From: Rickettsiales bacterium
Lineage (GTDB): Bacteria; Pseudomonadota; Alphaproteobacteria; Rickettsiales; UBA3002
Reading direction: 5' to 3'
DNA length: 35,080 nt
NCBI GenBank assembly: GCA_044225085.1
Contig: JBGAJE010000002.1
Coordinates: 1-35,080 of the forward strand
Shown here: positions 1 to 35,080 of the stretch, in pieces
How positions within the stretch are numbered: position 1 is the first letter of the stretch
How the letters are laid out: every line of letters begins with the position of its first letter
The notes under the pieces: generated by a model
Database searches by the model: none
Told to the model about the DNA's origin: nothing
The model's input: only the letters and a program-made list of their open reading frames with translations
Position numbers and translations under genes: made by a program

Positions 1-1233
1 CATGACGGCAAGGAAGTCCCCGAGCTCAAAGCCGGGCAAACCGGCCAGTTCATTGTCAATCAAACCCCCTTCTATGCCGAATCCGGTGGCCAGATCGGCG
101 ACACCGGCCTCATCAACAGCAAAACCGCCGGCGGGCGCGTCACCGACACCACCAAACCGCTCGACGGCATCTACGTCCACCACATCACCGTCGATGACGG
201 CACACTGCGTGTCGGCGACACCGTCACCCTCACCATCGACACTGAGCGCCGCGACCGCGTGCGCGCCAACCATTCGGCCACCCACCTGCTGCACGCCGTC
301 CTGCGCAATATGCTGGGCGAGCACATCACCCAGAAAGGCTCTCTCGTCGCCGAAGACCGCCTGCGGTTCGACATCACCCACCCCAAACAAATCTCCGCGG
401 GCGAGCTGAAAGCTATCGAGGCCGAAGTCAACCGCCTCATCTGGCAGAACTCCGAAGCCGTCACTCGCCTGATGTCGCAGGACGAAGCGATCAAAGCCGG
501 CGCCATGGCCCTCTTCGGCGAGAAATATGGCGCCGAAGTCCGCGTCCTCAACATGGGGCTGGATGATGCAAACGGCATCTACTCGCTCGAACTCTGCGGC
601 GGCACGCATGTGAAACGCACCGGCGATATCGGCCTGTTCAAAATCATCAGCGAAAGCGCCGTCGCCGCCGGGGTCCGCCGCATCGAGGCGGTAACGCAGG
701 CAGGTGCTTATGCCTATGCCGACATGCAGGAGACAGCGCTCAAGGAAACGGCTGCGCTGTTAAAAATAAAACCGGACGAAGTCCGCGAAAAAGTCGCCGC
801 CTTGGCCGAAGAGAAAAAGAAACTCGAAAAACAACTCGCCGAAGCCAAAAAACAGCTGGCCATGGGTGGTGGCAGCGCGGGCAGCAACGCCGAAGCCGCG
901 GTGGAAATGGTGGGCGCCTTCAAACTCGCCGCCCGCAGCTTCGCCGAGCTCGACGCCAAGTCCCTACGCGACCTTGCAAACGGCATGCAGCAGAAACACC
1001 CGGATGCCGTGAGCTTGCTGCTCGCCACTAACGAAGGCAAAGCCTCCGTCATTGTCGCCATCGGCAAAGAGCTGCAGGGAAAAGTGGATGCCCCTACCCT
1101 CGTCAAAGCCGCGGTCGAAGCCGTCGGCGGCAAAGGCGGCGGCGGACGGCCGGAGTTTGCCCAGGGTGGCGGGCCGGAAGGCGATAAGCTCGATGCGGCG
1201 CTGGCCGCAGTGAAGGTGGCGCTACAGGCTTAA
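1..1233 (+). CDS. alaS: alanine--tRNA ligase, C-terminal ~410 aa (5' end outside window)
   Basis: Frame 1 is open from base 1. The translation HDGKEVPELKAGQTGQFIVNQTPFYAESGGQIGDTG...RANHSATHLLHAVLR...LCGGTHV...GGGRPEFAQGGG matches AlaRS editing and C-Ala domains. Track ORF 259..1233 is only the part after an internal GTG. Confidence 0.95.
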   Translation, partial: HDGKEVPELKAGQTGQFIVNQTPFYAESGGQIGDTGLINSKTAGGRVTDTTKPLDGIYVHHITVDDGTLRVGDTVTLTIDTERRDRVRANHSATHLLHAVLRNMLGEHITQKGSLVAEDRLRFDITHPKQISAGELKAIEAEVNRLIWQNSEAVTRLMSQDEAIKAGAMALFGEKYGAEVRVLNMGLDDANGIYSLELCGGTHVKRTGDIGLFKIISESAVAAGVRRIEAVTQAGAYAYADMQETALKETAALLKIKPDEVREKVAALAEEKKKLEKQLAEAKKQLAMGGGSAGSNAEAAVEMVGAFKLAARSFAELDAKSLRDLANGMQQKHPDAVSLLLATNEGKASVIVAIGKELQGKVDAPTLVKAAVEAVGGKGGGGRPEFAQGGGPEGDKLDAALAAVKVALQA

Positions 1234-1366
1234 CCTCACTTTGACGAGGTGATTTAGCCACAACAGAGCAATCTCAACACGTATAACCCTTCTATTTTTG
1301 GCTTTTGCTAACGGCTATGCTTATCTTCACGTTATAAACGCTGTAGAACCCACCCATGGAGCGCCT

Positions 1367-2842
1367 ATGTCCGCCGTTGTGCAAATGAATCAGAAGCCGC
1401 AAGCGAAACCCATTACGGTTGCCTATGGCGATGGCATCGGGCCGGAGATTATGGAGGCGGTGCTAAAAATCCTCGCCGAGGCACGCGTGCCGCTGAATAT
1501 CGAGACCATCGAGGTTGGGCAAAAGTTTTATGAAAAGGGTGTCACGACCGGTATCCCGCCAGCAGCGTGGGATTCGATCCGCCGCACGAAGGTGTTGCTG
1601 AAGGCACCGATTACCACGCCGCAAGGTGGTGGGTATAAATCGCTCAACGTGACGATGCGCAAATCGCTGGGGCTTTATTCCAACGTGCGCCCATGCGTGA
1701 GCTTTCACCCCTACATCAAATCCATGCATGCGAACATGAACCTCGTCATCATCCGTGAGAACGAGGAGGATTTGTACGCAGGCATCGAGTACCGCCAGAC
1801 GCATGACGCGTTCCAGTCGGTCAAAATCATCACCAAATCGGGCACGGAGCGCATTATGCGCTACGCGTTTGAATATGCGGTGGCGAATAATCGCAAAAAA
1901 GTCACCTGCATGAGCAAAGACAACATCATGAAGCTGACGGATGGCGCGTTCCACGACATGTTCACGCAAGTCTCGAAGGAATATCCGCAGATCGAGGCGG
2001 ATCACTATATCGTGGATATCGGTTCGGCGCGTATCGCTAGCAAACCGCACATCTTTGATGTGATTGTGACTGAGAATTTATACGGCGATATCATCTCCGA
2101 TATCGCGGCGGAAGTTTCCGGTTCGGTTGGCCTCGCTGGCTCCTCCAACGTCGGCGCGAATTATGCGATGTTTGAGGCGATTCATGGTTCCGCGCCGGAT
2201 ATCGCGGGGCAGGATATTGCCAACCCATCGGGTCTACTCAATGGTGCGATCATGATGCTGGTGCATCTGGGCCTGCATGAACAAGCGTCCATCATCCACA
2301 ATGCGTGGCTCAAAACGATTGAGGACGGCATTCACACCGCCGATATTTTCAACGATATGAGCAAACAAAAAGTCGGCACCAAGGCATTTGCCGATGCGGT
2401 GATTGAGCGTTTGGGCCAAGAGCCGCAAACCTATCGCGTGGTGAAGTATCAGCCGCGCAAAGCATCTGCCCCCATCCATGCCGTGTTGGCGGAGGAGAAG
2501 GAGGTGCGCAAGCTGGTGGGTGTCGATATGTTCATCCACTGGTATCACAAGGATATTGCATCGCTCGCGGCTGCGATGAGCAGCCTTGCGAGTTCAAATC
2601 TCGAGCTAAAAATGATCTCCTGCAAGGGCCTAAAAGTATGGCCGAACATCGTGACGGAAATGGATGTGACGGATCGCTTCCGCTGCCGCTTTATGCCAAA
2701 GGTGAAAGATGCCGAAGTGACGCACAAGGACCTTGCTTCTTTGCTGAACCAAGCGGCTGAGAAGGACATCGACTTCCTGAAGATTGAGACACTGTTTACG
2801 TTCGATGGGAAGTTAGGGTACAGCGCCAGCCAGGGTGAATAA
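1367..2842 (+). CDS. icd: isocitrate dehydrogenase (long ~490-aa form)
   Basis: Lies in ORF 1298..2842. ATG 1367 is preceded by GGAG (1358-1361). Carries ITVAYGDGIGPEIM, NLYGDIISD and HGSAPDIAG motifs of the isocitrate/isopropylmalate dehydrogenase family. Confidence 0.9.
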   Translation: MSAVVQMNQKPQAKPITVAYGDGIGPEIMEAVLKILAEARVPLNIETIEVGQKFYEKGVTTGIPPAAWDSIRRTKVLLKAPITTPQGGGYKSLNVTMRKSLGLYSNVRPCVSFHPYIKSMHANMNLVIIRENEEDLYAGIEYRQTHDAFQSVKIITKSGTERIMRYAFEYAVANNRKKVTCMSKDNIMKLTDGAFHDMFTQVSKEYPQIEADHYIVDIGSARIASKPHIFDVIVTENLYGDIISDIAAEVSGSVGLAGSSNVGANYAMFEAIHGSAPDIAGQDIANPSGLLNGAIMMLVHLGLHEQASIIHNAWLKTIEDGIHTADIFNDMSKQKVGTKAFADAVIERLGQEPQTYRVVKYQPRKASAPIHAVLAEEKEVRKLVGVDMFIHWYHKDIASLAAAMSSLASSNLELKMISCKGLKVWPNIVTEMDVTDRFRCRFMPKVKDAEVTHKDLASLLNQAAEKDIDFLKIETLFTFDGKLGYSASQGE

Positions 2843-2844
2843 GG

Positions 2845-3207
2845 GTGGCGTGGTTTGCTGGGCTTCCTCTTTATAAAAAACTCTCCCTCACGCTCGTTGC
2901 TATAGCCTGTGGTTTTGCGTTTTATCGATGTCTGCACGATGTGCGTCCTGAAGCTTTTGGATTGCTACTAGAGCTTGGCCCTCATCTATTGATTGCTTAC
3001 TGTGTGGTACAGTGCAACAGCCGTGCTGGAAGTGTTATAGCATTTGCACAACTCTTTTTCGCCAGCATAACTGGAATAGTGTTATCCAAAAACAACCCCG
3101 GCGACGTGACGGCCCTTTTATATTGGATGCTGATTATAACAGAATATGCCCTAACACTTATTATTTGGCTGGTGCATTGGTTGATTAGTCGATATCAGGC
3201 CCCATAG
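2845..3207 (+). CDS. hypothetical small membrane protein (3-4 predicted TM segments)
   Basis: 120-aa ORF, AT-richer than its neighbours, with hydrophobic stretches (LTLVAIACGFAFY, LLIAYCVV, VIAFAQLFFASITGIVL, YWMLIITEYALTLIIWLV). GTG start and no recognisable family. Confidence 0.35.
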   Translation: MAWFAGLPLYKKLSLTLVAIACGFAFYRCLHDVRPEAFGLLLELGPHLLIAYCVVQCNSRAGSVIAFAQLFFASITGIVLSKNNPGDVTALLYWMLIITEYALTLIIWLVHWLISRYQAP

Positions 3208-3214
3208 AGCATTT

Positions 3215-3976
3215 TTAAGAAAACGCCCGTTCCCGCTCCGCCTTGCTTGGCACATTGATTAGCACCGCGCGGTGCTTGCCTTGGAACACAAACAATGCCC
3301 CTGCCGCAGCTCCAGAAGCACCAGTTTTAATCGCCGCCGCGAGATTGTCCGCATTGCTCGCGCCTCCGCAGGCGATGACGGGGACGGTGGTGTTCTTCGC
3401 CACGCGTTCAACGAGTTCGAGATCGTAGCCTTGCAGCGTGCCATCGCGGTGGATGGCTTGGACCATGATCTCCCCTGCCCCTTTGGCGGTGACTTGGGCC
3501 ACGTATTCATCCAGCCCTGTTGCGATTTTTTCGGTGCCGGCTTTGATCATTACATCATAACCGCCGAGCAGTTTCTTCTTCGCGTCGATGCCGATGACCA
3601 CGCTTTGGCGACCGAAGCGGGCAGAGGCTTCTTCAATCAACCCCGGCACGGTGACCGCCGCCGTGGTGAGCACTACCTTCTCGCAGCCGAGGCGAAATAG
3701 CTTTTCCATCTGCGCCGTGGTGGTGACGCCGCCGCCATATGCCAGCGGCATGAAGCATTCGCTCGCGAGTTGTTCGATCATGTCGTAATTCGGTTCGCGT
3801 TTGTCGCGTGTGGCTTCGATATCGAGCACCACGAGCTCATCGACACCCTTATCGTTGAAAATGCGCACGGCATTGATGGCATCCCCCACATAGCGGTGAT
3901 CGGCAAATTTCTCGCCCTTCACAAGACCAGTTTTGCGAAGCAGAAGGCAGGGAATGATGCGGGGACGACGGGCCAT
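3215..3976 (-). CDS. HisF-like (beta/alpha)8 cyclase paralogue of the glycan-biosynthesis type (WbuZ/HisF2-like)
   Basis: N-terminus RIIPCLLLRKTGLVKGEKF..YVGDAINAVRIFNDKGVDELVVLDI and MPLAYGGGV, GAGEIMV, ACGGA motifs. Sits next to glycosyltransferase genes, not his genes. Confidence 0.85.
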   Translation of the reverse strand: MARRPRIIPCLLLRKTGLVKGEKFADHRYVGDAINAVRIFNDKGVDELVVLDIEATRDKREPNYDMIEQLASECFMPLAYGGGVTTTAQMEKLFRLGCEKVVLTTAAVTVPGLIEEASARFGRQSVVIGIDAKKKLLGGYDVMIKAGTEKIATGLDEYVAQVTAKGAGEIMVQAIHRDGTLQGYDLELVERVAKNTTVPVIACGGASNADNLAAAIKTGASGAAAGALFVFQGKHRAVLINVPSKAERERAFS

Positions 3977-3985
3977 GGCGCCTGC

Positions 3986-5107
3986 TTATCGCACGCGCAA
4001 ACGTTGGTAAAGCGCCAGATAGTCGGTGGCCATCTTCTGCGCGGTAAATTCTGCCTCAAACCTCGCACGAGCGGCCTGGCCATAGCGGGTGGCGCGGGTG
4101 TCATCGGTGGCGATGGTTCGCATGGCGGCGGCGAAGGCGGTTGGGTCGCTTGGGGATACAACGAGGCCGGTGACGTCATGCTGGTTAATGTAACTGGTTC
4201 CCGTTCCGATTTCGCAGCTGATCATGGGTTTGCCCATCATCGCTGCTTCGAGCAGGCTAACGCCAAAGGCTTCGGAACGTAAATGCGAGGGGAAAACGAA
4301 TGCGCGGCAGAGCGTGAGTAACGCCATTTTATCGAGATCGCTGATTTCGGCGGTGAAGTGGATGTTGGGTGCGCCGACGGCGGCTTGGCGGAGTGCAGCT
4401 TCTTCCCTGCCCTTACCGACGATGACCACGGGGAGGCCCGTTTCGCGCGCGGCGGTCATGAGAGTGGGCAGGCCTTTGTAATAGCGTAGTGCTCCGGTGA
4501 AGAGAAAAAAGTTTTCGCCGTAGCGTGTGCGCCACTTGGCAAGGGTCGCCTCGTCTGGCCTAGGGTAGAGCGTTTCATCAAGCCCGATGGGGATGCTGGT
4601 GGTTTTGGCGTGGTAACGCTGAAGCACGGAGCTTGTTGCGATGTAGTTTGGGCTGGTGGCGACAATCGCGTTCATTTGGCCAAGGAAGCGATTCATTAGC
4701 GGTTGATAGAAAAGCTTCAGCAGTTTTTGACGAACGATGTCGGAATGATAAGTGACAAGCGCGGGAATATGTTTCGGCGCAAACTGGTGGAGCAGATCGC
4801 CCGAAGGCCACGGGAAGTGGTAGTGCAGCACATCCGCCGCGGCTGCGAGGCGATGGAAATCGCGGAAGGCAGTGAAGGAAATCCCGTTCGAGGCGAACTC
4901 GAGCGTGAGGGGATAATAGTGAATCGTGACGCCTTCATGCTCGGTGCTTGTTGGCGTTTGCACGGTGCGGCTGAGTGTGACTACAGTGACGCGGTGACCC
5001 ATCGCATGGTAAGCGACAGCAAGATGGCGGATGAATTGCTCCACCCCGCCAAAACTCGCGGTGTAATAGCTTTTGTAAACGTGCAGAATATGCAGTGGCT
5101 GTGTCAT
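3986..5107 (-). CDS. glycosyltransferase, GT-B fold (GT1/GT4-type)
   Basis: Start taken at MTQPLHILHVYKSYY (ATG 5107), inside ORF 3986..5164. C-terminal E-x7-E region SEAFGVSLLEAAMMGKPMISCEIGTG is typical of retaining GT4-family enzymes. Confidence 0.85.
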   Translation of the reverse strand: MTQPLHILHVYKSYYTASFGGVEQFIRHLAVAYHAMGHRVTVVTLSRTVQTPTSTEHEGVTIHYYPLTLEFASNGISFTAFRDFHRLAAAADVLHYHFPWPSGDLLHQFAPKHIPALVTYHSDIVRQKLLKLFYQPLMNRFLGQMNAIVATSPNYIATSSVLQRYHAKTTSIPIGLDETLYPRPDEATLAKWRTRYGENFFLFTGALRYYKGLPTLMTAARETGLPVVIVGKGREEAALRQAAVGAPNIHFTAEISDLDKMALLTLCRAFVFPSHLRSEAFGVSLLEAAMMGKPMISCEIGTGTSYINQHDVTGLVVSPSDPTAFAAAMRTIATDDTRATRYGQAARARFEAEFTAQKMATDYLALYQRLRVR

Positions 5108-5206
5108 CGGCGAACAGCATGGACAAGGCGAGAAAAGAACACTACTAAAATCGTATGCAATCACACGGTTGATGGCGTATTGCCATCGCTAAAAAAAGGC
5201 ATAAGC

Positions 5207-6205
5207 ATGGCGAGGCTGTCTCCAACGCCGGTTTTGGTAACGGGTGCCGAGGGATTTATTGGCAGCGCTGTTTGTGATGCGCTGCTGGCTCAAGCAGTGC
5301 CGGTGCGTGCAGCCTCGCGTTACGCGATTCGTGACTCTTCTCACCCCTTATTGCAGCCGATGGCGATCGGCACGATGAATTACACGACGGATTGGCGTGA
5401 GGCACTGGCACCATGTGGCGCAGTGGTGCACACTGCCGCGCGGGCGCATGTGACGTCGGAAACTGCCGATGATCCGCTGAGTGAATTTCGGCGGACGAAT
5501 GTGGAAGGCACGCTCGCCCTTGCTCGACAAGCACTGGATGCTGGGGTGAAACGTTTCGTTTTTATCAGCACGGCGAAGGTGCTCGGCGAGGGCCAAGCGA
5601 TGCTCTATACCGATACCTCCCTGCCCGCACCAAAGGATGCTTATTCGATCTCGAAGTGGGAAGCGGAGCAAGGCTTGCGCGATCTCACGGCAGGCACGCG
5701 GATGGAGCTGGTGATTTTGCGGCCGCCGCTGGTTTATGGGCCGGGGGTGAAAGCGAATTTTCTGCAATTGATGCGGTTGGTCGATAAGGGTTATCCGCTG
5801 CCGTTTGGGGCGGTGGTTAATCGGCGGAGTTTTATTTATCTCGAAAATTTGGTGCAGGCGATTTTGCTGTGCCTCACGCATCCGGTAGCGGCCAATTCAT
5901 GTTTTTTATTGGCCGATGCGGAACCACTTTCGACCCCTGCCCTTATTCGTGCGATTGCGGCTGCGCTTGATCGGCCCGCGCGGCTTTTTCCGTTACCGGC
6001 TTCGGTGATTCAATGTGCTGCTAAGTTGTGTGGAAAAAGTGAAATGGCGGATCGGCTATTAGGCTCGCTGATGGTTGATGGTTCGGGAATTCAACGCGCC
6101 CTTAATTGGTCGCCACCGGTCAGCACTGCGGCTGGGTTGAAAAAGACGGCGGAGTGGTTTAAAGCGGAGTTTCATCACCCTAACATGGCTGCCCTGCGTG
6201 GATAA
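5207..6205 (+). CDS. NAD-dependent sugar epimerase/dehydratase (SDR family)
   Basis: ATG 5207 (MARLSPTPVLVTGAEGFIGS) provides a GxxGxxG Rossmann motif. YSISK provides the YxxxK catalytic motif. The track ORF start at 4703 is an antisense extension over the GT gene. Confidence 0.85.
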   Translation: MARLSPTPVLVTGAEGFIGSAVCDALLAQAVPVRAASRYAIRDSSHPLLQPMAIGTMNYTTDWREALAPCGAVVHTAARAHVTSETADDPLSEFRRTNVEGTLALARQALDAGVKRFVFISTAKVLGEGQAMLYTDTSLPAPKDAYSISKWEAEQGLRDLTAGTRMELVILRPPLVYGPGVKANFLQLMRLVDKGYPLPFGAVVNRRSFIYLENLVQAILLCLTHPVAANSCFLLADAEPLSTPALIRAIAAALDRPARLFPLPASVIQCAAKLCGKSEMADRLLGSLMVDGSGIQRALNWSPPVSTAAGLKKTAEWFKAEFHHPNMAALRG

Positions 6206-7265
6206 TTCGCTTCTATTTTCCGCTATCATTCCTTTGCTCGCCGGCTAGACGGCGTGGTGTATTGAGGCGTGGCTCATTCGGCACGCGGAGCGTTTGAACT
6301 GCGTGGTGAACCCCAATCATCGGTCCTCGCATGTGAACCCGACACCAGGGAGCGGCGGTATTGGCATTGTGGTGGGTAGTCTGGCGGCGGGCGTGGCACT
6401 GCTGAGTGATTTTGGGATTCATGGGTTGTTGGTGATGATTCTATCACTCATGATTGCGGCGATTGGGTTGCGGGATGATATTCGTTACCTCACCGTCAAA
6501 ACGCGCTTGCTGGTGCAAGTGTTGGCGATTGGCGGATTACTATTCGCATTGATGCCATTTTTCTCGGTCGATAATATTACGCTGTACTCGCTGTTTCTCT
6601 TAGGCTTCATGCTTTTTGCCGGGGTGTGGTGGCTCAATTTGTTCAATTTCATGGATGGGATTGATGGCATGGCTGGCATGCAGGTGATTTTCATGCTGCT
6701 AGCCGTGGTTGCGCTTGGCTACTGGCAACACCCGGATATTTTGCTGAGCACGACGTGTATTTGGATTATTTCGCTCGCGGCGGCGACGGCGGGGTTTTTG
6801 CTACTGAATTGGTCGCCCGCCCGGATTTTTATGGGGGATGTGGGAAGCCTCTATCTCGCCTTTATGGTGTTTGCCATTATGCTGTGGTCGGTATTGCAAG
6901 ACTGGATGACGTTTCCGGTTTGGCTGATTCTCGGCGCGGCGTTTATTACGGATACGACTACCACATTATTGATCCGCATCTTGCGTGGGGAGCGGTGGTA
7001 TGAGGCACATCGCAGCCATGTGTACCAGCGACTCTCGCGTTATTGGGGTAGCCATGCGGCCACTAGCCGGGCTTATCTGGCAGTGAATCTTATTTGGCTG
7101 ACACCGCTTGCTTTCCTCGCCCTCGGGCCCGAGGTGACTTATGGTTGGTGGCTAGTAGGGTTGGCCTATGCCCCCCTTGTTCTTGGTTCCCTTTGCCTTG
7201 GGGCTGGCCGACCAGGCGAGATTACTAAATCGCTAAAACCAGCACAAACGCCTTATATTAGCTAA
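6198..7265 (+). pseudogene. WbpL/WecA-type polyprenol-phosphate sugar-1-phosphate transferase with in-frame TAG at 6246-6248
   Basis: Motifs NPNHRSSH, DDIRYL, NLFNFMDGIDGMAG and FMGDVGS are present. The same frame upstream of track ORF 6294..7265 reads GTG(6198)-DNSLLFSAIIPLLAG-TAG-TAWCIEAWLIRHAERLN, a TM1 segment cut by an amber codon. Confidence 0.6.
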
Positions 7266-7326
7266 TTTTTAACGTTTGTTGCCCATACTAAGCCTATGAG
7301 CCATTTAAGGGTTTCTTAGGGTACCT

Positions 7327-8418
7327 ATGCCATTGCAGTTAGCGAATCCTAGCCGTGTCGTCGCCGAGCATATCCGGCGCGGGGAAAATGTTGGGGTGAT
7401 GGATGACCACCGTAACCCTGACAACGCTGCACTTGTTATGGATCCAGCAGCATTAAAGCTATATGCCGAGGCTGGGCTCAAAGATATTATGCTCGAAATG
7501 GATTCGCATTCCTTCAAACGCTATGAGCAACTTCAGGATCAAGTACGTCACGGCACACTTAATAGGGATCAAGTCCGTAATATTATTAAGCGTGAAGGCT
7601 TATATTTTGCGTATACAGATCAAAACGGGCGCGCGGGGCAAGATATCGATCAACGTGCCGATCTTATCTATCACACGGCAAAGCTGAATATTAAGCTGCA
7701 TTCCTATGATGATCTAGAGGCCTGTGCAAAACGCGCTTACGATTCGCTTTCGGATGAAGATCGCGCGCTTTGGCCCAGCCTGAATGCTATGGTCTATGAC
7801 ATGGCCCAAGTTTCGGCGGGCGCACTTCATGTTTCCGCTGAAAAGCAAGAGGCACTTACACGTTTCCAGGAACTTATTCTTAACGAGCGCGTTGAGCTTA
7901 ATCCGCTTATCGCGACGAAGACGGACGACCATATGGGACAAATGACGGCTCAAAATCTTCAGGGCCGTTCTGTTTTGTTTCTTTATGGTGGAGGCCATAT
8001 GATAGCAGGGAACGATTTGGATGATCGTATCACAGCTTACACAGGCCAGCCGACCGTCAAATTCATGACAAATGATCCGCAATTGCGGGATATTCTACAA
8101 CCTTTTGTGGACATACGTCATGGCGCGGTGGATGTACCAAATTATGTCTATGACCCTCATACAGGTGAAGTCCGAGAAGTCCGCAATGGAGTTCGTGCAG
8201 CGGGACGCCAGGAAATGCAAACGTTCGCGCCACCTGTGCCGGGGGCGCCGGAGCGCACCGGACCGGGTGAATGGTGCAATTTAGACTTTGGCAATTTGAT
8301 GCGGTGGGCCTGTTCCTCGCAAGTGGCGCAGGGTGTGCCTAACCCAACCCCCTCTGTGCAAACGCTGCCAGCTGCTCCTGTGGCTTCCGATCAAGACCGG
8401 GGTGGCAGCAGGGGATAG
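7327..8418 (+). CDS. hypothetical protein (orphan; weak ChaN/Tiki-like motif order)
   Basis: 363-aa ORF of AT-richer composition with no TM segment or signal peptide. Motifs GVMDDHRNPD, LEMD and LYGGGHM occur in that order, followed by a Pro-rich C-terminal tail. Confidence 0.6.
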   Translation: MPLQLANPSRVVAEHIRRGENVGVMDDHRNPDNAALVMDPAALKLYAEAGLKDIMLEMDSHSFKRYEQLQDQVRHGTLNRDQVRNIIKREGLYFAYTDQNGRAGQDIDQRADLIYHTAKLNIKLHSYDDLEACAKRAYDSLSDEDRALWPSLNAMVYDMAQVSAGALHVSAEKQEALTRFQELILNERVELNPLIATKTDDHMGQMTAQNLQGRSVLFLYGGGHMIAGNDLDDRITAYTGQPTVKFMTNDPQLRDILQPFVDIRHGAVDVPNYVYDPHTGEVREVRNGVRAAGRQEMQTFAPPVPGAPERTGPGEWCNLDFGNLMRWACSSQVAQGVPNPTPSVQTLPAAPVASDQDRGGSRG

Positions 8419-8448
8419 CTAAAAGACGGGTTTTAGGTGGTTTTACTG

Positions 8449-8477
8449 TTGACAGGTGGGCCGATCCTGGGTAGTTA
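8449..8477 (+). promoter_or_regulatory. candidate sigma70-type promoter of rpmJ
   Basis: TTGACA (8449-8454), a 17-nt spacer, then TAGTTA (8472-8477), about 30 nt upstream of the rpmJ ATG. Confidence 0.4.
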
Positions 8478-8507
8478 GCGTCCTCATTTTGTATTCTGGG
8501 GACTACC

Positions 8508-8633
8508 ATGAAAGTTCTAAGCTCTTTGAAATCCGCCAAAAAACGCGACAAAAACTGCCGCGTGGTTCGCCGTAAAGGCCGCTTGTATGTCATCAACAAG
8601 CAAAACCCACGGATGAAAGCCCGCCAAGGCTAA
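8508..8633 (+). CDS. rpmJ: 50S ribosomal protein L36
   Basis: 41-aa ORF missing from the track because it is under 60 aa. [41 protein letters not shown] matches the non-zinc L36 form common in alphaproteobacteria. Confidence 0.9.
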
Positions 8634-8641
8634 GGCCCGGC

Positions 8642-8869
8642 GTGGAACATCCCGCCACCCCTCTAAGCAAAGACGCGCATCGCCGTTCGTTCGCCAAAGC
8701 TGTCAGCTGGCGCATTACGGGTAGTATTGACACGTTCATCCTGAGTTGGATTGTTACCGGCAGTGTGCATATCGCCGGCACGATTTCGGTGATCGAGATT
8801 TTTACCAAAATTATGCTGTTTTATGTCCATGAGCGTATCTGGGGTAAGATCCGCTGGGGCAAAAATTAG
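8642..8869 (+). CDS. small membrane protein, DUF2061-like
   Basis: RSFAKAVSWRITGSIDTFILSWIVTGS...EIFTKIMLFYVHERIW resembles the conserved DUF2061 pattern. GTG start lies 9 nt after rpmJ. Confidence 0.65.
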   Translation: MEHPATPLSKDAHRRSFAKAVSWRITGSIDTFILSWIVTGSVHIAGTISVIEIFTKIMLFYVHERIWGKIRWGKN

Positions 8870-8876
8870 CCCACGT

Positions 8877-9425
8877 TTAAGCCCATTTAATCGAACAGCC
8901 AATCGAAGCGGCTTGTTTGGCCGGCCCTTTGCCGGTGGCGACGATTTCCTTCATGGCGAGCAATAATTCGCGTTTGGGGTTGGGGAGGATGTTTGACCAG
9001 GACTCATCCAGCCGTCCGCGATATTGCAACTCAAGCCCCGCATTGAAGCCGAAGAAATCCGGTGTGCAAACGGCGCCATAGGCGCGTGCGACGGCCTGAG
9101 TTTCATCGATCACATAGGGAAACGGGAAGTGCTTTTCGTGTGCGAGCTTTTGCATGTTGGCGAAAGAATCATCGGGATAGGACTTTGCGTCGTTGCTCAT
9201 GATGGCGATGGTGCCGATACCCTCGGCCGCCAAGGCGCGTGCATCGCTGATGATGCGATCGAGCTGTTTTTGCACATAGGGGCAATGGTTGCAGATGAAC
9301 ATGACCAGCAGCCCTTTTGGCCCGCGGGCGGATTCGAGCGTATGCTGCTTGCCATCGACCCCGTGTAGGGTAAAGGGCGCGGCTTTCCAGCCAAGATTGG
9401 CTTGGGGGGTTTCTGTGCTCGGCAT
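8877..9425 (-). CDS. thioredoxin-fold protein (AhpC/TSA-like, CxxC)
   Basis: Start taken at MPSTETPQ (ATG 9425), inside ORF 8877..9503. Carries the FICNHCPYV redox motif and a thioredoxin-like fold pattern. Confidence 0.85.
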   Translation of the reverse strand: MPSTETPQANLGWKAAPFTLHGVDGKQHTLESARGPKGLLVMFICNHCPYVQKQLDRIISDARALAAEGIGTIAIMSNDAKSYPDDSFANMQKLAHEKHFPFPYVIDETQAVARAYGAVCTPDFFGFNAGLELQYRGRLDESWSNILPNPKRELLLAMKEIVATGKGPAKQAASIGCSIKWA

Positions 9426-9614
9426 GGTGTTCTCTCTTATGCGTATTTTTTTATAACATCGTCTATGCGCCGATTTTGAGGAGAAATCAATCGCCTCGGG
9501 CAATATTTAGAAATTTCATAAAAATCAATCTACTTCCCGGCATATCGCGGTGCAATATAATTGCGTTTTTATGCTACTCATGCTACATTTGCTTCCTCAA
9601 CGTAGGAGAGCAGG

Positions 9615-9998
9615 ATGGTCACCGGCGTTACTAATTCGGCGATTCGTTACATCGATCAACAAGCGCAGCGTATCGAGCAAAGCAACGCGAAGATCGCGAG
9701 TGGGAAAGTCTACACTCCCAATCCCAACAATATCACCACCTATACCCGTGCAGCGACAACGGATACGGCGGATTTGACCGGGATCACTAACCCGGATGAT
9801 CCGAATAATTTGAGTCCGATCAATGTTTCTTATAACCAGATCGGGCCGACCAGCACCACGACAGAAGAAGGTGGTGACGTGGATGTGGCAGCTGAAGTGG
9901 CAGAGCGTAGCAATGCTAGCACGCTGTTTGCCTTCGGGATTGAGGGTCAGAAAAAATCGAACCAGCTGAAAAAGCATATCGTCGATATTCTGACTTAG
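9615..9998 (+). CDS. hypothetical small protein (orphan)
   Basis: 127-aa ORF with a strong SD (AGGAG 7 nt before the ATG) and a Thr/Asn/Pro-rich centre. No confident family assignment. Confidence 0.5.
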   Translation: MVTGVTNSAIRYIDQQAQRIEQSNAKIASGKVYTPNPNNITTYTRAATTDTADLTGITNPDDPNNLSPINVSYNQIGPTSTTTEEGGDVDVAAEVAERSNASTLFAFGIEGQKKSNQLKKHIVDILT

Positions 9999-10023
9999 CG
10001 TTTAATTACATTTCAACTGACCC

Positions 10024-10646
10024 TTAGCGGCTCGCCATTTGTTGCGGAAGGCGCGTTAGTGGATCGACCGCTTTATCGCCTTCGCGCATAGCGAAATGCA
10101 ATTGCGGCGCTTTTACCCGCCGCTGGTGCCAACGTAACCGATGATTGCGCCTGCTGCAATTTGTTCATCCTTATGAACGCTGACGGTGCGGGCGTGGGAG
10201 TAGGATGTGAGGTCGCCGTTACTGTGGCGGAGGATGACCATATTGCCGAAATCTTTCACGTTGGCGCCGATGAATGCCACCTCGCCTGCGCGCGCCGCGC
10301 GAATGGGTGTGCCTTCCGGCGCGGCGATGGCGATGCCTTCATTGCCTAGGCCGTTTGTTTGGGCACCGAATTTTTGGATCACCATGCCATTCACCGGCCA
10401 TTGCCAGCCGCTATTGCTGGGGCTGATGGGCGCGGCGGCCATTTGCGTTGGTGGTGGTAAGTTGCTGGATGTGACGCTTGTGACTTCGGCCGCTTGAACG
10501 GTGGGGCCGCTATCCGCTGCCACGATGCCGTTACGGCTATAGAAATTATGGCTACGGTCATCGAGCACGGCCAATTGATCTTGTCCACAGCTTGCGAGTA
10601 GGACAGTCGTGATGATCATGAGCGCGGCAACAGCGGACAGGCGCAT
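10024..10646 (-). pseudogene. nlpD: NlpD-like lipoprotein with degenerate LytM (M23) domain, frameshifted near its 3' end
   Basis: Lipobox LLASC. The LytM core NEGIAIAAPEGTPI lacks the catalytic H and D, as in E. coli NlpD. The ORF stops after GYVGTSGG (10113). The conserved continuation VKAPQLHFAMREGDKAVDPLTRLPQQMASR* is in another frame (10116 down to 10024). Confidence 0.7.
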
Positions 10647-10909
10647 GGAATAACTCCGTTGAGTATACGAATGTTGGGGTTTCCCCCAACCACAGCGCGC
10701 CGACGCGACTTAGGGCTGATAGCACCCTTTTATGTTTGTTCTGTGAGGCTTTTTTGGTTTGCCGCCTCATCTTGATTACGAATAACACACAGGTTTTCTG
10801 AACGCAAGGCTAAGAATATTAATGCAGACGACAAAATCCGAAATAAGCTTTTTACTGTAGGAATTACGTCACAGGATTTTTGAACGACTGTATAGGGCGA
10901 TTTCCCTAT

Positions 10910-10984
10910 TTGTCATTCCCGCGAAAGCGGGAATCTTAGAGTGCTTCTGCGGGTGCAAGATTCCCGCTTTCGCGGGAATGACAA
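10910..10984. repeat. palindromic element, family A (copy A1, intergenic pcm/nlpD)
   Basis: TTGTCATTCCCGCGAAAGCGGGAATCTT...AAGATTCCCGCTTTCGCGGGAATGACAA. Each arm is itself a hairpin (ATTCCCGC-N4-GCGGGAAT), and the two arms are inverted copies of each other. Confidence 0.85.
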
Positions 10985-11004
10985 GATCTAACTAAAGAAA
11001 AAAA

Positions 11005-11742
11005 CTAACCCGCTACCAGCGGCACGAACCGCACCGGCGCGAGCGCTTCTTTGCGGACTTCATCTTCCGCCACGCGCGTCAGCTTCAGCAATTGCTGATC
11101 CGCCACATGCGGGCCCACCGGCACAACCATCACCCCACCAATCGTGAGTTGCGCGAGGAGCGTGTGCGGAATCGTATCCGCCGCAGCCGTCACAATGATG
11201 CGTTCATAAGGCGCGGCCAGCGGCCAGCCCTTGCTGCCATCGCCCAAATGCGCGTCGATATTGCGCATTTTTAGCGTTTCAAAGCGGGACTTGGCGAGCT
11301 CAAACAGCGGCCGGTGCCGCTCGATCGTATGCACCCGCCGCGCCAGCTTCGCCAGCACCGCCGCCTGGTAGCCCGAGCCGGTGCCAATCTCCAACACACA
11401 ATGCCGCGGCTGCACATCCAGCGCCTGCGTCATCATTGCCACCACGGAGGGCATGCTGATCGTCTGCTCCATTGCAATCGGCAGCGCATTATCGTCATAG
11501 GCCCGGTCATGAAACTGCTCCTCCACAAACGCCTCGCGCGGCACCTGCTCCATCGCCCCCAGCACGCGCGTATCGGTGACACCCGCCTTGCGCAACGACA
11601 TCAACAGCCGAATTTTTTGGGAAGCAAGCCAGTCATCCTGCGTATTGGCCAGCGCCGGGTGAACCCCCGCAATCGGCTGCGCCACAGGCTTCGCAGCCCC
11701 CCTCTTATGCGCCGACGCCATCATGCCATGCCTCCCCTGCAA
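11005..11742 (-). CDS. pcm: protein-L-isoaspartate O-methyltransferase
   Basis: VPREAFV, ISMPSVVAMM and VLEIGTGSGYQAAVLA (SAM motif) are present. The start is uncertain (M1, M7 or M8), and the N-terminal extension is about 40 aa. Confidence 0.9.
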   Translation of the reverse strand: MQGRHGMMASAHKRGAAKPVAQPIAGVHPALANTQDDWLASQKIRLLMSLRKAGVTDTRVLGAMEQVPREAFVEEQFHDRAYDDNALPIAMEQTISMPSVVAMMTQALDVQPRHCVLEIGTGSGYQAAVLAKLARRVHTIERHRPLFELAKSRFETLKMRNIDAHLGDGSKGWPLAAPYERIIVTAAADTIPHTLLAQLTIGGVMVVPVGPHVADQQLLKLTRVAEDEVRKEALAPVRFVPLVAG

Positions 11743-11873
11743 AACTTAGGGAAAGGAAACCATAGGTTTGGCCCAGCGGCAGTAAAAAACGCCGAAAAAG
11801 GGAGTTTTAGAGGCAAATCGTCACACGGCTGTAACAAACTTCCTTTAGTATAAACTTAAATTGATGAGGTTTT

Positions 11874-12506
11874 ATGTCAACCGATGATGAACGCGAAAAT
11901 CCGCCACCACCTGAAGAATTAGGCGTCATGGATTTAGATTCCCCATGGGGCATATTTAGAATGCATGGCAGGGAAGAAATAGTACGATTTATGGGGGAAG
12001 CCGGCATTCAAGCCAAAATGGCAATACCTTGCACTAGTCTGGACGATCTTTTGCTAGCAGTGCCCGCAGGCATAAACCTTAATGATAACTTTATAATAGC
12101 TTATGGATTTAATAAATTGCAGGAACGTCTTCAAGCACAACCACTATTCAATCGTCAGCTTGCTATCAAAGAACTTGCCGGTTCGCTTTTCGACATTGTG
12201 GAACAGATAAATGAAATAAATACAGGCACAAGAAAGCTTCCATCCTTTGAAGCAAATAAACACATGCTGCCAGCAGAAAAACGAAAACTGGACCTGATAA
12301 CTATGCCGCCAGTCTTTATATCCGCACACGCCCGACATGACCACAAAGCCGGCGCCGAGCTTTATAAACCAATCGCTGAAAAATTTCTCGATAGCCTCGA
12401 CCAATACCTAGCTAACCTCGTTCCTCAGAAAGAACAACAAACAAGTATGGTCGAAAAATACGCAGTTCGCACCGGCCCTGGACAAGGGCCATATTGCCCC
12501 GGCTAG
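11874..12506 (+). CDS. hypothetical protein (orphan) on the opposite strand between surE and pcm
   Basis: 210-aa ORF, AT-richer, with GAGG 5 nt before the ATG. No recognisable motifs. Confidence 0.55.
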   Translation: MSTDDERENPPPPEELGVMDLDSPWGIFRMHGREEIVRFMGEAGIQAKMAIPCTSLDDLLLAVPAGINLNDNFIIAYGFNKLQERLQAQPLFNRQLAIKELAGSLFDIVEQINEINTGTRKLPSFEANKHMLPAEKRKLDLITMPPVFISAHARHDHKAGAELYKPIAEKFLDSLDQYLANLVPQKEQQTSMVEKYAVRTGPGQGPYCPG

Positions 12507-12510
12507 CACA

Positions 12511-13284
12511 TCACTTCACCACCGCCCGCAACTGCTTCAACACCGCGTAATTCGTCATATCCATATTAATCGGCGTCACGGTAATCCACCCCTCTTTAAT
12601 CTTCATATAATCCGCATCCGGCTGCTCGGTGAAGGGCTCCGTCCGCTGCCCGCCGATCCAGATATAGGGGCGCCCATGCGGGTCCACTCGGCGATGCAGA
12701 TTATCATCCAGCTTCCGCCGCCCCTGCGGGCAGGCAGCACGCCCCTTCACCAGCTCCACCGGCAGCGCCGGGAAGTTCACATTCATAAACGTATCATGCG
12801 GCCAATCAATCGCCGTCAAATCCCGAATAATCCCCGCCGCGAACTGCTCCGGCACATCCCAGCTAATGCCCTCATTCGTCAGCACGTTGGAAAACGCGAT
12901 GGCCGGAATCTCCAGCAACGTCGCCTCCATCGCCGCTGCGATCGTGCCGGAATACGTCACATCCTCCGCCAGATTGCTCCCGCGATTCACGCCCGATAAC
13001 ATCAACCCCGGCCGCTTATCCTTCAGCATTTCCATCACACCCACCAGCACCGCATCCGTCGGCGTGCCCATCACCGCGAACCGGCGCTCACTCACCTGCC
13101 GATACCGCAGCGGCGCATGCAGCGACAACGAATGCCCCGCCCCGCTTTGCTCCTTATCAGGCGCCACGACCCACACATCGTCCGACAACGTCCGCGCAAT
13201 GCGCTCCAGCACCGCAATGCCCTCAGCCTCAACGCCATCATCGTTACTGATCAGGATACGGGTGTTTTTTAGATTGATTGCCAT
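12511..13284 (-). CDS. surE: 5'/3'-nucleotidase SurE
   Basis: RILISNDDGVEAEGI, GTPTDAV and SGVNRGSNLAEDVTYSGTIAAAMEA match SurE signatures. Confidence 0.95.
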   Translation of the reverse strand: MAINLKNTRILISNDDGVEAEGIAVLERIARTLSDDVWVVAPDKEQSGAGHSLSLHAPLRYRQVSERRFAVMGTPTDAVLVGVMEMLKDKRPGLMLSGVNRGSNLAEDVTYSGTIAAAMEATLLEIPAIAFSNVLTNEGISWDVPEQFAAGIIRDLTAIDWPHDTFMNVNFPALPVELVKGRAACPQGRRKLDDNLHRRVDPHGRPYIWIGGQRTEPFTEQPDADYMKIKEGWITVTPINMDMTNYAVLKQLRAVVK

Positions 13285-13439
13285 TTACCTCTCCCATCGG
13301 GAGAGGTCTAAATTCGCCTTCGAATTTAGGTTGAGGGCCACACCGCTCAATCCCCCATCAGCGCAAAATAAAAGACACGCACAAGCCCTCACCCGAAATC
13401 GTAAAGAACGATTTCGACCTCTCCCGATGGGAGAGGTAA
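13285..13439. repeat. palindromic element, family B (copy B1, serS-surE spacer)
   Basis: Terminal hairpins TTACCTCTCCCATCGGGAGAGGTC / GACCTCTCCCGATGGGAGAGGTAA. Inner hairpins AAATTCGCCTTCGAATTT and CGAAATCG-N7-CGATTTCG. GTTGAGGGCC pairs with GCCCTCACC. Confidence 0.85.
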
Positions 13440-13453
13440 CGCGGCGCACTTCG

Positions 13454-14815
13454 TTATGCATGATTGCCACCAATCACCGTCATCCCACCCATATAAGGCA
13501 CCAGCGCGTCCGGAACTTTCACCGACCCATCCGCCTGCTGGTAATTCTCCAAAATCGCCACCAGCGTGCGCCCCACTGCGAGGCCAGAGCCATTCAGCGT
13601 ATGCACAAACCGCGTCTCCTTCTCGCCGGAGCGATAGCGCGCCTTCATCCGACGTGCTTGGAAATCACCGCAGTTGCTGCAGCTCGAAATCTCGCGGAAC
13701 GTATCCTGCGCTGGCAGCCACACTTCGATGTCAAACGTCTTGCGCGCCGAAAACCCAGTATCCCCCGCACAAAGCAGCATCACCCGGTAATGCAGGCCGA
13801 GGCGCTTGAGCACCTCCTCCGCACAGCCCAACATCCGCTCATGCTCCGCCTCCGATTGCTCCGGCGTGGTGATACTCACCAGTTCCACCTTCGAAAACTG
13901 GTGCTGCCGAATCATCCCCCTTGTATCCCGCCCCGCCGAGCCCGCCTCAGAACGGAAACACGGCGTCCACGCCGTCATCCGCCGCGGTAGCTGCGCAGCA
14001 TCTAAAATTTCATTCGCGGCTAAATTCGTGAGCGACACTTCGGAGGTCGGAATCAATCCAAACCTGCTAGTTTTGAATCCTTGCTTCTCTTCTTCAAATC
14101 TCTGCTGAAACCATTTCATTCCTTCGGATGGACTTAACTTTAAAGCTTCTCTCCATTCCATATTATTAGTGAAGAAGAGATCTCCTTCAAACTTCGGCAA
14201 CTGCCCCGTGCCGAACAACGCCGCATCTTTTACCAGATACGGCACCTGGTGCTCGGTATACCCAAACTCGCCGGTATGAATATCGAGCATAAAACTCGCC
14301 AGCGCCCGCTCCAGCTTGGCGAGCGCCCCGCGCAACACCACAAACCGCGCACCGGAAAGTTTGGCGGCGGCCTCAAAATCCATCAGCCCCAGCCCTTCGC
14401 CAATCGCGACATGGTCCTTCGGCGACGCAATCGCAGGCTTGCTGCCCACCACGCGCAACTCCACATTGCCCGATTCATCCGCCCCATTCGGCACATCATC
14501 CGCGAGGATATTCGGAATGCTCGCCAGCGCCGCGTCAAACGCACCGCCCTCACCGCTTTCCAGTGCTGCGATTTGCTCCTTTAGTGCTTTGCCCTCAGCG
14601 AGCAGCGGCGCGATGTCGCGCCCTTCCTTCTTCGCTGCTGGAATACCCTTCGCGATCTCATTCGCACGCGCCTGCAGCGCTTGCACCTGTGTTTTCCCGC
14701 CACGATCTTCCGCGTCGAGCTTTTGCAGCGCCTCCACATCCACCGCATAATTCCGCCGCGCCATCGCCGCCTTGAATGCATCCGGGTTTTTGCGAATCAG
14801 TTCTTTGTCGTGCAT
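13454..14815 (-). CDS. serS: serine--tRNA ligase (with ~30-aa in-frame insertion)
   Basis: [50 protein letters not shown] and [16 protein letters not shown] are class II SerRS motifs. Confidence 0.95.
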
Positions 14816-14826
14816 GGTATCTTCCT

Positions 14827-15606
14827 TTATTCAGCCATCTCAGCGGGGATAATGAATGCGTCCGCACTGGCGCGGCGGCGCTCGATTAATCGGCCAACCA
14901 CAATAGAAACCTCATAAAGCGCATAAAGCGGAATGAAAAGCAGGACTTGGCTCAAGATATCCGGCGGGGTGATAAATGCCGCGATGGTGAGCAAAATCAC
15001 CACAGCGTAACGGCGGCCCTTTGCAAGCGTTTGCGCCTTTAAAAAGCCGACGCGAATGAGCAGCGTGAGCAAAATCGGCAATTGAAACGCGAGGCCGAAC
15101 GCGAGGATGATATGCATCACAAGGCCGAGATACTCACTCACCTTCGCTTCAATCGTCAGCGGCAACCCACCTTGTTCTGCGGGAATTTCAAACGAGATAA
15201 AAAACGCCCAAGCTTTCGGCAATATCAGGTAATAGGCCATCGCCGCGCCGATAAAAAACAGAGCCGGCGCGCAGACGAGATACAGCGCCAGCACCCAGCG
15301 TTCGCTTGAACACCCCGGTGCCACGAACAAATACACCTCCGTCGCGATATACGGAAACGCCACAAAAAAGCCGCCATAGATAGCGAGCTTGATATAGGTC
15401 ACAAATGTTTCGGTGAGGTTGGTCGCGATCAGCCGATGTTCATTATCGCCAAACGCTTGCGCCAGCGGGTGCAGCAGAAACTGATAAATATCTGCCGCAA
15501 AAAAATAGCATAGGCCGGTGGCGACAAGCCACACAGCGACGCTGCGCATCACCCGGCCGCGTAGCTCGATGAGGTGGGAAATCAGCGGGGTTTCTTGGTC
15601 AGTCAT
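14827..15606 (-). CDS. tatC: twin-arginine translocase subunit TatC
   Basis: Start taken at [18 protein letters not shown], overlapping the tatB stop by 8 nt. Six TM segments are typical of TatC. Confidence 0.95.
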
Positions 15607-15904
15607 GGGGGAGATTCCCATTCTCCGGCTTCACCGCACTAAGCGTTTCCAGCTCCCGCACGTCATAGGCCTTTTGCGGGTTGCCATCCATATCGATAAT
15701 GGTGGTCATGTTTTGGCGCAGGTCGTCCATCCCCGCCTCTTCCATCACCTGATGCATTTGCGATTTGAGGCCCGCATACACCCCACGAATCTCACGCAAA
15801 AAGCCCATCACGTGTCGCACCACCACGGGCAAATCCTTCGGCTTGATGAGCACGATTCCTGCCACCGCGATCAGCGCTATTTCTGAAAGTCCGATATCGA
15901 GCAT
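15599..15904 (-). CDS. tatB: twin-arginine translocase subunit TatB
   Basis: Start taken at MLDIGLSEIALIAVAGIVLIKPKDLPVV (ATG 15904). This is a TatA/B-type N-terminal TM segment followed by an amphipathic helix. Confidence 0.8.
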   Translation of the reverse strand: MLDIGLSEIALIAVAGIVLIKPKDLPVVVRHVMGFLREIRGVYAGLKSQMHQVMEEAGMDDLRQNMTTIIDMDGNPQKAYDVRELETLSAVKPENGNLPHD

Positions 15905-15911
15905 GCATCCC

Positions 15912-16007
15912 TCGTCATTCCCCGAATTTACAAAGTAAATTCTAGGGGAATCCATCACTGCCGCGTCCCATGGATCACCCGAATCGCTGCGCGATTCGGG
16001 TGATGAC
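15912..16007. repeat. palindromic element related to family A (copy A4, tatA-tatB spacer)
   Basis: Termini CGTCATTCCCCGAAT / ATTCGGGTGATGACG. Internal hairpins ATTCCCC-N21-GGGGAAT (15917-15951) and ATCACCCGAATCGC-TGC-GCGATTCGGGTGAT (15974-16004, 14-bp perfect stem). Confidence 0.6.
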
Positions 16008-16013
16008 GGCGTT

Positions 16014-16190
16014 CTACTTCTTCTCTTCCGGCGGCAGCACTTGCTGTTTGCCGTTTTTTTCGTCGCCGTTGAGCTCATCGCGCAGGTTTTTGATGCCTTT
16101 GCCGATATCGCCCATCACGCGCGGCAGCTTGCCCGCGCCAAAAAGAATGACCACCACGAGCAGCACCAAAACCAAATGCATAATCTGCAT
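16014..16190 (-). CDS. tatA: twin-arginine translocase subunit TatA
   Basis: 58-aa ORF below the track threshold: MQIMHLVLVLLVVVILFGAGKLPRVMGDIGKGIKNLRDEL... GAGGA lies upstream. Confidence 0.85.
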   Translation of the reverse strand: MQIMHLVLVLLVVVILFGAGKLPRVMGDIGKGIKNLRDELNGDEKNGKQQVLPPEEKK

Positions 16191-16231
16191 AAATCCTCAC
16201 AAAATTCGTTGCTGTAGGCTTAGCACAGGCC

Positions 16232-17251
16232 TTAGGCCGCCGCAAGGAGCTGTTGCCATTCCGCCAGTAAAACCGCGTCGTCGCTAGGCAAAACGGCGGG
16301 GAGTGAGCGGTGCACCCGCTCCGCCCGTGCTAATGCTGCGCCCTCAAGCGGCGTGCTAGCAGCCGCAACCTCACGGATTTCCCCCATTAAATCGCGCACC
16401 GGCTCGCCAATCAATGCGCCATTACCGTGGAGCACTAGGTCGCACCCAGCCGCCAGCGAGCGCTCCGTGCGCTCCCCAAACGAGCCGCCGAGGGCTTTCA
16501 TGGAGAGGTCATCGCTCATCAGCAGCCCATCGAACCCGATTTTCTCCCGAATATAACCAATCACAATCGGCGAAAACGTCGCGACGGTAGTGGCATCGAG
16601 CGCCTTATACAAAATATGCGCCGTCATCGCGAGTGGCAGATCGTTCAGCGCGCGGAAGGGCATGAAATCGCTCGCTTCCAGCTCCGCCAGCGATGCTGAT
16701 ACCACCGGCAACGTCTCATGCGAATCCGCCGTCGCACGGCCGTGGCCGGGAATGTGCTTGAGGATCGAGAGAATCCCCCCATCCCGCAACCCATTCGCCT
16801 GGGCCCGAGCAAGCTTCGTAACAACTTCCGCCGTATCCCCAAACGCGCGATTGCCGATGATCGCGTGGCACTCCGGCGCCAGCACATCGGCCAGCGGTGC
16901 ACAATCGGTGGTAATGCCACCCGCGCGTAATTCCGCCGCCATCAATCGCGCACTCACATACACTGCGCGTTCCGCGTCCGCTTGCGCCGCCAGCTCCAAC
17001 GCCGGCGGATATTTCCGCCAATGCGGCGGCTTGAGGCGCGCCACTCGCCCACCTTCCTGATCCACGAGAATGGATGCATATGGATGATCCAGCGCCAATT
17101 TAATCTCCGCCGAAAGCGCCGCGAGTTGCGCCGGGCTTTCCACATTCCGCGCGAAGAGAATCACGCCGTACGGTCGCTCTTTAGCCAAGAATGCACGCTC
17201 CTCGGAGGTAAGCACCGTTCCGCTGACGCCGCAGATGAAGGATTTAATCAC
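16232..17251 (-). CDS. nagZ: beta-N-acetylhexosaminidase (GH3)
   Basis: Start taken at GTG 17251, directly after the SPOR gene stop. VDQEGGRVARL, KHIPGHGRA and GLLMSDDLSM motifs are present. Confidence 0.9.
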   Translation of the reverse strand: MIKSFICGVSGTVLTSEERAFLAKERPYGVILFARNVESPAQLAALSAEIKLALDHPYASILVDQEGGRVARLKPPHWRKYPPALELAAQADAERAVYVSARLMAAELRAGGITTDCAPLADVLAPECHAIIGNRAFGDTAEVVTKLARAQANGLRDGGILSILKHIPGHGRATADSHETLPVVSASLAELEASDFMPFRALNDLPLAMTAHILYKALDATTVATFSPIVIGYIREKIGFDGLLMSDDLSMKALGGSFGERTERSLAAGCDLVLHGNGALIGEPVRDLMGEIREVAAASTPLEGAALARAERVHRSLPAVLPSDDAVLLAEWQQLLAAA

Positions 17252-17253
17252 GC

Positions 17254-18102
17254 TTACTTCCCAGCCGGGATACACGCCTGTTTTGCCGCTGCCAACTTCG
17301 CGCATGCTGCTTTCGCCGCATCTGCCGAGGCAAATCCGCTGGCGCGCAAGCGATAAAGCGTGGTGCCGTTGGATTCCACCGGAATGATGATCGGCGAGCC
17401 TTTGATCGTATCACCAAATTTCGCGGTGATTTTCTTCCACGTCGCTTGTGCTTCCTCTTCCGATTTCAGTGCGCCTAGTTGGACTTTGTAATCTCCACTC
17501 GCTGCTGCGGGTTTAGCTGCGGGTGCGACCGGTTTGGCTGCAGCCACGGGCTTCGCTGTCGTTACCGGTTTGGTTTCCTTGGCGGTGGCAACGGGGACTT
17601 CCTTCACCTCCGTTGGGGCTGGTTTGGCAGCGGGTTTCTCATTGATCATGGCGGGGGCGGATACGCTTGGTTTTGCCGTCTCAGCGGTGGCGGTATCTGT
17701 TGGTTTTACATACGTCGTGGTTGGTGGCGGTGCGGAAGCACTATCCTCGTCGCCCGCATCTTCTGCACTCATGGCAGCGTTGGCCTTTTCGGGCTCGGGC
17801 AGCAATTTCTCAACTTTCTGCTCGCCGGTGCTGGGGGCGATCACGTCGTAAATGGTTTTATCCTTATTAGGGAATTTTTCGCCTTCGGGATCGGCGGGGG
17901 CTTGCTTGATGGGGGAATTATCCGCCTGCACAACGAGCATGTCGCCCTCGCTCGCCGATTGGGTGCTGGAGCGATAGGCATAATGGGCGAGTGCGGCAAA
18001 ACCCGTGATGGCAACTACCAGCACCATCCACGACATGGCGCGCGAACGCGGCGCTTCCGATGGGTCAGCAATATCGTCAAAATCATCTAGATCAGGTCTC
18101 AT
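17254..18102 (-). CDS. SPOR domain membrane protein
   Basis: ATG 18102 overlaps the argS TGA (ATGA). One TM segment (WMVLVVAITGFAALA), an Ala/Pro/Lys/Thr-rich linker, and a C-terminal SPOR domain (YKVQLGALKSEEEAQATW...YRLRASGF). Confidence 0.8.
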   Translation of the reverse strand: MRPDLDDFDDIADPSEAPRSRAMSWMVLVVAITGFAALAHYAYRSSTQSASEGDMLVVQADNSPIKQAPADPEGEKFPNKDKTIYDVIAPSTGEQKVEKLLPEPEKANAAMSAEDAGDEDSASAPPPTTTYVKPTDTATAETAKPSVSAPAMINEKPAAKPAPTEVKEVPVATAKETKPVTTAKPVAAAKPVAPAAKPAAASGDYKVQLGALKSEEEAQATWKKITAKFGDTIKGSPIIIPVESNGTTLYRLRASGFASADAAKAACAKLAAAKQACIPAGK

Positions 18103-19850
18103 CGTAACTCCTCCACCGGCACCACGCCGCATACATTTAGGGCGGACGCTACAACAACCGCCATCGCCCGTGCAAGCGCTAATCGCGCCGTTGTGAGTGC
18201 AGGCTGATCGGCCTGGACGAAGCGGATATCGGCATCCTTCGAGCCCACGTTCCACAGGCCATGGAAGGCGGCGGCCACCTCCTGCACATAGTAAATAATC
18301 CGGTGCGGCTCATGCGCAATTGCCGCCTGCTCCACCTGGCGTGGCCATGCGGCGAGTAGCTTAATGAGGGTGAGCTCCGCGGGATGGTTTAACACCGTAA
18401 GCTGCTCAGCCGTGACGGTTTCGGAAGCTTTGAACGCAGCCGGAGCTTGCTCCGCCGCCAATCGCAGCACGGATTTGGCGCGTGCATGGGCGTATTGCAC
18501 GTAGAATACGGGATTATCTTTCGATTGTTCTTTCACTTTTTCTAGGTCGAATTCCATTACCATGTCGCTTTTGCGCATGAGCATCACGAAGCGCAGAATA
18601 TCGCGTCCTACGGCTTCCATCACATCCCGCACAGTAATGAACGTCCCCGCCCGTTTGCTCATTTTAAACGGCTCGCCATTCTGGAACAGATGCACCAGCT
18701 GGCATAAAATCACATCACAATCCGCCTTGCCGCCTGAAAGCGCCCGCACTGCCGCCCGCAAGCGTTTGAGGTATCCCCCATGGTCCGCCCCCAGCACCAA
18801 AATCTGGTGGTTGAACCCGCGCGAAATTTTATCCTGCGCCAGCGCGAGATCCCCCGCGATATAGGCATAACTCCCGTCCGATTTAATCACCGGCCGGTCC
18901 GTATCGTCGCCATAGGCCGTCGATCGGAACAGCGTCAGCTCCACCGGCTCCCAATCCTCCGGCGCCTTGCCCTTTGGCGGCTCCAGCACGCCGCGGTAAA
19001 TCAGCCCGTGCCCGCGCAACGTATCGATCGCTTCCTCAATCTTGTTCGCCCGCAGCAGCGCCGCTTCGGAGGTGAACACATCATGATAAATCCCGAGATC
19101 CGCTAGATCCTGCTTGATCAGCGCCATCATCGCCTCAAGCGCGATGGCTTTGCATGCAGGCAACCACACATTCTCCGGTGCATCCATCAGCTCGCTGCCA
19201 TGCACCGATTGAATCGCCGCGCCCGCTGCTTTCATATATTCACCCGGGTAAAGCCCCTCGGGAATCTCCCCGATCATCTCCCCGCACGCCTCGCGATAGC
19301 GCAGATACGCCGACCGGGCGACCTTCTCTACCTGCGCGCCCGCATCGTTGATGTAATATTCCTTGGTAACGCTATAGCCCGCCTTCAGCAGCAGCAGCGC
19401 AAGCGAATCGCCCACCACTGCCCCGCGCGCATGACCCACATGCATTGGCCCGGTCGGGTTCGCTGAGACATATTCCACATTGATTCGCTCGTTTTTGCCG
19501 ATGGTCGAGTTCCCAAATCCCGTTCCCTCGCTCAAAATCGCCGGCACCACCGCCTGCCACGCGCTGGGCGTGAGCCGGATGTTGATGAAGCCTGGGCCGG
19601 CGACGCTTACTTCCTCCACCGCCGGAAGCCCGCGCAGTTTTTCTGCAATTTTATCCGCAATCTCGCGTGGTTTTTGTTTGGCCTGCCCTGCGAGCACCAT
19701 TGCCGCGTTGGTCGATAAATCCCCGTGCGTCGCATCCCGCGGCGGCTCCAGCGTCACGGCGTCGAGCTTCATGCCGGGAACAACAGCCTCGGCAGCAGCG
19801 AGCACATGGTTACGATAAATTTCAAAAATATTCACTGGCAGCCCCTTCAA
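18099..19850 (-). CDS. argS: arginine--tRNA ligase
   Basis: SANPTGPMHVGHARG (HIGH) and FKMSKRAG (KMSK) motifs are present. The length is typical. Confidence 0.95.
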   Translation of the reverse strand: MKGLPVNIFEIYRNHVLAAAEAVVPGMKLDAVTLEPPRDATHGDLSTNAAMVLAGQAKQKPREIADKIAEKLRGLPAVEEVSVAGPGFINIRLTPSAWQAVVPAILSEGTGFGNSTIGKNERINVEYVSANPTGPMHVGHARGAVVGDSLALLLLKAGYSVTKEYYINDAGAQVEKVARSAYLRYREACGEMIGEIPEGLYPGEYMKAAGAAIQSVHGSELMDAPENVWLPACKAIALEAMMALIKQDLADLGIYHDVFTSEAALLRANKIEEAIDTLRGHGLIYRGVLEPPKGKAPEDWEPVELTLFRSTAYGDDTDRPVIKSDGSYAYIAGDLALAQDKISRGFNHQILVLGADHGGYLKRLRAAVRALSGGKADCDVILCQLVHLFQNGEPFKMSKRAGTFITVRDVMEAVGRDILRFVMLMRKSDMVMEFDLEKVKEQSKDNPVFYVQYAHARAKSVLRLAAEQAPAAFKASETVTAEQLTVLNHPAELTLIKLLAAWPRQVEQAAIAHEPHRIIYYVQEVAAAFHGLWNVGSKDADIRFVQADQPALTTARLALARAMAVVVASALNVCGVVPVEELR

Positions 19851-19882
19851 AAGAGGCCCAGTTCTAGAACAAATCCCGTGGA

Positions 19883-20863
19883 TTAGTCACGTATAATTAC
19901 GGCTGGCTGCCGTGGTTTTTCACCGATTTGCCTTGGGGGATCATTTTCTTCTCGGTGCTCGCCACCCGATAACGGCTGGAAAGCCACTATATCCGCCGGG
20001 TGGATAAGGTTTGCTAGTGGATTATCGCCACCGAAATGCTGTTCGGGTTGGGCCATAAGCTCAGCTTCAACGGCAGGGCGCAGTTGTTGCAAATATTGGC
20101 TGCGCGTCAGCGGTGGTGGATGTGTTGGTTCAGCTGTGGCATGCAACTCGTTCGGTGTGATGCCGGCTTCGCGCGCGAGGGCCACGGTTTCAGGATCCCC
20201 GAGCTGTCCCCTAATATACGTGGCGAGCCCATGCCCTCTGCCCAATAATGCCGCAGTTGCATCGGCCAATCGTTCCTGATTGCGCTCCGTTTCGTGCGTT
20301 TCATCATTATGTACGGCGACTTTGCCTTTATCCGTCGGATCGCCATGATGCAGGTGCCCCAGCTCGTGCCCAGCCATGTCGATGATCTCATCCGGTTCCA
20401 TCTTCGGATCGACTGGGATAAATCGCGTTCCCTCACGGGTAAGTTCCGCGCCACCTTGGCTTCCCATTTCTTTTGGGTCGATCGCAATTAAACGTGGTGC
20501 TGATTCCATCCCCAATTGCTTGGCCATTTCCGCTACCGCCGCCAACACTCGTGGGTTTTCGTAGGGTGTCATGGAGGCCAGGACCTCGTCGGAAAATTCG
20601 CGCTGCTGGCGAACATACTCTTCCGTCCAGCGATGTTCTTGTTCGGTAACCACGAAAACCGGCTTGCCCTGTTCATCGCGAGAAAGGTTCATTTTGCCTT
20701 TTTCCGCTAACATATCGCTGAGCACGATCGTCGGCATTTCGCCGCTGCTTAGCACTAATTCATCATATACCCGTTGGGCTGACGGCAATAGCTCATCACG
20801 CTTTAGCTCGATACGGGCCGGTGTGGCTGGGGGTAGATCGTCTTGATCGGTTTCGTTATCCAT
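19883..20863 (-). CDS. soluble HExxH metalloprotease-like protein (M48-like), paralogue 1
   Basis: HELGH is at 20354-20368, followed by ...ERNQERLADATAA (candidate third ligand Glu). No TM segment or signal peptide. Collinear similarity with the upstream gene. Confidence 0.7.
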   Translation of the reverse strand: MDNETDQDDLPPATPARIELKRDELLPSAQRVYDELVLSSGEMPTIVLSDMLAEKGKMNLSRDEQGKPVFVVTEQEHRWTEEYVRQQREFSDEVLASMTPYENPRVLAAVAEMAKQLGMESAPRLIAIDPKEMGSQGGAELTREGTRFIPVDPKMEPDEIIDMAGHELGHLHHGDPTDKGKVAVHNDETHETERNQERLADATAALLGRGHGLATYIRGQLGDPETVALAREAGITPNELHATAEPTHPPPLTRSQYLQQLRPAVEAELMAQPEQHFGGDNPLANLIHPADIVAFQPLSGGEHREENDPPRQIGEKPRQPAVIIRD

Positions 20864-20871
20864 CGAGCACC

Positions 20872-21894
20872 TTAGTGCGGCCGATCACGCGAAGCAGCTT
20901 TCCCGGCACTGACACCAAGTGCCGCGCCATTCTCCACCACATGCTCACCGCCCGCCATACGCTGCATAGGCTGGGTGATTGAGCGGTCGATAAGAGAGGG
21001 ATCTACTGGGCATCGACCGGCGGCCACTTCAATATCGGCCCCTTGGCGGGCAAAATCGAGACGCGGACCTATAGCTGGGTGATGAGGATCAAGCTCGCGC
21101 TCAAACTCTGCTAACGATATACCGCGAGCAGCAGCGATCCGTTTAACGTCTTGGTAGTTAGGATCCATGGCATCAGCAAATTTTTCGCCCTGACATAATT
21201 CGACCGCTTTCGAATCTGCTCGCCTTTCTCTCGCGTGAGTTAACTGTCCGCTTTCATCGTTATGTACCGCTGCAAGGCTAGCCGGAGATAGGTCCTTATT
21301 CGCAACATGCCCTAGTTCATGCGCCAGAACACCAAGAGCATCCTGAGTCGATAAATTAGGGTCCATAAAGATCACCGGATCGCCATCCCTAACCGCATAA
21401 GCCGCTCCAAGAGAATTTATCTTTTCTCTCTCTATAGCCAGCAATCTTGGCTCTTTAATATTATAACCTTGGTCATTCAATTTTTTGACCATTGCTTTCA
21501 ATTGCGTTTGTACCTCTGGATTACTGTAAGGCGTCGTACTCACCGAAGCGATCTCTTCAGCCGTCAGAGAGTTCTCTTTAGCATCTTGCTCTGTCCAGCG
21601 GCGCGCAGCCTCGGGTACAAGAATGAATGGCGCGCCATTTTCGGCATGAAAAACCGTTGACATGCCCTGCTTATCAGGACGCCCATTATCGACAATGATA
21701 GCAGGGGCTGGCTCATTGGGATTATCCTTTACGAGCCGTTCATAGGCCTCCCGCGCTTTTGGCAAAAGGCTTCCTGACGGAATGAGCCTGGTGGGGCCCA
21801 AGGCTAGCCTTTGCGCGTGTTCTTCCTCAGGACTTATACGAATATTATCAGCCACAACACCCCTCGCAACAATACAATTATGGCTAACAAGCAT
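20872..21894 (-). CDS. soluble HExxH metalloprotease-like protein (M48-like), paralogue 2
   Basis: HELGH is at 21307-21321, followed by ...HARERRADSKAVEL. Shares TPYxNP, PRLxAI, AVHNDE and C-terminal GGEH blocks with paralogue 1. Confidence 0.7.
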   Translation of the reverse strand: MLVSHNCIVARGVVADNIRISPEEEHAQRLALGPTRLIPSGSLLPKAREAYERLVKDNPNEPAPAIIVDNGRPDKQGMSTVFHAENGAPFILVPEAARRWTEQDAKENSLTAEEIASVSTTPYSNPEVQTQLKAMVKKLNDQGYNIKEPRLLAIEREKINSLGAAYAVRDGDPVIFMDPNLSTQDALGVLAHELGHVANKDLSPASLAAVHNDESGQLTHARERRADSKAVELCQGEKFADAMDPNYQDVKRIAAARGISLAEFERELDPHHPAIGPRLDFARQGADIEVAAGRCPVDPSLIDRSITQPMQRMAGGEHVVENGAALGVSAGKAASRDRPH

Positions 21895-21917
21895 TAATAT
21901 ATAGTTAATTTATGAGC

Positions 21918-23094
21918 TTACGTCCGTGCCGCCGGGTCAAAAATCCGGGCGTGTTCTTCGAGGGCGAAGCGGTCCGTCATGCCGGCGATGAAGTCGGCGA
22001 TGATTTCGGCGGTGCGTTGGGTGCCTGTGCCATCCGTCTGGGCGTACCAGACCGAGGGTAAACAGCCTGGTTCTTCAAGGAAAAAGTTGAAGAGTTCCTG
22101 TACCACCCGGCGGGCCTTACTGGTCATGCGGTTGACCTTGAAATGGCGGTACATATGCTTGAATAGGAATGTTTTGATGGATTTATTGACGATTTCCATC
22201 TCTGCCGAGAAACGCACGAGTTGCTGGCCCAGCTTGCGCACATCTTCCGGTGAGGTGATTTTGAAATCTTTAATCCGCGCTTGGGTGTTGCCTAGCACGT
22301 CGCTCATCATGCGGTTAATCATCCGCCGCACCACTTCGTGGCTTTGGCGTTGGGGGGAGCATTGGGTATTGGCCACGCACTTCCATGATAAGTTCGCCGA
22401 GTAGCGGCAGGCCTTCCAACTCGTCGAGCGTGAAGAATCCCGCGCGCAGACCGTCATCGATGTCGTGGTTATTATAGGCGATGTCATCGGCAATGGCGGC
22501 GACTTGGGCTTCGGCGCTGGCGTAGCTGCTTAACTCTAAGTCCTGCTGCTCGATGTAATAGACGAGTGCGCGGGGAAGCGGCCTTGCACCGGCGAAGCCT
22601 GTGAGGGGCCCGTTATGCTTCGCGATGCCTTCGAGTGTTTCCCAGGTGAGATTCAGCCCATCGAAATCGGCATAGCGATTTTCGAGATGAGTGAGGATGC
22701 GGATGGTTTGGGCGTTATGGTCGAACCCGCCAAAATTTGCCATCGCTGCGTGCAACCCATCTTCCCCCGCATGGCCGAAGGGTGGGTGACCCAGATCATG
22801 CGCGAGGGCTAATGCCTCCGCCAAATCCTCATTCAGATGTAAACTGCGGGCGAGACCACGGGCAAGTTGCGCGACTTCCAGCGAATGGGTCAGACGCGTG
22901 CGGTAATGGTCGCCCTCGTGATTGACGAAGACTTGCGTCTTATATTCCAACCACCGAAACGCGACCGAGTGAATGATACGGTCGCGATCCCGCTGATGCG
23001 GTGTGCGCATGTGGCATTCGCGTTCAGAAAATAACCGCCCGCGGGATTTTTCGGGGTCGGTCGCATATGCTGCTAAATTCAGATACTGGGTCAT
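21918..23094 (-). pseudogene. dgt: dGTP triphosphohydrolase-like HD-domain protein, frameshifted in a G6/C6 run
   Basis: ORF 22315..23094 ([25 protein letters not shown]) and ORF 21918..22493 ([15 protein letters not shown]...GMTDRFALEEH) are the N- and C-terminal parts of one dgt-like protein in different frames. The junction is at the homopolymer 22352-22357. Confidence 0.8.
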
Positions 23095-23130
23095 GGGCGC
23101 GACGATAGTTCAAGAAAAACGCTTGAGCAA

Positions 23131-23382
23131 CTAATCCTGACGCTCGTTCTTATAACAAAAGCGTACAACGCTTTCCGGATGCCGAATGCACAACATTCCC
23201 ACGACAAACTTTGCAAGAATACTGAGGAAGATCGACATACTGCCATGACTGCCTAAACTTAATGCCCCCTGCCAAATATCCGGAAGCATCCAAAGCAAAT
23301 TAATCGTTGCGAAGGCAGCATCCGCCAAAAAATAGAGACCCACCGCTCGCACAATCACACCAAACGCTTGTTTGTCCTTCAT
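23131..23382 (-). CDS. hypothetical small membrane protein
   Basis: 83-aa ORF with two hydrophobic segments, lying upstream of dgt on the same strand. No family recognised. Confidence 0.4.
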   Translation of the reverse strand: MKDKQAFGVIVRAVGLYFLADAAFATINLLWMLPDIWQGALSLGSHGSMSIFLSILAKFVVGMLCIRHPESVVRFCYKNERQD

Positions 23383-23491
23383 AATTTTCTCCCTGGGTTA
23401 CATGGGCCAAACCCTATGGGTTACCGCCTTCTCGGTCAAGTAGAAGCACAGCACTATTGTAGCCACACAGCAATTGCCCTACATTACAGCA

Positions 23492-23830
23492 ATGGAACAA
23501 GCCTTCACCGTCTCCCCCGCCGCCACCGCGCGCATCGCGCATTTGCTCGCAAGTGAACCCACTGGCTCGCGACTACGCGTTGCTGTTGAAGGTGGCGGTT
23601 GCTCCGGCTTTCAATATAAGTTTGATTTCGAGCAGACGCCGCCCGCGAGTGATGACAGGATATTCGGGACGGATAAGGCGCCGGTGATTATCGATGAGAC
23701 ATCGCTCAACTTTATTGCCGGGGCGATGCTGGATTATGTCGAGACTTTAGGTGACGCGCATTTCGAGATTAAAAATCCGCAGGCGAAAAGCAGCTGTGGG
23801 TGCGGGAATAGTTTTAGCGTCGCGCTTTAG
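23492..23830 (+). CDS. erpA: iron-sulfur cluster insertion protein (HesB/IscA/ErpA family)
   Basis: ATG 23492 (MEQAFTVSPAATARIAHLL). GGGCSGFQYKF and C-terminal SSCGCGNSF motifs are present. Confidence 0.9.
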   Translation: MEQAFTVSPAATARIAHLLASEPTGSRLRVAVEGGGCSGFQYKFDFEQTPPASDDRIFGTDKAPVIIDETSLNFIAGAMLDYVETLGDAHFEIKNPQAKSSCGCGNSFSVAL

Positions 23831-24927
23831 CGATAGCGCGCTTGGCCACCGTCCCGCATGGGAACTTTTTCGATACCCTGAGTCACTTCTTCCATTCGAT
23901 CAAACCCGGCAAAAAGCTCGCGAAGGGTATTGGGGAGCATGTAATGTTTGTGATCCCTAAGATCGAGCTTGGCAAAAGCGGGGGTATTTTCCGCAATCGG
24001 GATCGTTTTACAAAACACACTCAACTCTTCAGCCGCTCCATCGGTTAGCGCATAGCCTTTGGTATGGTGGCCAAGCACGATGGCTTGCATTTCGCCTTTC
24101 TTGATGAATTTTTTGATCATGCCCGCAATCAAACCCAGGCGACCAAGCTCATCGAGTTTTTGGTAATCGGTAAACTGATGGCCACCCTCGCCGCAAGCGG
24201 CGCGGTACAAATCATCGGTATAAGAAACTGGTTTGGCGGTGGCTAATAGCTCATCCAGCAAAGAGGCAGATAAGGGGGATTTGACGGCTTCGCCTAATGC
24301 ATTTTTTAGGCTCTGGATATCGACTTTATTAAAGTGGATAGTAAAATGATGCGCCGGATAATTCCGCCAATCCTCTTCTTGCAGCGCGCCAATTTCGACA
24401 TCCATGCCACACAATGTTTGTGCGGCGTCATCCGTTACCATGACCATGAGCAACCGACGATCGGGCCCATAAATGACGCGTAACGCATCCTTTTGTATCA
24501 GGTCCCGCAACAGCCTGATCATCTTTGCCTTAGGCATAGGCACTATATTGGAGCCTGGCCGTTCGTGGGCGAGCAAACGCCCTGCATAATTGCTGGAAAT
24601 AACTCTTGCTCCCGCTAACAAATCGCTAATGAGTTCATAATCATCGCCGATCCGATCGCGAAATTGTGACAAATGGACGATATGATCATGTGGTCCAAAA
24701 TCATAGAATGGGTAGCAAGTTTCTTTCGCAACTGGGCCCAATTGGGGTTCTACTTTAAAATCTAATGCGCGCAATTCTGTTGCTGCCTTATCCGTGACAG
24801 CAATATCTCGAAGGCGCCCTTCTCGATCAAACACGCGGCGCAATTCGTCGCGCATCACCAGCTTGCGTATGCCGGCTATGACGTTGGCTTGCTGTTTTAG
24901 TGCTTCTGTTTGTTGGTCATAATTCAT
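23827..24927 (-). CDS. hypothetical protein (orphan) built from three tandem ~120-aa modules
   Basis: 366-aa ORF with the repeated block [IV]..[VL]TD.AA..L, seen as IAVTDKAATELRAL, VMVTDDAAQTLCGM and YALTDGAAEELSVF. Confidence 0.6.
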   Translation of the reverse strand: MNYDQQTEALKQQANVIAGIRKLVMRDELRRVFDREGRLRDIAVTDKAATELRALDFKVEPQLGPVAKETCYPFYDFGPHDHIVHLSQFRDRIGDDYELISDLLAGARVISSNYAGRLLAHERPGSNIVPMPKAKMIRLLRDLIQKDALRVIYGPDRRLLMVMVTDDAAQTLCGMDVEIGALQEEDWRNYPAHHFTIHFNKVDIQSLKNALGEAVKSPLSASLLDELLATAKPVSYTDDLYRAACGEGGHQFTDYQKLDELGRLGLIAGMIKKFIKKGEMQAIVLGHHTKGYALTDGAAEELSVFCKTIPIAENTPAFAKLDLRDHKHYMLPNTLRELFAGFDRMEEVTQGIEKVPMRDGGQARYR

Positions 24928-24998
24928 GGTGCATTCCCGAGCCCAGCATCAGACTTTATCAGAAACTCGCTTCAGAATTATGACGTTTTTGTGAAATG

Positions 24999-25012
24999 TT
25001 AACCTAGGTTAA
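24999..25012. promoter_or_regulatory. perfect 14-bp palindrome TTAACCTAGGTTAA in a divergent intergenic region (candidate operator)
   Basis: Read directly from the sequence. It lies 40 nt upstream of the xthA ATG and 72 nt upstream of the orphan start at 24927. Confidence 0.4.
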
Positions 25013-25051
25013 ACACTTGCAGAAAGCTGCGGTTGCTTACATAACCAGCCT

Positions 25052-25843
25052 ATGACCATTTCCATCGCCACCTTCAACGTCAACTCCATCAAGGCTCGCC
25101 TGCCCAATGTGCTGGCGTGGCTGGATGCCGCAAAGCCGGATATCGCCCTGCTACAGGAGCTAAAATGCGTGAACGAAGCTTTCCCTGCGATGGAGATTGA
25201 GGAACGCGGCTACAACCTCGCCCTTCACGGCCAGAAAACCTATAATGGCGTCGCTATCCTCTCCAAATTCCCACTCGATGATATCATCCGCGATTTACCG
25301 GAAGCGGATGGGGATGACCATGCGCGCTATATCGAAGCTGTTGCGAGTGTGCCTGGTGGCGCCATCCGCGTGGCCAGCGTCTACGTTCCCAATGGCCAGG
25401 CCATCGATTCCGATAAGTTTCCGTACAAGCTAAAATTCCTCGAGCGTTTGCGCACTCATTGGCAGAAGCAGCTCGCTTTTCATGAGATCGCGGTGCTGGG
25501 TGGCGATTTCAACGTCGCCCCTGCCCCACTGGATGTTTATGACGCCGTGGCACTTGATGGCAGCGTTTGCTATCACCCGGCTGAGCGGGAGCGGTTGCGC
25601 GCCCTCACCAATCTTGGTCTTTACGATGCGTTCCGCGCGTTGCACCCGCATGATCGGCAGTTCAGCTGGTGGGATTATCGTGGGAATGCGTATGAAGCTG
25701 GACATGGGTTGCGTATCGATCACCTCCTCATCTCGCCGCTGGCGGCTGACCGGCTGGTAGCGTGCCATATCGATGAAACGCCGCGGGCATTGGATAAGCC
25801 ATCGGATCATGCGCCGGTGGTATGCACGCTCGCAATAACGTAG
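25052..25843 (+). CDS. xthA: exodeoxyribonuclease III
   Basis: IATFNVNSI, LLQELK, GDFNVAP, IDHLLIS and SDHAPV are EEP-family ExoIII motifs. Confidence 0.95.
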   Translation: MTISIATFNVNSIKARLPNVLAWLDAAKPDIALLQELKCVNEAFPAMEIEERGYNLALHGQKTYNGVAILSKFPLDDIIRDLPEADGDDHARYIEAVASVPGGAIRVASVYVPNGQAIDSDKFPYKLKFLERLRTHWQKQLAFHEIAVLGGDFNVAPAPLDVYDAVALDGSVCYHPAERERLRALTNLGLYDAFRALHPHDRQFSWWDYRGNAYEAGHGLRIDHLLISPLAADRLVACHIDETPRALDKPSDHAPVVCTLAIT

Positions 25844-25847
25844 CATA

Positions 25848-26630
25848 GTGGCGAACTTTTCTTACCCCCCGAGGCTAGATAGTGAAACCCTTGCGGCTTT
25901 CGAGACTCGCGCGACCGAGATTTTTAAGGCCATTGAGATATTGGCTAGAAATGAAGGCGTACACTTAAGTCATATTTTCGCCTCTGCACTTACATTATCA
26001 GTAAAAAAAGTACCTTACAGGGACATGTCCCTGTCTTATCAGATTGTAATGGACGCGCGCGGTGGATTGGGAGATGTAACCCCCAAAAACTCTGAATTAT
26101 GCCGTAAAGTTTTTGCTGACTGGCATGAGCTGGCGGCGGATTATGCCGCTGCCTATGCCGTTGCGAGGGACAAGGCTAGAATAGCAACTCAAGAAGCAAA
26201 AGCCGAGAGGGAGCAAGCCCGCAAGATAGCAGCCGCTGCAAAGCGTCAGCAAGAATTGGCTCAAAAAAAATTGGAACAAGCTGAATGGGGGACACGTATA
26301 AAAAAGAAGGGCCAAATGAGAGCAGATGCCGCAGTTATGGAGACATTCGATATGCGCGCTAGAAATATTTATGAAACGCTCACTGATCTACTTACTAAGG
26401 CTTCGCCGCAGGTTTCGAAATATGACATTTTTTCTCTTAGTGAAATAAATACTAAACGCGTTCGCTATAAGACTGCGGGCTTAAGAAACGGTGAATCATT
26501 TGCGGATGCTTTAACGAAAATTCGAGGTGCTTTTGGCAATCATCCACCAGCCGATCTTGAAAAAGCATTGGATGACTGGCGCACATTAAGGGATGATTAC
26601 CAAAACCCAATTCGCACTAAGTCTCGTTAA
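25848..26630 (+). CDS. hypothetical protein (orphan): two repeats flanking a coiled-coil segment
   Basis: 260-aa ORF with a GTG start 4 nt after the xthA stop. Central QEAKAEREQARKIAAAAKRQQELAQKKLEQAE. The N- and C-terminal halves are alignable. Confidence 0.55.
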   Translation: MANFSYPPRLDSETLAAFETRATEIFKAIEILARNEGVHLSHIFASALTLSVKKVPYRDMSLSYQIVMDARGGLGDVTPKNSELCRKVFADWHELAADYAAAYAVARDKARIATQEAKAEREQARKIAAAAKRQQELAQKKLEQAEWGTRIKKKGQMRADAAVMETFDMRARNIYETLTDLLTKASPQVSKYDIFSLSEINTKRVRYKTAGLRNGESFADALTKIRGAFGNHPPADLEKALDDWRTLRDDYQNPIRTKSR

Positions 26631-27751
26631 GATTGATCTTTGAATTTAATTTTGAAGCGGGCTTCTTCGGCGTCGTTCTCGCTGAGTTCGGGTGCGGTTT
26701 CGGCCGGCGGGGTGTAATTGCCGCGTGCGCCGGGGACAGCGAGTTTGATGGTAGTGCCGCCGACATCAATACTGCCGAGACCTAATTCTTCGCGCGCCAT
26801 TTGACGGCTTGGGGGCAACTCGTATGCATTTTCTGCGAGGGGAAGTACTTTGTTGCGGCCGGCGTTTTTGGCTTCATAGAGCGCGTCGTCGGCACGTTTG
26901 AGGAGGGTATCGGGTGTGTCGGTCGGCAGCATGGTGGCGTAGCCGATGCTGACAGTTTTTTGGATTGGGCTATCTGGGTGGGTAATGGTGAATGGTGTGG
27001 ATTCGACAGCTTTGCGCAGGCGCTCAGCGGCCTCATAAGCACGTGCGGCGTCGGTTTCGGGCATGAGGATAACGAATTCTTCGCCGCCATAGCGTGCGGC
27101 CAAATCGGCGCTGCGGATGGCTTTGACGATGATGGAGGCGAGTTCTTTCAGCACTTCGTCGCCCACCGCGTGGCCGTAGGTGTCGTTCACCGACTTGAAA
27201 TGATCCATATCCATAATCACGGCGGAAAGGCTGCGCCCCTGCTCCAGCGCCTGGCGCACAAGGTTTTTCAAGTGCGTGTCGAGATAGTGGCGGTTATAGA
27301 GGCGGGTGAGGCCATCCGTCACCGCCATGGAAACGCTTTCCTGGTAATTCGATTTCAGGGCTTCCTGATATTTTTTACGGCGGATTTGGGTTTTGACGCG
27401 GGCGAACATCTCGTTGAAATCAACCGGCGTGAGCAGGTAGTCGTTCACACCCAGCTCCAGCCCTTTGAGCATGAGATGTTGGTCATCCTCATCCACCAGC
27501 ATGACAATCGGCACGTTGCGCACTTGCTCGATGGCTTTGAATTGGGTGGCAAGGCGCAGCCCATCGATATCCGCCAATTGGGTGGAGATGAATACAAGAT
27601 CGATCGTGTTCTCTTCCCCACGTGCGTAGTCGAGCGCTTGTTTATGGTCGCTGAAATGTTTGACGATGTAACCGCCAGAAGTGAGTTTTTCACTGACACG
27701 GCGAGCTTGCACAACATCGTCATCAATCAACATGAGATTACTGCCGCGCAT
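26627..27751 (-). CDS. pleD: PleD-like diguanylate cyclase, C-terminal part (pseudo-receiver + GGDEF)
   Basis: RYGGEEF active site with an RSAD I-site 5 aa upstream. An adaptor receiver domain lacking the phospho-Asp precedes it. An ~80-aa C-terminal tail follows. Confidence 0.85.
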   Translation of the reverse strand: MRGSNLMLIDDDVVQARRVSEKLTSGGYIVKHFSDHKQALDYARGEENTIDLVFISTQLADIDGLRLATQFKAIEQVRNVPIVMLVDEDDQHLMLKGLELGVNDYLLTPVDFNEMFARVKTQIRRKKYQEALKSNYQESVSMAVTDGLTRLYNRHYLDTHLKNLVRQALEQGRSLSAVIMDMDHFKSVNDTYGHAVGDEVLKELASIIVKAIRSADLAARYGGEEFVILMPETDAARAYEAAERLRKAVESTPFTITHPDSPIQKTVSIGYATMLPTDTPDTLLKRADDALYEAKNAGRNKVLPLAENAYELPPSRQMAREELGLGSIDVGGTTIKLAVPGARGNYTPPAETAPELSENDAEEARFKIKFKDQS

Positions 27752-27759
27752 GTCGAAAT

Positions 27760-28203
27760 TCAGTGAAAGTCACTCGCACTCATACCGAGCTGGCTGCCGG
27801 ATTTATCGCGTAAGCGCAGTTCATCGATCAGCACTTTAATGCGCACGAGGGAGCGTACACGGGCAAAGAGCGCGGTGTCGTTAATCGGTTTGGTGATGAA
27901 ATCGTCCGCACCGGCTTCGAGTCCAGCCACGCGGTCGGACGGTTCGGAAAGGGCGGTGACCATGACGACGGGGATGTGTGAGACATCCGGATCCGCCTTG
28001 AGGCGACGGCAGGTTTCAAAACCGTCGATGCCAGGCATCATCACATCGAGCAGGATGAGGTCCGGGTTTTTTGTTTTCGTTTGCTCGATGGCTTCAAAGC
28101 CATCCTTGGCAGTGACGTCGTAATACTCATTGGCGAGCTTCGCTTCGAGAAGCTTGATATTGGCCGGCACATCATCGACTACGGCACTAATCCGGTCACG
28201 CAT
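27760..28203 (-). CDS. pleD: PleD-like N-terminal phospho-receiver domain, separated from the rest by a frameshift
   Basis: VVDDVPANIKLLEAKL, LILLDVMMPGIDG and ITKPI are present. It ends in the inter-domain linker 8 nt before the next ORF. Confidence 0.85.
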   Translation of the reverse strand: MRDRISAVVDDVPANIKLLEAKLANEYYDVTAKDGFEAIEQTKTKNPDLILLDVMMPGIDGFETCRRLKADPDVSHIPVVMVTALSEPSDRVAGLEAGADDFITKPINDTALFARVRSLVRIKVLIDELRLRDKSGSQLGMSASDFH

Positions 28204-28209
28204 TACCCT

Positions 28210-28592
28210 TTATGCTGCTGTCCGCAGCTCTAAAAACCGGCGGATGGTCATTAGAAAATCATCAATCGCGATGGGTTTTGAGGTAAGCTTCACAGCCAGC
28301 AGCCATGATTTTTCCTCATCGTCCTTCATCGCGAAGGCGGTTACAGCAATAATTGGAATATGCTGGATCTGCGAATCCACTTTTGATTTTGCGGGTGACA
28401 TCGAGGCCCGGAAATCTCGGAACAGTTGTATATCCATCTCACAATTAAGTCCGGCTGCACATTGCGGGTGATGCTGATAGCTTCGATCCCCTCTTTGGTC
28501 TCGTATGTCTCGTAGCCATTCGCGCCCAAAAGATCGCGAAAGAGCTTCAAGTTCAGGTCGTTATCTTCGACGATGAGAATCTTCTTTGCCAT
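28210..28592 (-). pseudogene. divK: DivK-like single-domain response regulator, disrupted by multiple indels
   Basis: MAKKILIVEDNDLNLKLF...PDLI is in frame 0. MDIQL, SEISG, LDVTRKIK, DSQIQHIPIIAVTAFAMKDDEEK, IMAAGCEAYL and SKPIAIDDFLMTIRRFL are scattered over three frames. Confidence 0.8.
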
Positions 28593-28662
28593 GCGCGGCG
28601 GTTCTCCCTGTTAGCCGTAATATAGTTACTTTTTCGGGAATTATTTACGGAAAACTCCTGCT

Positions 28663-28764
28663 CCCTCTCCCCTCGCGGGAGAGGGCTGGGGTGAGGGGGT
28701 TCTCCACTGGCGAAAAGCGGGGGTTGGCCCCCTCATCCTAACCTTCTCCCGCAAGGGGAGAAGG
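28663..28764. repeat. palindromic element, family C (copy C1, polA-divK spacer)
   Basis: CCCTCTCCCCTCGCGGGAGAGGG hairpin, GGGGTGAGGG pairing with CCCCTCATCC, and CCTTCTCCCGCAAGGGGAGAAGG hairpin. Starts 8 nt downstream of the polA stop. Confidence 0.8.
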
Positions 28765-28772
28765 GATAAAAA

Positions 28773-31700
28773 TTAATGCGCGTCGCCCCAGTGCTGGCCG
28801 ATGCCTGCTTCGACCGTCAGGGGGACGGAAAGTGCGGCTACATTTTCCATCGTGCGCTTCACTTGCGGGGCGAGCGCGGCGGCTTGGTCTGCTGGAGCTT
28901 CGATGATGAGTTCGTCATGCACTTGAAGGAGAAGACGCGCCCCTTTCACCTCTCCCACCGGGAGAGGTCGAAATCCGCCTTCGGATTTCGGGTGAGGGCC
29001 CGACAGTGAAGAAGACTGCAGCGCGGCGCCCTCACCCAAAATTTGCGGGGGCAAATTTTGACCTCTCCCGGTGGGAGAGGTAAGAAGTCCATGCACCTCA
29101 ATCATCGCGCGTTTGATGATATCTGCCGCTGTGCCTTGCAGCGGCGCATTGATTGCTGCGCGCTCCGAGAACGACCGGAAGTTCGGGTTCTTTGCATTAA
29201 TATCGCGCACGTGAATGCGGCGACCATACAGCGTTTCGACATATTCATGCTCGCGCGCGAACTGGATCGTGCGATCCATATATTCCCGAATCCCCGGATA
29301 GCGCTCGAAATATTTGCCGATATAGGTCGATGCCTCGGAGCGCGAAATACCGAGCTGCGCGCTTAAGCCATGCGCGCTGATGCCGTAAATAATCCCGAAA
29401 TTAATCGCCTTTGCGCGGCGGCGAATTTCGGGGGTCATTTGGTCGAGCGGCACGCCGAACATCTCGCTCGCCGTCACTGCGTGAATATCGGCACCACTGC
29501 GGAACGCTTCCTTCAGCGCGCCGATATCGGCCATATGCGCGAGCAGTCGTAGCTCGATCTGCGAATAATCCGCTGAGATAAGCTTGAACCCCGGTGGAGC
29601 GATGAACGCGGTGCGAATACGACGGCCCTCTTCGGTGCGGATCGGAATATTTTGTAAATTCGGATCGCTCGATGCCAGCCGCCCCGTGCTCGCCACCGCC
29701 ATTGAGAAACTCGTATGCACCCGCCCGTCGCGCGGCGATGTCGCCTTGGGCAACGAATCCGTATAGGTGCTTTTCAGTTTTGAATATTGCCGCCACTCAA
29801 GCACTTTGCGGGCGATCTCGTGCCCCTCTTCCGCCAGCGCCTCGAGCGTTGCGGCATCGGTGGTATACGCGCCACTTTTGCTCGATTTTTTACCACCGCC
29901 AAGCTGGAGCTTGTCATACAGCACCTCGCCCAATTGCTTCGGCGAACCCACTGAGAACGGCATGCCAGCGAGTTTGATGACTTCCTCTTCCAGCGCATTT
30001 ATTTTCAGTGCGAACTGGCCGGAGAGTTCGGTCAGCAACTTCACATCAATCGCCACGCCCGCCACTTCCATCGCCGCGATCACGGGCACAAGCGGCCGCT
30101 CGATCGTCTCATACACCGTCACTACATGGTTCGCGATGAGTTGGGGTTTTAGCAATTCATAAAGCCGCAGCGTAAAATCCGCATCTTCCGCCGCGTAGTC
30201 CGTCGCCGCATCCAGCGGCACTTGCGCGAAGTTGATTTTCGCTTTGCCTGTACCAGTGACGGATTCATAGGAAATCATCTTATGGTTAAAGTGTCGGTCG
30301 ACGAGAAAATCTAACCCATGCGCGTGCAACCCACCTGCCGTGCAGTAGGACATCAACATCGTATCCGCCACCGGCGATATGCGCGCACCATATTTCTCCA
30401 GCACCACGAGGTCGTATTTAATGTTATGGCCAACCTTCATTACGGATGGATGGGTGAGCATCGGCTGTAACAATTCCAGCACGCGTGGCAGTGAAAGTTG
30501 CCCAGGCAGCAGTTTCTTCTGCCCACTTGTTGGCGCATCAAATAAACTCGATTGCGGCACCGCGTCGCCACCCATTTCACTCACATGACCGACGGGGATG
30601 TAGCATGCCTTGCCCGGTGCCGTGCTCAGCGAAATACCAACGAGTTCCGCATCCACCGCCGCAAGCGATGTTGTTTCGGTATCTACCGCCAGCGTGCCCA
30701 CGCGCATCGCCTCGGTGATCCAACGTTGGAGTGCCGCTTCATCGGCAACCATTTCGTAATGCGCTTCAACTTTGTCATTCCCGCGAAGGCGGGAATCTTC
30801 TGATATTTGCGCCATATCCGAAGAGAGATTCCCGCCTTCGCGGGAATGACGTGTGGAGGGGTTCGTGAATCTTGCTGCCGCCGGATTTGCTGATGACTGA
30901 TGACTAGTGGCTGATTCACCTGCTAGTCCCATCTTCTTCGCGAGTGATGAAAAGTTCTGGGCATCCAAAAACGCCGCCAGCGCGGCGCTATCAAACGGCC
31001 GCGTCTCCAGCGCCGCCAGCGGCTCCGGCAGCGGCACGTCGTGCTTCAGCTCCACCAACTGCCGCGACATCCGCGCCGCCTCCGCATGCGTCGTCAGCAC
31101 TTCGCGCCGCTTCGGTTGTTTGATTTGATCGAGATGCGCCAGCACCCCCTCGAGCGTCCCGAATTGCGTAATCAACTCCGCCGCCGTCTTCGGCCCAATG
31201 CTCGGCACCCCCGGCACATTATCCACCGAATCCCCAATCAGCGCCTGCACTTCGACGACCTTATCCGGCATCACGCCGAATTTTTCCACCACCTGCGCGC
31301 TACCGATGAATTTCTGCTTCATCGGGTCCATCATCGTCACTTCACCATCAACGACGAGCTGCATCAAATCCTTGTCGGAGGACACAATCACCACCTCGCG
31401 CCCCTCGGCCCGCGCGGCCTCCGCATAGCTTGCGATCAAATCATCCGCCTCGTAATTCTCAAGCTCAATCGCCGGGATATTCAGCGCCCGCGTTACCTCG
31501 CGCACCAGTGGAAATTGCGGAATCAGCTCCTCCGGCGTTTCCGAGCGGTTCATTTTATATTCGGGATACAACTCCGAGCGGAAGCTCTTGCGTCCCGCAT
31601 CGAAAATCACCGCCAGCATATCGTGCTTATAGGTCTCGCGCAGCTTCAGCAGCATGGTGGTGAAGCCATAGACAGCCCCGACTTGTGTCCCATCTCGCCG

Positions 31701-31808
31701 CGTCAGCGGAGGCAGCGCGTGAAATGCCCGAAAAATATAGCCCGAGCCATCGACCAACACGAGACGTTGGGGTTTTGTTTCAGCGGTTGCAGTTTGTGCG
31801 GTTTCCAT
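28773..31808 (-). CDS. polA: DNA polymerase I (1011 aa, carrying two repeat-derived in-frame insertions)
   Basis: 5' nuclease domain (LVDGSGYIFRAFHA), 3'-5' exonuclease domain (LAVDTETTSL), and polymerase motifs A (SADYSQIELR), B (RRRAKAINFGIIYG) and C (QVHDELI). Confidence 0.95.
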   Translation of the reverse strand: METAQTATAETKPQRLVLVDGSGYIFRAFHALPPLTRRDGTQVGAVYGFTTMLLKLRETYKHDMLAVIFDAGRKSFRSELYPEYKMNRSETPEELIPQFPLVREVTRALNIPAIELENYEADDLIASYAEAARAEGREVVIVSSDKDLMQLVVDGEVTMMDPMKQKFIGSAQVVEKFGVMPDKVVEVQALIGDSVDNVPGVPSIGPKTAAELITQFGTLEGVLAHLDQIKQPKRREVLTTHAEAARMSRQLVELKHDVPLPEPLAALETRPFDSAALAAFLDAQNFSSLAKKMGLAGESATSHQSSANPAAARFTNPSTRHSREGGNLSSDMAQISEDSRLRGNDKVEAHYEMVADEAALQRWITEAMRVGTLAVDTETTSLAAVDAELVGISLSTAPGKACYIPVGHVSEMGGDAVPQSSLFDAPTSGQKKLLPGQLSLPRVLELLQPMLTHPSVMKVGHNIKYDLVVLEKYGARISPVADTMLMSYCTAGGLHAHGLDFLVDRHFNHKMISYESVTGTGKAKINFAQVPLDAATDYAAEDADFTLRLYELLKPQLIANHVVTVYETIERPLVPVIAAMEVAGVAIDVKLLTELSGQFALKINALEEEVIKLAGMPFSVGSPKQLGEVLYDKLQLGGGKKSSKSGAYTTDAATLEALAEEGHEIARKVLEWRQYSKLKSTYTDSLPKATSPRDGRVHTSFSMAVASTGRLASSDPNLQNIPIRTEEGRRIRTAFIAPPGFKLISADYSQIELRLLAHMADIGALKEAFRSGADIHAVTASEMFGVPLDQMTPEIRRRAKAINFGIIYGISAHGLSAQLGISRSEASTYIGKYFERYPGIREYMDRTIQFAREHEYVETLYGRRIHVRDINAKNPNFRSFSERAAINAPLQGTAADIIKRAMIEVHGLLTSPTGRGQNLPPQILGEGAALQSSSLSGPHPKSEGGFRPLPVGEVKGARLLLQVHDELIIEAPADQAAALAPQVKRTMENVAALSVPLTVEAGIGQHWGDAH
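28945..29083. repeat. palindromic element, family B (copy B2, inside the polA polymerase domain)
   Basis: TTCACCTCTCCCACCGGGAGAGGTCGAAATCCGCCTTCGGATTTCGGGTGAGGGCC...GCCCTCACCCAAAATTTGCGGGGGCAAATTTTGACCTCTCCCGGTGGGAGAGGTAA. Same module order as B1. Confidence 0.85.
30772..30850. repeat. palindromic element, family A (copy A2, inside the polA inter-domain linker)
   Basis: TTGTCATTCCCGCGAAGGCGGGAATCTT...GAGATTCCCGCCTTCGCGGGAATGAC. It is translated in the polA frame as RHSREGGNLSSDMAQISEDSRLRGND. Confidence 0.85.
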
Positions 31809-31817
31809 AACTCTCCA

Positions 31818-31912
31818 TTGTCATTCCTGCGAAGGCAGGAATCCAGCGCGACGTGAGACGCGTCGCAAGTATCATTTAAGAAGCTGGATGCCAGCCTTCG
31901 CTGGCATGACAA
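31818..31912. repeat. palindromic element, family A (copy A3, polA/esterase divergent spacer)
   Basis: TTGTCATTCCTGCGAAGGCAGGAATCCAG...CTGGATGCCAGCCTTCGCTGGCATGACAA with a central hairpin GCGACG-N7-CGTCGC. Confidence 0.8.
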
Positions 31913-31994
31913 GTGGCGGCTTTAGCGCTAGCATCCAGTCACAAAAACTGGCAACACCATAACGAACAATCCCTCACACGAAAGCGAAAACGCC

Positions 31995-32648
31995 ATGTCA
32001 CCCACACTCCTCACCGGCCCCGAGCGCGCACCGGCCAGCGGCAATGTCAAACACCTTGTCATCTTCCTCCACGGCCTTGGGTCGGACGGCGCCGACCTCA
32101 TCAGCCTCGCCGACATGATGAACCTGCCCGACACCCAATTCCTCTCCCCCAACGCGCCCTTCCCATGTGACATGGCGCCCTACGGCTATCAGTGGTTCTC
32201 CCTGCTCGACCGCAACCCCACTAAAATGCTCATTGGCATTCAGGAAGCAGCGCCCATCCTCAACCACTATATCAATCACCAAATTGCTCGCTTCAAACTC
32301 AGCGCTAAGGATGTCGCCCTCGTCGGCTTTTCCCAGGGCTCGATGATGTCGCTTTATGTCGCCCCGCGCCGCGCGGAACCGCTCGCCGGTGTCGTCGGCA
32401 TTTCCGGCGCGCTCCTCGGCGGCGAGATGCTGGCCGAACAAGCCGCCTCCAAACTCCCCATCTGCCTCATCCATGGCGATGCGGATGAAGTCGTCCCCTT
32501 CGCCGCCATGGGCCATGCCCACACCACCCTCAAAACCCATGGCTACGACGCACAAGTCCATCAACGCCCTGGGTTAGGACATGGTATTGATGAACAAGGA
32601 TTAATTATCGCCGAAACCTTCCTGAAGAAGCAATTGCACATCGGCTAA
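31995..32648 (+). CDS. phospholipase/carboxylesterase-family alpha/beta hydrolase
   Basis: VIFLHGLGSDG, GFSQGSMMS (nucleophile elbow) and IHGDADEVVP are present. About 217 aa. Confidence 0.85.
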   Translation: MSPTLLTGPERAPASGNVKHLVIFLHGLGSDGADLISLADMMNLPDTQFLSPNAPFPCDMAPYGYQWFSLLDRNPTKMLIGIQEAAPILNHYINHQIARFKLSAKDVALVGFSQGSMMSLYVAPRRAEPLAGVVGISGALLGGEMLAEQAASKLPICLIHGDADEVVPFAAMGHAHTTLKTHGYDAQVHQRPGLGHGIDEQGLIIAETFLKKQLHIG

Positions 32649-32714
32649 TTGTCATCAAACTTTCACGCTATAAAAAGCCGTTTTTGCTAGGATAACTCCA
32701 GTAACGGAGCTCCT

Positions 32715-33686
32715 ATGAATCTCGAGACTTTAGCAGCACATGGCATCACTCCCGAAGCGCTACAAGACTTCGTGAACGGAGTTGAAAAAACTATCCCCGG
32801 TTTTTTTACGCATGCTGTTCCGCCGGTGCAGGCACCAGAAGATAACGAATATGCGCCCGAAAATGAGATTCCTCACCCGCTTGATAATGCCATCAAAGTT
32901 CACGAGGCCGACAATCAAACCATGGTGCGATTTTCTTTTTATGGTGAATATGCTCAAGAGCGCGCTGAAATATTGCAGCGTTTTTTTACCGAACAGGAGT
33001 CACTCGTACCCAAAATGCCAGATAGGCATAGACAGTCGCGAACAAATAAAACGCTACAGACCGTTGTCGAAAAATTAACCGAACCAGTGGCCATCAACCC
33101 CAGAGCCACTCCTTGGAAAAACACCTATATCGCTGCCCATGAAGGCAATCCCTGCGTTGAAATCAATGCCGCCTTTTTGAAGATTATTCTCGATCATCCC
33201 CACGTCATCGAGACTTTTGTGCCGCCGCCAAAAACGTCAGCAACTATAACTCCCGCACATGCAAATTTGTATTCTTTTTTAAACTTTTTGGATGCCGACA
33301 CCTTTCAAGAAAACGATCCTTGCATCATGGTTTTTCAAGGCCTCGCTAAAAGAGAAAGAGCCCAAGCAGTCAATGAATTCATGAACACCATGCTTAACGA
33401 GCTATTGCCCACACAGCGTCACCGCTTGCCATCGGAACGCGCGAGCATGATAGCCATAGAAGATACCCGTCCACGTCAATATGCCCTCTATATCCCCAGA
33501 GCATTAATGCATGCTGTTTTGGATGCCGAACGACAGAACCCACAAAAACTGCGCGAAGCTTTTGGAGTCATACTTGCGCGCCACTCCAACGCTGAAACCG
33601 GCCCCGAGACAACCATTGGCACAGACAACGCAGAGCATATTGGCGGTCTGCCGGGCACCGACCAGATTATCCCCCCGACTAAATGA
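32715..33686 (+). CDS. hypothetical protein (orphan), two copies of a module shared with the next gene
   Basis: 323-aa ORF with GGAG before the ATG. Module pairs are MVRFSFYGEYAQERAEILQRF / IMVFQGLAKRERAQAVNEF and AFLKIILDHPHVIETF / ALMHAVLDAERQNPQKLREAF. Confidence 0.6.
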   Translation: MNLETLAAHGITPEALQDFVNGVEKTIPGFFTHAVPPVQAPEDNEYAPENEIPHPLDNAIKVHEADNQTMVRFSFYGEYAQERAEILQRFFTEQESLVPKMPDRHRQSRTNKTLQTVVEKLTEPVAINPRATPWKNTYIAAHEGNPCVEINAAFLKIILDHPHVIETFVPPPKTSATITPAHANLYSFLNFLDADTFQENDPCIMVFQGLAKRERAQAVNEFMNTMLNELLPTQRHRLPSERASMIAIEDTRPRQYALYIPRALMHAVLDAERQNPQKLREAFGVILARHSNAETGPETTIGTDNAEHIGGLPGTDQIIPPTK

Positions 33687-33778
33687 CTCGGATAACGGCC
33701 AATTGTCACCAAACCTTAATACATAAGCGTCACGTTCGCTTGTAAACTGATCCTCATAACCCCTATTCGGAGCTAATC

Positions 33779-34333
33779 ATGGCTGATGAAGCATACCACG
33801 CAGCGGCAGAAACGGCTGCCCCCCAAGAAGCGATTGCCGATGCTGCACTTGCTGAGCCCGCAATCTCACCTGCTGAGGCGCTGGTAAAGCGATTAATAGC
33901 GGTAAAATTTGCGGAGTCAGAATTCCAACCGCCTGTCAGTGCGGTTGCGACAGACTTCATGTTCACGCATGTTCGATTTTCAGATTTTCGCGCTGAAACA
34001 ACAGCCAATGCACTATGCGAGGGGATTGAGGGTGTCATTGACACGTTCAATATAGCCACTCCAAGCGTGCCAAAAGTCGAAAAGATTGGCGACAAAAAAT
34101 TTGCCTTCCAACTCAGCATTACCAACAGACTCTTAGCAACGCTTATTGAAAAGCACACGGCCCAACCCGCCGCTTTCGAGGCTGCCTTCATCGCCGGGCC
34201 GAGAAAGCTAAAAGATGTTCCACTCTCCGAACCATTTGAGCCATTGAAGCCCAGAATACCAACCCCCGCCGCAACCTATGCCGAAGAAGCTACTCAGCAA
34301 GTTGGTGTCTCTGGCGGTATTGGTGGATTATAA
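33779..34333 (+). CDS. hypothetical protein (orphan), one copy of the same module
   Basis: 184-aa ORF with GGAG before the ATG. THVRFSDFRAETTANALCEGI ... RLLATLIEKHTAQPAAFEAAF parallels the module of the upstream gene. Confidence 0.55.
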   Translation: MADEAYHAAAETAAPQEAIADAALAEPAISPAEALVKRLIAVKFAESEFQPPVSAVATDFMFTHVRFSDFRAETTANALCEGIEGVIDTFNIATPSVPKVEKIGDKKFAFQLSITNRLLATLIEKHTAQPAAFEAAFIAGPRKLKDVPLSEPFEPLKPRIPTPAATYAEEATQQVGVSGGIGGL

Positions 34334-34385
34334 GGCGACCGATCGCTACCAAAATTTTAGACTTCTTCGGTTCAAAAAATGCGCG

Positions 34386-35080
34386 CTAGATTTTGGCCGC
34401 ATCGATACCAACCGCATCGGCCAAATGCCTGAACCCGTCGCGCGCTAACAATTCCACCAACCCACGATTCACCCGCTCCGCCAGCCCAAAGCCCTGATAC
34501 ACTAGCGCCGTGTAAAGCTGCACCAAACTCGCCCCTGCGCGAATCTTCGCATACGCATCCTCTGCACTGCTAATCCCACCGACGCCGATAAGTGGCACCT
34601 TCCCGCCCGTTAGCCGATACATGGTGGCGAGTGCGGCGGTTGAAGCCTCAAACAACGGCCGCCCGCTGAGGCCCCCCGCCTCGCCCGCCAGCGCACTGCC
34701 CGCCACGCGGTCACGCGCAATCGTCGTGTTGCTGACGATCAGCCCATCGAGCTTCTCACCGAGCGCCACCTCCGCAATCGCCTCAAACATCGCCGGGTCC
34801 CCATCCGGCGCGATTTTGACAAAGATGGGTTTTGTTTGGCTGGATGGAGCGTCTTGAGCCCTCTCCCCTCGGGGGAGAGGGTTGGGTGAGGGTGCTATCA
34901 TCCGCTTTTCGTTGTTAGTCTCGTCGCCAGCGGATGGCCCCCTCATCCCACCCTTCTCCCCCATGGGGAGAAAGCGTGCCCGTTCCGCCTGCAACGCCCG
35001 CACCAGCGCTCGCAGCTCATCCGCCGCCTGCAGCGCCCGCAAACCCGGCGTGTTGGGCGAGGAGATATTCGCCGTGATGT
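34386..35080 (-). CDS. pyrD: dihydroorotate dehydrogenase (quinone), C-terminal part (5' end outside window), carrying a repeat-derived insertion
   Basis: The frame is open to the window edge: ITANISSPNTPGLRALQ...PIFVKIAPD...LIVSNTT...GGLSGRPL...IGVGGISSAEDAYAKIRAGASLVQLYTALVYQG. Confidence 0.9.
   Translation of the reverse strand, partial: ITANISSPNTPGLRALQAADELRALVRALQAERARFLPMGEKGGMRGPSAGDETNNEKRMIAPSPNPLPRGERAQDAPSSQTKPIFVKIAPDGDPAMFEAIAEVALGEKLDGLIVSNTTIARDRVAGSALAGEAGGLSGRPLFEASTAALATMYRLTGGKVPLIGVGGISSAEDAYAKIRAGASLVQLYTALVYQGFGLAERVNRGLVELLARDGFRHLADAVGIDAAKI
34859..34973. repeat. palindromic element, family C (copy C2, inside pyrD)
   Basis: CCCTCTCCCCTCGGGGGAGAGGGTTGGGTGAGGG...GGCCCCCTCATCCCACCCTTCTCCCCCATGGGGAGAAAG. 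Same module order as C1. Confidence 0.85.

Follow-up and report, generated by a model that had tools for sequence, protein, structure and literature searches.

CGTC-1 REPs are defined by a CGTC or TGTC tag, an 8-bp stem with AT first, a 4-nt loop and a CCA tail; head-to-head (HH) dimers prevail, the hosts are mainly Alphaproteobacteria, and the class was equated by its authors with Neisseria dRS3 and Rickettsia conorii RPE-6 (Di Nocera, De Gregorio & Rocco 2013, PMC3733652). CGTC REPs are known in frame within genes, notably DNA repair genes including that of DNA polymerase I (PMC3733652), and no dedicated transposase has been reported for them in the literature. RPE-1, according to the accounts in PMC10969869 and PMC3733652 of Ogata et al. 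2000, comprises palindromic repeats of ~100-150 bp that lie in frame in unrelated housekeeping genes.

The BoxC/PIT/TMECO motif of E. coli is reported to be always intergenic, with no dedicated transposase (PMC4666352), and can form inverted ('palindromic') pairs (Holder et al. 2015, PMC4666352, citing earlier BoxC and Hoyne/Maher work). TMECO loci are indel-prone, and 'palindrome effect' deletions at pairs may leave a single hairpin (PMC4666352). The whalefall-1 RNA (RF01762; 16 seed sequences) is filed as an sRNA from a whale-fall metagenome only (Weinberg et al. 2010, PMC2864571).

Eight palindromic elements in one alphaproteobacterial contig

The window analysed here, 35 kb, is an entire contig of an uncultured alphaproteobacterium with 55% GC and a broad housekeeping gene set rather than a reduced intracellular genome; the PolA closest to that of the host is 74% identical. 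The first-pass annotation had described nested-hairpin palindromic elements in three families, and all are present where it placed them: family A at 10910-10984, 30772-30850 (extending to 30852) and 31818-31912, with a diverged copy at 15912-16007, family B at 13285-13439 and 28945-29083 (in-frame segment 28946-29083), and family C at 28663-28764 and 34859-34973. Its total of nine copies is eight by its own listing, so its intragenic fraction of 3 of 9 becomes 3/8. When local inverted repeats in the window are ranked by length, the top seven are these elements. Single-strand folding compared with shuffles gave z = -4.5 to -12.5, with 0/200 shuffles folding equally well, and the family A arm pattern (9 matches, 0.03 expected), the B/C hairpin motif (7 matches, 0.08 expected) and GGGTGAGGG (5 matches, 0.16 expected) all occur in the window far above chance. 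Five of the eight copies are intergenic, directly past stop codons or within operon spacers; the other three are in frame within polA (A2 and B2) and pyrD (C2), with orthologues that do not have these inserts. Relatives and 78 metagenomic contigs also hold copies, which bears out the earlier view of dispersed REP-like structured doublets.

Family A fits the CGTC-tagged REPs of type CGTC-1 and is not a new family. Each arm has a (C/T)GTC head, an 8-bp stem beginning with AT, a 4-nt GAAR loop and a 3-nt tail, and arms are paired head-outward across a variable spacer of 19-40 nt. The stems covary (TCCCGC, TCCTGC, GCCAGC, TCCAGC, CCCTGC) and the head is constant. A1 (10910-10984) is an intergenic head-to-head dimer, TTGTCAT-ATTCCCGC-GAAA-GCGGGAAT followed by its mirror arm, 20 nt beyond the stop of pcm (11005-11742, minus strand); its 28-nt arms are 100% complementary (fold z = -12.5). 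The A2 dimer (30772-30852, minus strand) is translated in polA as residues ~320-346 (...TRHSREGGNLSSDMAQISEDSRLRGNDK...). A3 (31818-31912), a heterodimer with stems TCCTGC and GCCAGC and CCA tails, adjoins the polA Shine-Dalgarno on its upstream side (polA ATG at 31808), and A3-like dimers lie at the same position upstream of polA in L005, L010 and L058. A4 (15912-16007), a CGTC-tagged long-stem variant (TCGTCAT...ATGACG), contains two different hairpins of 14-15 bp (fold z = -8.0) and occupies the whole tatA-tatB spacer, outside any gene, from the tatA stop (16014) to 7 nt from the tatB ATG (15904); an A4-like stretch in L007 matches at 91% over 45 nt. dRS3 has the pattern ATTCCC(N8)GGGAAT, a single base separates family A from its Nf1 subtype, and the translation products VIPAKAGI and CHSRESGN are identical to R. 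conorii CGTC-1 peptides. The elements had been thought unrelated to RPEs; since family A fits the published class that includes RPE-6, this no longer holds for it.

Family C fits the E. coli BoxC/TMECO intrastrand-triplex motif in the form of an inverted pair, and is likewise not new. The published TMECO pattern, CCCTCNCCC-N3-6-GGGNGAGGG-N3-GGGNGAGGG, matches the left arms at 28663-28697 and 34859-34892 if a second loop of 2-3 nt is allowed (2 nt in C2), with 0 matches expected by chance, and the arms differ little from the E. coli sequences in Table 1 of Holder et al. 2015 (PMC4666352). C1 (28663-28764) lies 9 nt past the polA stop codon; its left arm fits the TMECO pattern and its right arm is the variant CCTTCTCCC/GGGAGAAGG/GGATGAGGG. 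C2 (34852-34974, core 34859-34973, minus strand) is in frame in pyrD (...GEKGGMRGPSAGDETNNEKRMIAPSPNPLPRGERAQ...). Full-length family C copies are abundant in Azospirillum replicons, at up to 24 places per record.

Family B, not new either, fits an inverted pair of the Rfam whalefall-1 motif, which itself reads as a BoxC-type unit with its linker replaced by a covarying hairpin. The unit of B1 (13285-13439) consists of hairpin CCTCTCCC/GGGAGAGG, a second, covarying hairpin and then GGGTGAGGG. B1 occupies the spacer from the serS stop (13454) to the surE ATG (13284), and the only Shine-Dalgarno-like sequence of surE is B1's terminal GGGAGAGG. B2 (28946-29083, minus strand) is a 138-nt doublet read as 46 codons of polA, residues ~912-957 (TSPTGRGQNL...FRPLPVGEVK). 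Against RF01762, B1 scored 43.2 bits and B2 35.4 bits; the gathering score is 37, which only one of the four family B arms in the window reached. Our own covariance model recovered all four at 73-82 bits (78.1 and 75.5 for B1) and scores family C arms as a family B unit with hairpin 2 deleted. Hairpin 2 has double changes at 6/7 pairs and is 99% paired. The arrangement is convergent in 32/39 doublets, and the Rfam seed contigs carry an inverted partner upstream.

In the unit common to families B and C, the mirror purine strand GGGTGAGGG comes after a pyrimidine/purine hairpin, CCCTCTCCC / GGGAGAGGG. We found, as a new result, that hairpin and mirror 'third strand' covary: the purine strand of the hairpin and the mirror strand change together across variants (triplex-type covariation), in a scan that kept cases with at least 8 of 9 compatible positions and thus favours compatible cases. 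From its sequence, the mirror purine strand could fold onto the hairpin and give an intrastrand DNA triplex, of which it would be the third strand. The single design assigned earlier to B and C is confirmed, and its "GC-rich clamp" is better described as the hairpin and mirror purine strand of a BoxC/TMECO intrastrand-triplex unit.

In-frame copies and turnover in Pol I and PyrD

The polA gene (28773-31808, minus strand) encodes a DNA polymerase I of 1011 aa and hosts A2 and B2, with C1 on its downstream and A3 on its upstream side. A2 lies in a variable linker that joins the 5'-nuclease domain to the 3'-5' exonuclease domain, the same linker that carries a CGTC-3 dimer at residues 338-367 of R. 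palustris Pol I (PMC3733652). B2 lies between helix Q and the QVHDE-bearing strand, between residues 545 and 550 of the Klenow chain and 9 residues before the catalytic Asp882. In an AlphaFold model, residues 298-344 (A2) and 914-954 (B2) have pLDDT <50 and are the only internal stretches of at least 40 residues that do; the rest of Pol I is modelled confidently. The in-frame copies are predicted to form disordered loops in their host enzymes. Class 2 dihydroorotate dehydrogenase is represented by the C-terminal 230 codons of pyrD (34386-35080, minus strand), which runs off the contig end; C2 adds ~41 residues to it, at a site coinciding with a loop where a solved DHODH carries a long insert of its own. 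These segments are genuine insertions: B2 is absent from 20/20 aligned PolA orthologues, C2 from 12/12 PyrD orthologues, and A2 sits in a variable linker; in-frame translation in polA and pyrD, which had been likened to that of Rickettsia palindromic elements, was confirmed for all three copies. On other contigs, in-frame family B doublets lie in SpoU methylase and in NadB inter-domain linkers. Intragenic REPs, including those of DNA polymerase I, are already published; BoxC/whalefall-1-type doublets in frame in enzymes (polA, pyrD, nadB, SpoU methylase) are new.

Also new is that the Pol I loop of B2, 9 residues ahead of the catalytic Asp, is filled by a B, A or C-like insert in lineages that are not sisters, with close relatives empty. 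Family B occupies this loop in the window, L074, L075 and P0006, which are non-sister in a NJ tree of PolA, and the insert is missing from the nearest relatives L076 (94% nucleotide identity to L074), L009 and P0002. The same loop holds a family A dimer in L077, a single-hairpin remnant in L078 and C-like sequences in P0006, P0080 and P0119. B2 matches an intergenic L007 copy at 96% over 52 nt, as compared to 85-90% for the same-site copies. Gain and loss must be rapid, because loci are filled, empty or differently filled among relatives at 85-94% nucleotide identity, and the deletion remnant in L078 shows that loss occurs. The comparison of orthologous loci proposed earlier thus yielded empty sites, but no target-site duplication is evident, the closest empty site compared (L076) differing in the loop itself.

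Scanning of ~36 window ORFs against Pfam found no transposase domain, in agreement with the first-pass annotation. A tblastn search with E. coli RayT (sequence checked at 100% identity) gave no match in 1.78 Mb made up of the window, 78 related loci and 78 copy-bearing metagenomic loci, or in the family C-rich Azospirillum replicons. The proposed search for a RAYT or other transposase flanked by the same hairpins was therefore negative, for RAYT in the window and these loci and for other transposases in the window, and membership among REPINs is not supported. As no mobilising enzyme was identified, we call the elements mobile on presence/absence patterns only.

Origin of the repeats

We favor, at a probability of roughly 75%, the reading that the eight elements are non-autonomous, structure-defined REP-class repeats of two published superfamilies (A; C together with B) with fast gain and loss. 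Insertion would proceed without target duplication, through a trans-acting enzyme encoded elsewhere or through structure-driven recombination or replication errors. Deletion between the two self-complementary terminal hairpins can leave a single hairpin, as seen in L078. Continued selection on DNA structure or gene conversion may keep the arms intact as spacers drift. The intragenic minority probably persists because these copies landed in disordered linkers or surface loops, they have at least one stop-free frame, and later indels have been compensated, keeping the host reading frame.

Strict REPINs, in which a RAYT (IS200/IS605-type Y1 transposase) from another part of the genome replicates each doublet as a unit, would share the inverted hairpin doublet with a conserved unpaired head, fixed as the stems covary, and the lack of evident target duplication is consistent with HUH/Y1 transposition. 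Some published RAYT-like 'TIRYT' genes lie between inverted repeats that have GGGGWSAS in common, and GGGGTGAG of the C1 arm fits this motif. Such an origin is nevertheless improbable: the heads are CGTC/TGTC or TTAC instead of GTAG, RayT homologues were missing from the 1.78 Mb and from Azospirillum, published surveys link no transposase to CGTC REPs or TMECO, and family A spacers are unrelated between copies, unlike those of recently replicated REPINs. We give still less credence to classical MITEs, which derive from insertion sequences by internal deletion, end in terminal inverted repeats and are moved by a DDE transposase with target-site duplication (e.g. TA, TTAA), even though 75-155 nt is a typical size and family B copies are often bounded by TA/TTAA on both sides (TTAACCTCTCCC...GGGAGAGGTTAA in L074 and L075, TTACC...GGTAA in B1). 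The flanking bases are palindromic and extend the inverted repeat, and are therefore no proof of duplication; adding one TTAA to the core gives a length not divisible by three in 3/3 in-frame polA copies; the window has no transposase, and no insertion sequence whose ends match the arms was seen; and each arm is a hairpin or triplex unit whose parts covary, no feature of transposase-binding terminal repeats.

It is also unlikely that the elements are first of all functional RNAs (sRNAs, terminators or mRNA stabilisers) whose spread is secondary. Whalefall-1 was rated as certainly RNA from covariation (Weinberg 2010, PMC2864571), hairpin 2 covaries strongly, 5/8 copies are found past stop codons or within operon spacers, and REPs are reported mostly downstream of ORFs. 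On the other hand, units are found in either orientation and form inverted pairs, including the upstream partners in the seed contigs, copies are translated within four different enzymes, no T-run follows the hairpins, and covariation of hairpin and mirror purine strand fits a purine-motif triplex, impossible in RNA according to Holder et al. (PMC4666352). A narrower question is whether the polA-loop copies represent one ancient insertion, vertically inherited and lost many times, or repeated insertion at a hot spot. The window, L074 and L075 carry the insert at one and the same position, in one orientation and in one frame (LLTSP...GEVK(G/K)ARLLLQ), L078 retains a deletion remnant and TMECO loci are deletion-prone (PMC4666352), leaving a single event some plausibility. 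We consider it the doubtful alternative, since carriers are scattered over the PolA tree with empty nearest neighbours, the window copy is intact (73-82 bits) as compared to the decayed 5' arms of L074 and L075 (40-45 bits), B2 is nearer the unlinked L007 copy than the same-site copies, the loop can hold family A or C-like sequence instead, and linker inserts are read in different frames across lineages.

Relation to described repeat families

Like REPINs, REP-RAYT systems and BIMEs, the elements are mainly extragenic inverted doublets at high density with a conserved head and covarying stems; they differ in having no GTAG head, no RAYT found and spacers that are not conserved between copies. 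They share with RPE-1, as it is summarized in later papers, in-frame palindromic inserts in housekeeping genes whose proteins are apparently functional, and families B and C, compared with those summaries by description only, have no evident sequence relationship to it. The host, at 55% GC with a broad housekeeping gene set, is unlike the reduced intracellular genomes in which RPE-1 resides.

The two hairpins and the GGGUGAGG tail of the whalefall-1 model recur in every family B arm, with a covarying hairpin 2. Unlike the Rfam sRNA, the motif is here one arm of an inverted DNA doublet that can be protein-coding, and it can be read as a BoxC unit whose linker is a hairpin. Its range extends beyond whale fall to alphaproteobacterial contigs from freshwater, soil and sludge and to Inquilinus. 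Family C agrees with BoxC/PIT/TMECO in its left-arm pattern, inverted pairing and lack of an associated transposase. In contrast to the always intergenic E. coli TMECO, its pairs are read in frame within pyrD and, in relatives, within Pol I, its right arms use the covaried triple GGGAGAAGG/GGATGAGGG, and its host is an alphaproteobacterium, with many copies in Azospirillum. Family A matches CGTC-1 in head, 8-bp stem, 4-nt loop, CCA-type tail and alphaproteobacterial host, and in a head-outward dimer with the published 20-100-nt spacer. It departs from the published reports in the 14-15-bp stems of A4 (8-9 bp published), in an uncultured new lineage as host, in a dimer that, in four lineages, abuts the polA ribosome-binding site, and in a dimer within the Pol I palm loop (L077).

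Elements of the contig and their in-frame copies

The window is a complete metagenomic contig with a GC content of 54.8%, and its exact PolA sequence turned up in no other contig. The PolA sequences closest to its own are 70-74% identical and come from uncultured Alphaproteobacteria that submitters labeled 'Rickettsiales bacterium', 'Alphaproteobacteria bacterium' and 'Azospirillum'; the nearest cultured genus by PolA is Inquilinus (~52% identity). Among ~36 ORFs searched with Pfam, we identified the housekeeping genes alaS, icd, hisF, pcm, surE, serS, tatABC, nagZ, argS, xth, polA and pyrD, together with glycosyltransferase, dGTPase and pleD-like genes. The same search returned no transposase or recombinase domain, in agreement with the first-pass annotation as to transposases, and no tRNA genes were found in the window. 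The dGTPase-like gene (HD and HD_assoc domains, 21918-23094, minus strand) is split over two overlapping frames by a frameshift, which points to a pseudogene or else to an error of sequencing or assembly. There is no repeat element at the break, and the orthologue in the related locus L074 is also broken into several small called genes.

All eight elements listed in the first-pass annotation are present in the window, although it had counted nine; the three copies it placed in frame in polA and pyrD are confirmed, two lying in polA and one in pyrD. When the local inverted repeats of the window are ranked by length, these elements account for the first seven. The family A arm pattern has 9 matches in the window (0.03 expected), the hairpin of families B and C has 7 (0.08 expected) and GGGTGAGGG has 5 (0.16 expected). 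Folded as single-stranded DNA, each of the eight elements scores better than 200 of 200 shuffles, with z values from −4.5 to −12.5.

Aligned with orthologues, the segments encoded by B2 and C2 proved to be insertions without counterpart. B2 (28946-29083) encodes a 46-residue segment of PolA, TSPTGRGQNL...FRPLPVGEVK, that is absent in 20 of 20 aligned orthologues. The segment is flanked by AADIIKRAM...L and ARLLLQVHDE, and alignment to the Klenow fragment places it between chain residues 545 and 550, with the catalytic Asp882 following some 9 residues later. C2 (34852-34974) adds ~41 residues to PyrD directly before the conserved KPIFVKIAPD, is absent in 12 of 12 orthologues, and occupies a loop in which the solved dihydroorotate dehydrogenase (DHODH) 6aj5 has a long insert of its own. 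The second polA copy, A2 (30772-30852), is translated as TRHSREGGNL...DSRLRGNDK in the length-variable linker between the 5'-nuclease and 3'-5' exonuclease domains. In an AlphaFold model, the 1011 residues of PolA reach a mean pLDDT of 85.6, and the only long internal low-confidence segments without secondary structure, residues 298-344 and 914-954, are the two insertion regions. Since the model is confident outside these segments, the host genes appear intact, and the inserts resemble disordered loops. A different insert of 31-41 residues, YRDKECVAFDGEPERSERGGA...VAGAKRPLSASAP, occupies another loop of pyrD in L074 (7953-8080) and in the related locus L077 (residues ~125-165) and is absent in their close relative L076; it is not clearly palindromic, the short GGGGGCGAAACGCCCCC hairpin being the only one evident.

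Relation of the three families to known repeat classes

The CGTC-tagged REPs of Di Nocera et al. (PMC3733652) carry an unpaired CGTC (often TGTC) head, 8-9-bp stems that nearly always start with A and then T, loops of 4-5 nt, and a 3-nt tail that is usually CCA. Dimers with the tags outside (head-to-head, HH) and spacers of 20-100 bp predominate, the hosts are mainly Alphaproteobacteria, no transposase is associated with the repeats, and the authors equate CGTC-1 with Neisseria dRS3 and Rickettsia conorii RPE-6 (PMC3733652). Compared with this definition point by point, the arms of family A fit, and the family is assigned to the CGTC-1 REPs. The terminal tag is TGTC in A1 (10910-10984), A2 and A3 (31818-31912), and CGTC in A4 (15912-16007) and in the copies of the related loci L007, L010, L058 and L075. 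Stems of 8 bp close 4-nt loops in ATTCCCGC-GAAA/GAAG-GCGGGAAT, ATTCCTGC-GAAG-GCAGGAAT and ATGCCAGC-GAAG-GCTGGCAT, and a complete arm that fits reads TGTC-ATTCCTGC-GAAG-GCAGGAAT-CCA. The tail is CCA in both A3 arms and in most copies of the relatives, and CTT in A1 and A2. All four copies in the window, a count of 4 in 35 kb, carry their tags outside with 19-40 nt between the arms; A4, with stems of 14-15 bp, lies outside the CGTC-1 stem definition. The density of family A arms is 1.1 per 10 kb over 375 kb of loci from the clade, versus 0.46 per 10 kb in other loci with a looser hairpin definition.

The CGTC-1 inserts of R. conorii encode the peptides VIPAKAGI and CHSRESGNP (supplementary table, PMC3733652), and translation of A1 and A2 in their open frames gives VIPAKAGI...IPAFAGMT and CHSRE(S/G)GN...DSR(F/L)RGND. 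Because of these peptides and the match to the definition, the earlier view that the elements are unrelated to RPEs is wrong for family A: CGTC-1 is the class that Di Nocera et al. equate with RPE-6, and VIPAKAGI and CHSRESGN are common to both. In-frame REPs inside Pol I are also already published, in the form of a CGTC-3 dimer at residues 338-367 of Rhodopseudomonas palustris DNA polymerase I (supplementary table, PMC3733652), the same linker that holds A2. A literature search with the exact arm sequence of family A returned no match. The Rfam family FtrB, a Francisella sRNA, weakly matches 30748-30873 on the minus strand (30 bits versus a gathering score of 66), and does so only because it contains the shared CGTC-1 hairpin GUCAUUCCCGCGUAGGCGGGAAUC, which suggests that the annotated FtrB sRNA includes a CGTC-1 REP.

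Families B and C lead to a second class. Holder et al. (PMC4666352) described an intrastrand-triplex motif, CCCTCNCCC-N3-6-GGGNGAGGG-N3-GGGNGAGGG, earlier named BoxC or PIT and here called TMECO, with 3610 occurrences counted across 262 proteobacterial genomes. The E. coli copies are all intergenic, at times in inverted pairs, and CD and NMR evidence supports a triplex there; in RNA, the authors note, purine-motif triplexes do not form. No mobility genes are linked to the motif, and its loci are locally prone to indels, some of them deletions from which a single hairpin remains (PMC4666352). With a second loop of 2-3 nt allowed (that of C2 is 2 nt), the pattern is matched by the left arms of both family C copies (28663-28697 in C1, 28663-28764, and 34859-34892 in C2), with 0 matches expected, and again in the polA linker of L077. 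These left arms are almost identical to E. coli sequences in Table 1 of PMC4666352. The right arms are a variant with hairpin purine strand GGGAGAAGG and third strand GGATGAGGG, in which the triple rules are kept: the third strand carries the mirror change needed to preserve G*G and A*A or T*A triples. The same holds for variants in relatives, GGGAGGGGG with GGGGGAGGG in Inquilinus and GGGGAGGGG with GGGGTGGGG in the related locus L029. The arms of families B and C are compatible, by sequence and by covariation of hairpin and third strand, with an intrastrand purine-motif triplex.

In family B, the Rfam family whalefall-1 (RF01762) matches one arm of B1 (13385-13439; 43.2 bits versus a gathering score of 37) and, below that score, one arm of B2 (28946-28999; 35.4 bits); the two remaining B arms had no RF01762 match reported at E<=1. 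A covariance model that we built from eight arms recovers all four B arms of the window at 73-82 bits and aligns the C arms as a B unit with hairpin 2 deleted, from which family B is assigned as a BoxC unit with a second hairpin in place of the 3-nt linker. Across 150 metagenomic arms, hairpin 2 is paired in 99% and double compensatory changes occur in 6 of its 7 pairs, while rare variants of hairpin 1 come with matching third-strand changes, as in GGGAAAGG with GGTAAGGG. Whalefall-1 has been known only from a whale-fall metagenome, with 16 seed sequences, and was classed as a non-coding RNA (Weinberg et al. 2010, PMC2864571). The flanking sequences of Weinberg et al. contain an inverted partner upstream. 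The inverted-pair layout and the in-frame copies argue against a stand-alone small RNA as the main role of whalefall-1. The data suggest that what Rfam files as an 'sRNA' is in fact one arm of a DNA repeat.

Full-length matches to family C were found in 38 Azospirillum replicons, at up to 24 places per record, and none of these matches lies under an annotated gene. Family B had no match in the plasmid collection, and its arm pattern none in viral contigs. The exact B arm pattern occurs in 78 metagenomic contigs, often many per sample (21 from Ga0068877, for example), in which the covariance model identified 39 doublets; 32 of the 39 are convergent, as in the window, and 115-158 nt long. Two of the 39 are in frame within genes, both in inter-domain linkers (of a SpoU-family methylase and of an L-aspartate-oxidase-like flavoprotein, NadB).

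Turnover at Pol I loops, and repeats at gene starts

Inserts of element origin occupy the palm loop, the site of B2, in 7 of 120 PolA homologues. Family B fills it in the window and in homologues P0005, P0006 and P0037; P0025 has a family A dimer, and P0080 and P0119 have B/C-like peptides. In a neighbor-joining tree, the four B carriers do not group as sisters, and for each of them a closer relative lacks the insert. Between P0005 and P0028 the protein differs by 2% (loci L074 and L076, 94% DNA identity across polA), and at the same polA site L074 has a doublet versus a plain 5-residue loop in L076. L077, 85-88% identical to both, instead carries a 69-nt CGTC-1 dimer (CHPCESRDPLHLSKEIPACAGMT) in the palm loop. 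L078, the nearest relative of L075, retains only TTAACTTCTCACTCGGGCGAGGCTAAA, a single decayed hairpin of the kind expected from deletion between two terminal hairpins.

A less likely account of this distribution has one old gain and many later losses, of which the L078 remnant would be an example. Bearing on the choice, B2 is 96% identical over 52 nt to an unlinked intergenic copy in L007, versus 85-90% to the same-site copies in L074 and L075, whose 5' arms are decayed (40-45 bits versus 73 bits for the arm in the window). We read the palm loop as a site of repeated gain and loss, a permissive or possibly a targeted one. The 70-residue palm-loop insert of P0006 (residues 884-953), known from the protein only, resembles a C-type pair (PLPLGERLGEGAG...PLTQPSPPRGEGF) lying within or alongside a B-type arm (SPHPKSEDGFRPLPMGEV), suggesting that new repeats land in, or right beside, those already present.

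Two further hot spots lie in the same enzyme. The linker holds family A dimers in the window, L007, P0004, P0049 and P0077, read in different frames. The third is a loop of the 3'-5' exonuclease domain after KYDLVVL(E/A)KYG, filled in the polA genes of L003, L005 and L007 (~aa 480-510) and in P0029 (residues 481-514), where peptides such as CHPGLVPGP and EIPASAGMT derive from other CGTC-type hairpins (GTCATCCCGGCCTTGTGCCGGGATCC). Just downstream of the polA stop, L050, a locus of an Acetobacteraceae MAG, has a BoxC-type inverted pair (12829-12976) placed like that at 28663-28764 in the window, and it may represent an independent insertion at the same kind of site.

Repeats also adjoin translation starts. 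A CGTC-1 dimer lies directly upstream of the polA Shine-Dalgarno sequence in four lineages (window 31809-31912, L005 9904-9993, L010 9832-9931, L058 3051-3119), whose PolA proteins are 64-83% identical to that of the window, for L058 only over a partial match. The stems differ among these dimers but are compensated (TCCTGC/GCCAGC, GCCAGC/ACCAGC, TCCAGC), and the dimer may have been inherited as part of the polA leader; such a position, inside a divergent promoter region, is unusual for REPs. B1 (13285-13439) fills almost all of the 169-nt serS-surE spacer, and its terminal hairpin (GGGAGAGG), followed by TAA, adjoins the surE ATG (13282-13300) and holds the only Shine-Dalgarno-like sequence for surE, so that translation of surE may depend on the repeat or be masked by it. 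A4 is noncoding: with tatA ending at 16014 and tatB starting at 15904, it fills the tatA-tatB operon spacer. It ends 7 nt before the tatB ATG.

Mobility and comparison with known systems

The repeats are structure-defined, multi-copy, polymorphic between close relatives and tolerated in frame in disordered loops. The design of inverted hairpins had led the first-pass annotation to liken them to REPINs, yet their heads are CGTC or TGTC in family A and T(T/C)AC in family B, not the REPIN head GTAG. Nor did we find the RAYT gene flanked by the arms that it had proposed to look for, whether in the window by Pfam or by tblastn with E. coli RayT in 1.78 Mb of related and copy-bearing loci and in Azospirillum and other alphaproteobacterial replicons. 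The repeats could alternatively be MITEs, which would have target-site duplications flanking their terminal inverted repeats and a parent insertion sequence with matching ends; no such parent was seen. Filled and empty sites were compared for target duplications in L074 versus L076 and in L075 versus L078. The flanks extend the palindrome (TT...AA or C...G in family A, TTA(A)...(T)TAA in family B) and so say nothing of duplications, and the empty side has changed as well: the closest empty site, that of L076 (94% identity), differs in the loop itself. Insertion would proceed without target duplication, driven by a mover encoded elsewhere or by host replication or recombination at DNA folded into hairpins or triplexes; no dedicated transposase is reported for CGTC REPs or TMECO (PMC3733652, PMC4666352).

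Our broadest reading is tentative, with a probability of roughly 0.3. The BoxC-type triplex-forming units, whalefall-1 included, would all belong to one widespread class of DNA structures, mobile or self-propagating, that repeatedly colonizes a few permissive loops of essential enzymes, such as that 9 residues before the Pol I catalytic Asp. They would be kept by three-way covariation of pyrimidine, purine and third strand while being translated, and their insertion would be targeted by DNA structure or pre-existing remnants and not filtered by selection alone.

The main value of the analysis is clarification. The first-pass observation is sound, and its three families, new-looking as they were, are already described under other, unrelated names: CGTC REP/dRS3/RPE-6, BoxC/TMECO and whalefall-1. 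What appears to be added is the coding BoxC/whalefall-1 doublets, the new reading of whalefall-1 as one arm of a DNA repeat, and the filled, empty and remnant series at the Pol I loop. The triplex-motif class is extended into coding sequence, whereas the E. coli work had reported it as strictly intergenic. The Pol I loop, filled, empty, remnant or differently filled among relatives at 82-94% nucleotide identity, offers a natural system for the gain and loss of repeats without a known transposase, a question that the papers of 2013 and 2015 left open. In annotation, inserts of this kind account for variable lengths of housekeeping proteins in MAGs and for the odd low-complexity peptides found in them (RHSREGGN, SRLRGND, PLPxGEV).

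Of the known systems, the Neisseria dRS3 pattern ATTCCC(N8)GGGAAT is fitted by all four arms of A1 and A2, which differ by one loop base from the Nf1-phage target subtype ATTCCCRCCTRCGCGGRAAK, but not by the arms of A3 and A4. Rickettsia palindromic elements insert in frame into conserved housekeeping proteins and are missing from orthologues; the same behavior is seen in polA (two copies) and pyrD of the window, and in the SpoU methylase and NadB genes of the metagenomic contigs.

Follow-up and report, generated by a model that had tools for sequence, protein, structure and literature searches.

Several classes of small repeats, and one polymerase loop, bear on the element described here. Rickettsia palindromic elements (RPEs; Ogata et al. 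2000, 2002) insert in frame in many genes (review, PMC10969869). REPINs and bacterial MITEs, like our element, are small, non-coding, multicopy sequences that end in inverted repeats or contain a pair of inverted hairpin modules, and their usual location is intergenic. The whalefall-1 motif (Rfam RF01762) was published as a candidate stand-alone small RNA (sRNA), found in whale-fall metagenomes only and rated “certainly an RNA” (Weinberg et al. 2010, PMC2864571). On the protein side, insert 3 of DNA polymerase theta (Pol theta) is a 33-aa palm loop that is absent from bacterial DNA polymerase I (Pol I), and once it is deleted the enzyme no longer bypasses abasic sites or thymine glycol (PMC9962433).

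We analyzed a stretch of 35,080 nt, referred to here as the window (contig JBGAJE010000002.1 of assembly GCA_044225085.1, positions 1 to 35,080 of the forward strand), from an uncultured alphaproteobacterium of the Rickettsiales. Its polA gene contains, in frame, a palindromic element of a family that we call family B and that is also found between genes. In-frame repeats of this RPE-like kind are already known; what sets this case apart is that in relatives exactly this loop of the protein is filled by other repeats. The best reading, to which we give a probability of about 0.8, is a selfish insertion that is tolerated in a permissive surface loop of Pol I, much like an RPE. An earlier note on this DNA had pointed out the element; its recurrence across relatives, the identity of its arms as the whalefall-1 motif, and a second in-frame repeat at 30771-30850 go beyond that note.

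A palindromic repeat within the polA reading frame

The protein encoded by the window gene is a family A polymerase of the Pol I type, with 5'-nuclease, 3'-5' exonuclease, and polymerase domains (Pfam PF02739, PF01367, PF01612, and PF00476, precomputed for the identical protein P0001) and motifs A (DYSQIELR), B (RRxAKxxNFGxxYG), and C (QVHDE). It matches Klenow with a phmmer E value of 2e-105, and its predicted fold (AlphaFold) agrees with that of Klenow at a TM of 0.91 to 0.94. The catalytic columns, which are invariant over 76 aligned orthologues, are all kept (D376/E378, D466, D542, D747, K800, Y808, and H964-D965-E966), and the AF2 model is confident (mean pLDDT, 87.6), bearing out the earlier description of an otherwise intact polymerase. 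The neighborhood (Abhydrolase_2, polA, REC, REC/GGDEF, Exo_endo_phos) is syntenic with that of relatives, indicating that this is the chromosomal polA; the gene is only 39% identical to polA of a Rickettsia MAG (L047). On the same contig, divK is frameshifted and the pleD and dGTPase (dgt) genes are split. These disruptions are either assembly indel errors or tolerated gene decay, and either weakens the step from an intact open reading frame (ORF) to a functional enzyme. The features of the window to which we refer are listed below.

13285..13439, no strand assigned: B1, intergenic sister of the polA element, between serS and surE and adjoining the surE start codon
28773..31808, minus strand: polA (DNA polymerase I), a single uninterrupted and intact ORF of 1011 aa
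28911..28925, minus strand: motif C, QVHDE (Q962-E966), with the catalytic Asp and Glu; invariant columns, aligned with Klenow QVHDE
28941..29081, minus strand: codons of the 47 repeat-encoded residues T910-G956, from the translation
28946..29083, no strand assigned: family B palindromic repeat of 138 bp, two inverted arms around a short center, in frame in polA
28946..28999, plus strand: arm 1, comprising hairpin 1 (28948-28968), hairpin 2, and a GGGTGAGGGC tail; whalefall-1 match by cmscan
29000..29027, no strand assigned: variable center, encoding roughly ALQSSSLS; length and sequence differ from those in B1 and other polA copies
29028..29083, minus strand: arm 2, inverted and whalefall-1-like by cmscan, with hairpin 1 at 29061-29081
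29103..29138, minus strand: helix Q motif QGTAADIIKRAM, residues 891-902, ending just before the insert, from the alignment; helix 875-910 in the model
30771..30850, no strand assigned: family A repeat (GTCATTCCCGCGAAGGCGGGAATCT...), palindromic, unrelated to family B, also read in the polA frame, in the linker that joins the 5'-nuclease to the 3'-5' exonuclease

The family B element in polA is a nested, near-perfect palindrome (60-bp) with arms at 28948-28979 and 29050-29081 that are 91% complementary. Folded as RNA, it forms one long hairpin (-102.4 kcal/mol; z = -12.6). The window contains four occurrences of its 21-nt terminal hairpin, ACCTCTCCCNNNGGGAGAGGT, two in each element, against 0 expected from 100 shuffles. 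Module-by-module alignment of 28946-29083 with 13285-13439 confirmed that the polA element has the module order of B1; the arms are 86 to 93% identical, and the center is variable. The element is made up of a two-hairpin module present twice, in inverted orientation, with a short variable center in between, and its family is also found between genes. A match of the element to mir-2545 (41.9 bits, against a cutoff of 94) was dismissed as a long-hairpin artifact.

As the earlier note had stated, polA reads through the element without a stop, within one ORF of 1011 aa, and the encoded peptide, TSPTGRGQNLPPQILGEGAALQSSSLSGPHPKSEGGFRPLPVGEVKG, is exactly the one first noted. The insert lies between helix Q and the strand bearing QVHDE, where 47 residues (T910-G956) occupy a site that has 4 in E. 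coli Klenow and 4 to 6 in most orthologues. Against Klenow, the phmmer alignment is interrupted at query 274/320 and Klenow 545/550, placing 45 residues where Klenow has 4; the earlier figure of about 45 aa added between helix Q and motif C holds, as does the count of 58 residues from KRAMI to QVHDEL against 17 in E. coli. In the AF2 model, residues 916-950 have pLDDT values below 50, residues 911-957 have no secondary structure, and the flanks, helix Q and strand E958-963, have pLDDT values of 94 to 97. Structure prediction, a check that had been proposed for the insert, therefore portrays it as a disordered coil leaving the outer end of the palm strand. The description of the insert as lying immediately before QVHDE is right for the sequence, in which it is 5 residues from Q962 and 9 from D965, but not for the model, in which the intervening residues form beta strand E958-963, so that the insert would exit at the far end of the strand and not at the active site. 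Predicted tryptic peptides of the translated segment are GQNLPPQILGEGAALQSSSLSGPHPK and SEGGFRPLPVGEVK.

We also considered a self-removing insert (intein, intron, or programmed bypass). The insert is a low-complexity segment of 47 aa, against at least about 130 aa needed for an intein, an Rfam scan of 28850-29180 found no intron, and the copies are all kept in frame. On these grounds, such an insert was dropped.

The same loop in orthologous polA genes

Among the 120 best homologues, 115 allowed measurement of loop length, taken as the stretch from QG(T/S)AAD to (Q/E)(V/I)HDE. The length was 30 to 36 aa in 96 of these 115 and at least 47 aa in 10. Every long loop with readable DNA was palindromic; among these loops there was none of the comparable, non-palindromic kind that, by the earlier note, would speak against the insertion. 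Family B occupied the same loop, with the same right-hand junction, in polA of at least four relatives (L074, L075, L125, and L133), and solo-hairpin remnants lay at the same spot in two others (L140 and L143). Other palindromic repeats, of at least three types, filled the loop in L144, L145, and L146 (fold z of -7 or lower in each). All eight loop inserts for which DNA was read, five of family B and three of other types, were in frame and free of stops. Across copies of the element, the mean number of stop-free frames is just about 1.6 out of 6, which makes the in-frame copies without stops a selected subset.

The orthologue loops ranged from nothing through a remnant, half an element, a full element, and a nested double element to unrelated palindromes; some relatives keep only a 7- to 10-residue remnant or carry unrelated repeats. 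One pair of polA products with 97.5% protein identity comprised a filled member (P0005) and an empty one (P0028), and a second pair, 90% identical, comprised a full element (P0037) and a remnant (P0044). Family B at this site spans polA genes that are only 66 to 75% identical to that of the window. In a neighbor-joining tree of polA, filled genes were scattered among empty ones. The 5'-arm subtype in L074 and L075 differed from that in the window and L125, and the left junction of L125 also differed. Together with the 97.5% pair, these observations favor several gains and losses. The common right junction and the solo remnants would also fit one old insertion with later decay.

Alignment of orthologues, which had been proposed as a way to define the insertion boundaries, gave a right junction common to the four family B relatives, but the boundaries as a whole are not clean. 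A comparison of the 97.5%-identical filled and empty genes (L074 versus L142) gave ragged boundaries and defined no clean target-site duplication. The element flanks (CTTAA...TTAAG and GAATA...TATTC) are themselves inverted repeats, as seen in 27 element pairs, so a TA or TTAA duplication is indistinguishable from the palindrome. Every carrier was on a protein-indexed or metagenome contig, and the element was in none of the polA genes of species-representative genomes, namely those fetched through polA.

Among 64 metagenome stretches with the arm, the only real in-frame hosts were L125 and L133, both polA. Most other long ORFs spanning the element were rejected as Arg/Pro/Gly-rich wrong-frame readings of GC-rich DNA; in the rest, L085, L101, and L102 among them, the element is located at the end of a gene. 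When 1.84 billion representatives were searched with a profile built from four of the polA insert peptides, only four weak matches emerged (E values of at least 1e-4). Three of these were short ORFs, apparently spurious over intergenic copies, and the fourth was a tandem-repeat protein, so translation of the family in other real proteins is not supported.

Kinship with RPEs, MITEs, and whalefall-1

RPEs and family B are both palindromic, about 100 to 150 bp long, and alphaproteobacterial; both occur between genes and also in frame and stop-free inside housekeeping genes, where the added stretch of peptide is considered compatible with the fold of the host protein. The polA element is, as an RPE would be, an in-frame, stop-free palindromic insertion in a conserved gene with further copies in intergenic DNA. 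Family B is GC-rich and probably a sequence family distinct from the RPEs, and it resides in uncultured MAG lineages. In the sample searched, polA is its only true coding host, whereas dozens of genes are hit by RPEs. The terminal hairpin was absent from the Rickettsia polA locus L047, the sole Rickettsia locus checked. The element works like an RPE and is not filed as one. To our knowledge, accounts of RPEs do not include the filling of a single loop, time and again, by several families of repeats.

Like a MITE, the element is small, is present in many copies (64 metagenome stretches), and ends in inverted repeats; no transposase or RAYT gene was found within the 35-kb window, and the element's mode of movement is something that we infer. 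With REPs and REPINs it shares an inverted doublet of hairpin modules with covarying stems. The GTAG/CGTC head, the hallmark of most REPs (PMC3733652), is absent from the element sequence.

The arms of the element resemble whalefall-1. With cmscan, arm 1 scored 35.4 bits on RF01762 (E = 7.6e-8; full model, 1-56) and arm 2 scored 33.7 bits (E = 2.8e-7), both below the gathering score of 37. That score was exceeded by the B1 arm at 13385-13439 on the minus strand (43.2 bits) and by the polA copies in orthologues L125 (40.9 bits) and L133 (38.1 bits); 12 matches over 10 related loci scored 37 to 45 bits. The second hairpin covaries between element copies, and one of the whalefall-1 seed sequences, UCACCUCUCCUUUAGGAGAGGUCGAAACUACU..., is nearly identical to the arm here. 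Judged by sequence, the element family is whalefall-1, with the window polA copy just under threshold. In contrast to the published candidate sRNA, the motif here comes in inverted pairs that make up a repeat element; it occurs on both strands, is spread over many metagenomes, and is found within coding sequence too. The annotation as an independent sRNA gene does not fit this arrangement, in which the inverted pairs form one palindrome, on both strands, within the polA frame. The “whalefall-1 sRNA” is apparently a single arm of a palindromic repeat that is dispersed, and the Rfam family appears to be misdescribed. Annotation pipelines will put a whalefall-1 “sRNA” inside polA.

Tolerance of the insert and competing explanations

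Under tolerated selfish insertion, the reading that we favor, a small non-coding palindromic repeat would have become part of the polA coding sequence, landing in the short connector that joins helix Q to the beta strand before the motif C aspartate. Because its length keeps the frame and that frame has no stop, the element would be transcribed and translated with polA. The product would be an unstructured, Gly/Pro/Ser-rich loop of about 45 residues that leaves the palm strand at its outer end, with about 9 residues separating it from the catalytic Asp. The enzyme most likely still works, and we infer both this retained activity and the neutrality of the insert. The connector would act as a permissive surface loop from which selection removes only insertions that break the frame or the fold. 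Across the clade, the loop would be repeatedly turned over as several palindrome families enter, are deleted partly or wholly, and nest together; recombination between the terminal hairpins, which are repeats in both direct and inverted orientation, may provide one route of deletion. Human Pol theta also has 40 extra residues at the helix Q/beta-12 connector, between its QGxAAD helix and xLHDE strand and thus at the same sequence position as the insert, which marks the connector as a candidate permissive site. The earlier note had left open whether the loop is tolerant or polymerase activity is altered; the predicted disorder, the orthologue inserts, and the 40 residues of Pol theta favor tolerance. 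“Neutral” may be too generous a word, since the hairpin could stall ribosomes or attract RNase III in mRNA and form a cruciform in DNA.

It is improbable that the segment is absent from the mature protein, whether by removal from the mRNA, by ribosomal skipping (translational bypassing), or because the polymerase domain is dead and the protein serves only as a 5'-nuclease. Bypass or excision needs neither a multiple of three nor freedom from stops, yet all eight inserts have both, when the average copy offers so few open frames. The hairpin is extraordinarily stable (-102 kcal/mol) and the contig has other disrupted genes, both of which lend such a scenario some weight. The polymerase domain of E. 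coli Pol I is less critical than the 5'-nuclease, so that a damaged polymerase domain may be tolerated, and in model bacteria it is dispensable under some conditions; the catalytic residues downstream of the insert are nonetheless all conserved, which argues against a dead domain, and RPEs are reportedly retained in mRNA (Ogata et al. 2000). An assembly artifact, in which a repeat was collapsed or misjoined into polA during metagenome assembly, is very improbable. Both flanks are contiguous polA in one frame, and family B stands at the same codon position in L074 (JGI), L075 (ENA), L125, and L133, which come from other samples and pipelines; with contigs from JGI, ENA, and NCBI, these are independent assemblies. 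Such recurrence outweighs the standing of repeats as a classic source of misassembly and the signs of indel error in divK, pleD, and dgt.

Co-option, in which the extra palm loop alters the polymerase (in lesion bypass, use of poorly paired primers, or partner binding) and is kept by selection, is unlikely. The site coincides with the 40 extra residues of human Pol theta, which probably correspond to insert 3 (33 aa) with its role in bypass, but the two inserts have no sequence similarity. Insert 3 is conserved and lesion bypass needs it, whereas our insert derives from a repeat, and some close relatives have it and others lack it. Five polA copies have an invariant 3'-arm peptide, PHPK.E..FRPLP.GEVK, and family B persists at the site across the divergent polA genes noted above; the same nucleotides are conserved in intergenic copies too, however, so conservation of the family at the DNA level explains the invariant peptide. 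Further against co-option, the insert is predicted to be disordered, its peptide profile found no other bona fide host proteins, and the existence of a 97.5%-identical relative without it, and of others with a remnant or an unrelated repeat, is the pattern of dispensable sequence.

A broader proposal, which we regard as doubtful, is that the connector between helix Q and motif C is a landing pad where unrelated palindromes are inserted, trimmed, and replaced fast, yielding new loops, at least some of which alter the behavior of Pol I. If so, these loops would alter bypass, primer use, or partner binding, much like insert 3 of Pol theta at what seems to be the corresponding position, and the covariation of the whalefall-1 hairpin would reflect the needs of a mobile DNA element and not those of an RNA gene. 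The orthologues offer a natural allelic series in an easily assayed enzyme, making it testable whether translated selfish repeats are neutral passengers or raw material for protein function. For engineering, the helix Q/beta-12 connector is a site where family A polymerases may accept inserted sequence.

The family A repeat at 30771-30850 lies elsewhere in the same gene. Its arms (30774-30798 and 30826-30850) show 100% complementarity, and another copy occupies 10909-10984. In PolA, the segment encodes STRHSREGGNL...SRLRGNDK, and the residues around it, 298-338, have pLDDT values below 50 in the model. This polA gene hosts two distinct in-frame repeat families, A and B.

A family-B palindrome in the polA reading frame

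An earlier note on this DNA claimed that a family-B palindrome, with the module order of the intergenic copy B1, is read in frame by polA. Aligning the modules of the two copies bore this out, and translation of the single open reading frame (ORF) returned the insert peptide as the note wrote it, with no stop.

28773-31808, minus strand: polA, one uninterrupted ORF, 1011 aa
28946-29083: family-B element within polA
13285-13439: intergenic family-B copy (B1), same module order

Each element opens with a 21-nt terminal hairpin (ACCTCTCCC-NNN-GGGAGAGGT). Next come another small hairpin (AAAT..GC....GC..ATTT) and the block GGGTGAGGGCC; past a variable centre, all three modules recur in inverted form. 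We count four terminal hairpins in the window, two per element; none was expected from 100 dinucleotide-preserving shuffles. Folding the polA copy as RNA gives a single long hairpin (-102.4 kcal/mol, z = -12.6), and a similar fold is obtained for the intergenic copy (z = -10.8 as DNA). Across the gathered data the palindromes span 105 to 165 bp, their arms occur in inverted pairs, and the second hairpin of the arm covaries strongly between copies. Because the element ends are themselves palindromic (CTTAA...TTAAG or GAATA...TATTC), a target duplication is unreadable; no transposase was found in the window. With its structured modules arranged as an inverted doublet and its stems covarying, family B looks nearer to REP doublets than to classical TIR/TSD MITEs, but it differs from the former in that the REP head tetranucleotide is absent.

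When the protein was compared with solved structures by phmmer, the alignment with Klenow broke exactly at the insert: query 274 corresponds to Klenow 545 and query 320 to Klenow 550, so that 45 residues replace Klenow's 4. In full-length numbering, the repeat encodes T910-G956, after which come ARLLL and Q962-V-H-D965-E966 of motif C. The spacing from KRAMI to QVHDEL that the note reported, 58 residues versus 17 in Escherichia coli, was counted correctly. Its description of an otherwise intact polymerase also holds, since the catalytic columns invariant in 76 orthologues, including Exo I-III, motifs A and B, and H964, D965, and E966 of motif C, are all kept.

We built an AlphaFold2 model from the 76-orthologue alignment (mean pLDDT 87.6). 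Helix Q (875-910) and strand 958-963 are confidently predicted, and insert residues 916-950 have a pLDDT of <50 and no secondary structure. The insert is thus modelled as low-confidence coil with the Klenow fold kept (target-normalised TM 0.91-0.94 on Klenow structures), an outcome of the structure prediction that the note had proposed. Along the chain, the insert lies next to motif C; in the fold modelled here, it exits at the far end of the six-residue strand, which by strand geometry would place it some 25 to 30 Å from the catalytic Asp.

Human Pol theta has 40 extra residues at the same site, between QGSAADIVKIATVNIQKQL and FFILQLHDE (PDB chain 7zus). These are probably its insert 3, for which the published accounts give size and subdomain. 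If so, a loop of some size is compatible with family A polymerases at this point and can even be put to use. Insert 3 is described as a 33-aa palm loop, absent in bacterial Pol I, that is needed for synthesis past abasic sites and thymine glycol (PMC9962433; PMC2879524).

Recurrent occupation of the loop in relatives

We measured the loop, the connector between helix Q and the strand leading to motif C, as the stretch from QG(T/S)AAD to (Q/E)(V/I)HDE. It was measurable in 115 of the 120 best polA homologues.

Length of the stretch among 115 homologues
30-36 aa (connector of 4-6 residues): 96
37-42 aa: 9
47 aa or more: 10

Loop contents were read from the DNA of nine such genes (L-numbers, loci from relatives and metagenomes) and from one protein sequence (P0069).

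Contents of filled loops
Window, L074, L075, L125: full family-B element
L133: nested element, family-B 3' arm kept and 5' arm replaced by a different palindrome
P0069: half element (protein only)
L140 (TSPGGRG), L143 (decayed copy): solo terminal hairpin at the same codon position
L144, L145, L146: unrelated palindromes (fold z of -7 or lower in all three)

One addition to the note is that different repeats repeatedly occupy the same polA loop in relatives. The L144 palindrome is related to family A, a second repeat in the window. Solo remnants are the expected product of recombination between terminal hairpins, because these are direct as well as inverted repeats.

Filled P0005 and empty P0028 are 97.5% identical as proteins, and full P0037 and remnant P0044 are 90% identical, indicating that turnover in the loop is recent. 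Filled genes are scattered among empty ones in a neighbour-joining tree. The 5'-arm subtype of L074 and L075 differs from that of the window and L125, and the left junction of L125 differs; the right junction is common to all five family-B polA copies, and the filled/empty boundary is ragged in the closest pair. We think repeated gain and loss more probable than a single old insertion.

The nearest precedent is the Rickettsia palindromic elements, in-frame palindromic repeats in many housekeeping genes that were judged compatible with host folds (PMC10969869). The polA insert works alike and adds another case to these already known translated palindromes; the likeness is in mode of insertion, and the repeat family and the uncultured lineage are different.

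A third palindromic repeat family (CCCTCTCCCCTCGCGGGAGAGGGCTGGG... / ...CCTTCTCCCGCAAGGGGAGAAGG) has a relative nested inside the family-B element of the L133 loop.

28656-28765: third-family copy just downstream of the polA stop codon
34852-34972: third-family copy near 34.9 kb

Probable tolerance of the insert and competing explanations

The window gene is the housekeeping polA. Its neighbours, Abhydrolase_2 upstream and receiver, receiver-GGDEF, and Exo_endo_phos downstream, are the same in relatives. The nearest genomes are uncultured alphaproteobacterial metagenome-assembled genomes (MAGs; labelled Rickettsiales bacterium, Alphaproteobacteria bacterium, and uncultured Azospirillum) with polA 65 to 71% identical. 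Several nearby genes are broken.

28341-28592 and 28210-28437, minus strand: divK-like single-domain response regulator between polA and pleD (28210-28592), overlapping ORFs in different frames, apparent frame changes at ~28380-28440
27760-28203 and 26627-27751, minus strand: pleD-like gene (26627-28203), 147-aa receiver and 374-aa receiver-GGDEF, a few bases apart
22315-23094 and 21918-22493, minus strand: dGTPase-like gene (21918-23094), HD and HD_assoc, overlapping ORFs

In relatives, the pleD-like gene is one gene of 519 to 523 aa. The dGTPase-like gene is single (364 to 425 aa) in three relatives (contigs encoding P0006, P0002, and P0028) and fragmented in L074 too. The broken divK reflects either assembly indel errors or a pseudogene, and the three genes together point to some indel error or gene decay near polA.

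We favour, at a probability of roughly 0.8, a selfish palindromic repeat that is tolerated as a predicted disordered surface loop. The repeat would enter a permissive connector and be translated in frame, and such loop repeats would be frequently gained, decayed, and lost. In family-B copies, stop-free frames average about 1.6 of 6, and 5 of 22 copies have none; all eight loop inserts with DNA read (five family B, three other types) are stop-free and keep the downstream frame, a signature of selection on the translated sequence. Intact as it is, the 60-bp palindrome may be costly as DNA or as RNA. The observation in the earlier note was real and correctly described, and its cautious interpretation, that the loop tolerates the peptide or activity is altered, is supported.

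It is unlikely that the loop has been co-opted and polymerase behaviour changed. The insert peptides do conserve PHPK.E..FRPLP.GEVK, but the underlying DNA is also conserved in intergenic copies, which accounts for the motif without a peptide function. A profile search of 1.84 billion representatives found no other real host proteins of the peptide. Taken jointly, absence of the segment from the mature protein or a dead polymerase domain is more improbable still: neither mRNA removal nor ribosomal bypass needs an open frame, yet all eight inserts have one. Least credible is an assembly artefact; the frameshifted divK and the split pleD and dGTPase allow for indel error nearby, but family B fills the same loop in contigs assembled by other groups (L074 by JGI, L075 by ENA, L125, and L133, which matches an NCBI MAG protein).

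Whalefall-1 and other repeat copies

Scanning with Rfam covariance models matched each family-B arm to RF01762 (whalefall-1; gathering score 37).

13385-13439, minus strand: intergenic copy arm, 43.2 bits
28946-28999, plus strand: polA arm 1, 35.4 bits (below gathering)
29028-29083, minus strand: polA arm 2, 33.7 bits (below gathering)

Related loci gave 12 hits in 10 loci at 37 to 45 bits, among them hits at 852-906 in L125 and at 4320-4373 in L133, both within polA. In Weinberg et al. (2010), whalefall-1 is drawn from 16 whale-fall metagenome sequences and consists of two hairpins with a purine-rich tail; it was classed as a non-coding small RNA (sRNA) and rated certainly an RNA. The family-B arm has a near-identical counterpart among their seed sequences, and 64 metagenome stretches match one arm pattern exactly; arm-carrying elements are mostly intergenic or at gene ends. 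The Rfam annotation is of an sRNA with no known source beyond whale-fall metagenomes; in the present data, the arms are paired, occur in many other metagenomes, and lie inside a polA coding sequence. Because the arms are identical in kind to it, whalefall-1 looks like a single arm from a dispersed palindromic repeat, and the RF01762 description probably needs revising.

Family A, unrelated to family B, also lies in frame in polA, as a perfect palindrome (GTCATTCCCGCGAAGGCGGGAATCT / inverted) encoding STRHSREGGNL...SRLRGNDK.

30771-30850: family-A repeat in polA (gene on minus strand), residues ~320-346, in the 5'-nuclease/3'-5' exonuclease linker
10909-10984: further family-A copy
31817-31910: degenerate family-A copy just upstream of the polA start

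The insert recurs in P0004, and some ten further orthologues have other repeat-like peptides in this linker; residues 298-338 have a pLDDT of <50 in the AlphaFold2 model.

The intergenic family-B copy (13285-13439) lies between serS and surE (12511-13284) and ends right at the surE start codon (GGGAGAGGTAA-ATG, minus strand), so that its terminal hairpin supplies a Shine-Dalgarno-like GGAGAGG. An unrelated metagenome contig (L102, 66-861) also has the element before a SurE-like gene (...FRPLPMGEVT-MTINLK...). In metagenome contig L101 (450-1140, minus strand), the last codons (...FLPLPSGEV) and stop of a Maf-like gene appear to come from a family-B terminal hairpin that overlaps the gene's 3' end, another route by which a family-B repeat becomes coding.

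Follow-up and report, generated by a model that had tools for sequence, protein, structure and literature searches.

A CGTC-1-type REP dimer in frame within the inter-domain linker of DNA polymerase I of an uncultured member of the Rickettsiales

What a long perfect palindrome is, and how an enzyme can accommodate it within its reading frame, are the questions raised by polA in the window, the whole stretch of 35,080 nt analysed here (positions 1 to 35,080 of contig JBGAJE010000002.1). The gene, located at nt 28773–31808 on the minus strand, is a single open frame of 1011 codons, and its 1011-aa product possessed a 5'-3' exonuclease domain (Pfam 5_3_exonuc, residues 15–274), a 3'-5' exonuclease domain (Pfam DNA_pol_A_exo1, residues 351–557) and a Pfam polymerase domain (residues 591–1009). 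An earlier note on this DNA had placed a palindrome in frame in the linker of polA. This was confirmed: a perfect palindrome was observed at nt 30774–30850, consisting of two arms of 25 nt each (nt 30774–30798 and 30826–30850) that were 100% complementary and separated by 27 nt, and it fell between the domain bounds at residues 274 and 351, where the polA frame was translated as previously quoted, ...NPSTRHSREGGNLSSDMAQISEDSRLRGNDKVEAHYEMV...

The in-frame dimer, CGTC...GAC on the minus strand at nt 30851–30774, comprised 78 nt or 26 codons, corresponding to R320–D345, and read RHSREGGNLSSDMAQISEDSRLRGND. Its promoter-proximal unit, CGTCATTCCCGCGAAGGCGGGAATCTCT on the coding strand (nt 30824–30851, minus strand), was read as RHSREGGN and contained an 8-bp stem, ATTCCCGC/GCGGGAAT, closed by the loop GAAG, with a DNA hairpin energy of -8.9 kcal/mol. 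The second unit, TGTCATTCCCGCGAAGGCGGGAATCTTC, was forward on the opposite strand (nt 30773–30800, plus strand), the coding strand here reading DSRLRGND. Thus orientated, the dimer had its tags outward and its tails inward, and each strand carried one forward unit able to fold the 8-bp hairpin. The 27-nt spacer between the arms (nt 30799–30825) had a small hairpin of its own, GATAT..ATATC. Folding of the whole palindrome gave -56.7 kcal/mol as RNA (z = -8.7, with 0 of 200 shuffles as good) and about -36 kcal/mol as DNA (z about -11). No terminator or promoter site was called at the dimer, and Rfam contained no credible family for it, the sole match being a sub-threshold one to FtrB (30.2 bits; gathering score, 66) that was treated as chance. 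In another frame of the minus strand, the same DNA gave the 78-aa ORF noticed earlier (nt 30683–30919, ..VIPAKAGIS..IPAFAGMT..), which is most likely a spurious by-product of the stop-free arms.

The window contained 5 instances of the arm motif where 0.00 would be expected, and three dimers, A1, A2 (the copy in polA) and A3, were located within its 35 kb, their spacers measuring 19, 27 and about 45 nt. A1 was an intergenic dimer at nt 10909–10984, lying 21 nt after the stop of an ORF at nt 11005–11742 (minus strand), with perfect arms of 28 nt and a 19-nt spacer. As had been noted, its arms were near-identical to those of A2 (96–97%). A3, at nt 31817–31912 just upstream of the polA start, was diverged and carried the left stem variant CCTGC/GCAGG. 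The spacer of A2 was unrelated in sequence to those of A1, A3 and the corresponding copy at locus L121.

Repeats of this build have been described as CGTC REPs, which are defined by a CGTC or TGTC tag (CCTC also occurs), an 8-bp stem beginning with AT, a 4-nt loop and a short tail with the consensus CCA, and which recur across the genome, chiefly as inverted dimers whose spacers vary between 20 and 100 bp (Di Nocera, De Gregorio & Rocco 2013, BMC Genomics 14:522, PMC3733652). In polA, the tag CGTC was present at nt 30851–30848 on the minus strand and TGTC at nt 30773–30776 on the plus strand, while ATTCCCGC-GAAG-GCGGGAAT agreed in stem and loop and was exactly the hairpin given by the DNA fold. 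Because the unit fits the 2013 definition in tag, AT-start 8-bp stem, 4-nt loop and occurrence as dimers, each arm is identified by its sequence as a CGTC-tagged REP of family CGTC-1, the same family as Neisseria dRS3/NTS, the 'Ssn-related motif' (SRM) and Rickettsia RPE-6. CGTC-1 has itself been equated with Neisseria dRS3 and with RPE-6 of Rickettsia conorii (PMC3733652), the equivalence to RPE-6 being based on this statement together with identical encoded peptides in the supplementary table of that paper. The likeness extended to variable spacers within inverted dimers, to intergenic copies near the 3' ends of genes, to dimers coding for 20–30 residues, and to intragenic copies read as VIPAKAGI, SFPRKRES, HSRExGN, DSRxRGND or IPAFAGMT; genes for DNA synthesis and repair, DNA polymerase I among them, are reported to be decorated in this way (PMC3733652). 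The repeat family designated family A in the earlier note is thus no novelty of this DNA but a published element, the CGTC-1 REP, dRS3-NTS or RPE-6.

Some differences from the described CGTC-1 repeats were observed. The C following the stem was present, and the next bases were TC or TT in A1 and A2 and CA in A3, while copies from across phyla had C/A in 82% and 89% at the same two positions; the tail here is a clade-specific variant, CT[TC] in this clade versus the usual CCA/CAG. In addition, the repeat is hosted here by an uncultured bioreactor alphaproteobacterium, and the polA case already in print (R. palustris RPE_4821) concerns a dimer of CGTC-3, not of CGTC-1.

In Neisseria, dRS3 has been extended to the 28-nt NTS, CGTCATTCCCGCGMAVGCGGGAATCYRG, which is bound and cut by SsnA, a small GIY-YIG protein that acts on the NTS as single-stranded DNA only and on one strand only, is inactive on RNA or double-stranded DNA, and together with the NTS modulates transformation (Chenal et al. 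2025, Nat Commun 16:2388, PMC11893778). One mismatch is the threshold for an NTS match, and the SRM is a degenerate pattern (PMC11893778). The polA units were close to CGTCATTCCCGCGMAVGCGGGAATCYRG, with 2 mismatches in the promoter-proximal unit and 3 in the second; all of them fell on the opening base of the tag or the final two bases of the tail, and both counts exceeded the strict threshold. The bases described as critical (PMC11893778), G-T-C before the palindrome and C after it, were present in the units of the window. These units appear to fit the looser idea of the SRM, a pattern with which they were compared in outline. On the other hand, NTS copies seldom lie inside genes in Neisseria (2%; PMC11893778), and an ssn gene was absent from the window, where tblastn detected no ssn homologue; the polA loci of relatives gave none either.

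Three other classes of palindromic element were compared. Rickettsia palindromic elements are selfish palindromic repeats that lie in frame and are translated where the fold tolerates them (Ogata et al. 2000, 2002, as reviewed in PMC10969869). On that account the polA dimer resembles them in being a selfish, in-frame palindrome in a place tolerated by the fold; however, the classic RPE-1 is described as about 150 bp long with a conserved peptide in one frame, whereas the polA unit is a short hairpin of the RPE-6 type with an unconserved spacer and is used in many frames. REPINs are similar in that each joins a pair of inverted REP hairpins into a single long one and in being a high-copy, mostly extragenic family. 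REPINs and GTAG REPs are reportedly mobilised by RAYT transposases. The units found here start with C/TGTC and have no GTAG at either end, and their sequence is conserved across phyla rather than species-specific; the RAYT/REPIN reading was therefore rejected. RAYTs are not associated with CGTC REPs, and no dedicated transposase was found for the latter (Di Nocera 2013, PMC3733652). A classic MITE was likewise rejected: the arms are inverted, but a target-site duplication was lacking in A1, A2 and A3, at whose borders no direct repeats were found, and in 123 copies of other genomes.

A species-level scan, in which one genome per species was searched and both exact arms were required, gave at least 120 matches. 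Among the matches listed, none of which belonged to the genome of the window, exact two-arm copies were distributed over Alpha-, Beta- and Gammaproteobacteria, Terriglobia, Chloroflexota, Patescibacteria, Bacteroidales and others, the isolates including Dyella, Sphingopyxis, Devosia, Massilia, Polaromonas, Pseudomonas and Povalibacter and the metagenome-assembled genomes including Terriglobia, Dehalococcoidia, Anaerolineae, Falkowbacteria, Doudnabacteria, Bacteroidales, Elusimicrobia, Brocadiia and others. The spacers of these listed copies were 10–40 nt long and all different, their first bases being mostly CA. Outside the arms, the palindrome tended to be extended by 1–4 bp and the flanks were G-poor for about 14 nt, with C in 56% and T in 31% at position -1 (n = 240 flanks of exact-arm copies). 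A C-rich 5' flank, CCCCTCCAC, was considered as a part of the unit and dismissed, as the 240 flanks gave a general depletion of G upstream of the tag and no fixed motif. Small GIY-YIG ORFs flanked by the arms were found at L047:7826-8137 and L067:2970-3338 (PF01541, E = 2e-16 and 5e-15, respectively), and tblastn detected their homologues in 7 of the loci that had been fetched by the arm motif. L047 and L067 thereby reproduce, with the same arms as in the window's polA copy, the hairpin-ssnA-hairpin cassette described by Chenal et al.

How the enzyme accommodates the dimer was addressed by comparison with orthologues and by structure prediction. Every column invariant in 97 orthologues, including those of the exonuclease and polymerase motifs, was kept in PolA. 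An AlphaFold2 model built on these 97 orthologues had a mean pLDDT of 88.7, the domains being above 90, and values below 50 were limited to residues 1–9, 298–341, 413–416 and 917–944. Residues 298–341 are the linker with the REP dimer. Residues 917–944 are the insert of a second, family-B palindrome that lies in frame in a loop of the palm (nt 28945–29083), which bears out the earlier statement that this gene hosts elements of two repeat families. The enzyme stays intact despite the insert, and with its domains intact the insert is taken to be tolerated in the linker. This linker, from F286 to Y351, had 64 aa here, as compared with 31–86 aa (median 43) in the 120 closest orthologues, and would have 38 aa after subtraction of the 26 inserted residues. 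It showed no conserved sequence, and several orthologues had other palindromes there: the sister sequence P0002 had a different long hairpin and a family-B-type arm, P0011 had three GC-rich hairpins, and CGTC-type dimers, intact or half decayed, were present in the linkers of P0004, P0077, P0072, P0049, P0092 and P0119. In R. palustris, the CGTC-3 dimer lies in frame at residues 338–367 of the 1012 residues of PolA (PMC3733652, supplementary table). No palindrome-free orthologue shared the linker of the window, such linkers being different and shorter, so that the earlier view of this segment as an added element held in this respect.

The polA palindrome is very probably a tolerated, translated selfish CGTC-1 dimer in a flexible tether, that is, a new case of a published phenomenon. 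A CGTC-1 dimer would have been inserted, or kept, in the tether between the 5'-nuclease and the Klenow-like part. Since it is 78 nt long and both of its arms are free of stops in the frame used, it would simply be translated in vivo, adding 26 disordered, hydrophilic residues (R320–D345) at a near-neutral cost. No run of RNA data was found to contain polA. The linker may accept almost any length or sequence, the sole filter being that an insert brings no stop and no frameshift and stays outside a folded domain. As to how the family spreads, the single-stranded hairpin is bound and cut in other bacteria by the GIY-YIG nuclease SsnA, and the pair of nuclease and hairpin, in the form of the hairpin-ssnA-hairpin cassette, is the best available candidate for spreading or maintaining it, a role that Ssn might also have in the host genome; mobilisation of hairpins by Ssn was put forward as a hypothesis, and not as a result, in PMC11893778. 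Taken alone, the polA dimer is of little weight: it adds a further housekeeping enzyme in which a selfish hairpin is translated, at a type of site already published. It carries a warning for annotation, since the arms create spurious ORFs and inflate the length of PolA.

It had also been asked whether intragenic copies share one reading frame and one orientation, as would be expected of selection on the encoded peptide. The left arm was open in all three frames (VIPAKAGI, SFPRRRES and RHSREGGN) and the right arm in two (DSRLRGND and IPAFAGMT), the third being closed by TGA. The intragenic CGTC-1 peptides listed in the supplementary table of PMC3733652 include VIPAKAGI, SFPRKRES, CHSRESGNP, DSRFRGND and IPAFAGMT, and truB of E. 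litoralis, with RHPREGGDP..DPRLRGG, shows the frame pair of the polA dimer. Exact-arm dimers were found within the Pfam-matched stretch of a Mur ligase (SFPR..DSRL) and of CobN (VIPA..DSRL), and four more, using other frame pairs, in the N-terminal regions of PBP1C, a ClpB-like ATPase, an RluB-like synthase and a deoxyhypusine synthase. Among relatives, too, every one of the left-arm frames and both of the open right-arm ones occurred in the polA linker. A shared frame was thus not borne out, and orientation is nearly uninformative because the arms are mutual reverse complements. As the literature, the survey and the linkers of relatives between them use all open frames, there was no sign of selection on the peptide, and the encoded peptide itself appears not to be selected. 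The dimer is accordingly a clean example in which an intragenic REP would be filtered by whether its frame is open and its segment disordered, rather than by its peptide.

The positions of the dimers within the linker were less scattered than this account would predict. In seven alphaproteobacterial lineages, the right arm ended 15, 15, 12, 13, 16, 12 and 33 nt short of the conserved Tyr codon, the distance being 12–16 nt in six of the seven, and such clustering before Tyr351 is not predicted by purely random insertion plus tolerance. The window and P0004 had their dimers at the same codon and in the same frame, 15 nt from the Tyr codon, and their flanks were alike, with ..CCCCTCCAC[A/C]C preceding GTCAT.. 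at one border and ..ATGAC preceding nnnGTTGA.. at the other (PST before R..D and xVE after it), while their spacers were unrelated. In a tree of 80 orthologues, the window was grouped most closely with P0002 (support 97), P0011 joining next (95), whereas P0004 and P0010 belonged to another clade (92), and the five clearest bearers of CGTC dimers needed five changes on this tree. Across the bearer lineages the stem variants CCCGC, CCGGC and CCAGC were observed; P0072 had a hybrid right arm, CCCGC..GCTGG, and the copies of P0049 and P0119 were half decayed. We suggest, tentatively and with low confidence, that Ssn-type (CGTC) hairpin dimers may land, or be exchanged, preferentially at the 3' edge of the linker between these two domains of PolA. 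If so, hairpin insertion would be targeted, or a resident copy would be repeatedly overwritten by gene conversion from the current variant of the genome, and the linker would provide a natural, datable system for the movement of a repeat family that has no known transposase. Even apart from this, the linkers of relatives form a small data set on the recurrent colonisation of one site, which could inform how CGTC/Ssn-type hairpins spread.

The same observations could be read in another way, namely that an ancient dimer at the 3' edge of the linker predated the split of the lineages, was refreshed by gene conversion in some and decayed elsewhere, in which case the copy of the window would not be recent. 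The site, frame and flanks shared by the window and P0004 although they are not sisters, the right ends 12–16 nt before Tyr in six of seven lineages, and the three stem variants with the hybrid arm of P0072 and the half-decayed copies of P0049 and P0119 would all be consistent with it. However, at least 9 losses would be needed against 2 gains for the pair of the window and P0004 alone, their spacers are unrelated, and the phases differ among the bearers (12, 13, 15 and 16 nt), as do the left-arm frames. We regard a single ancient copy as rather unlikely.

It is very unlikely that the dimer is kept for what it does as a nucleic acid, either as a cleavage site for Ssn, present on both strands, that would restrict recombination or transformation of the polA region, or as an mRNA hairpin, whose 25 bp would pause ribosomes between domains or offer RNase III a cleavage site, with separate expression of the 5'-nuclease and the Klenow-like part as the result. 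The high stability of the hairpin and the modulation of transformation by NTS/SsnA in Neisseria (PMC11893778) are in line with such a function, and so are the frequent reports of CGTC and GTAG REPs in DNA repair genes (PMC3733652) and the recurrence of dimers directly upstream and downstream of polA in relatives. Yet the CGTC dimer is absent at this position from the sister P0002 and from most other orthologues, no terminator-like or promoter-like site was called at it, intragenic NTS copies are as rare in Neisseria as given above, and SsnA has no action on RNA or double-stranded DNA (PMC11893778). The arms are nearly identical between the window and L121 while the spacer and the adjacent codons differ, which could point to selection on the arms; this local conservation is uninformative, however, as the arm is conserved across phyla wherever it is present. 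A tolerated, translated selfish dimer thus stands as the preferred reading.

That the palindrome is an assembly artefact, or a sign of a dead polA, is barely credible: the source is a metagenome contig and the depth was as low as 6.3, but the identical stretch was obtained by a second assembler, the equivalent insert-bearing allele of P0004 was seen in contigs from different samples, and polA has 1011 open codons with all invariant columns of the 97 orthologues retained. The second assembly came from Logan, in which a 1865-nt contig (depth 6.3) of a bioreactor run spanned nt 30300–30977 with 0 differences and 0 gaps; this run is possibly the window's own sample and counts as a second assembler, not as a second sample. 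Since it is identical over this region, misassembly, against which the earlier note had cautioned, is unlikely. No empty-site or excision allele of the polA dimer was found among the assembler contigs searched, and we therefore infer the insertion event and its exact borders. A joint that skipped nt 30797–30832 in run X2, a soil metagenome, was considered as an excision variant and set aside, as it derives from the copy of another organism.

Dimers were also observed repeatedly around polA itself, just upstream of the gene in the window (A3), L123 and L249, and just downstream of it in L123, L247 and L248. The upstream copy of L123 carried the left-arm variant of A3.

Inserts of the CGTC type were also found within PolA of orthologues. 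In the polA linker of L252, the locus encoding orthologue P0072, the right arm read GTCATTCCCGCGAACGCTGGAAT and had a mixed stem, with the CCCGC variant in one half and the CCAGC variant in the other; this hybrid arm resembles an incomplete conversion or a change still under way. The CGTC-type peptides EIPACAGMT and EIPASAGMT were observed at two further PolA positions, at about residue 929 of orthologue P0025 and about residue 505 of orthologue P0029, one of these positions being the palm loop that is occupied by family B in the window. In an Rfam search, the two arms of this family-B palindrome gave full-model matches to RF01762 (whalefall-1 RNA), at 28946-28999 (+) with 35.4 bits and at 29028-29083 (-) with 33.7 bits, both slightly below the gathering score of 37. 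Thus, given these near-threshold matches, the "whalefall-1" motif may be a repeat-element hairpin of the family-B kind.

Directly 5' of the polA start, a CGTC dimer was located both in the window (31817-31912) and in two distant relatives, L123 (9860-9937) and L249 (874-974), and the pre-polA dimers of the window and L123 had in common an unusual left-stem variant, CCTGC/GCAGG. Downstream of the polA stop, arms were also present in L123 and in two other loci, L247 and L248. Elsewhere in the window, nt 15912-16007 formed a CGTC-tagged heterodimer whose unit types differed from family A, the left unit being ATTCCCC...GGGGAAT with a long structured loop and the right unit possessing a 14-bp stem, ATCACCCGAATCGC; this heterodimer overlapped the putative ORF 15599..16078(-).

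Among the matches listed, 120 exact-arm dimers (loci L126-L245) provided 240 flanks, in which G was depleted to 10-16% in the roughly 14 nt preceding each tag, and CC[ACT]CC occurred in 18 of the 240 versus none for GG[AGT]GG. The conserved unit may extend outward beyond the 28-nt NTS, the hairpin unit of Neisseria. Complete hairpin-GIY-YIG-hairpin cassettes, with arms of the same type as family A, were carried by two IMG/VR contigs, L047 (7786-8164) and L067 (2952-3377), and homologues of the cassette nuclease were encoded in five other loci. Over window nt 30742-30877, metagenome contigs from soil, aquaculture, and bioreactor samples (runs X2, X3, and X4) stacked on the arms only, with word depth reaching about 200 and contig flanks that were unrelated, a pile-up showing that the unit is common in environmental DNA.

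Follow-up and report, generated by a model that had tools for sequence, protein, structure and literature searches.

The pyrD gene and its inserted codons

The window, by which we mean the whole 35,080-nt stretch of DNA that was analysed, ends inside pyrD. The C-terminal 230 codons and the stop of this gene are found in the ORF list at 34386..35078 on the complementary strand, while its 5' part lies beyond the window end. The ORF is open at that end, and its visible 690 nt are free of stops and frameshifts. The host lineage is an uncultured alphaproteobacterium that is present in bioreactor, soil and freshwater metagenomes. The pyrD product was identified as a class-2 (quinone) dihydroorotate dehydrogenase (DHODH), having the DHO_dh fold (Pfam PF01180, E = 1.2e-42), the Ser-type motif NISSPNT and an FMN-site Lys in VKIAPD, and a PDB search returned DHODH matches down to 2.5e-42, the best of which were class-2 enzymes. 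The NISSPNT motif, which holds the catalytic serine of class-2 DHODH, is encoded upstream of the insert at 35049..35069 on the complementary strand, and includes the invariant columns N4, S6, S7, P8, N9 and T10. The VKIAPD strand, with its FMN-site lysine (34803..34820, complementary strand; K88, P91 and D92 invariant), follows immediately downstream of the insert-bearing loop. Each of the invariant columns of an 85-sequence alignment is kept in the pyrD product (41/41).

The pyrD translation reads ...ALQAERAR-FLPMGEKGGMRGPSAGDETNNEKRMIAPSPNPLPRGERAQ-DAPSSQTKPIFVKIAPD..., exactly as given in the initial annotation, and was confirmed from ORF 34386..35078. The inserted part, FLPMGEKGGMRGPSAGDETNNEKRMIAPSPNPLPRGERAQ, is encoded by 40 codons at 34854..34973 on the complementary strand, as delimited by codon coordinates, by comparison of loop lengths and by the coil in an AlphaFold model. 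It includes the peptides GPSAGDETNNEK and MIAPSPNPLPR, and is rich in Gly, Pro and charged residues. From SSPNT to VKIAPD the window pyrD has 76 residues, compared with 31 to 38 (mode 37) in 119/119 homologues, so that the net insertion relative to the modal length is exactly 39 codons; upon removal of the insert the loop is back at the modal length.

Alignment with PyrD orthologues had been proposed in the initial annotation as the test of this reading, a homologous loop of equal length being the result that would speak against it. No such loop was found. The insert was absent from all 119 homologous proteins in which it was sought, from 80 species-representative genomes, where the matched stretch was at most 570 nt as opposed to ~680 nt with the insert, and from the two closest relatives, L001 and L002, the former showing 87% amino acid identity to the window pyrD over its 134-aa C-terminal ORF. 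In L001 both pyrD and polA are fragmented, which looks like an assembly error. When the loops of L001 and L002 were aligned locally to the element, the alignments were weakly above those of shuffles (60/2000 and 15/2000, uncorrected for six tests); we note as a lead, and not as a claim, that these loops may be collapsed remnants of the element.

In the AlphaFold model of the pyrD product (mean pLDDT 82.5) the insert is a coil with a pLDDT of ~50-56, located between a helix at residues 19-36 and a strand at residues 86-89, and the inserted peptide is probably disordered. The top Foldseek matches of the model were the human, Eimeria and Plasmodium DHODHs, with TM scores of 0.71-0.74. In the PDB alignments, M. 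tuberculosis DHODH has nothing opposite query residues 34-81, its chain residues 196 and 197 being adjacent, while the alignments of Eimeria DHODH (6aj5) and of Plasmodium DHODH with its full loop (1tv5) run through the insert and those of loop-deleted constructs begin only at residue 81. Both the PDB alignments and the model therefore agree with the earlier placement of the insertion in the variable loop that precedes the (P)IxVKIAPD strand of class-2 DHODHs.

Architecture of the element and of copy C1

The inserted codons are encoded by an element of the repeat family that had been named family C, an inverted pair of BoxC/PIT/TMECO-type modules located at 34859..34974 on the forward strand. 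The start of the element had been placed correctly, but its end, given as 34973, had to be moved by one position, the core being 116 nt in length. The left module (34859..34892, forward strand) begins with the hairpin CCCTCTCCCCTCGGGGGAGAGGG (34859-34881), made up of CCCTCTCCCC-TCG-GGGGAGAGGG, and continues with TT and the third 9-mer GGGTGAGGG (34884-34892). A central spacer at 34893..34939 on the same strand, variable within the family, is in the alignments 15 nt longer than that of the second copy, C1. The right module (34940..34974), as read on the forward strand, is composed of CCCTCATCC (34940-34948), CAC, and the hairpin CCTTCTCCCCCATGGGGAGAAAG (34952-34974), which is CCTTCTCCCC-CAT-GGGGAGAAAG. 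The two arms of the element are inverted copies with 78% identity in reverse orientation, and the right module differs from the left by a change at one position that recurs in each of the three 9-mers, as is also the case in C1 and in 89/93 metagenome copies. The calculated fold energy of the element is -80.5 kcal/mol (z = -8.3).

Two family-C copies are present in the window. Copy C1 (28663..28764, forward strand) starts 8 nt past the stop of polA, and had rightly been described as intergenic. Its four modules are those of the pyrD copy, with order and orientation unchanged, and the two copies are identical at 84/97 aligned bases (86.6%), a score reached by 0/2000 shuffles. This upholds the earlier proposal that the extra ~39 aa of pyrD derive from a segment with the hairpin modules of C1. 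For the hairpin core pattern, 6 occurrences were counted in the window versus 0.00 expected, and neither the pyrD copy nor C1 has a target-site duplication. On the coding strand of pyrD, one of the three frames is free of stops across the element (1/3), and it is this frame that pyrD uses. No promoter or terminator signal was found on the sense strand of the element, and an Rfam scan of it gave only sub-threshold matches to generic (miRNA-like) hairpins, with no family above threshold. Two weak antisense terminator-like sites were observed within the element spacer.

Identity of the repeat family

Judged from its sequence, family C is the long-known BoxC/PIT/TMECO repeat in the form of an inverted pair, an identity that the initial annotation missed, and each half of the pyrD element is a BoxC/PIT/TMECO "intrastrand-triplex" module. 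The module design is that of those repeats, with one C-rich 9-mer and then two G-rich ones, a loop following the first and a short loop separating the G-rich pair. Such repeats have reportedly also been treated by Bergler in 1992 and by Hoyne and Maher in 2000. To our knowledge, both the function and the spreading mechanism of BoxC/PIT/TMECO repeats are without explanation thirty years after their discovery, and the repeats have been described as strictly intergenic. The published TMECO module pattern is CCCTCNCCC N3-6 GGGNGAGGG N3 GGGNGAGGG (Holder et al. 2015, PMC4666352). In C1 the left module matches this pattern exactly, and in the pyrD copy it does so apart from its second loop of 2 nt. 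The right modules of both copies fit with the one change that all three 9-mers have in common. The right module of the pyrD pair has a CCTTCTCCC/GGGAGAAGG/GGATGAGGG variant, which is outside the published BoxC/TMECO pattern. In vitro, TMECO oligonucleotides adopt triplexes and cause polymerase to stall, and in published work BoxC has shown no promoter or terminator activity (PMC4666352).

The modules resemble E. coli BoxC in being arranged as inverted pairs of two non-identical types and in lacking target-site duplications; five pairs of a type A and a type B TMECO are found in E. coli K-12 (PMC4666352). A median of 9 places per E. coli genome were ~85% identical to the pyrD left module. The E. 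coli matches labelled "cpsG" turned out to lie between genes, in the wcaJ-cpsG spacer. The repeat is thus dispersed and multicopy, with copies in the window, in sequencing run X1, in metagenomes and in E. coli genomes. The TMECOs of E. coli K-12 are "always located intergenically", and so is C1, whereas the pyrD pair lies within an ORF and is read in frame. Since location describes the known copies and does not define the sequence family, the pyrD element is still filed under BoxC.

Occurrence in independent contigs and metagenomes

The locus was also compared with independent contigs from other sequencing runs. The X1 contig ends at 34832, and the independent contigs cover the right junction but not the left junction (34833-34858). 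A contig of X2 matches the window at 100% over 34928-35080, and one of X3 has 6 differences over 34939-35080, indicating a strain that is ~4% diverged; both include the right junction. On contigs of X4, which come from a relative, the pyrD flanks run into BoxC-type hairpins on both sides, and no stop interrupts the frame in the 10 codons that can be read at either junction. Compared with the window pyrD, X4 shows 17 synonymous and 5 conservative non-synonymous codon changes, although these are short Logan contigs that may represent more than one strain. The X4 element differs strongly from that of the window in its hairpin loops, in stem variants and in its offsets (6 and 16 nt), while the pyrD sequences on either side are ~93% identical. 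An element in this loop is so far known only from the window strain (together with X2), from X3 and, as a different variant, from X4. None of the RNA runs that were searched for the window stretch hold it.

The same inverted-pair architecture was found on at least 120 metagenome contigs, using a search pattern that did not require the tails (third 9-mers). Among the metagenome copies, triplet-compatible covariation between the third 9-mer and the hairpin of the same module is seen in 98/100 left and 89/93 right modules. The combination of a GGGTGAGGG-type left module with a CCCTCATCC-type right module is present in 68/129 copies (two from the window and 127 from metagenomes), including both window copies. 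Another contig of run X1 carries, between different flanks, an identical 39-nt copy of the left module of the pyrD element. Of 91 complete copies, 85 have no target-site duplication, and the terminal pairing does not extend outward. A classical MITE was rejected for want of such duplications, which the window copies lack as well. In metagenome loci where a gene lies between such hairpins, this gene is DUF559.

Further family copies lie in frame within metagenomic genes, namely dnaE (L088), an E2 acyltransferase linker (L187) and WecG (L136). These insertions, like the different BoxC-type element in the pyrD loop of the related strain X4, were missed by the initial annotation. When the insert peptide by itself was compared with 5.8 billion proteins, none had enough words in common with it to count as a candidate. 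Nineteen of the longer ORFs spanning metagenome copies were checked against Pfam. Most of them (L111, L131, L172, L203, L103, L125, L160, L176 and others) had no Pfam support, and L141, L147 and L174 had Pfam domains on one side of the copy only; ORFs of both kinds were excluded from the intragenic count. Selection of the family for coding was also considered and rejected, as stop-free frames in complete copies are only slightly above shuffles and lengths show no bias towards multiples of three (37, 19 and 34 copies with a length mod 3 of 0, 1 and 2, respectively).

Origin and fate of the insertion

We consider it likely, with a probability of roughly 0.8, that the repeat is selfish or passenger DNA tolerated in a permissive surface loop of pyrD, with the enzyme still working. 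A dispersed, G/C-rich palindromic BoxC-type pair has come to lie within the pyrD coding sequence, with a net gain of 39 codons. As the copy is read in the one coding-strand frame without stops, the ribosome would read straight through it, and the product would make a disordered excursion between the helix that follows NISSPNT and the FMN-site strand VKIAPD. Residues 384-413 of Plasmodium DHODH form a disordered loop that was removed for crystallisation (PMC4140291). Because this surface segment also holds a long disordered loop in apicomplexan DHODHs, the barrel and the active site would be left intact and the enzyme most likely works, the insert most likely being a harmless, floppy 39-residue loop. 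The passenger may have arisen as selfish DNA or as a by-product of recombination, and for the copying agent we can name candidates only, namely a DUF559 nuclease or recombination among copies. Copies falling out of frame or into structured parts of essential genes would be lost, so that survival would be limited to the rare copies that sit in an open frame within a permissive loop. Translation of the insert, activity of the enzyme and the way in which the repeat spreads are points that we infer.

A gene interrupted in this manner could instead be a young pseudogene in a decaying genome, inactivated by the insert or by damage upstream, with another DHODH or salvage supplying pyrimidines. An upstream defect would escape notice where only the last 230 codons are within the window, and the relative L001 has its pyrD and polA in fragments, apparently by assembly error. 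Such decay is nevertheless unlikely, given that the visible 690 nt are uninterrupted, that the net insertion adds a whole number of codons in the one frame of its strand that is open, and that the same right junction persists in X3 despite ~4% divergence. The retention of all 41 invariant residues, along with the excess of synonymous (17) over conservative non-synonymous (5) codons relative to the also element-bearing X4, makes the visible part of pyrD look functional. Still less credible, and in our view very improbable, is an assembly artefact, in which a repeat-mediated misjoin or a collapsed repeat would have been placed in pyrD. The repeat is multicopy, the X1 contig ends 27 nt short of the element, and the left junction is without an independent contig; yet the frame is kept exactly, the modal loop length is restored on removal, the right arm is linked to pyrD on contigs of two further runs (X2 at 100%, X3 at ~96%), and single X4 contigs read from pyrD into BoxC-type hairpins on both sides.

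The element might also have been co-opted, whether as an mRNA structure affecting translation speed or transcript stability, as a DNA hairpin or triplex affecting replication or transcription of pyrD, or as a functional loop contacting a membrane or a partner. The very stable predicted structure, the triplexes and polymerase stalling seen with TMECO oligonucleotides in vitro (PMC4666352), and the keeping of an element in the pyrD loop in at least three sampled lineages are all compatible with a function. A conserved functional sequence is argued against by the strong difference between the window and X4 elements despite pyrD flanks that are ~93% identical, and the close relatives L001 and L002 do without the element. 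With the peptide modelled as disordered, no terminator or promoter signal on the sense strand, no Rfam family above threshold, and no such activity in BoxC (PMC4666352), we hold co-option to be quite unlikely. Removal or skipping of the element before the protein is made, by way of an intron, an intein or translational bypass, might be suggested by the strong hairpin inside the coding region, but we regard it as extremely improbable. With its 116 nt the element falls far below the size of a group I or group II intron, and its Rfam matches are sub-threshold generic hairpins; the peptide, with 40 residues and no intein motifs, cannot be an intein; and there are no matched take-off and landing codons and no in-frame stop, so that bypass is neither needed nor signalled.

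A more speculative reading, which we put forward tentatively and consider doubtful, is that the pyrD loop is a recurrent landing pad and not the place of one single accident, where BoxC-type pairs would be actively copied into or over hairpin seeds already present, by the DUF559 nucleases that such modules bracket or by gene conversion from one copy to another. This would explain why different family members are found at the same loop (in the window, X2 and X3 as opposed to X4), the possible collapsed remnants in L001 and L002, and the longer loops in dnaE, the E2 acyltransferase linker and WecG. If true, triplex-motif repeats would drive the evolution of protein loops by a general route that has so far gone unrecognised. 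The pyrD copy in itself demonstrates that an inverted BoxC pair can be accommodated in frame by a core metabolic gene that is apparently under continued purifying selection. The pyrD loops offer natural test cases of how much insertion a TIM-barrel loop tolerates, and dated insertion and turnover events could help to reveal how BoxC-type repeats are copied. For annotation they carry the warning that such repeats can lengthen real proteins and can also create spurious ORFs.

Comparison with known systems

On the protein side, the closest parallel is the loop of apicomplexan class-2 DHODHs (P. falciparum 384-413; Eimeria tenella 6aj5), which occupies the same segment, from the catalytic Ser motif to VK(I/L)APD, is of similar length (~30-45 residues), shows disorder and can be dispensed with in the crystallised enzyme. 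Unlike the pyrD insert, these loops are lineage-wide protein features unrelated to a DNA repeat. Among DNA repeats, the element shares with REP/REPIN-RAYT systems and MITEs the character of short, non-coding, hairpin-forming dispersed repeats in inverted doublets, but differs from REPIN-RAYT in that the gene between the hairpins in metagenome loci encodes a DUF559 nuclease and not a Y1 transposase. Inverted repeats translated within genes are also known from the coding palindromes of Nematomorpha mitochondria (PMC6649704) and from intragenic enterobacterial ERIC/RU repeats (PMC2759123), which, in contrast to the pyrD element, belong to other genomes and other families and are without triplex-type modules.

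In its behaviour the element is like the Rickettsia palindromic elements (RPEs), multicopy repeats that have been interpreted as selfish DNA (Ogata et al. 2000, 2002, reviewed in PMC10969869). RPEs are palindromes of 100-150 bp located both between genes and in frame in unrelated housekeeping genes, where they encode a fold-compatible peptide, and the pyrD copy is likewise an in-frame palindrome of this size class at a fold-compatible site of a housekeeping ORF. It is set apart by its G/C-rich BoxC-type modules, as opposed to the A/T-rich RPE families, and since its sequence matches BoxC and its host is not a Rickettsia it was not filed as an RPE. What is new here is that a repeat family of which only intergenic copies had been described is now found in frame within pyrD, in a manner that resembles the Rickettsia cases.

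Insertion in pyrD

The pyrD reading frame, open at the window end, runs on the minus strand from 35,078 down to 34,386 in the ORF list. Its visible 230 residues represent the C-terminal two thirds of a class 2 dihydroorotate dehydrogenase (DHODH), matching Pfam family PF01180 (E = 1.2e-42), and the best PDB matches are quinone-dependent DHODHs with E-values down to 2.5e-42. Forty inserted codons, FLPMGEKGGMRGPSAGDETNNEKRMIAPSPNPLPRGERAQ (34,854-34,973, minus strand), lie between ...ALQAERAR and DAPSSQTKPIFVKIAPD..., and the encoded peptide is abundant in Gly, Pro, Glu and Arg. Of the three coding-strand frames across the element, a single one has no stop codon, and pyrD uses it.

Beneath these codons lies a 116 nt element (34,859-34,974, plus strand). 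It begins with a left hairpin, CCCTCTCCCC-TCG-GGGGAGAGGG, followed by TT and GGGTGAGGG; after a central spacer of 47 nt, the right half consists of CCCTCATCC, CAC and the hairpin CCTTCTCCCC-CAT-GGGGAGAAAG. The initial annotation held that the middle segment of PyrD is encoded by the same hairpin modules as C1, an intergenic copy of repeat family C (28,663-28,764, plus strand) 8 nt past the polA stop codon, and comparison of the two copies bore this out. The four modules are identical in order and orientation, and 84 of 97 aligned bases are equal, a score reached by none of 2000 shuffles; identity is greater in direct orientation (86.6%) than in reverse (78.2%). The window holds six hairpin cores where none is expected, and the pyrD copy folds as RNA at -80.5 kcal/mol (z = -8.3). 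The shuffle score, the excess of hairpin cores and the fold energy therefore place the element far beyond chance. A core common to family C, CCTCTCCC-N4-GGGAGAGG, was also seen in the terminal hairpins of family B, another repeat family of the window (13,288-13,306, 13,418-13,436, 28,949-28,967 and 29,062-29,080), and because of it the two families may be related, as mosaics built from one hairpin module.

Absence of the insert from orthologues

From the SSPNT motif to the end of VKIAPD, the window protein has 76 residues, versus 31-38 in all 119 homologues returned by a search of 5.8 billion proteins. The modal length of 37 residues is found in 89 of the 119, and deleting 39 codons from the window gene gives exactly this length. 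Using tblastn, the insert was absent from 80 species-representative genomes, in which the match extended over at most 570 nt, against about 680 nt for a match that includes the insert. Gene order in the two closest relatives is that of the window (pyrD - hydrolase - polA - divK - pleD), and their pyrD loops are short, reading LQAARIPPLKPILVKIAPD in L002 (protein P0001, 79% identical) and LHAARAELPLLQAGGGRDRKPIFIKIAPD in L001 (GCA_037975565.1, 87% identical over a 134-aa C-terminal ORF). Thus no orthologue with a homologous loop of equal length was found among the 119 homologues, the 80 genomes and these two relatives. Single-base indels break up both pyrD and polA of L001 (5339-6405 and 7813-10,524), leaving several ORFs of each. 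An assembly rich in errors seems a better explanation than biology, and L001 is therefore weak evidence for gene decay in the clade.

In a separate loop, which precedes IVGGNIGKNK (reference positions 124-131), inserts totaling approximately 11-42 residues are present in 12 of 120 PyrD homologues (P0007, P0016, P0022, P0041, P0043, P0058, P0063, P0077, P0084, P0086, P0100 and P0102). The peptide GEPERSERG is common to five of the 12, and related variants occur in P0084 and P0086 (GEPER, GEPKC). These positions are a second insertion hot spot in PyrD of the clade. In L205, the JGI contig of P0016, the DNA under this insert (10,380-10,510) is not an obvious palindrome.

Position in the protein structure

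PDB alignments place PyrD residues 34-81 opposite nothing in short-loop enzymes; in M. tuberculosis DHODH, chain residue 196 is followed directly by 197 where the insert falls. Eimeria tenella DHODH (6aj5) and full-loop Plasmodium falciparum DHODH (1tv5, 6vty) differ in having loops of their own, so that the alignment spans the insert, and with loop-deleted Plasmodium constructs it begins only at residue 81. Plasmodium residues 384-413 "form a disordered loop" that was deleted for crystallisation (PMC4140291), and index arithmetic on the alignments puts this loop after the catalytic Ser motif and ahead of the VKLAPD strand. An AlphaFold2 model of the 230-residue fragment, made with 84 homologues, had a mean pLDDT of 82.5, with values of 90-98 in most conserved barrel elements, and its top Foldseek matches were human, Eimeria and Plasmodium DHODH (TM 0.71-0.74). 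Residues 37-85 were modelled as coil (pLDDT about 49-56) between helix 19-36 and strand 86-89. Both the PDB alignments and the predicted coil agree with the earlier placement of the insert in the variable loop preceding the VKIAPD strand.

Membership in the BoxC/PIT/TMECO family

The TMECO repeat (BoxC, PIT element) follows the pattern CCCTCNCCC N3-6 GGGNGAGGG N3 GGGNGAGGG, and triplex formation has been shown in vitro (Holder et al. 2015, PMC4666352). E. coli K-12 has 23 copies, "always located intergenically", and five inverted pairs with two module types in each (PMC4666352). The left module of C1 fits this pattern exactly, and that of the pyrD copy fits it with a second loop of 2 nt; in the right modules, each of the three 9-mers has a single change, at a corresponding position (CCTTCTCCC / GGGAGAAGG / GGATGAGGG). 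E. coli genomes contain a median of nine places approximately 85% identical to the left module, and the place inspected sits in the wcaJ-cpsG spacer. The pyrD element is by sequence a BoxC/PIT/TMECO pair that departs from the described intergenic location of the family.

Metagenome contigs were scanned with a pattern comprising the left hairpin and only the C-strand of the right hairpin, with tails not demanded, and at least 120 loci with at least 127 elements were found. Among the matches listed (L084-L203), left hairpins CCCTCTCCC/GGGAGAGGG were paired with the third 9-mer GGGTGAGGG, with G at position 3 of the tail, in 98 of 100, and right hairpins CCTTCTCCC/GGGAGAAGG with CCCTCATCC, carrying the matching T, in 89 of 93. 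Family C is thus widespread: two BoxC-type modules form an asymmetric inverted pair, and in each the third 9-mer covaries with the hairpin of that module, in the window copies (28,663-28,764 and 34,859-34,974) as in those from metagenomes. This covariation fits either pairing compatible with purine-motif triplets or recognition of all three 9-mers by a protein. A classical MITE was considered and rejected: among the matches listed, 85 of 91 complete copies had no target-site duplication and no pairing extended outward from complete copies.

Gene integrity and contig support

The window PyrD retains all 41 invariant columns of an 85-sequence alignment, including N4 S6 S7 P8 N9 T10, K88, N117 T118, GGLSG and GVGG. 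Logan contigs from other public sequencing runs gave partly independent support. A contig from a bioreactor run (X1) matches 34,386-34,832 at 100%, and one from soil (X2) is identical over 34,928-35,080, linking pyrD to the right arm; a strain approximately 4% diverged (X3) shares this junction, differing at 6 of 142 nt. No Logan contig independently covering the left junction was found, and among RNA runs none containing the stretch. A 39-nt piece of the left module (34,857-34,895) is also 100% identical on an 821-nt X1 contig with unrelated flanks, which suggests a recent copy or conversion partner, possibly from the same genome.

A freshwater run (X4) contains a relative approximately 93% identical in pyrD, whose contigs depart from the window sequence at 34,832 and 34,978 and enter BoxC-type hairpins, the two sides reading ...GAGGTTAGCT-CCCTCTCCCCCTGCGGGAGA... 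and ...TCCTCCCGCAAGGGGAGGAGG-GACAACTCA. Each junction shows 10 codons, all free of stops in the pyrD frame (AELSLLPLRE... at one, ...SPAGGEGANLKPIF at the other). When the X4 differences listed were transferred to the window gene, 17 codons changed synonymously and 5 non-synonymously but conservatively, a pattern that reads as the signature of purifying selection in lineages with an element in the pyrD loop.

Turnover at the loop, and palindromes of the polA-divK spacer

The window and X4 elements have unlike hairpin loops and stems of CTTCTCC/GGAGAAG versus CTCCTCC/GGAGGAG, a compensated change, and they lie at distances from the flanking pyrD sequence that differ by 6 nt at one end and by 16 nt at the opposite end. 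Since the flanking gene is approximately 93% identical, the loop either took up a single old insertion, later reshaped by indels or by conversion from other copies, or received insertions more than once. The short loops of L001 (5925-5965, CCTCTCC-TGCAAGC-GGGTGGAGGG) and L002 (1338-1358, TCCTCCCCT) contain pyrimidine-rich stretches that weakly resemble collapsed remnants of a BoxC hairpin, their scores being reached by 60 and 15 of 2000 shuffles, respectively, uncorrected. Such a path is plausible because hairpins left behind by the partial deletion of palindromic TMECO pairs have been described (Holder et al., PMC4666352). Three relatives differ in the palindrome of their polA-divK spacer: a full family-C pair in the window (28,593-28,772), a solo hairpin, CTCTCCCTCGAGGGGAGAGGG, in L002 (7174-7385), and an unrelated long palindrome, AGAAGGGGCTGGG...CCCAGCCCCTTCT, in L001 (10,650-10,783).

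Other in-frame copies

Pfam analysis of 19 of the longer ORFs spanning metagenome copies identified three clearly intragenic copies among the 127 listed, with domain matches on both sides of or across the element. These are in dnaE (L088:427-4029, minus strand; residues 552-581, inside PF07733), a 2-oxoacid dehydrogenase E2 gene (L187:3393-4832, plus strand; residues 117-158, in the linker between lipoyl and E3-binding domains) and a WecG/TagA glycosyltransferase gene (L136:278-1282, plus strand; residues 205-237, inside PF03808). In-frame BoxC pairs are therefore rare, at a few per cent of listed copies, but recurrent. The relative L205 shares the window gene order and has repeats at 13,414-13,567, 15,274-15,355, 19,407-19,529 and 20,876-20,949; these include elements of the family-A type (TTGTCATTCCCGCGAAAGCGGGAATC...), one of them within polA (12,536-15,514), which also holds an inverted pair of BoxC hairpins. 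Given these repeats inside polA, in-frame repeats look like a trait of the clade.

Origin and comparison with known repeats

The simplest and most likely account would be that for Rickettsia palindromic elements (RPEs), a multicopy palindromic repeat copied around the genome. Insertions into genes would nearly always be lost, survivors being those in a permissive surface loop with an open frame and a frame-keeping length. The family shows no sign of coding adaptation, as stop-free frames are slightly above shuffles and lengths have no multiple-of-three bias, in keeping with survivorship and not with design. A less likely alternative is turnover that is targeted to protein loops and linked to a nuclease. 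Among the matches listed, five DUF559 (PF04480) genes (Pfam E 1e-33 to 1e-42; L129:580-963, L143:2386-2742, L168:11,303-11,728, L151 and L130) are no more than 250 nt from BoxC-type hairpins, with a hairpin on either side of three of the five. DUF559 nucleases are thus candidate copying partners of the repeat, but because these loci were selected for carrying it, the adjacency is corroboration of a lead, not proof.

Copying and survivorship make the in-frame BoxC pair in pyrD, which is well supported, explainable by a known principle. No description of BoxC-type repeats inside ORFs was found in the literature searched, although absence there is not proof. In-frame palindromes are known from enterobacterial ERIC/RU repeats (PMC2759123) and from the mitochondria of Nematomorpha (PMC6649704), and the pyrD element, while not an RPE by sequence, is like the RPEs in its behaviour.
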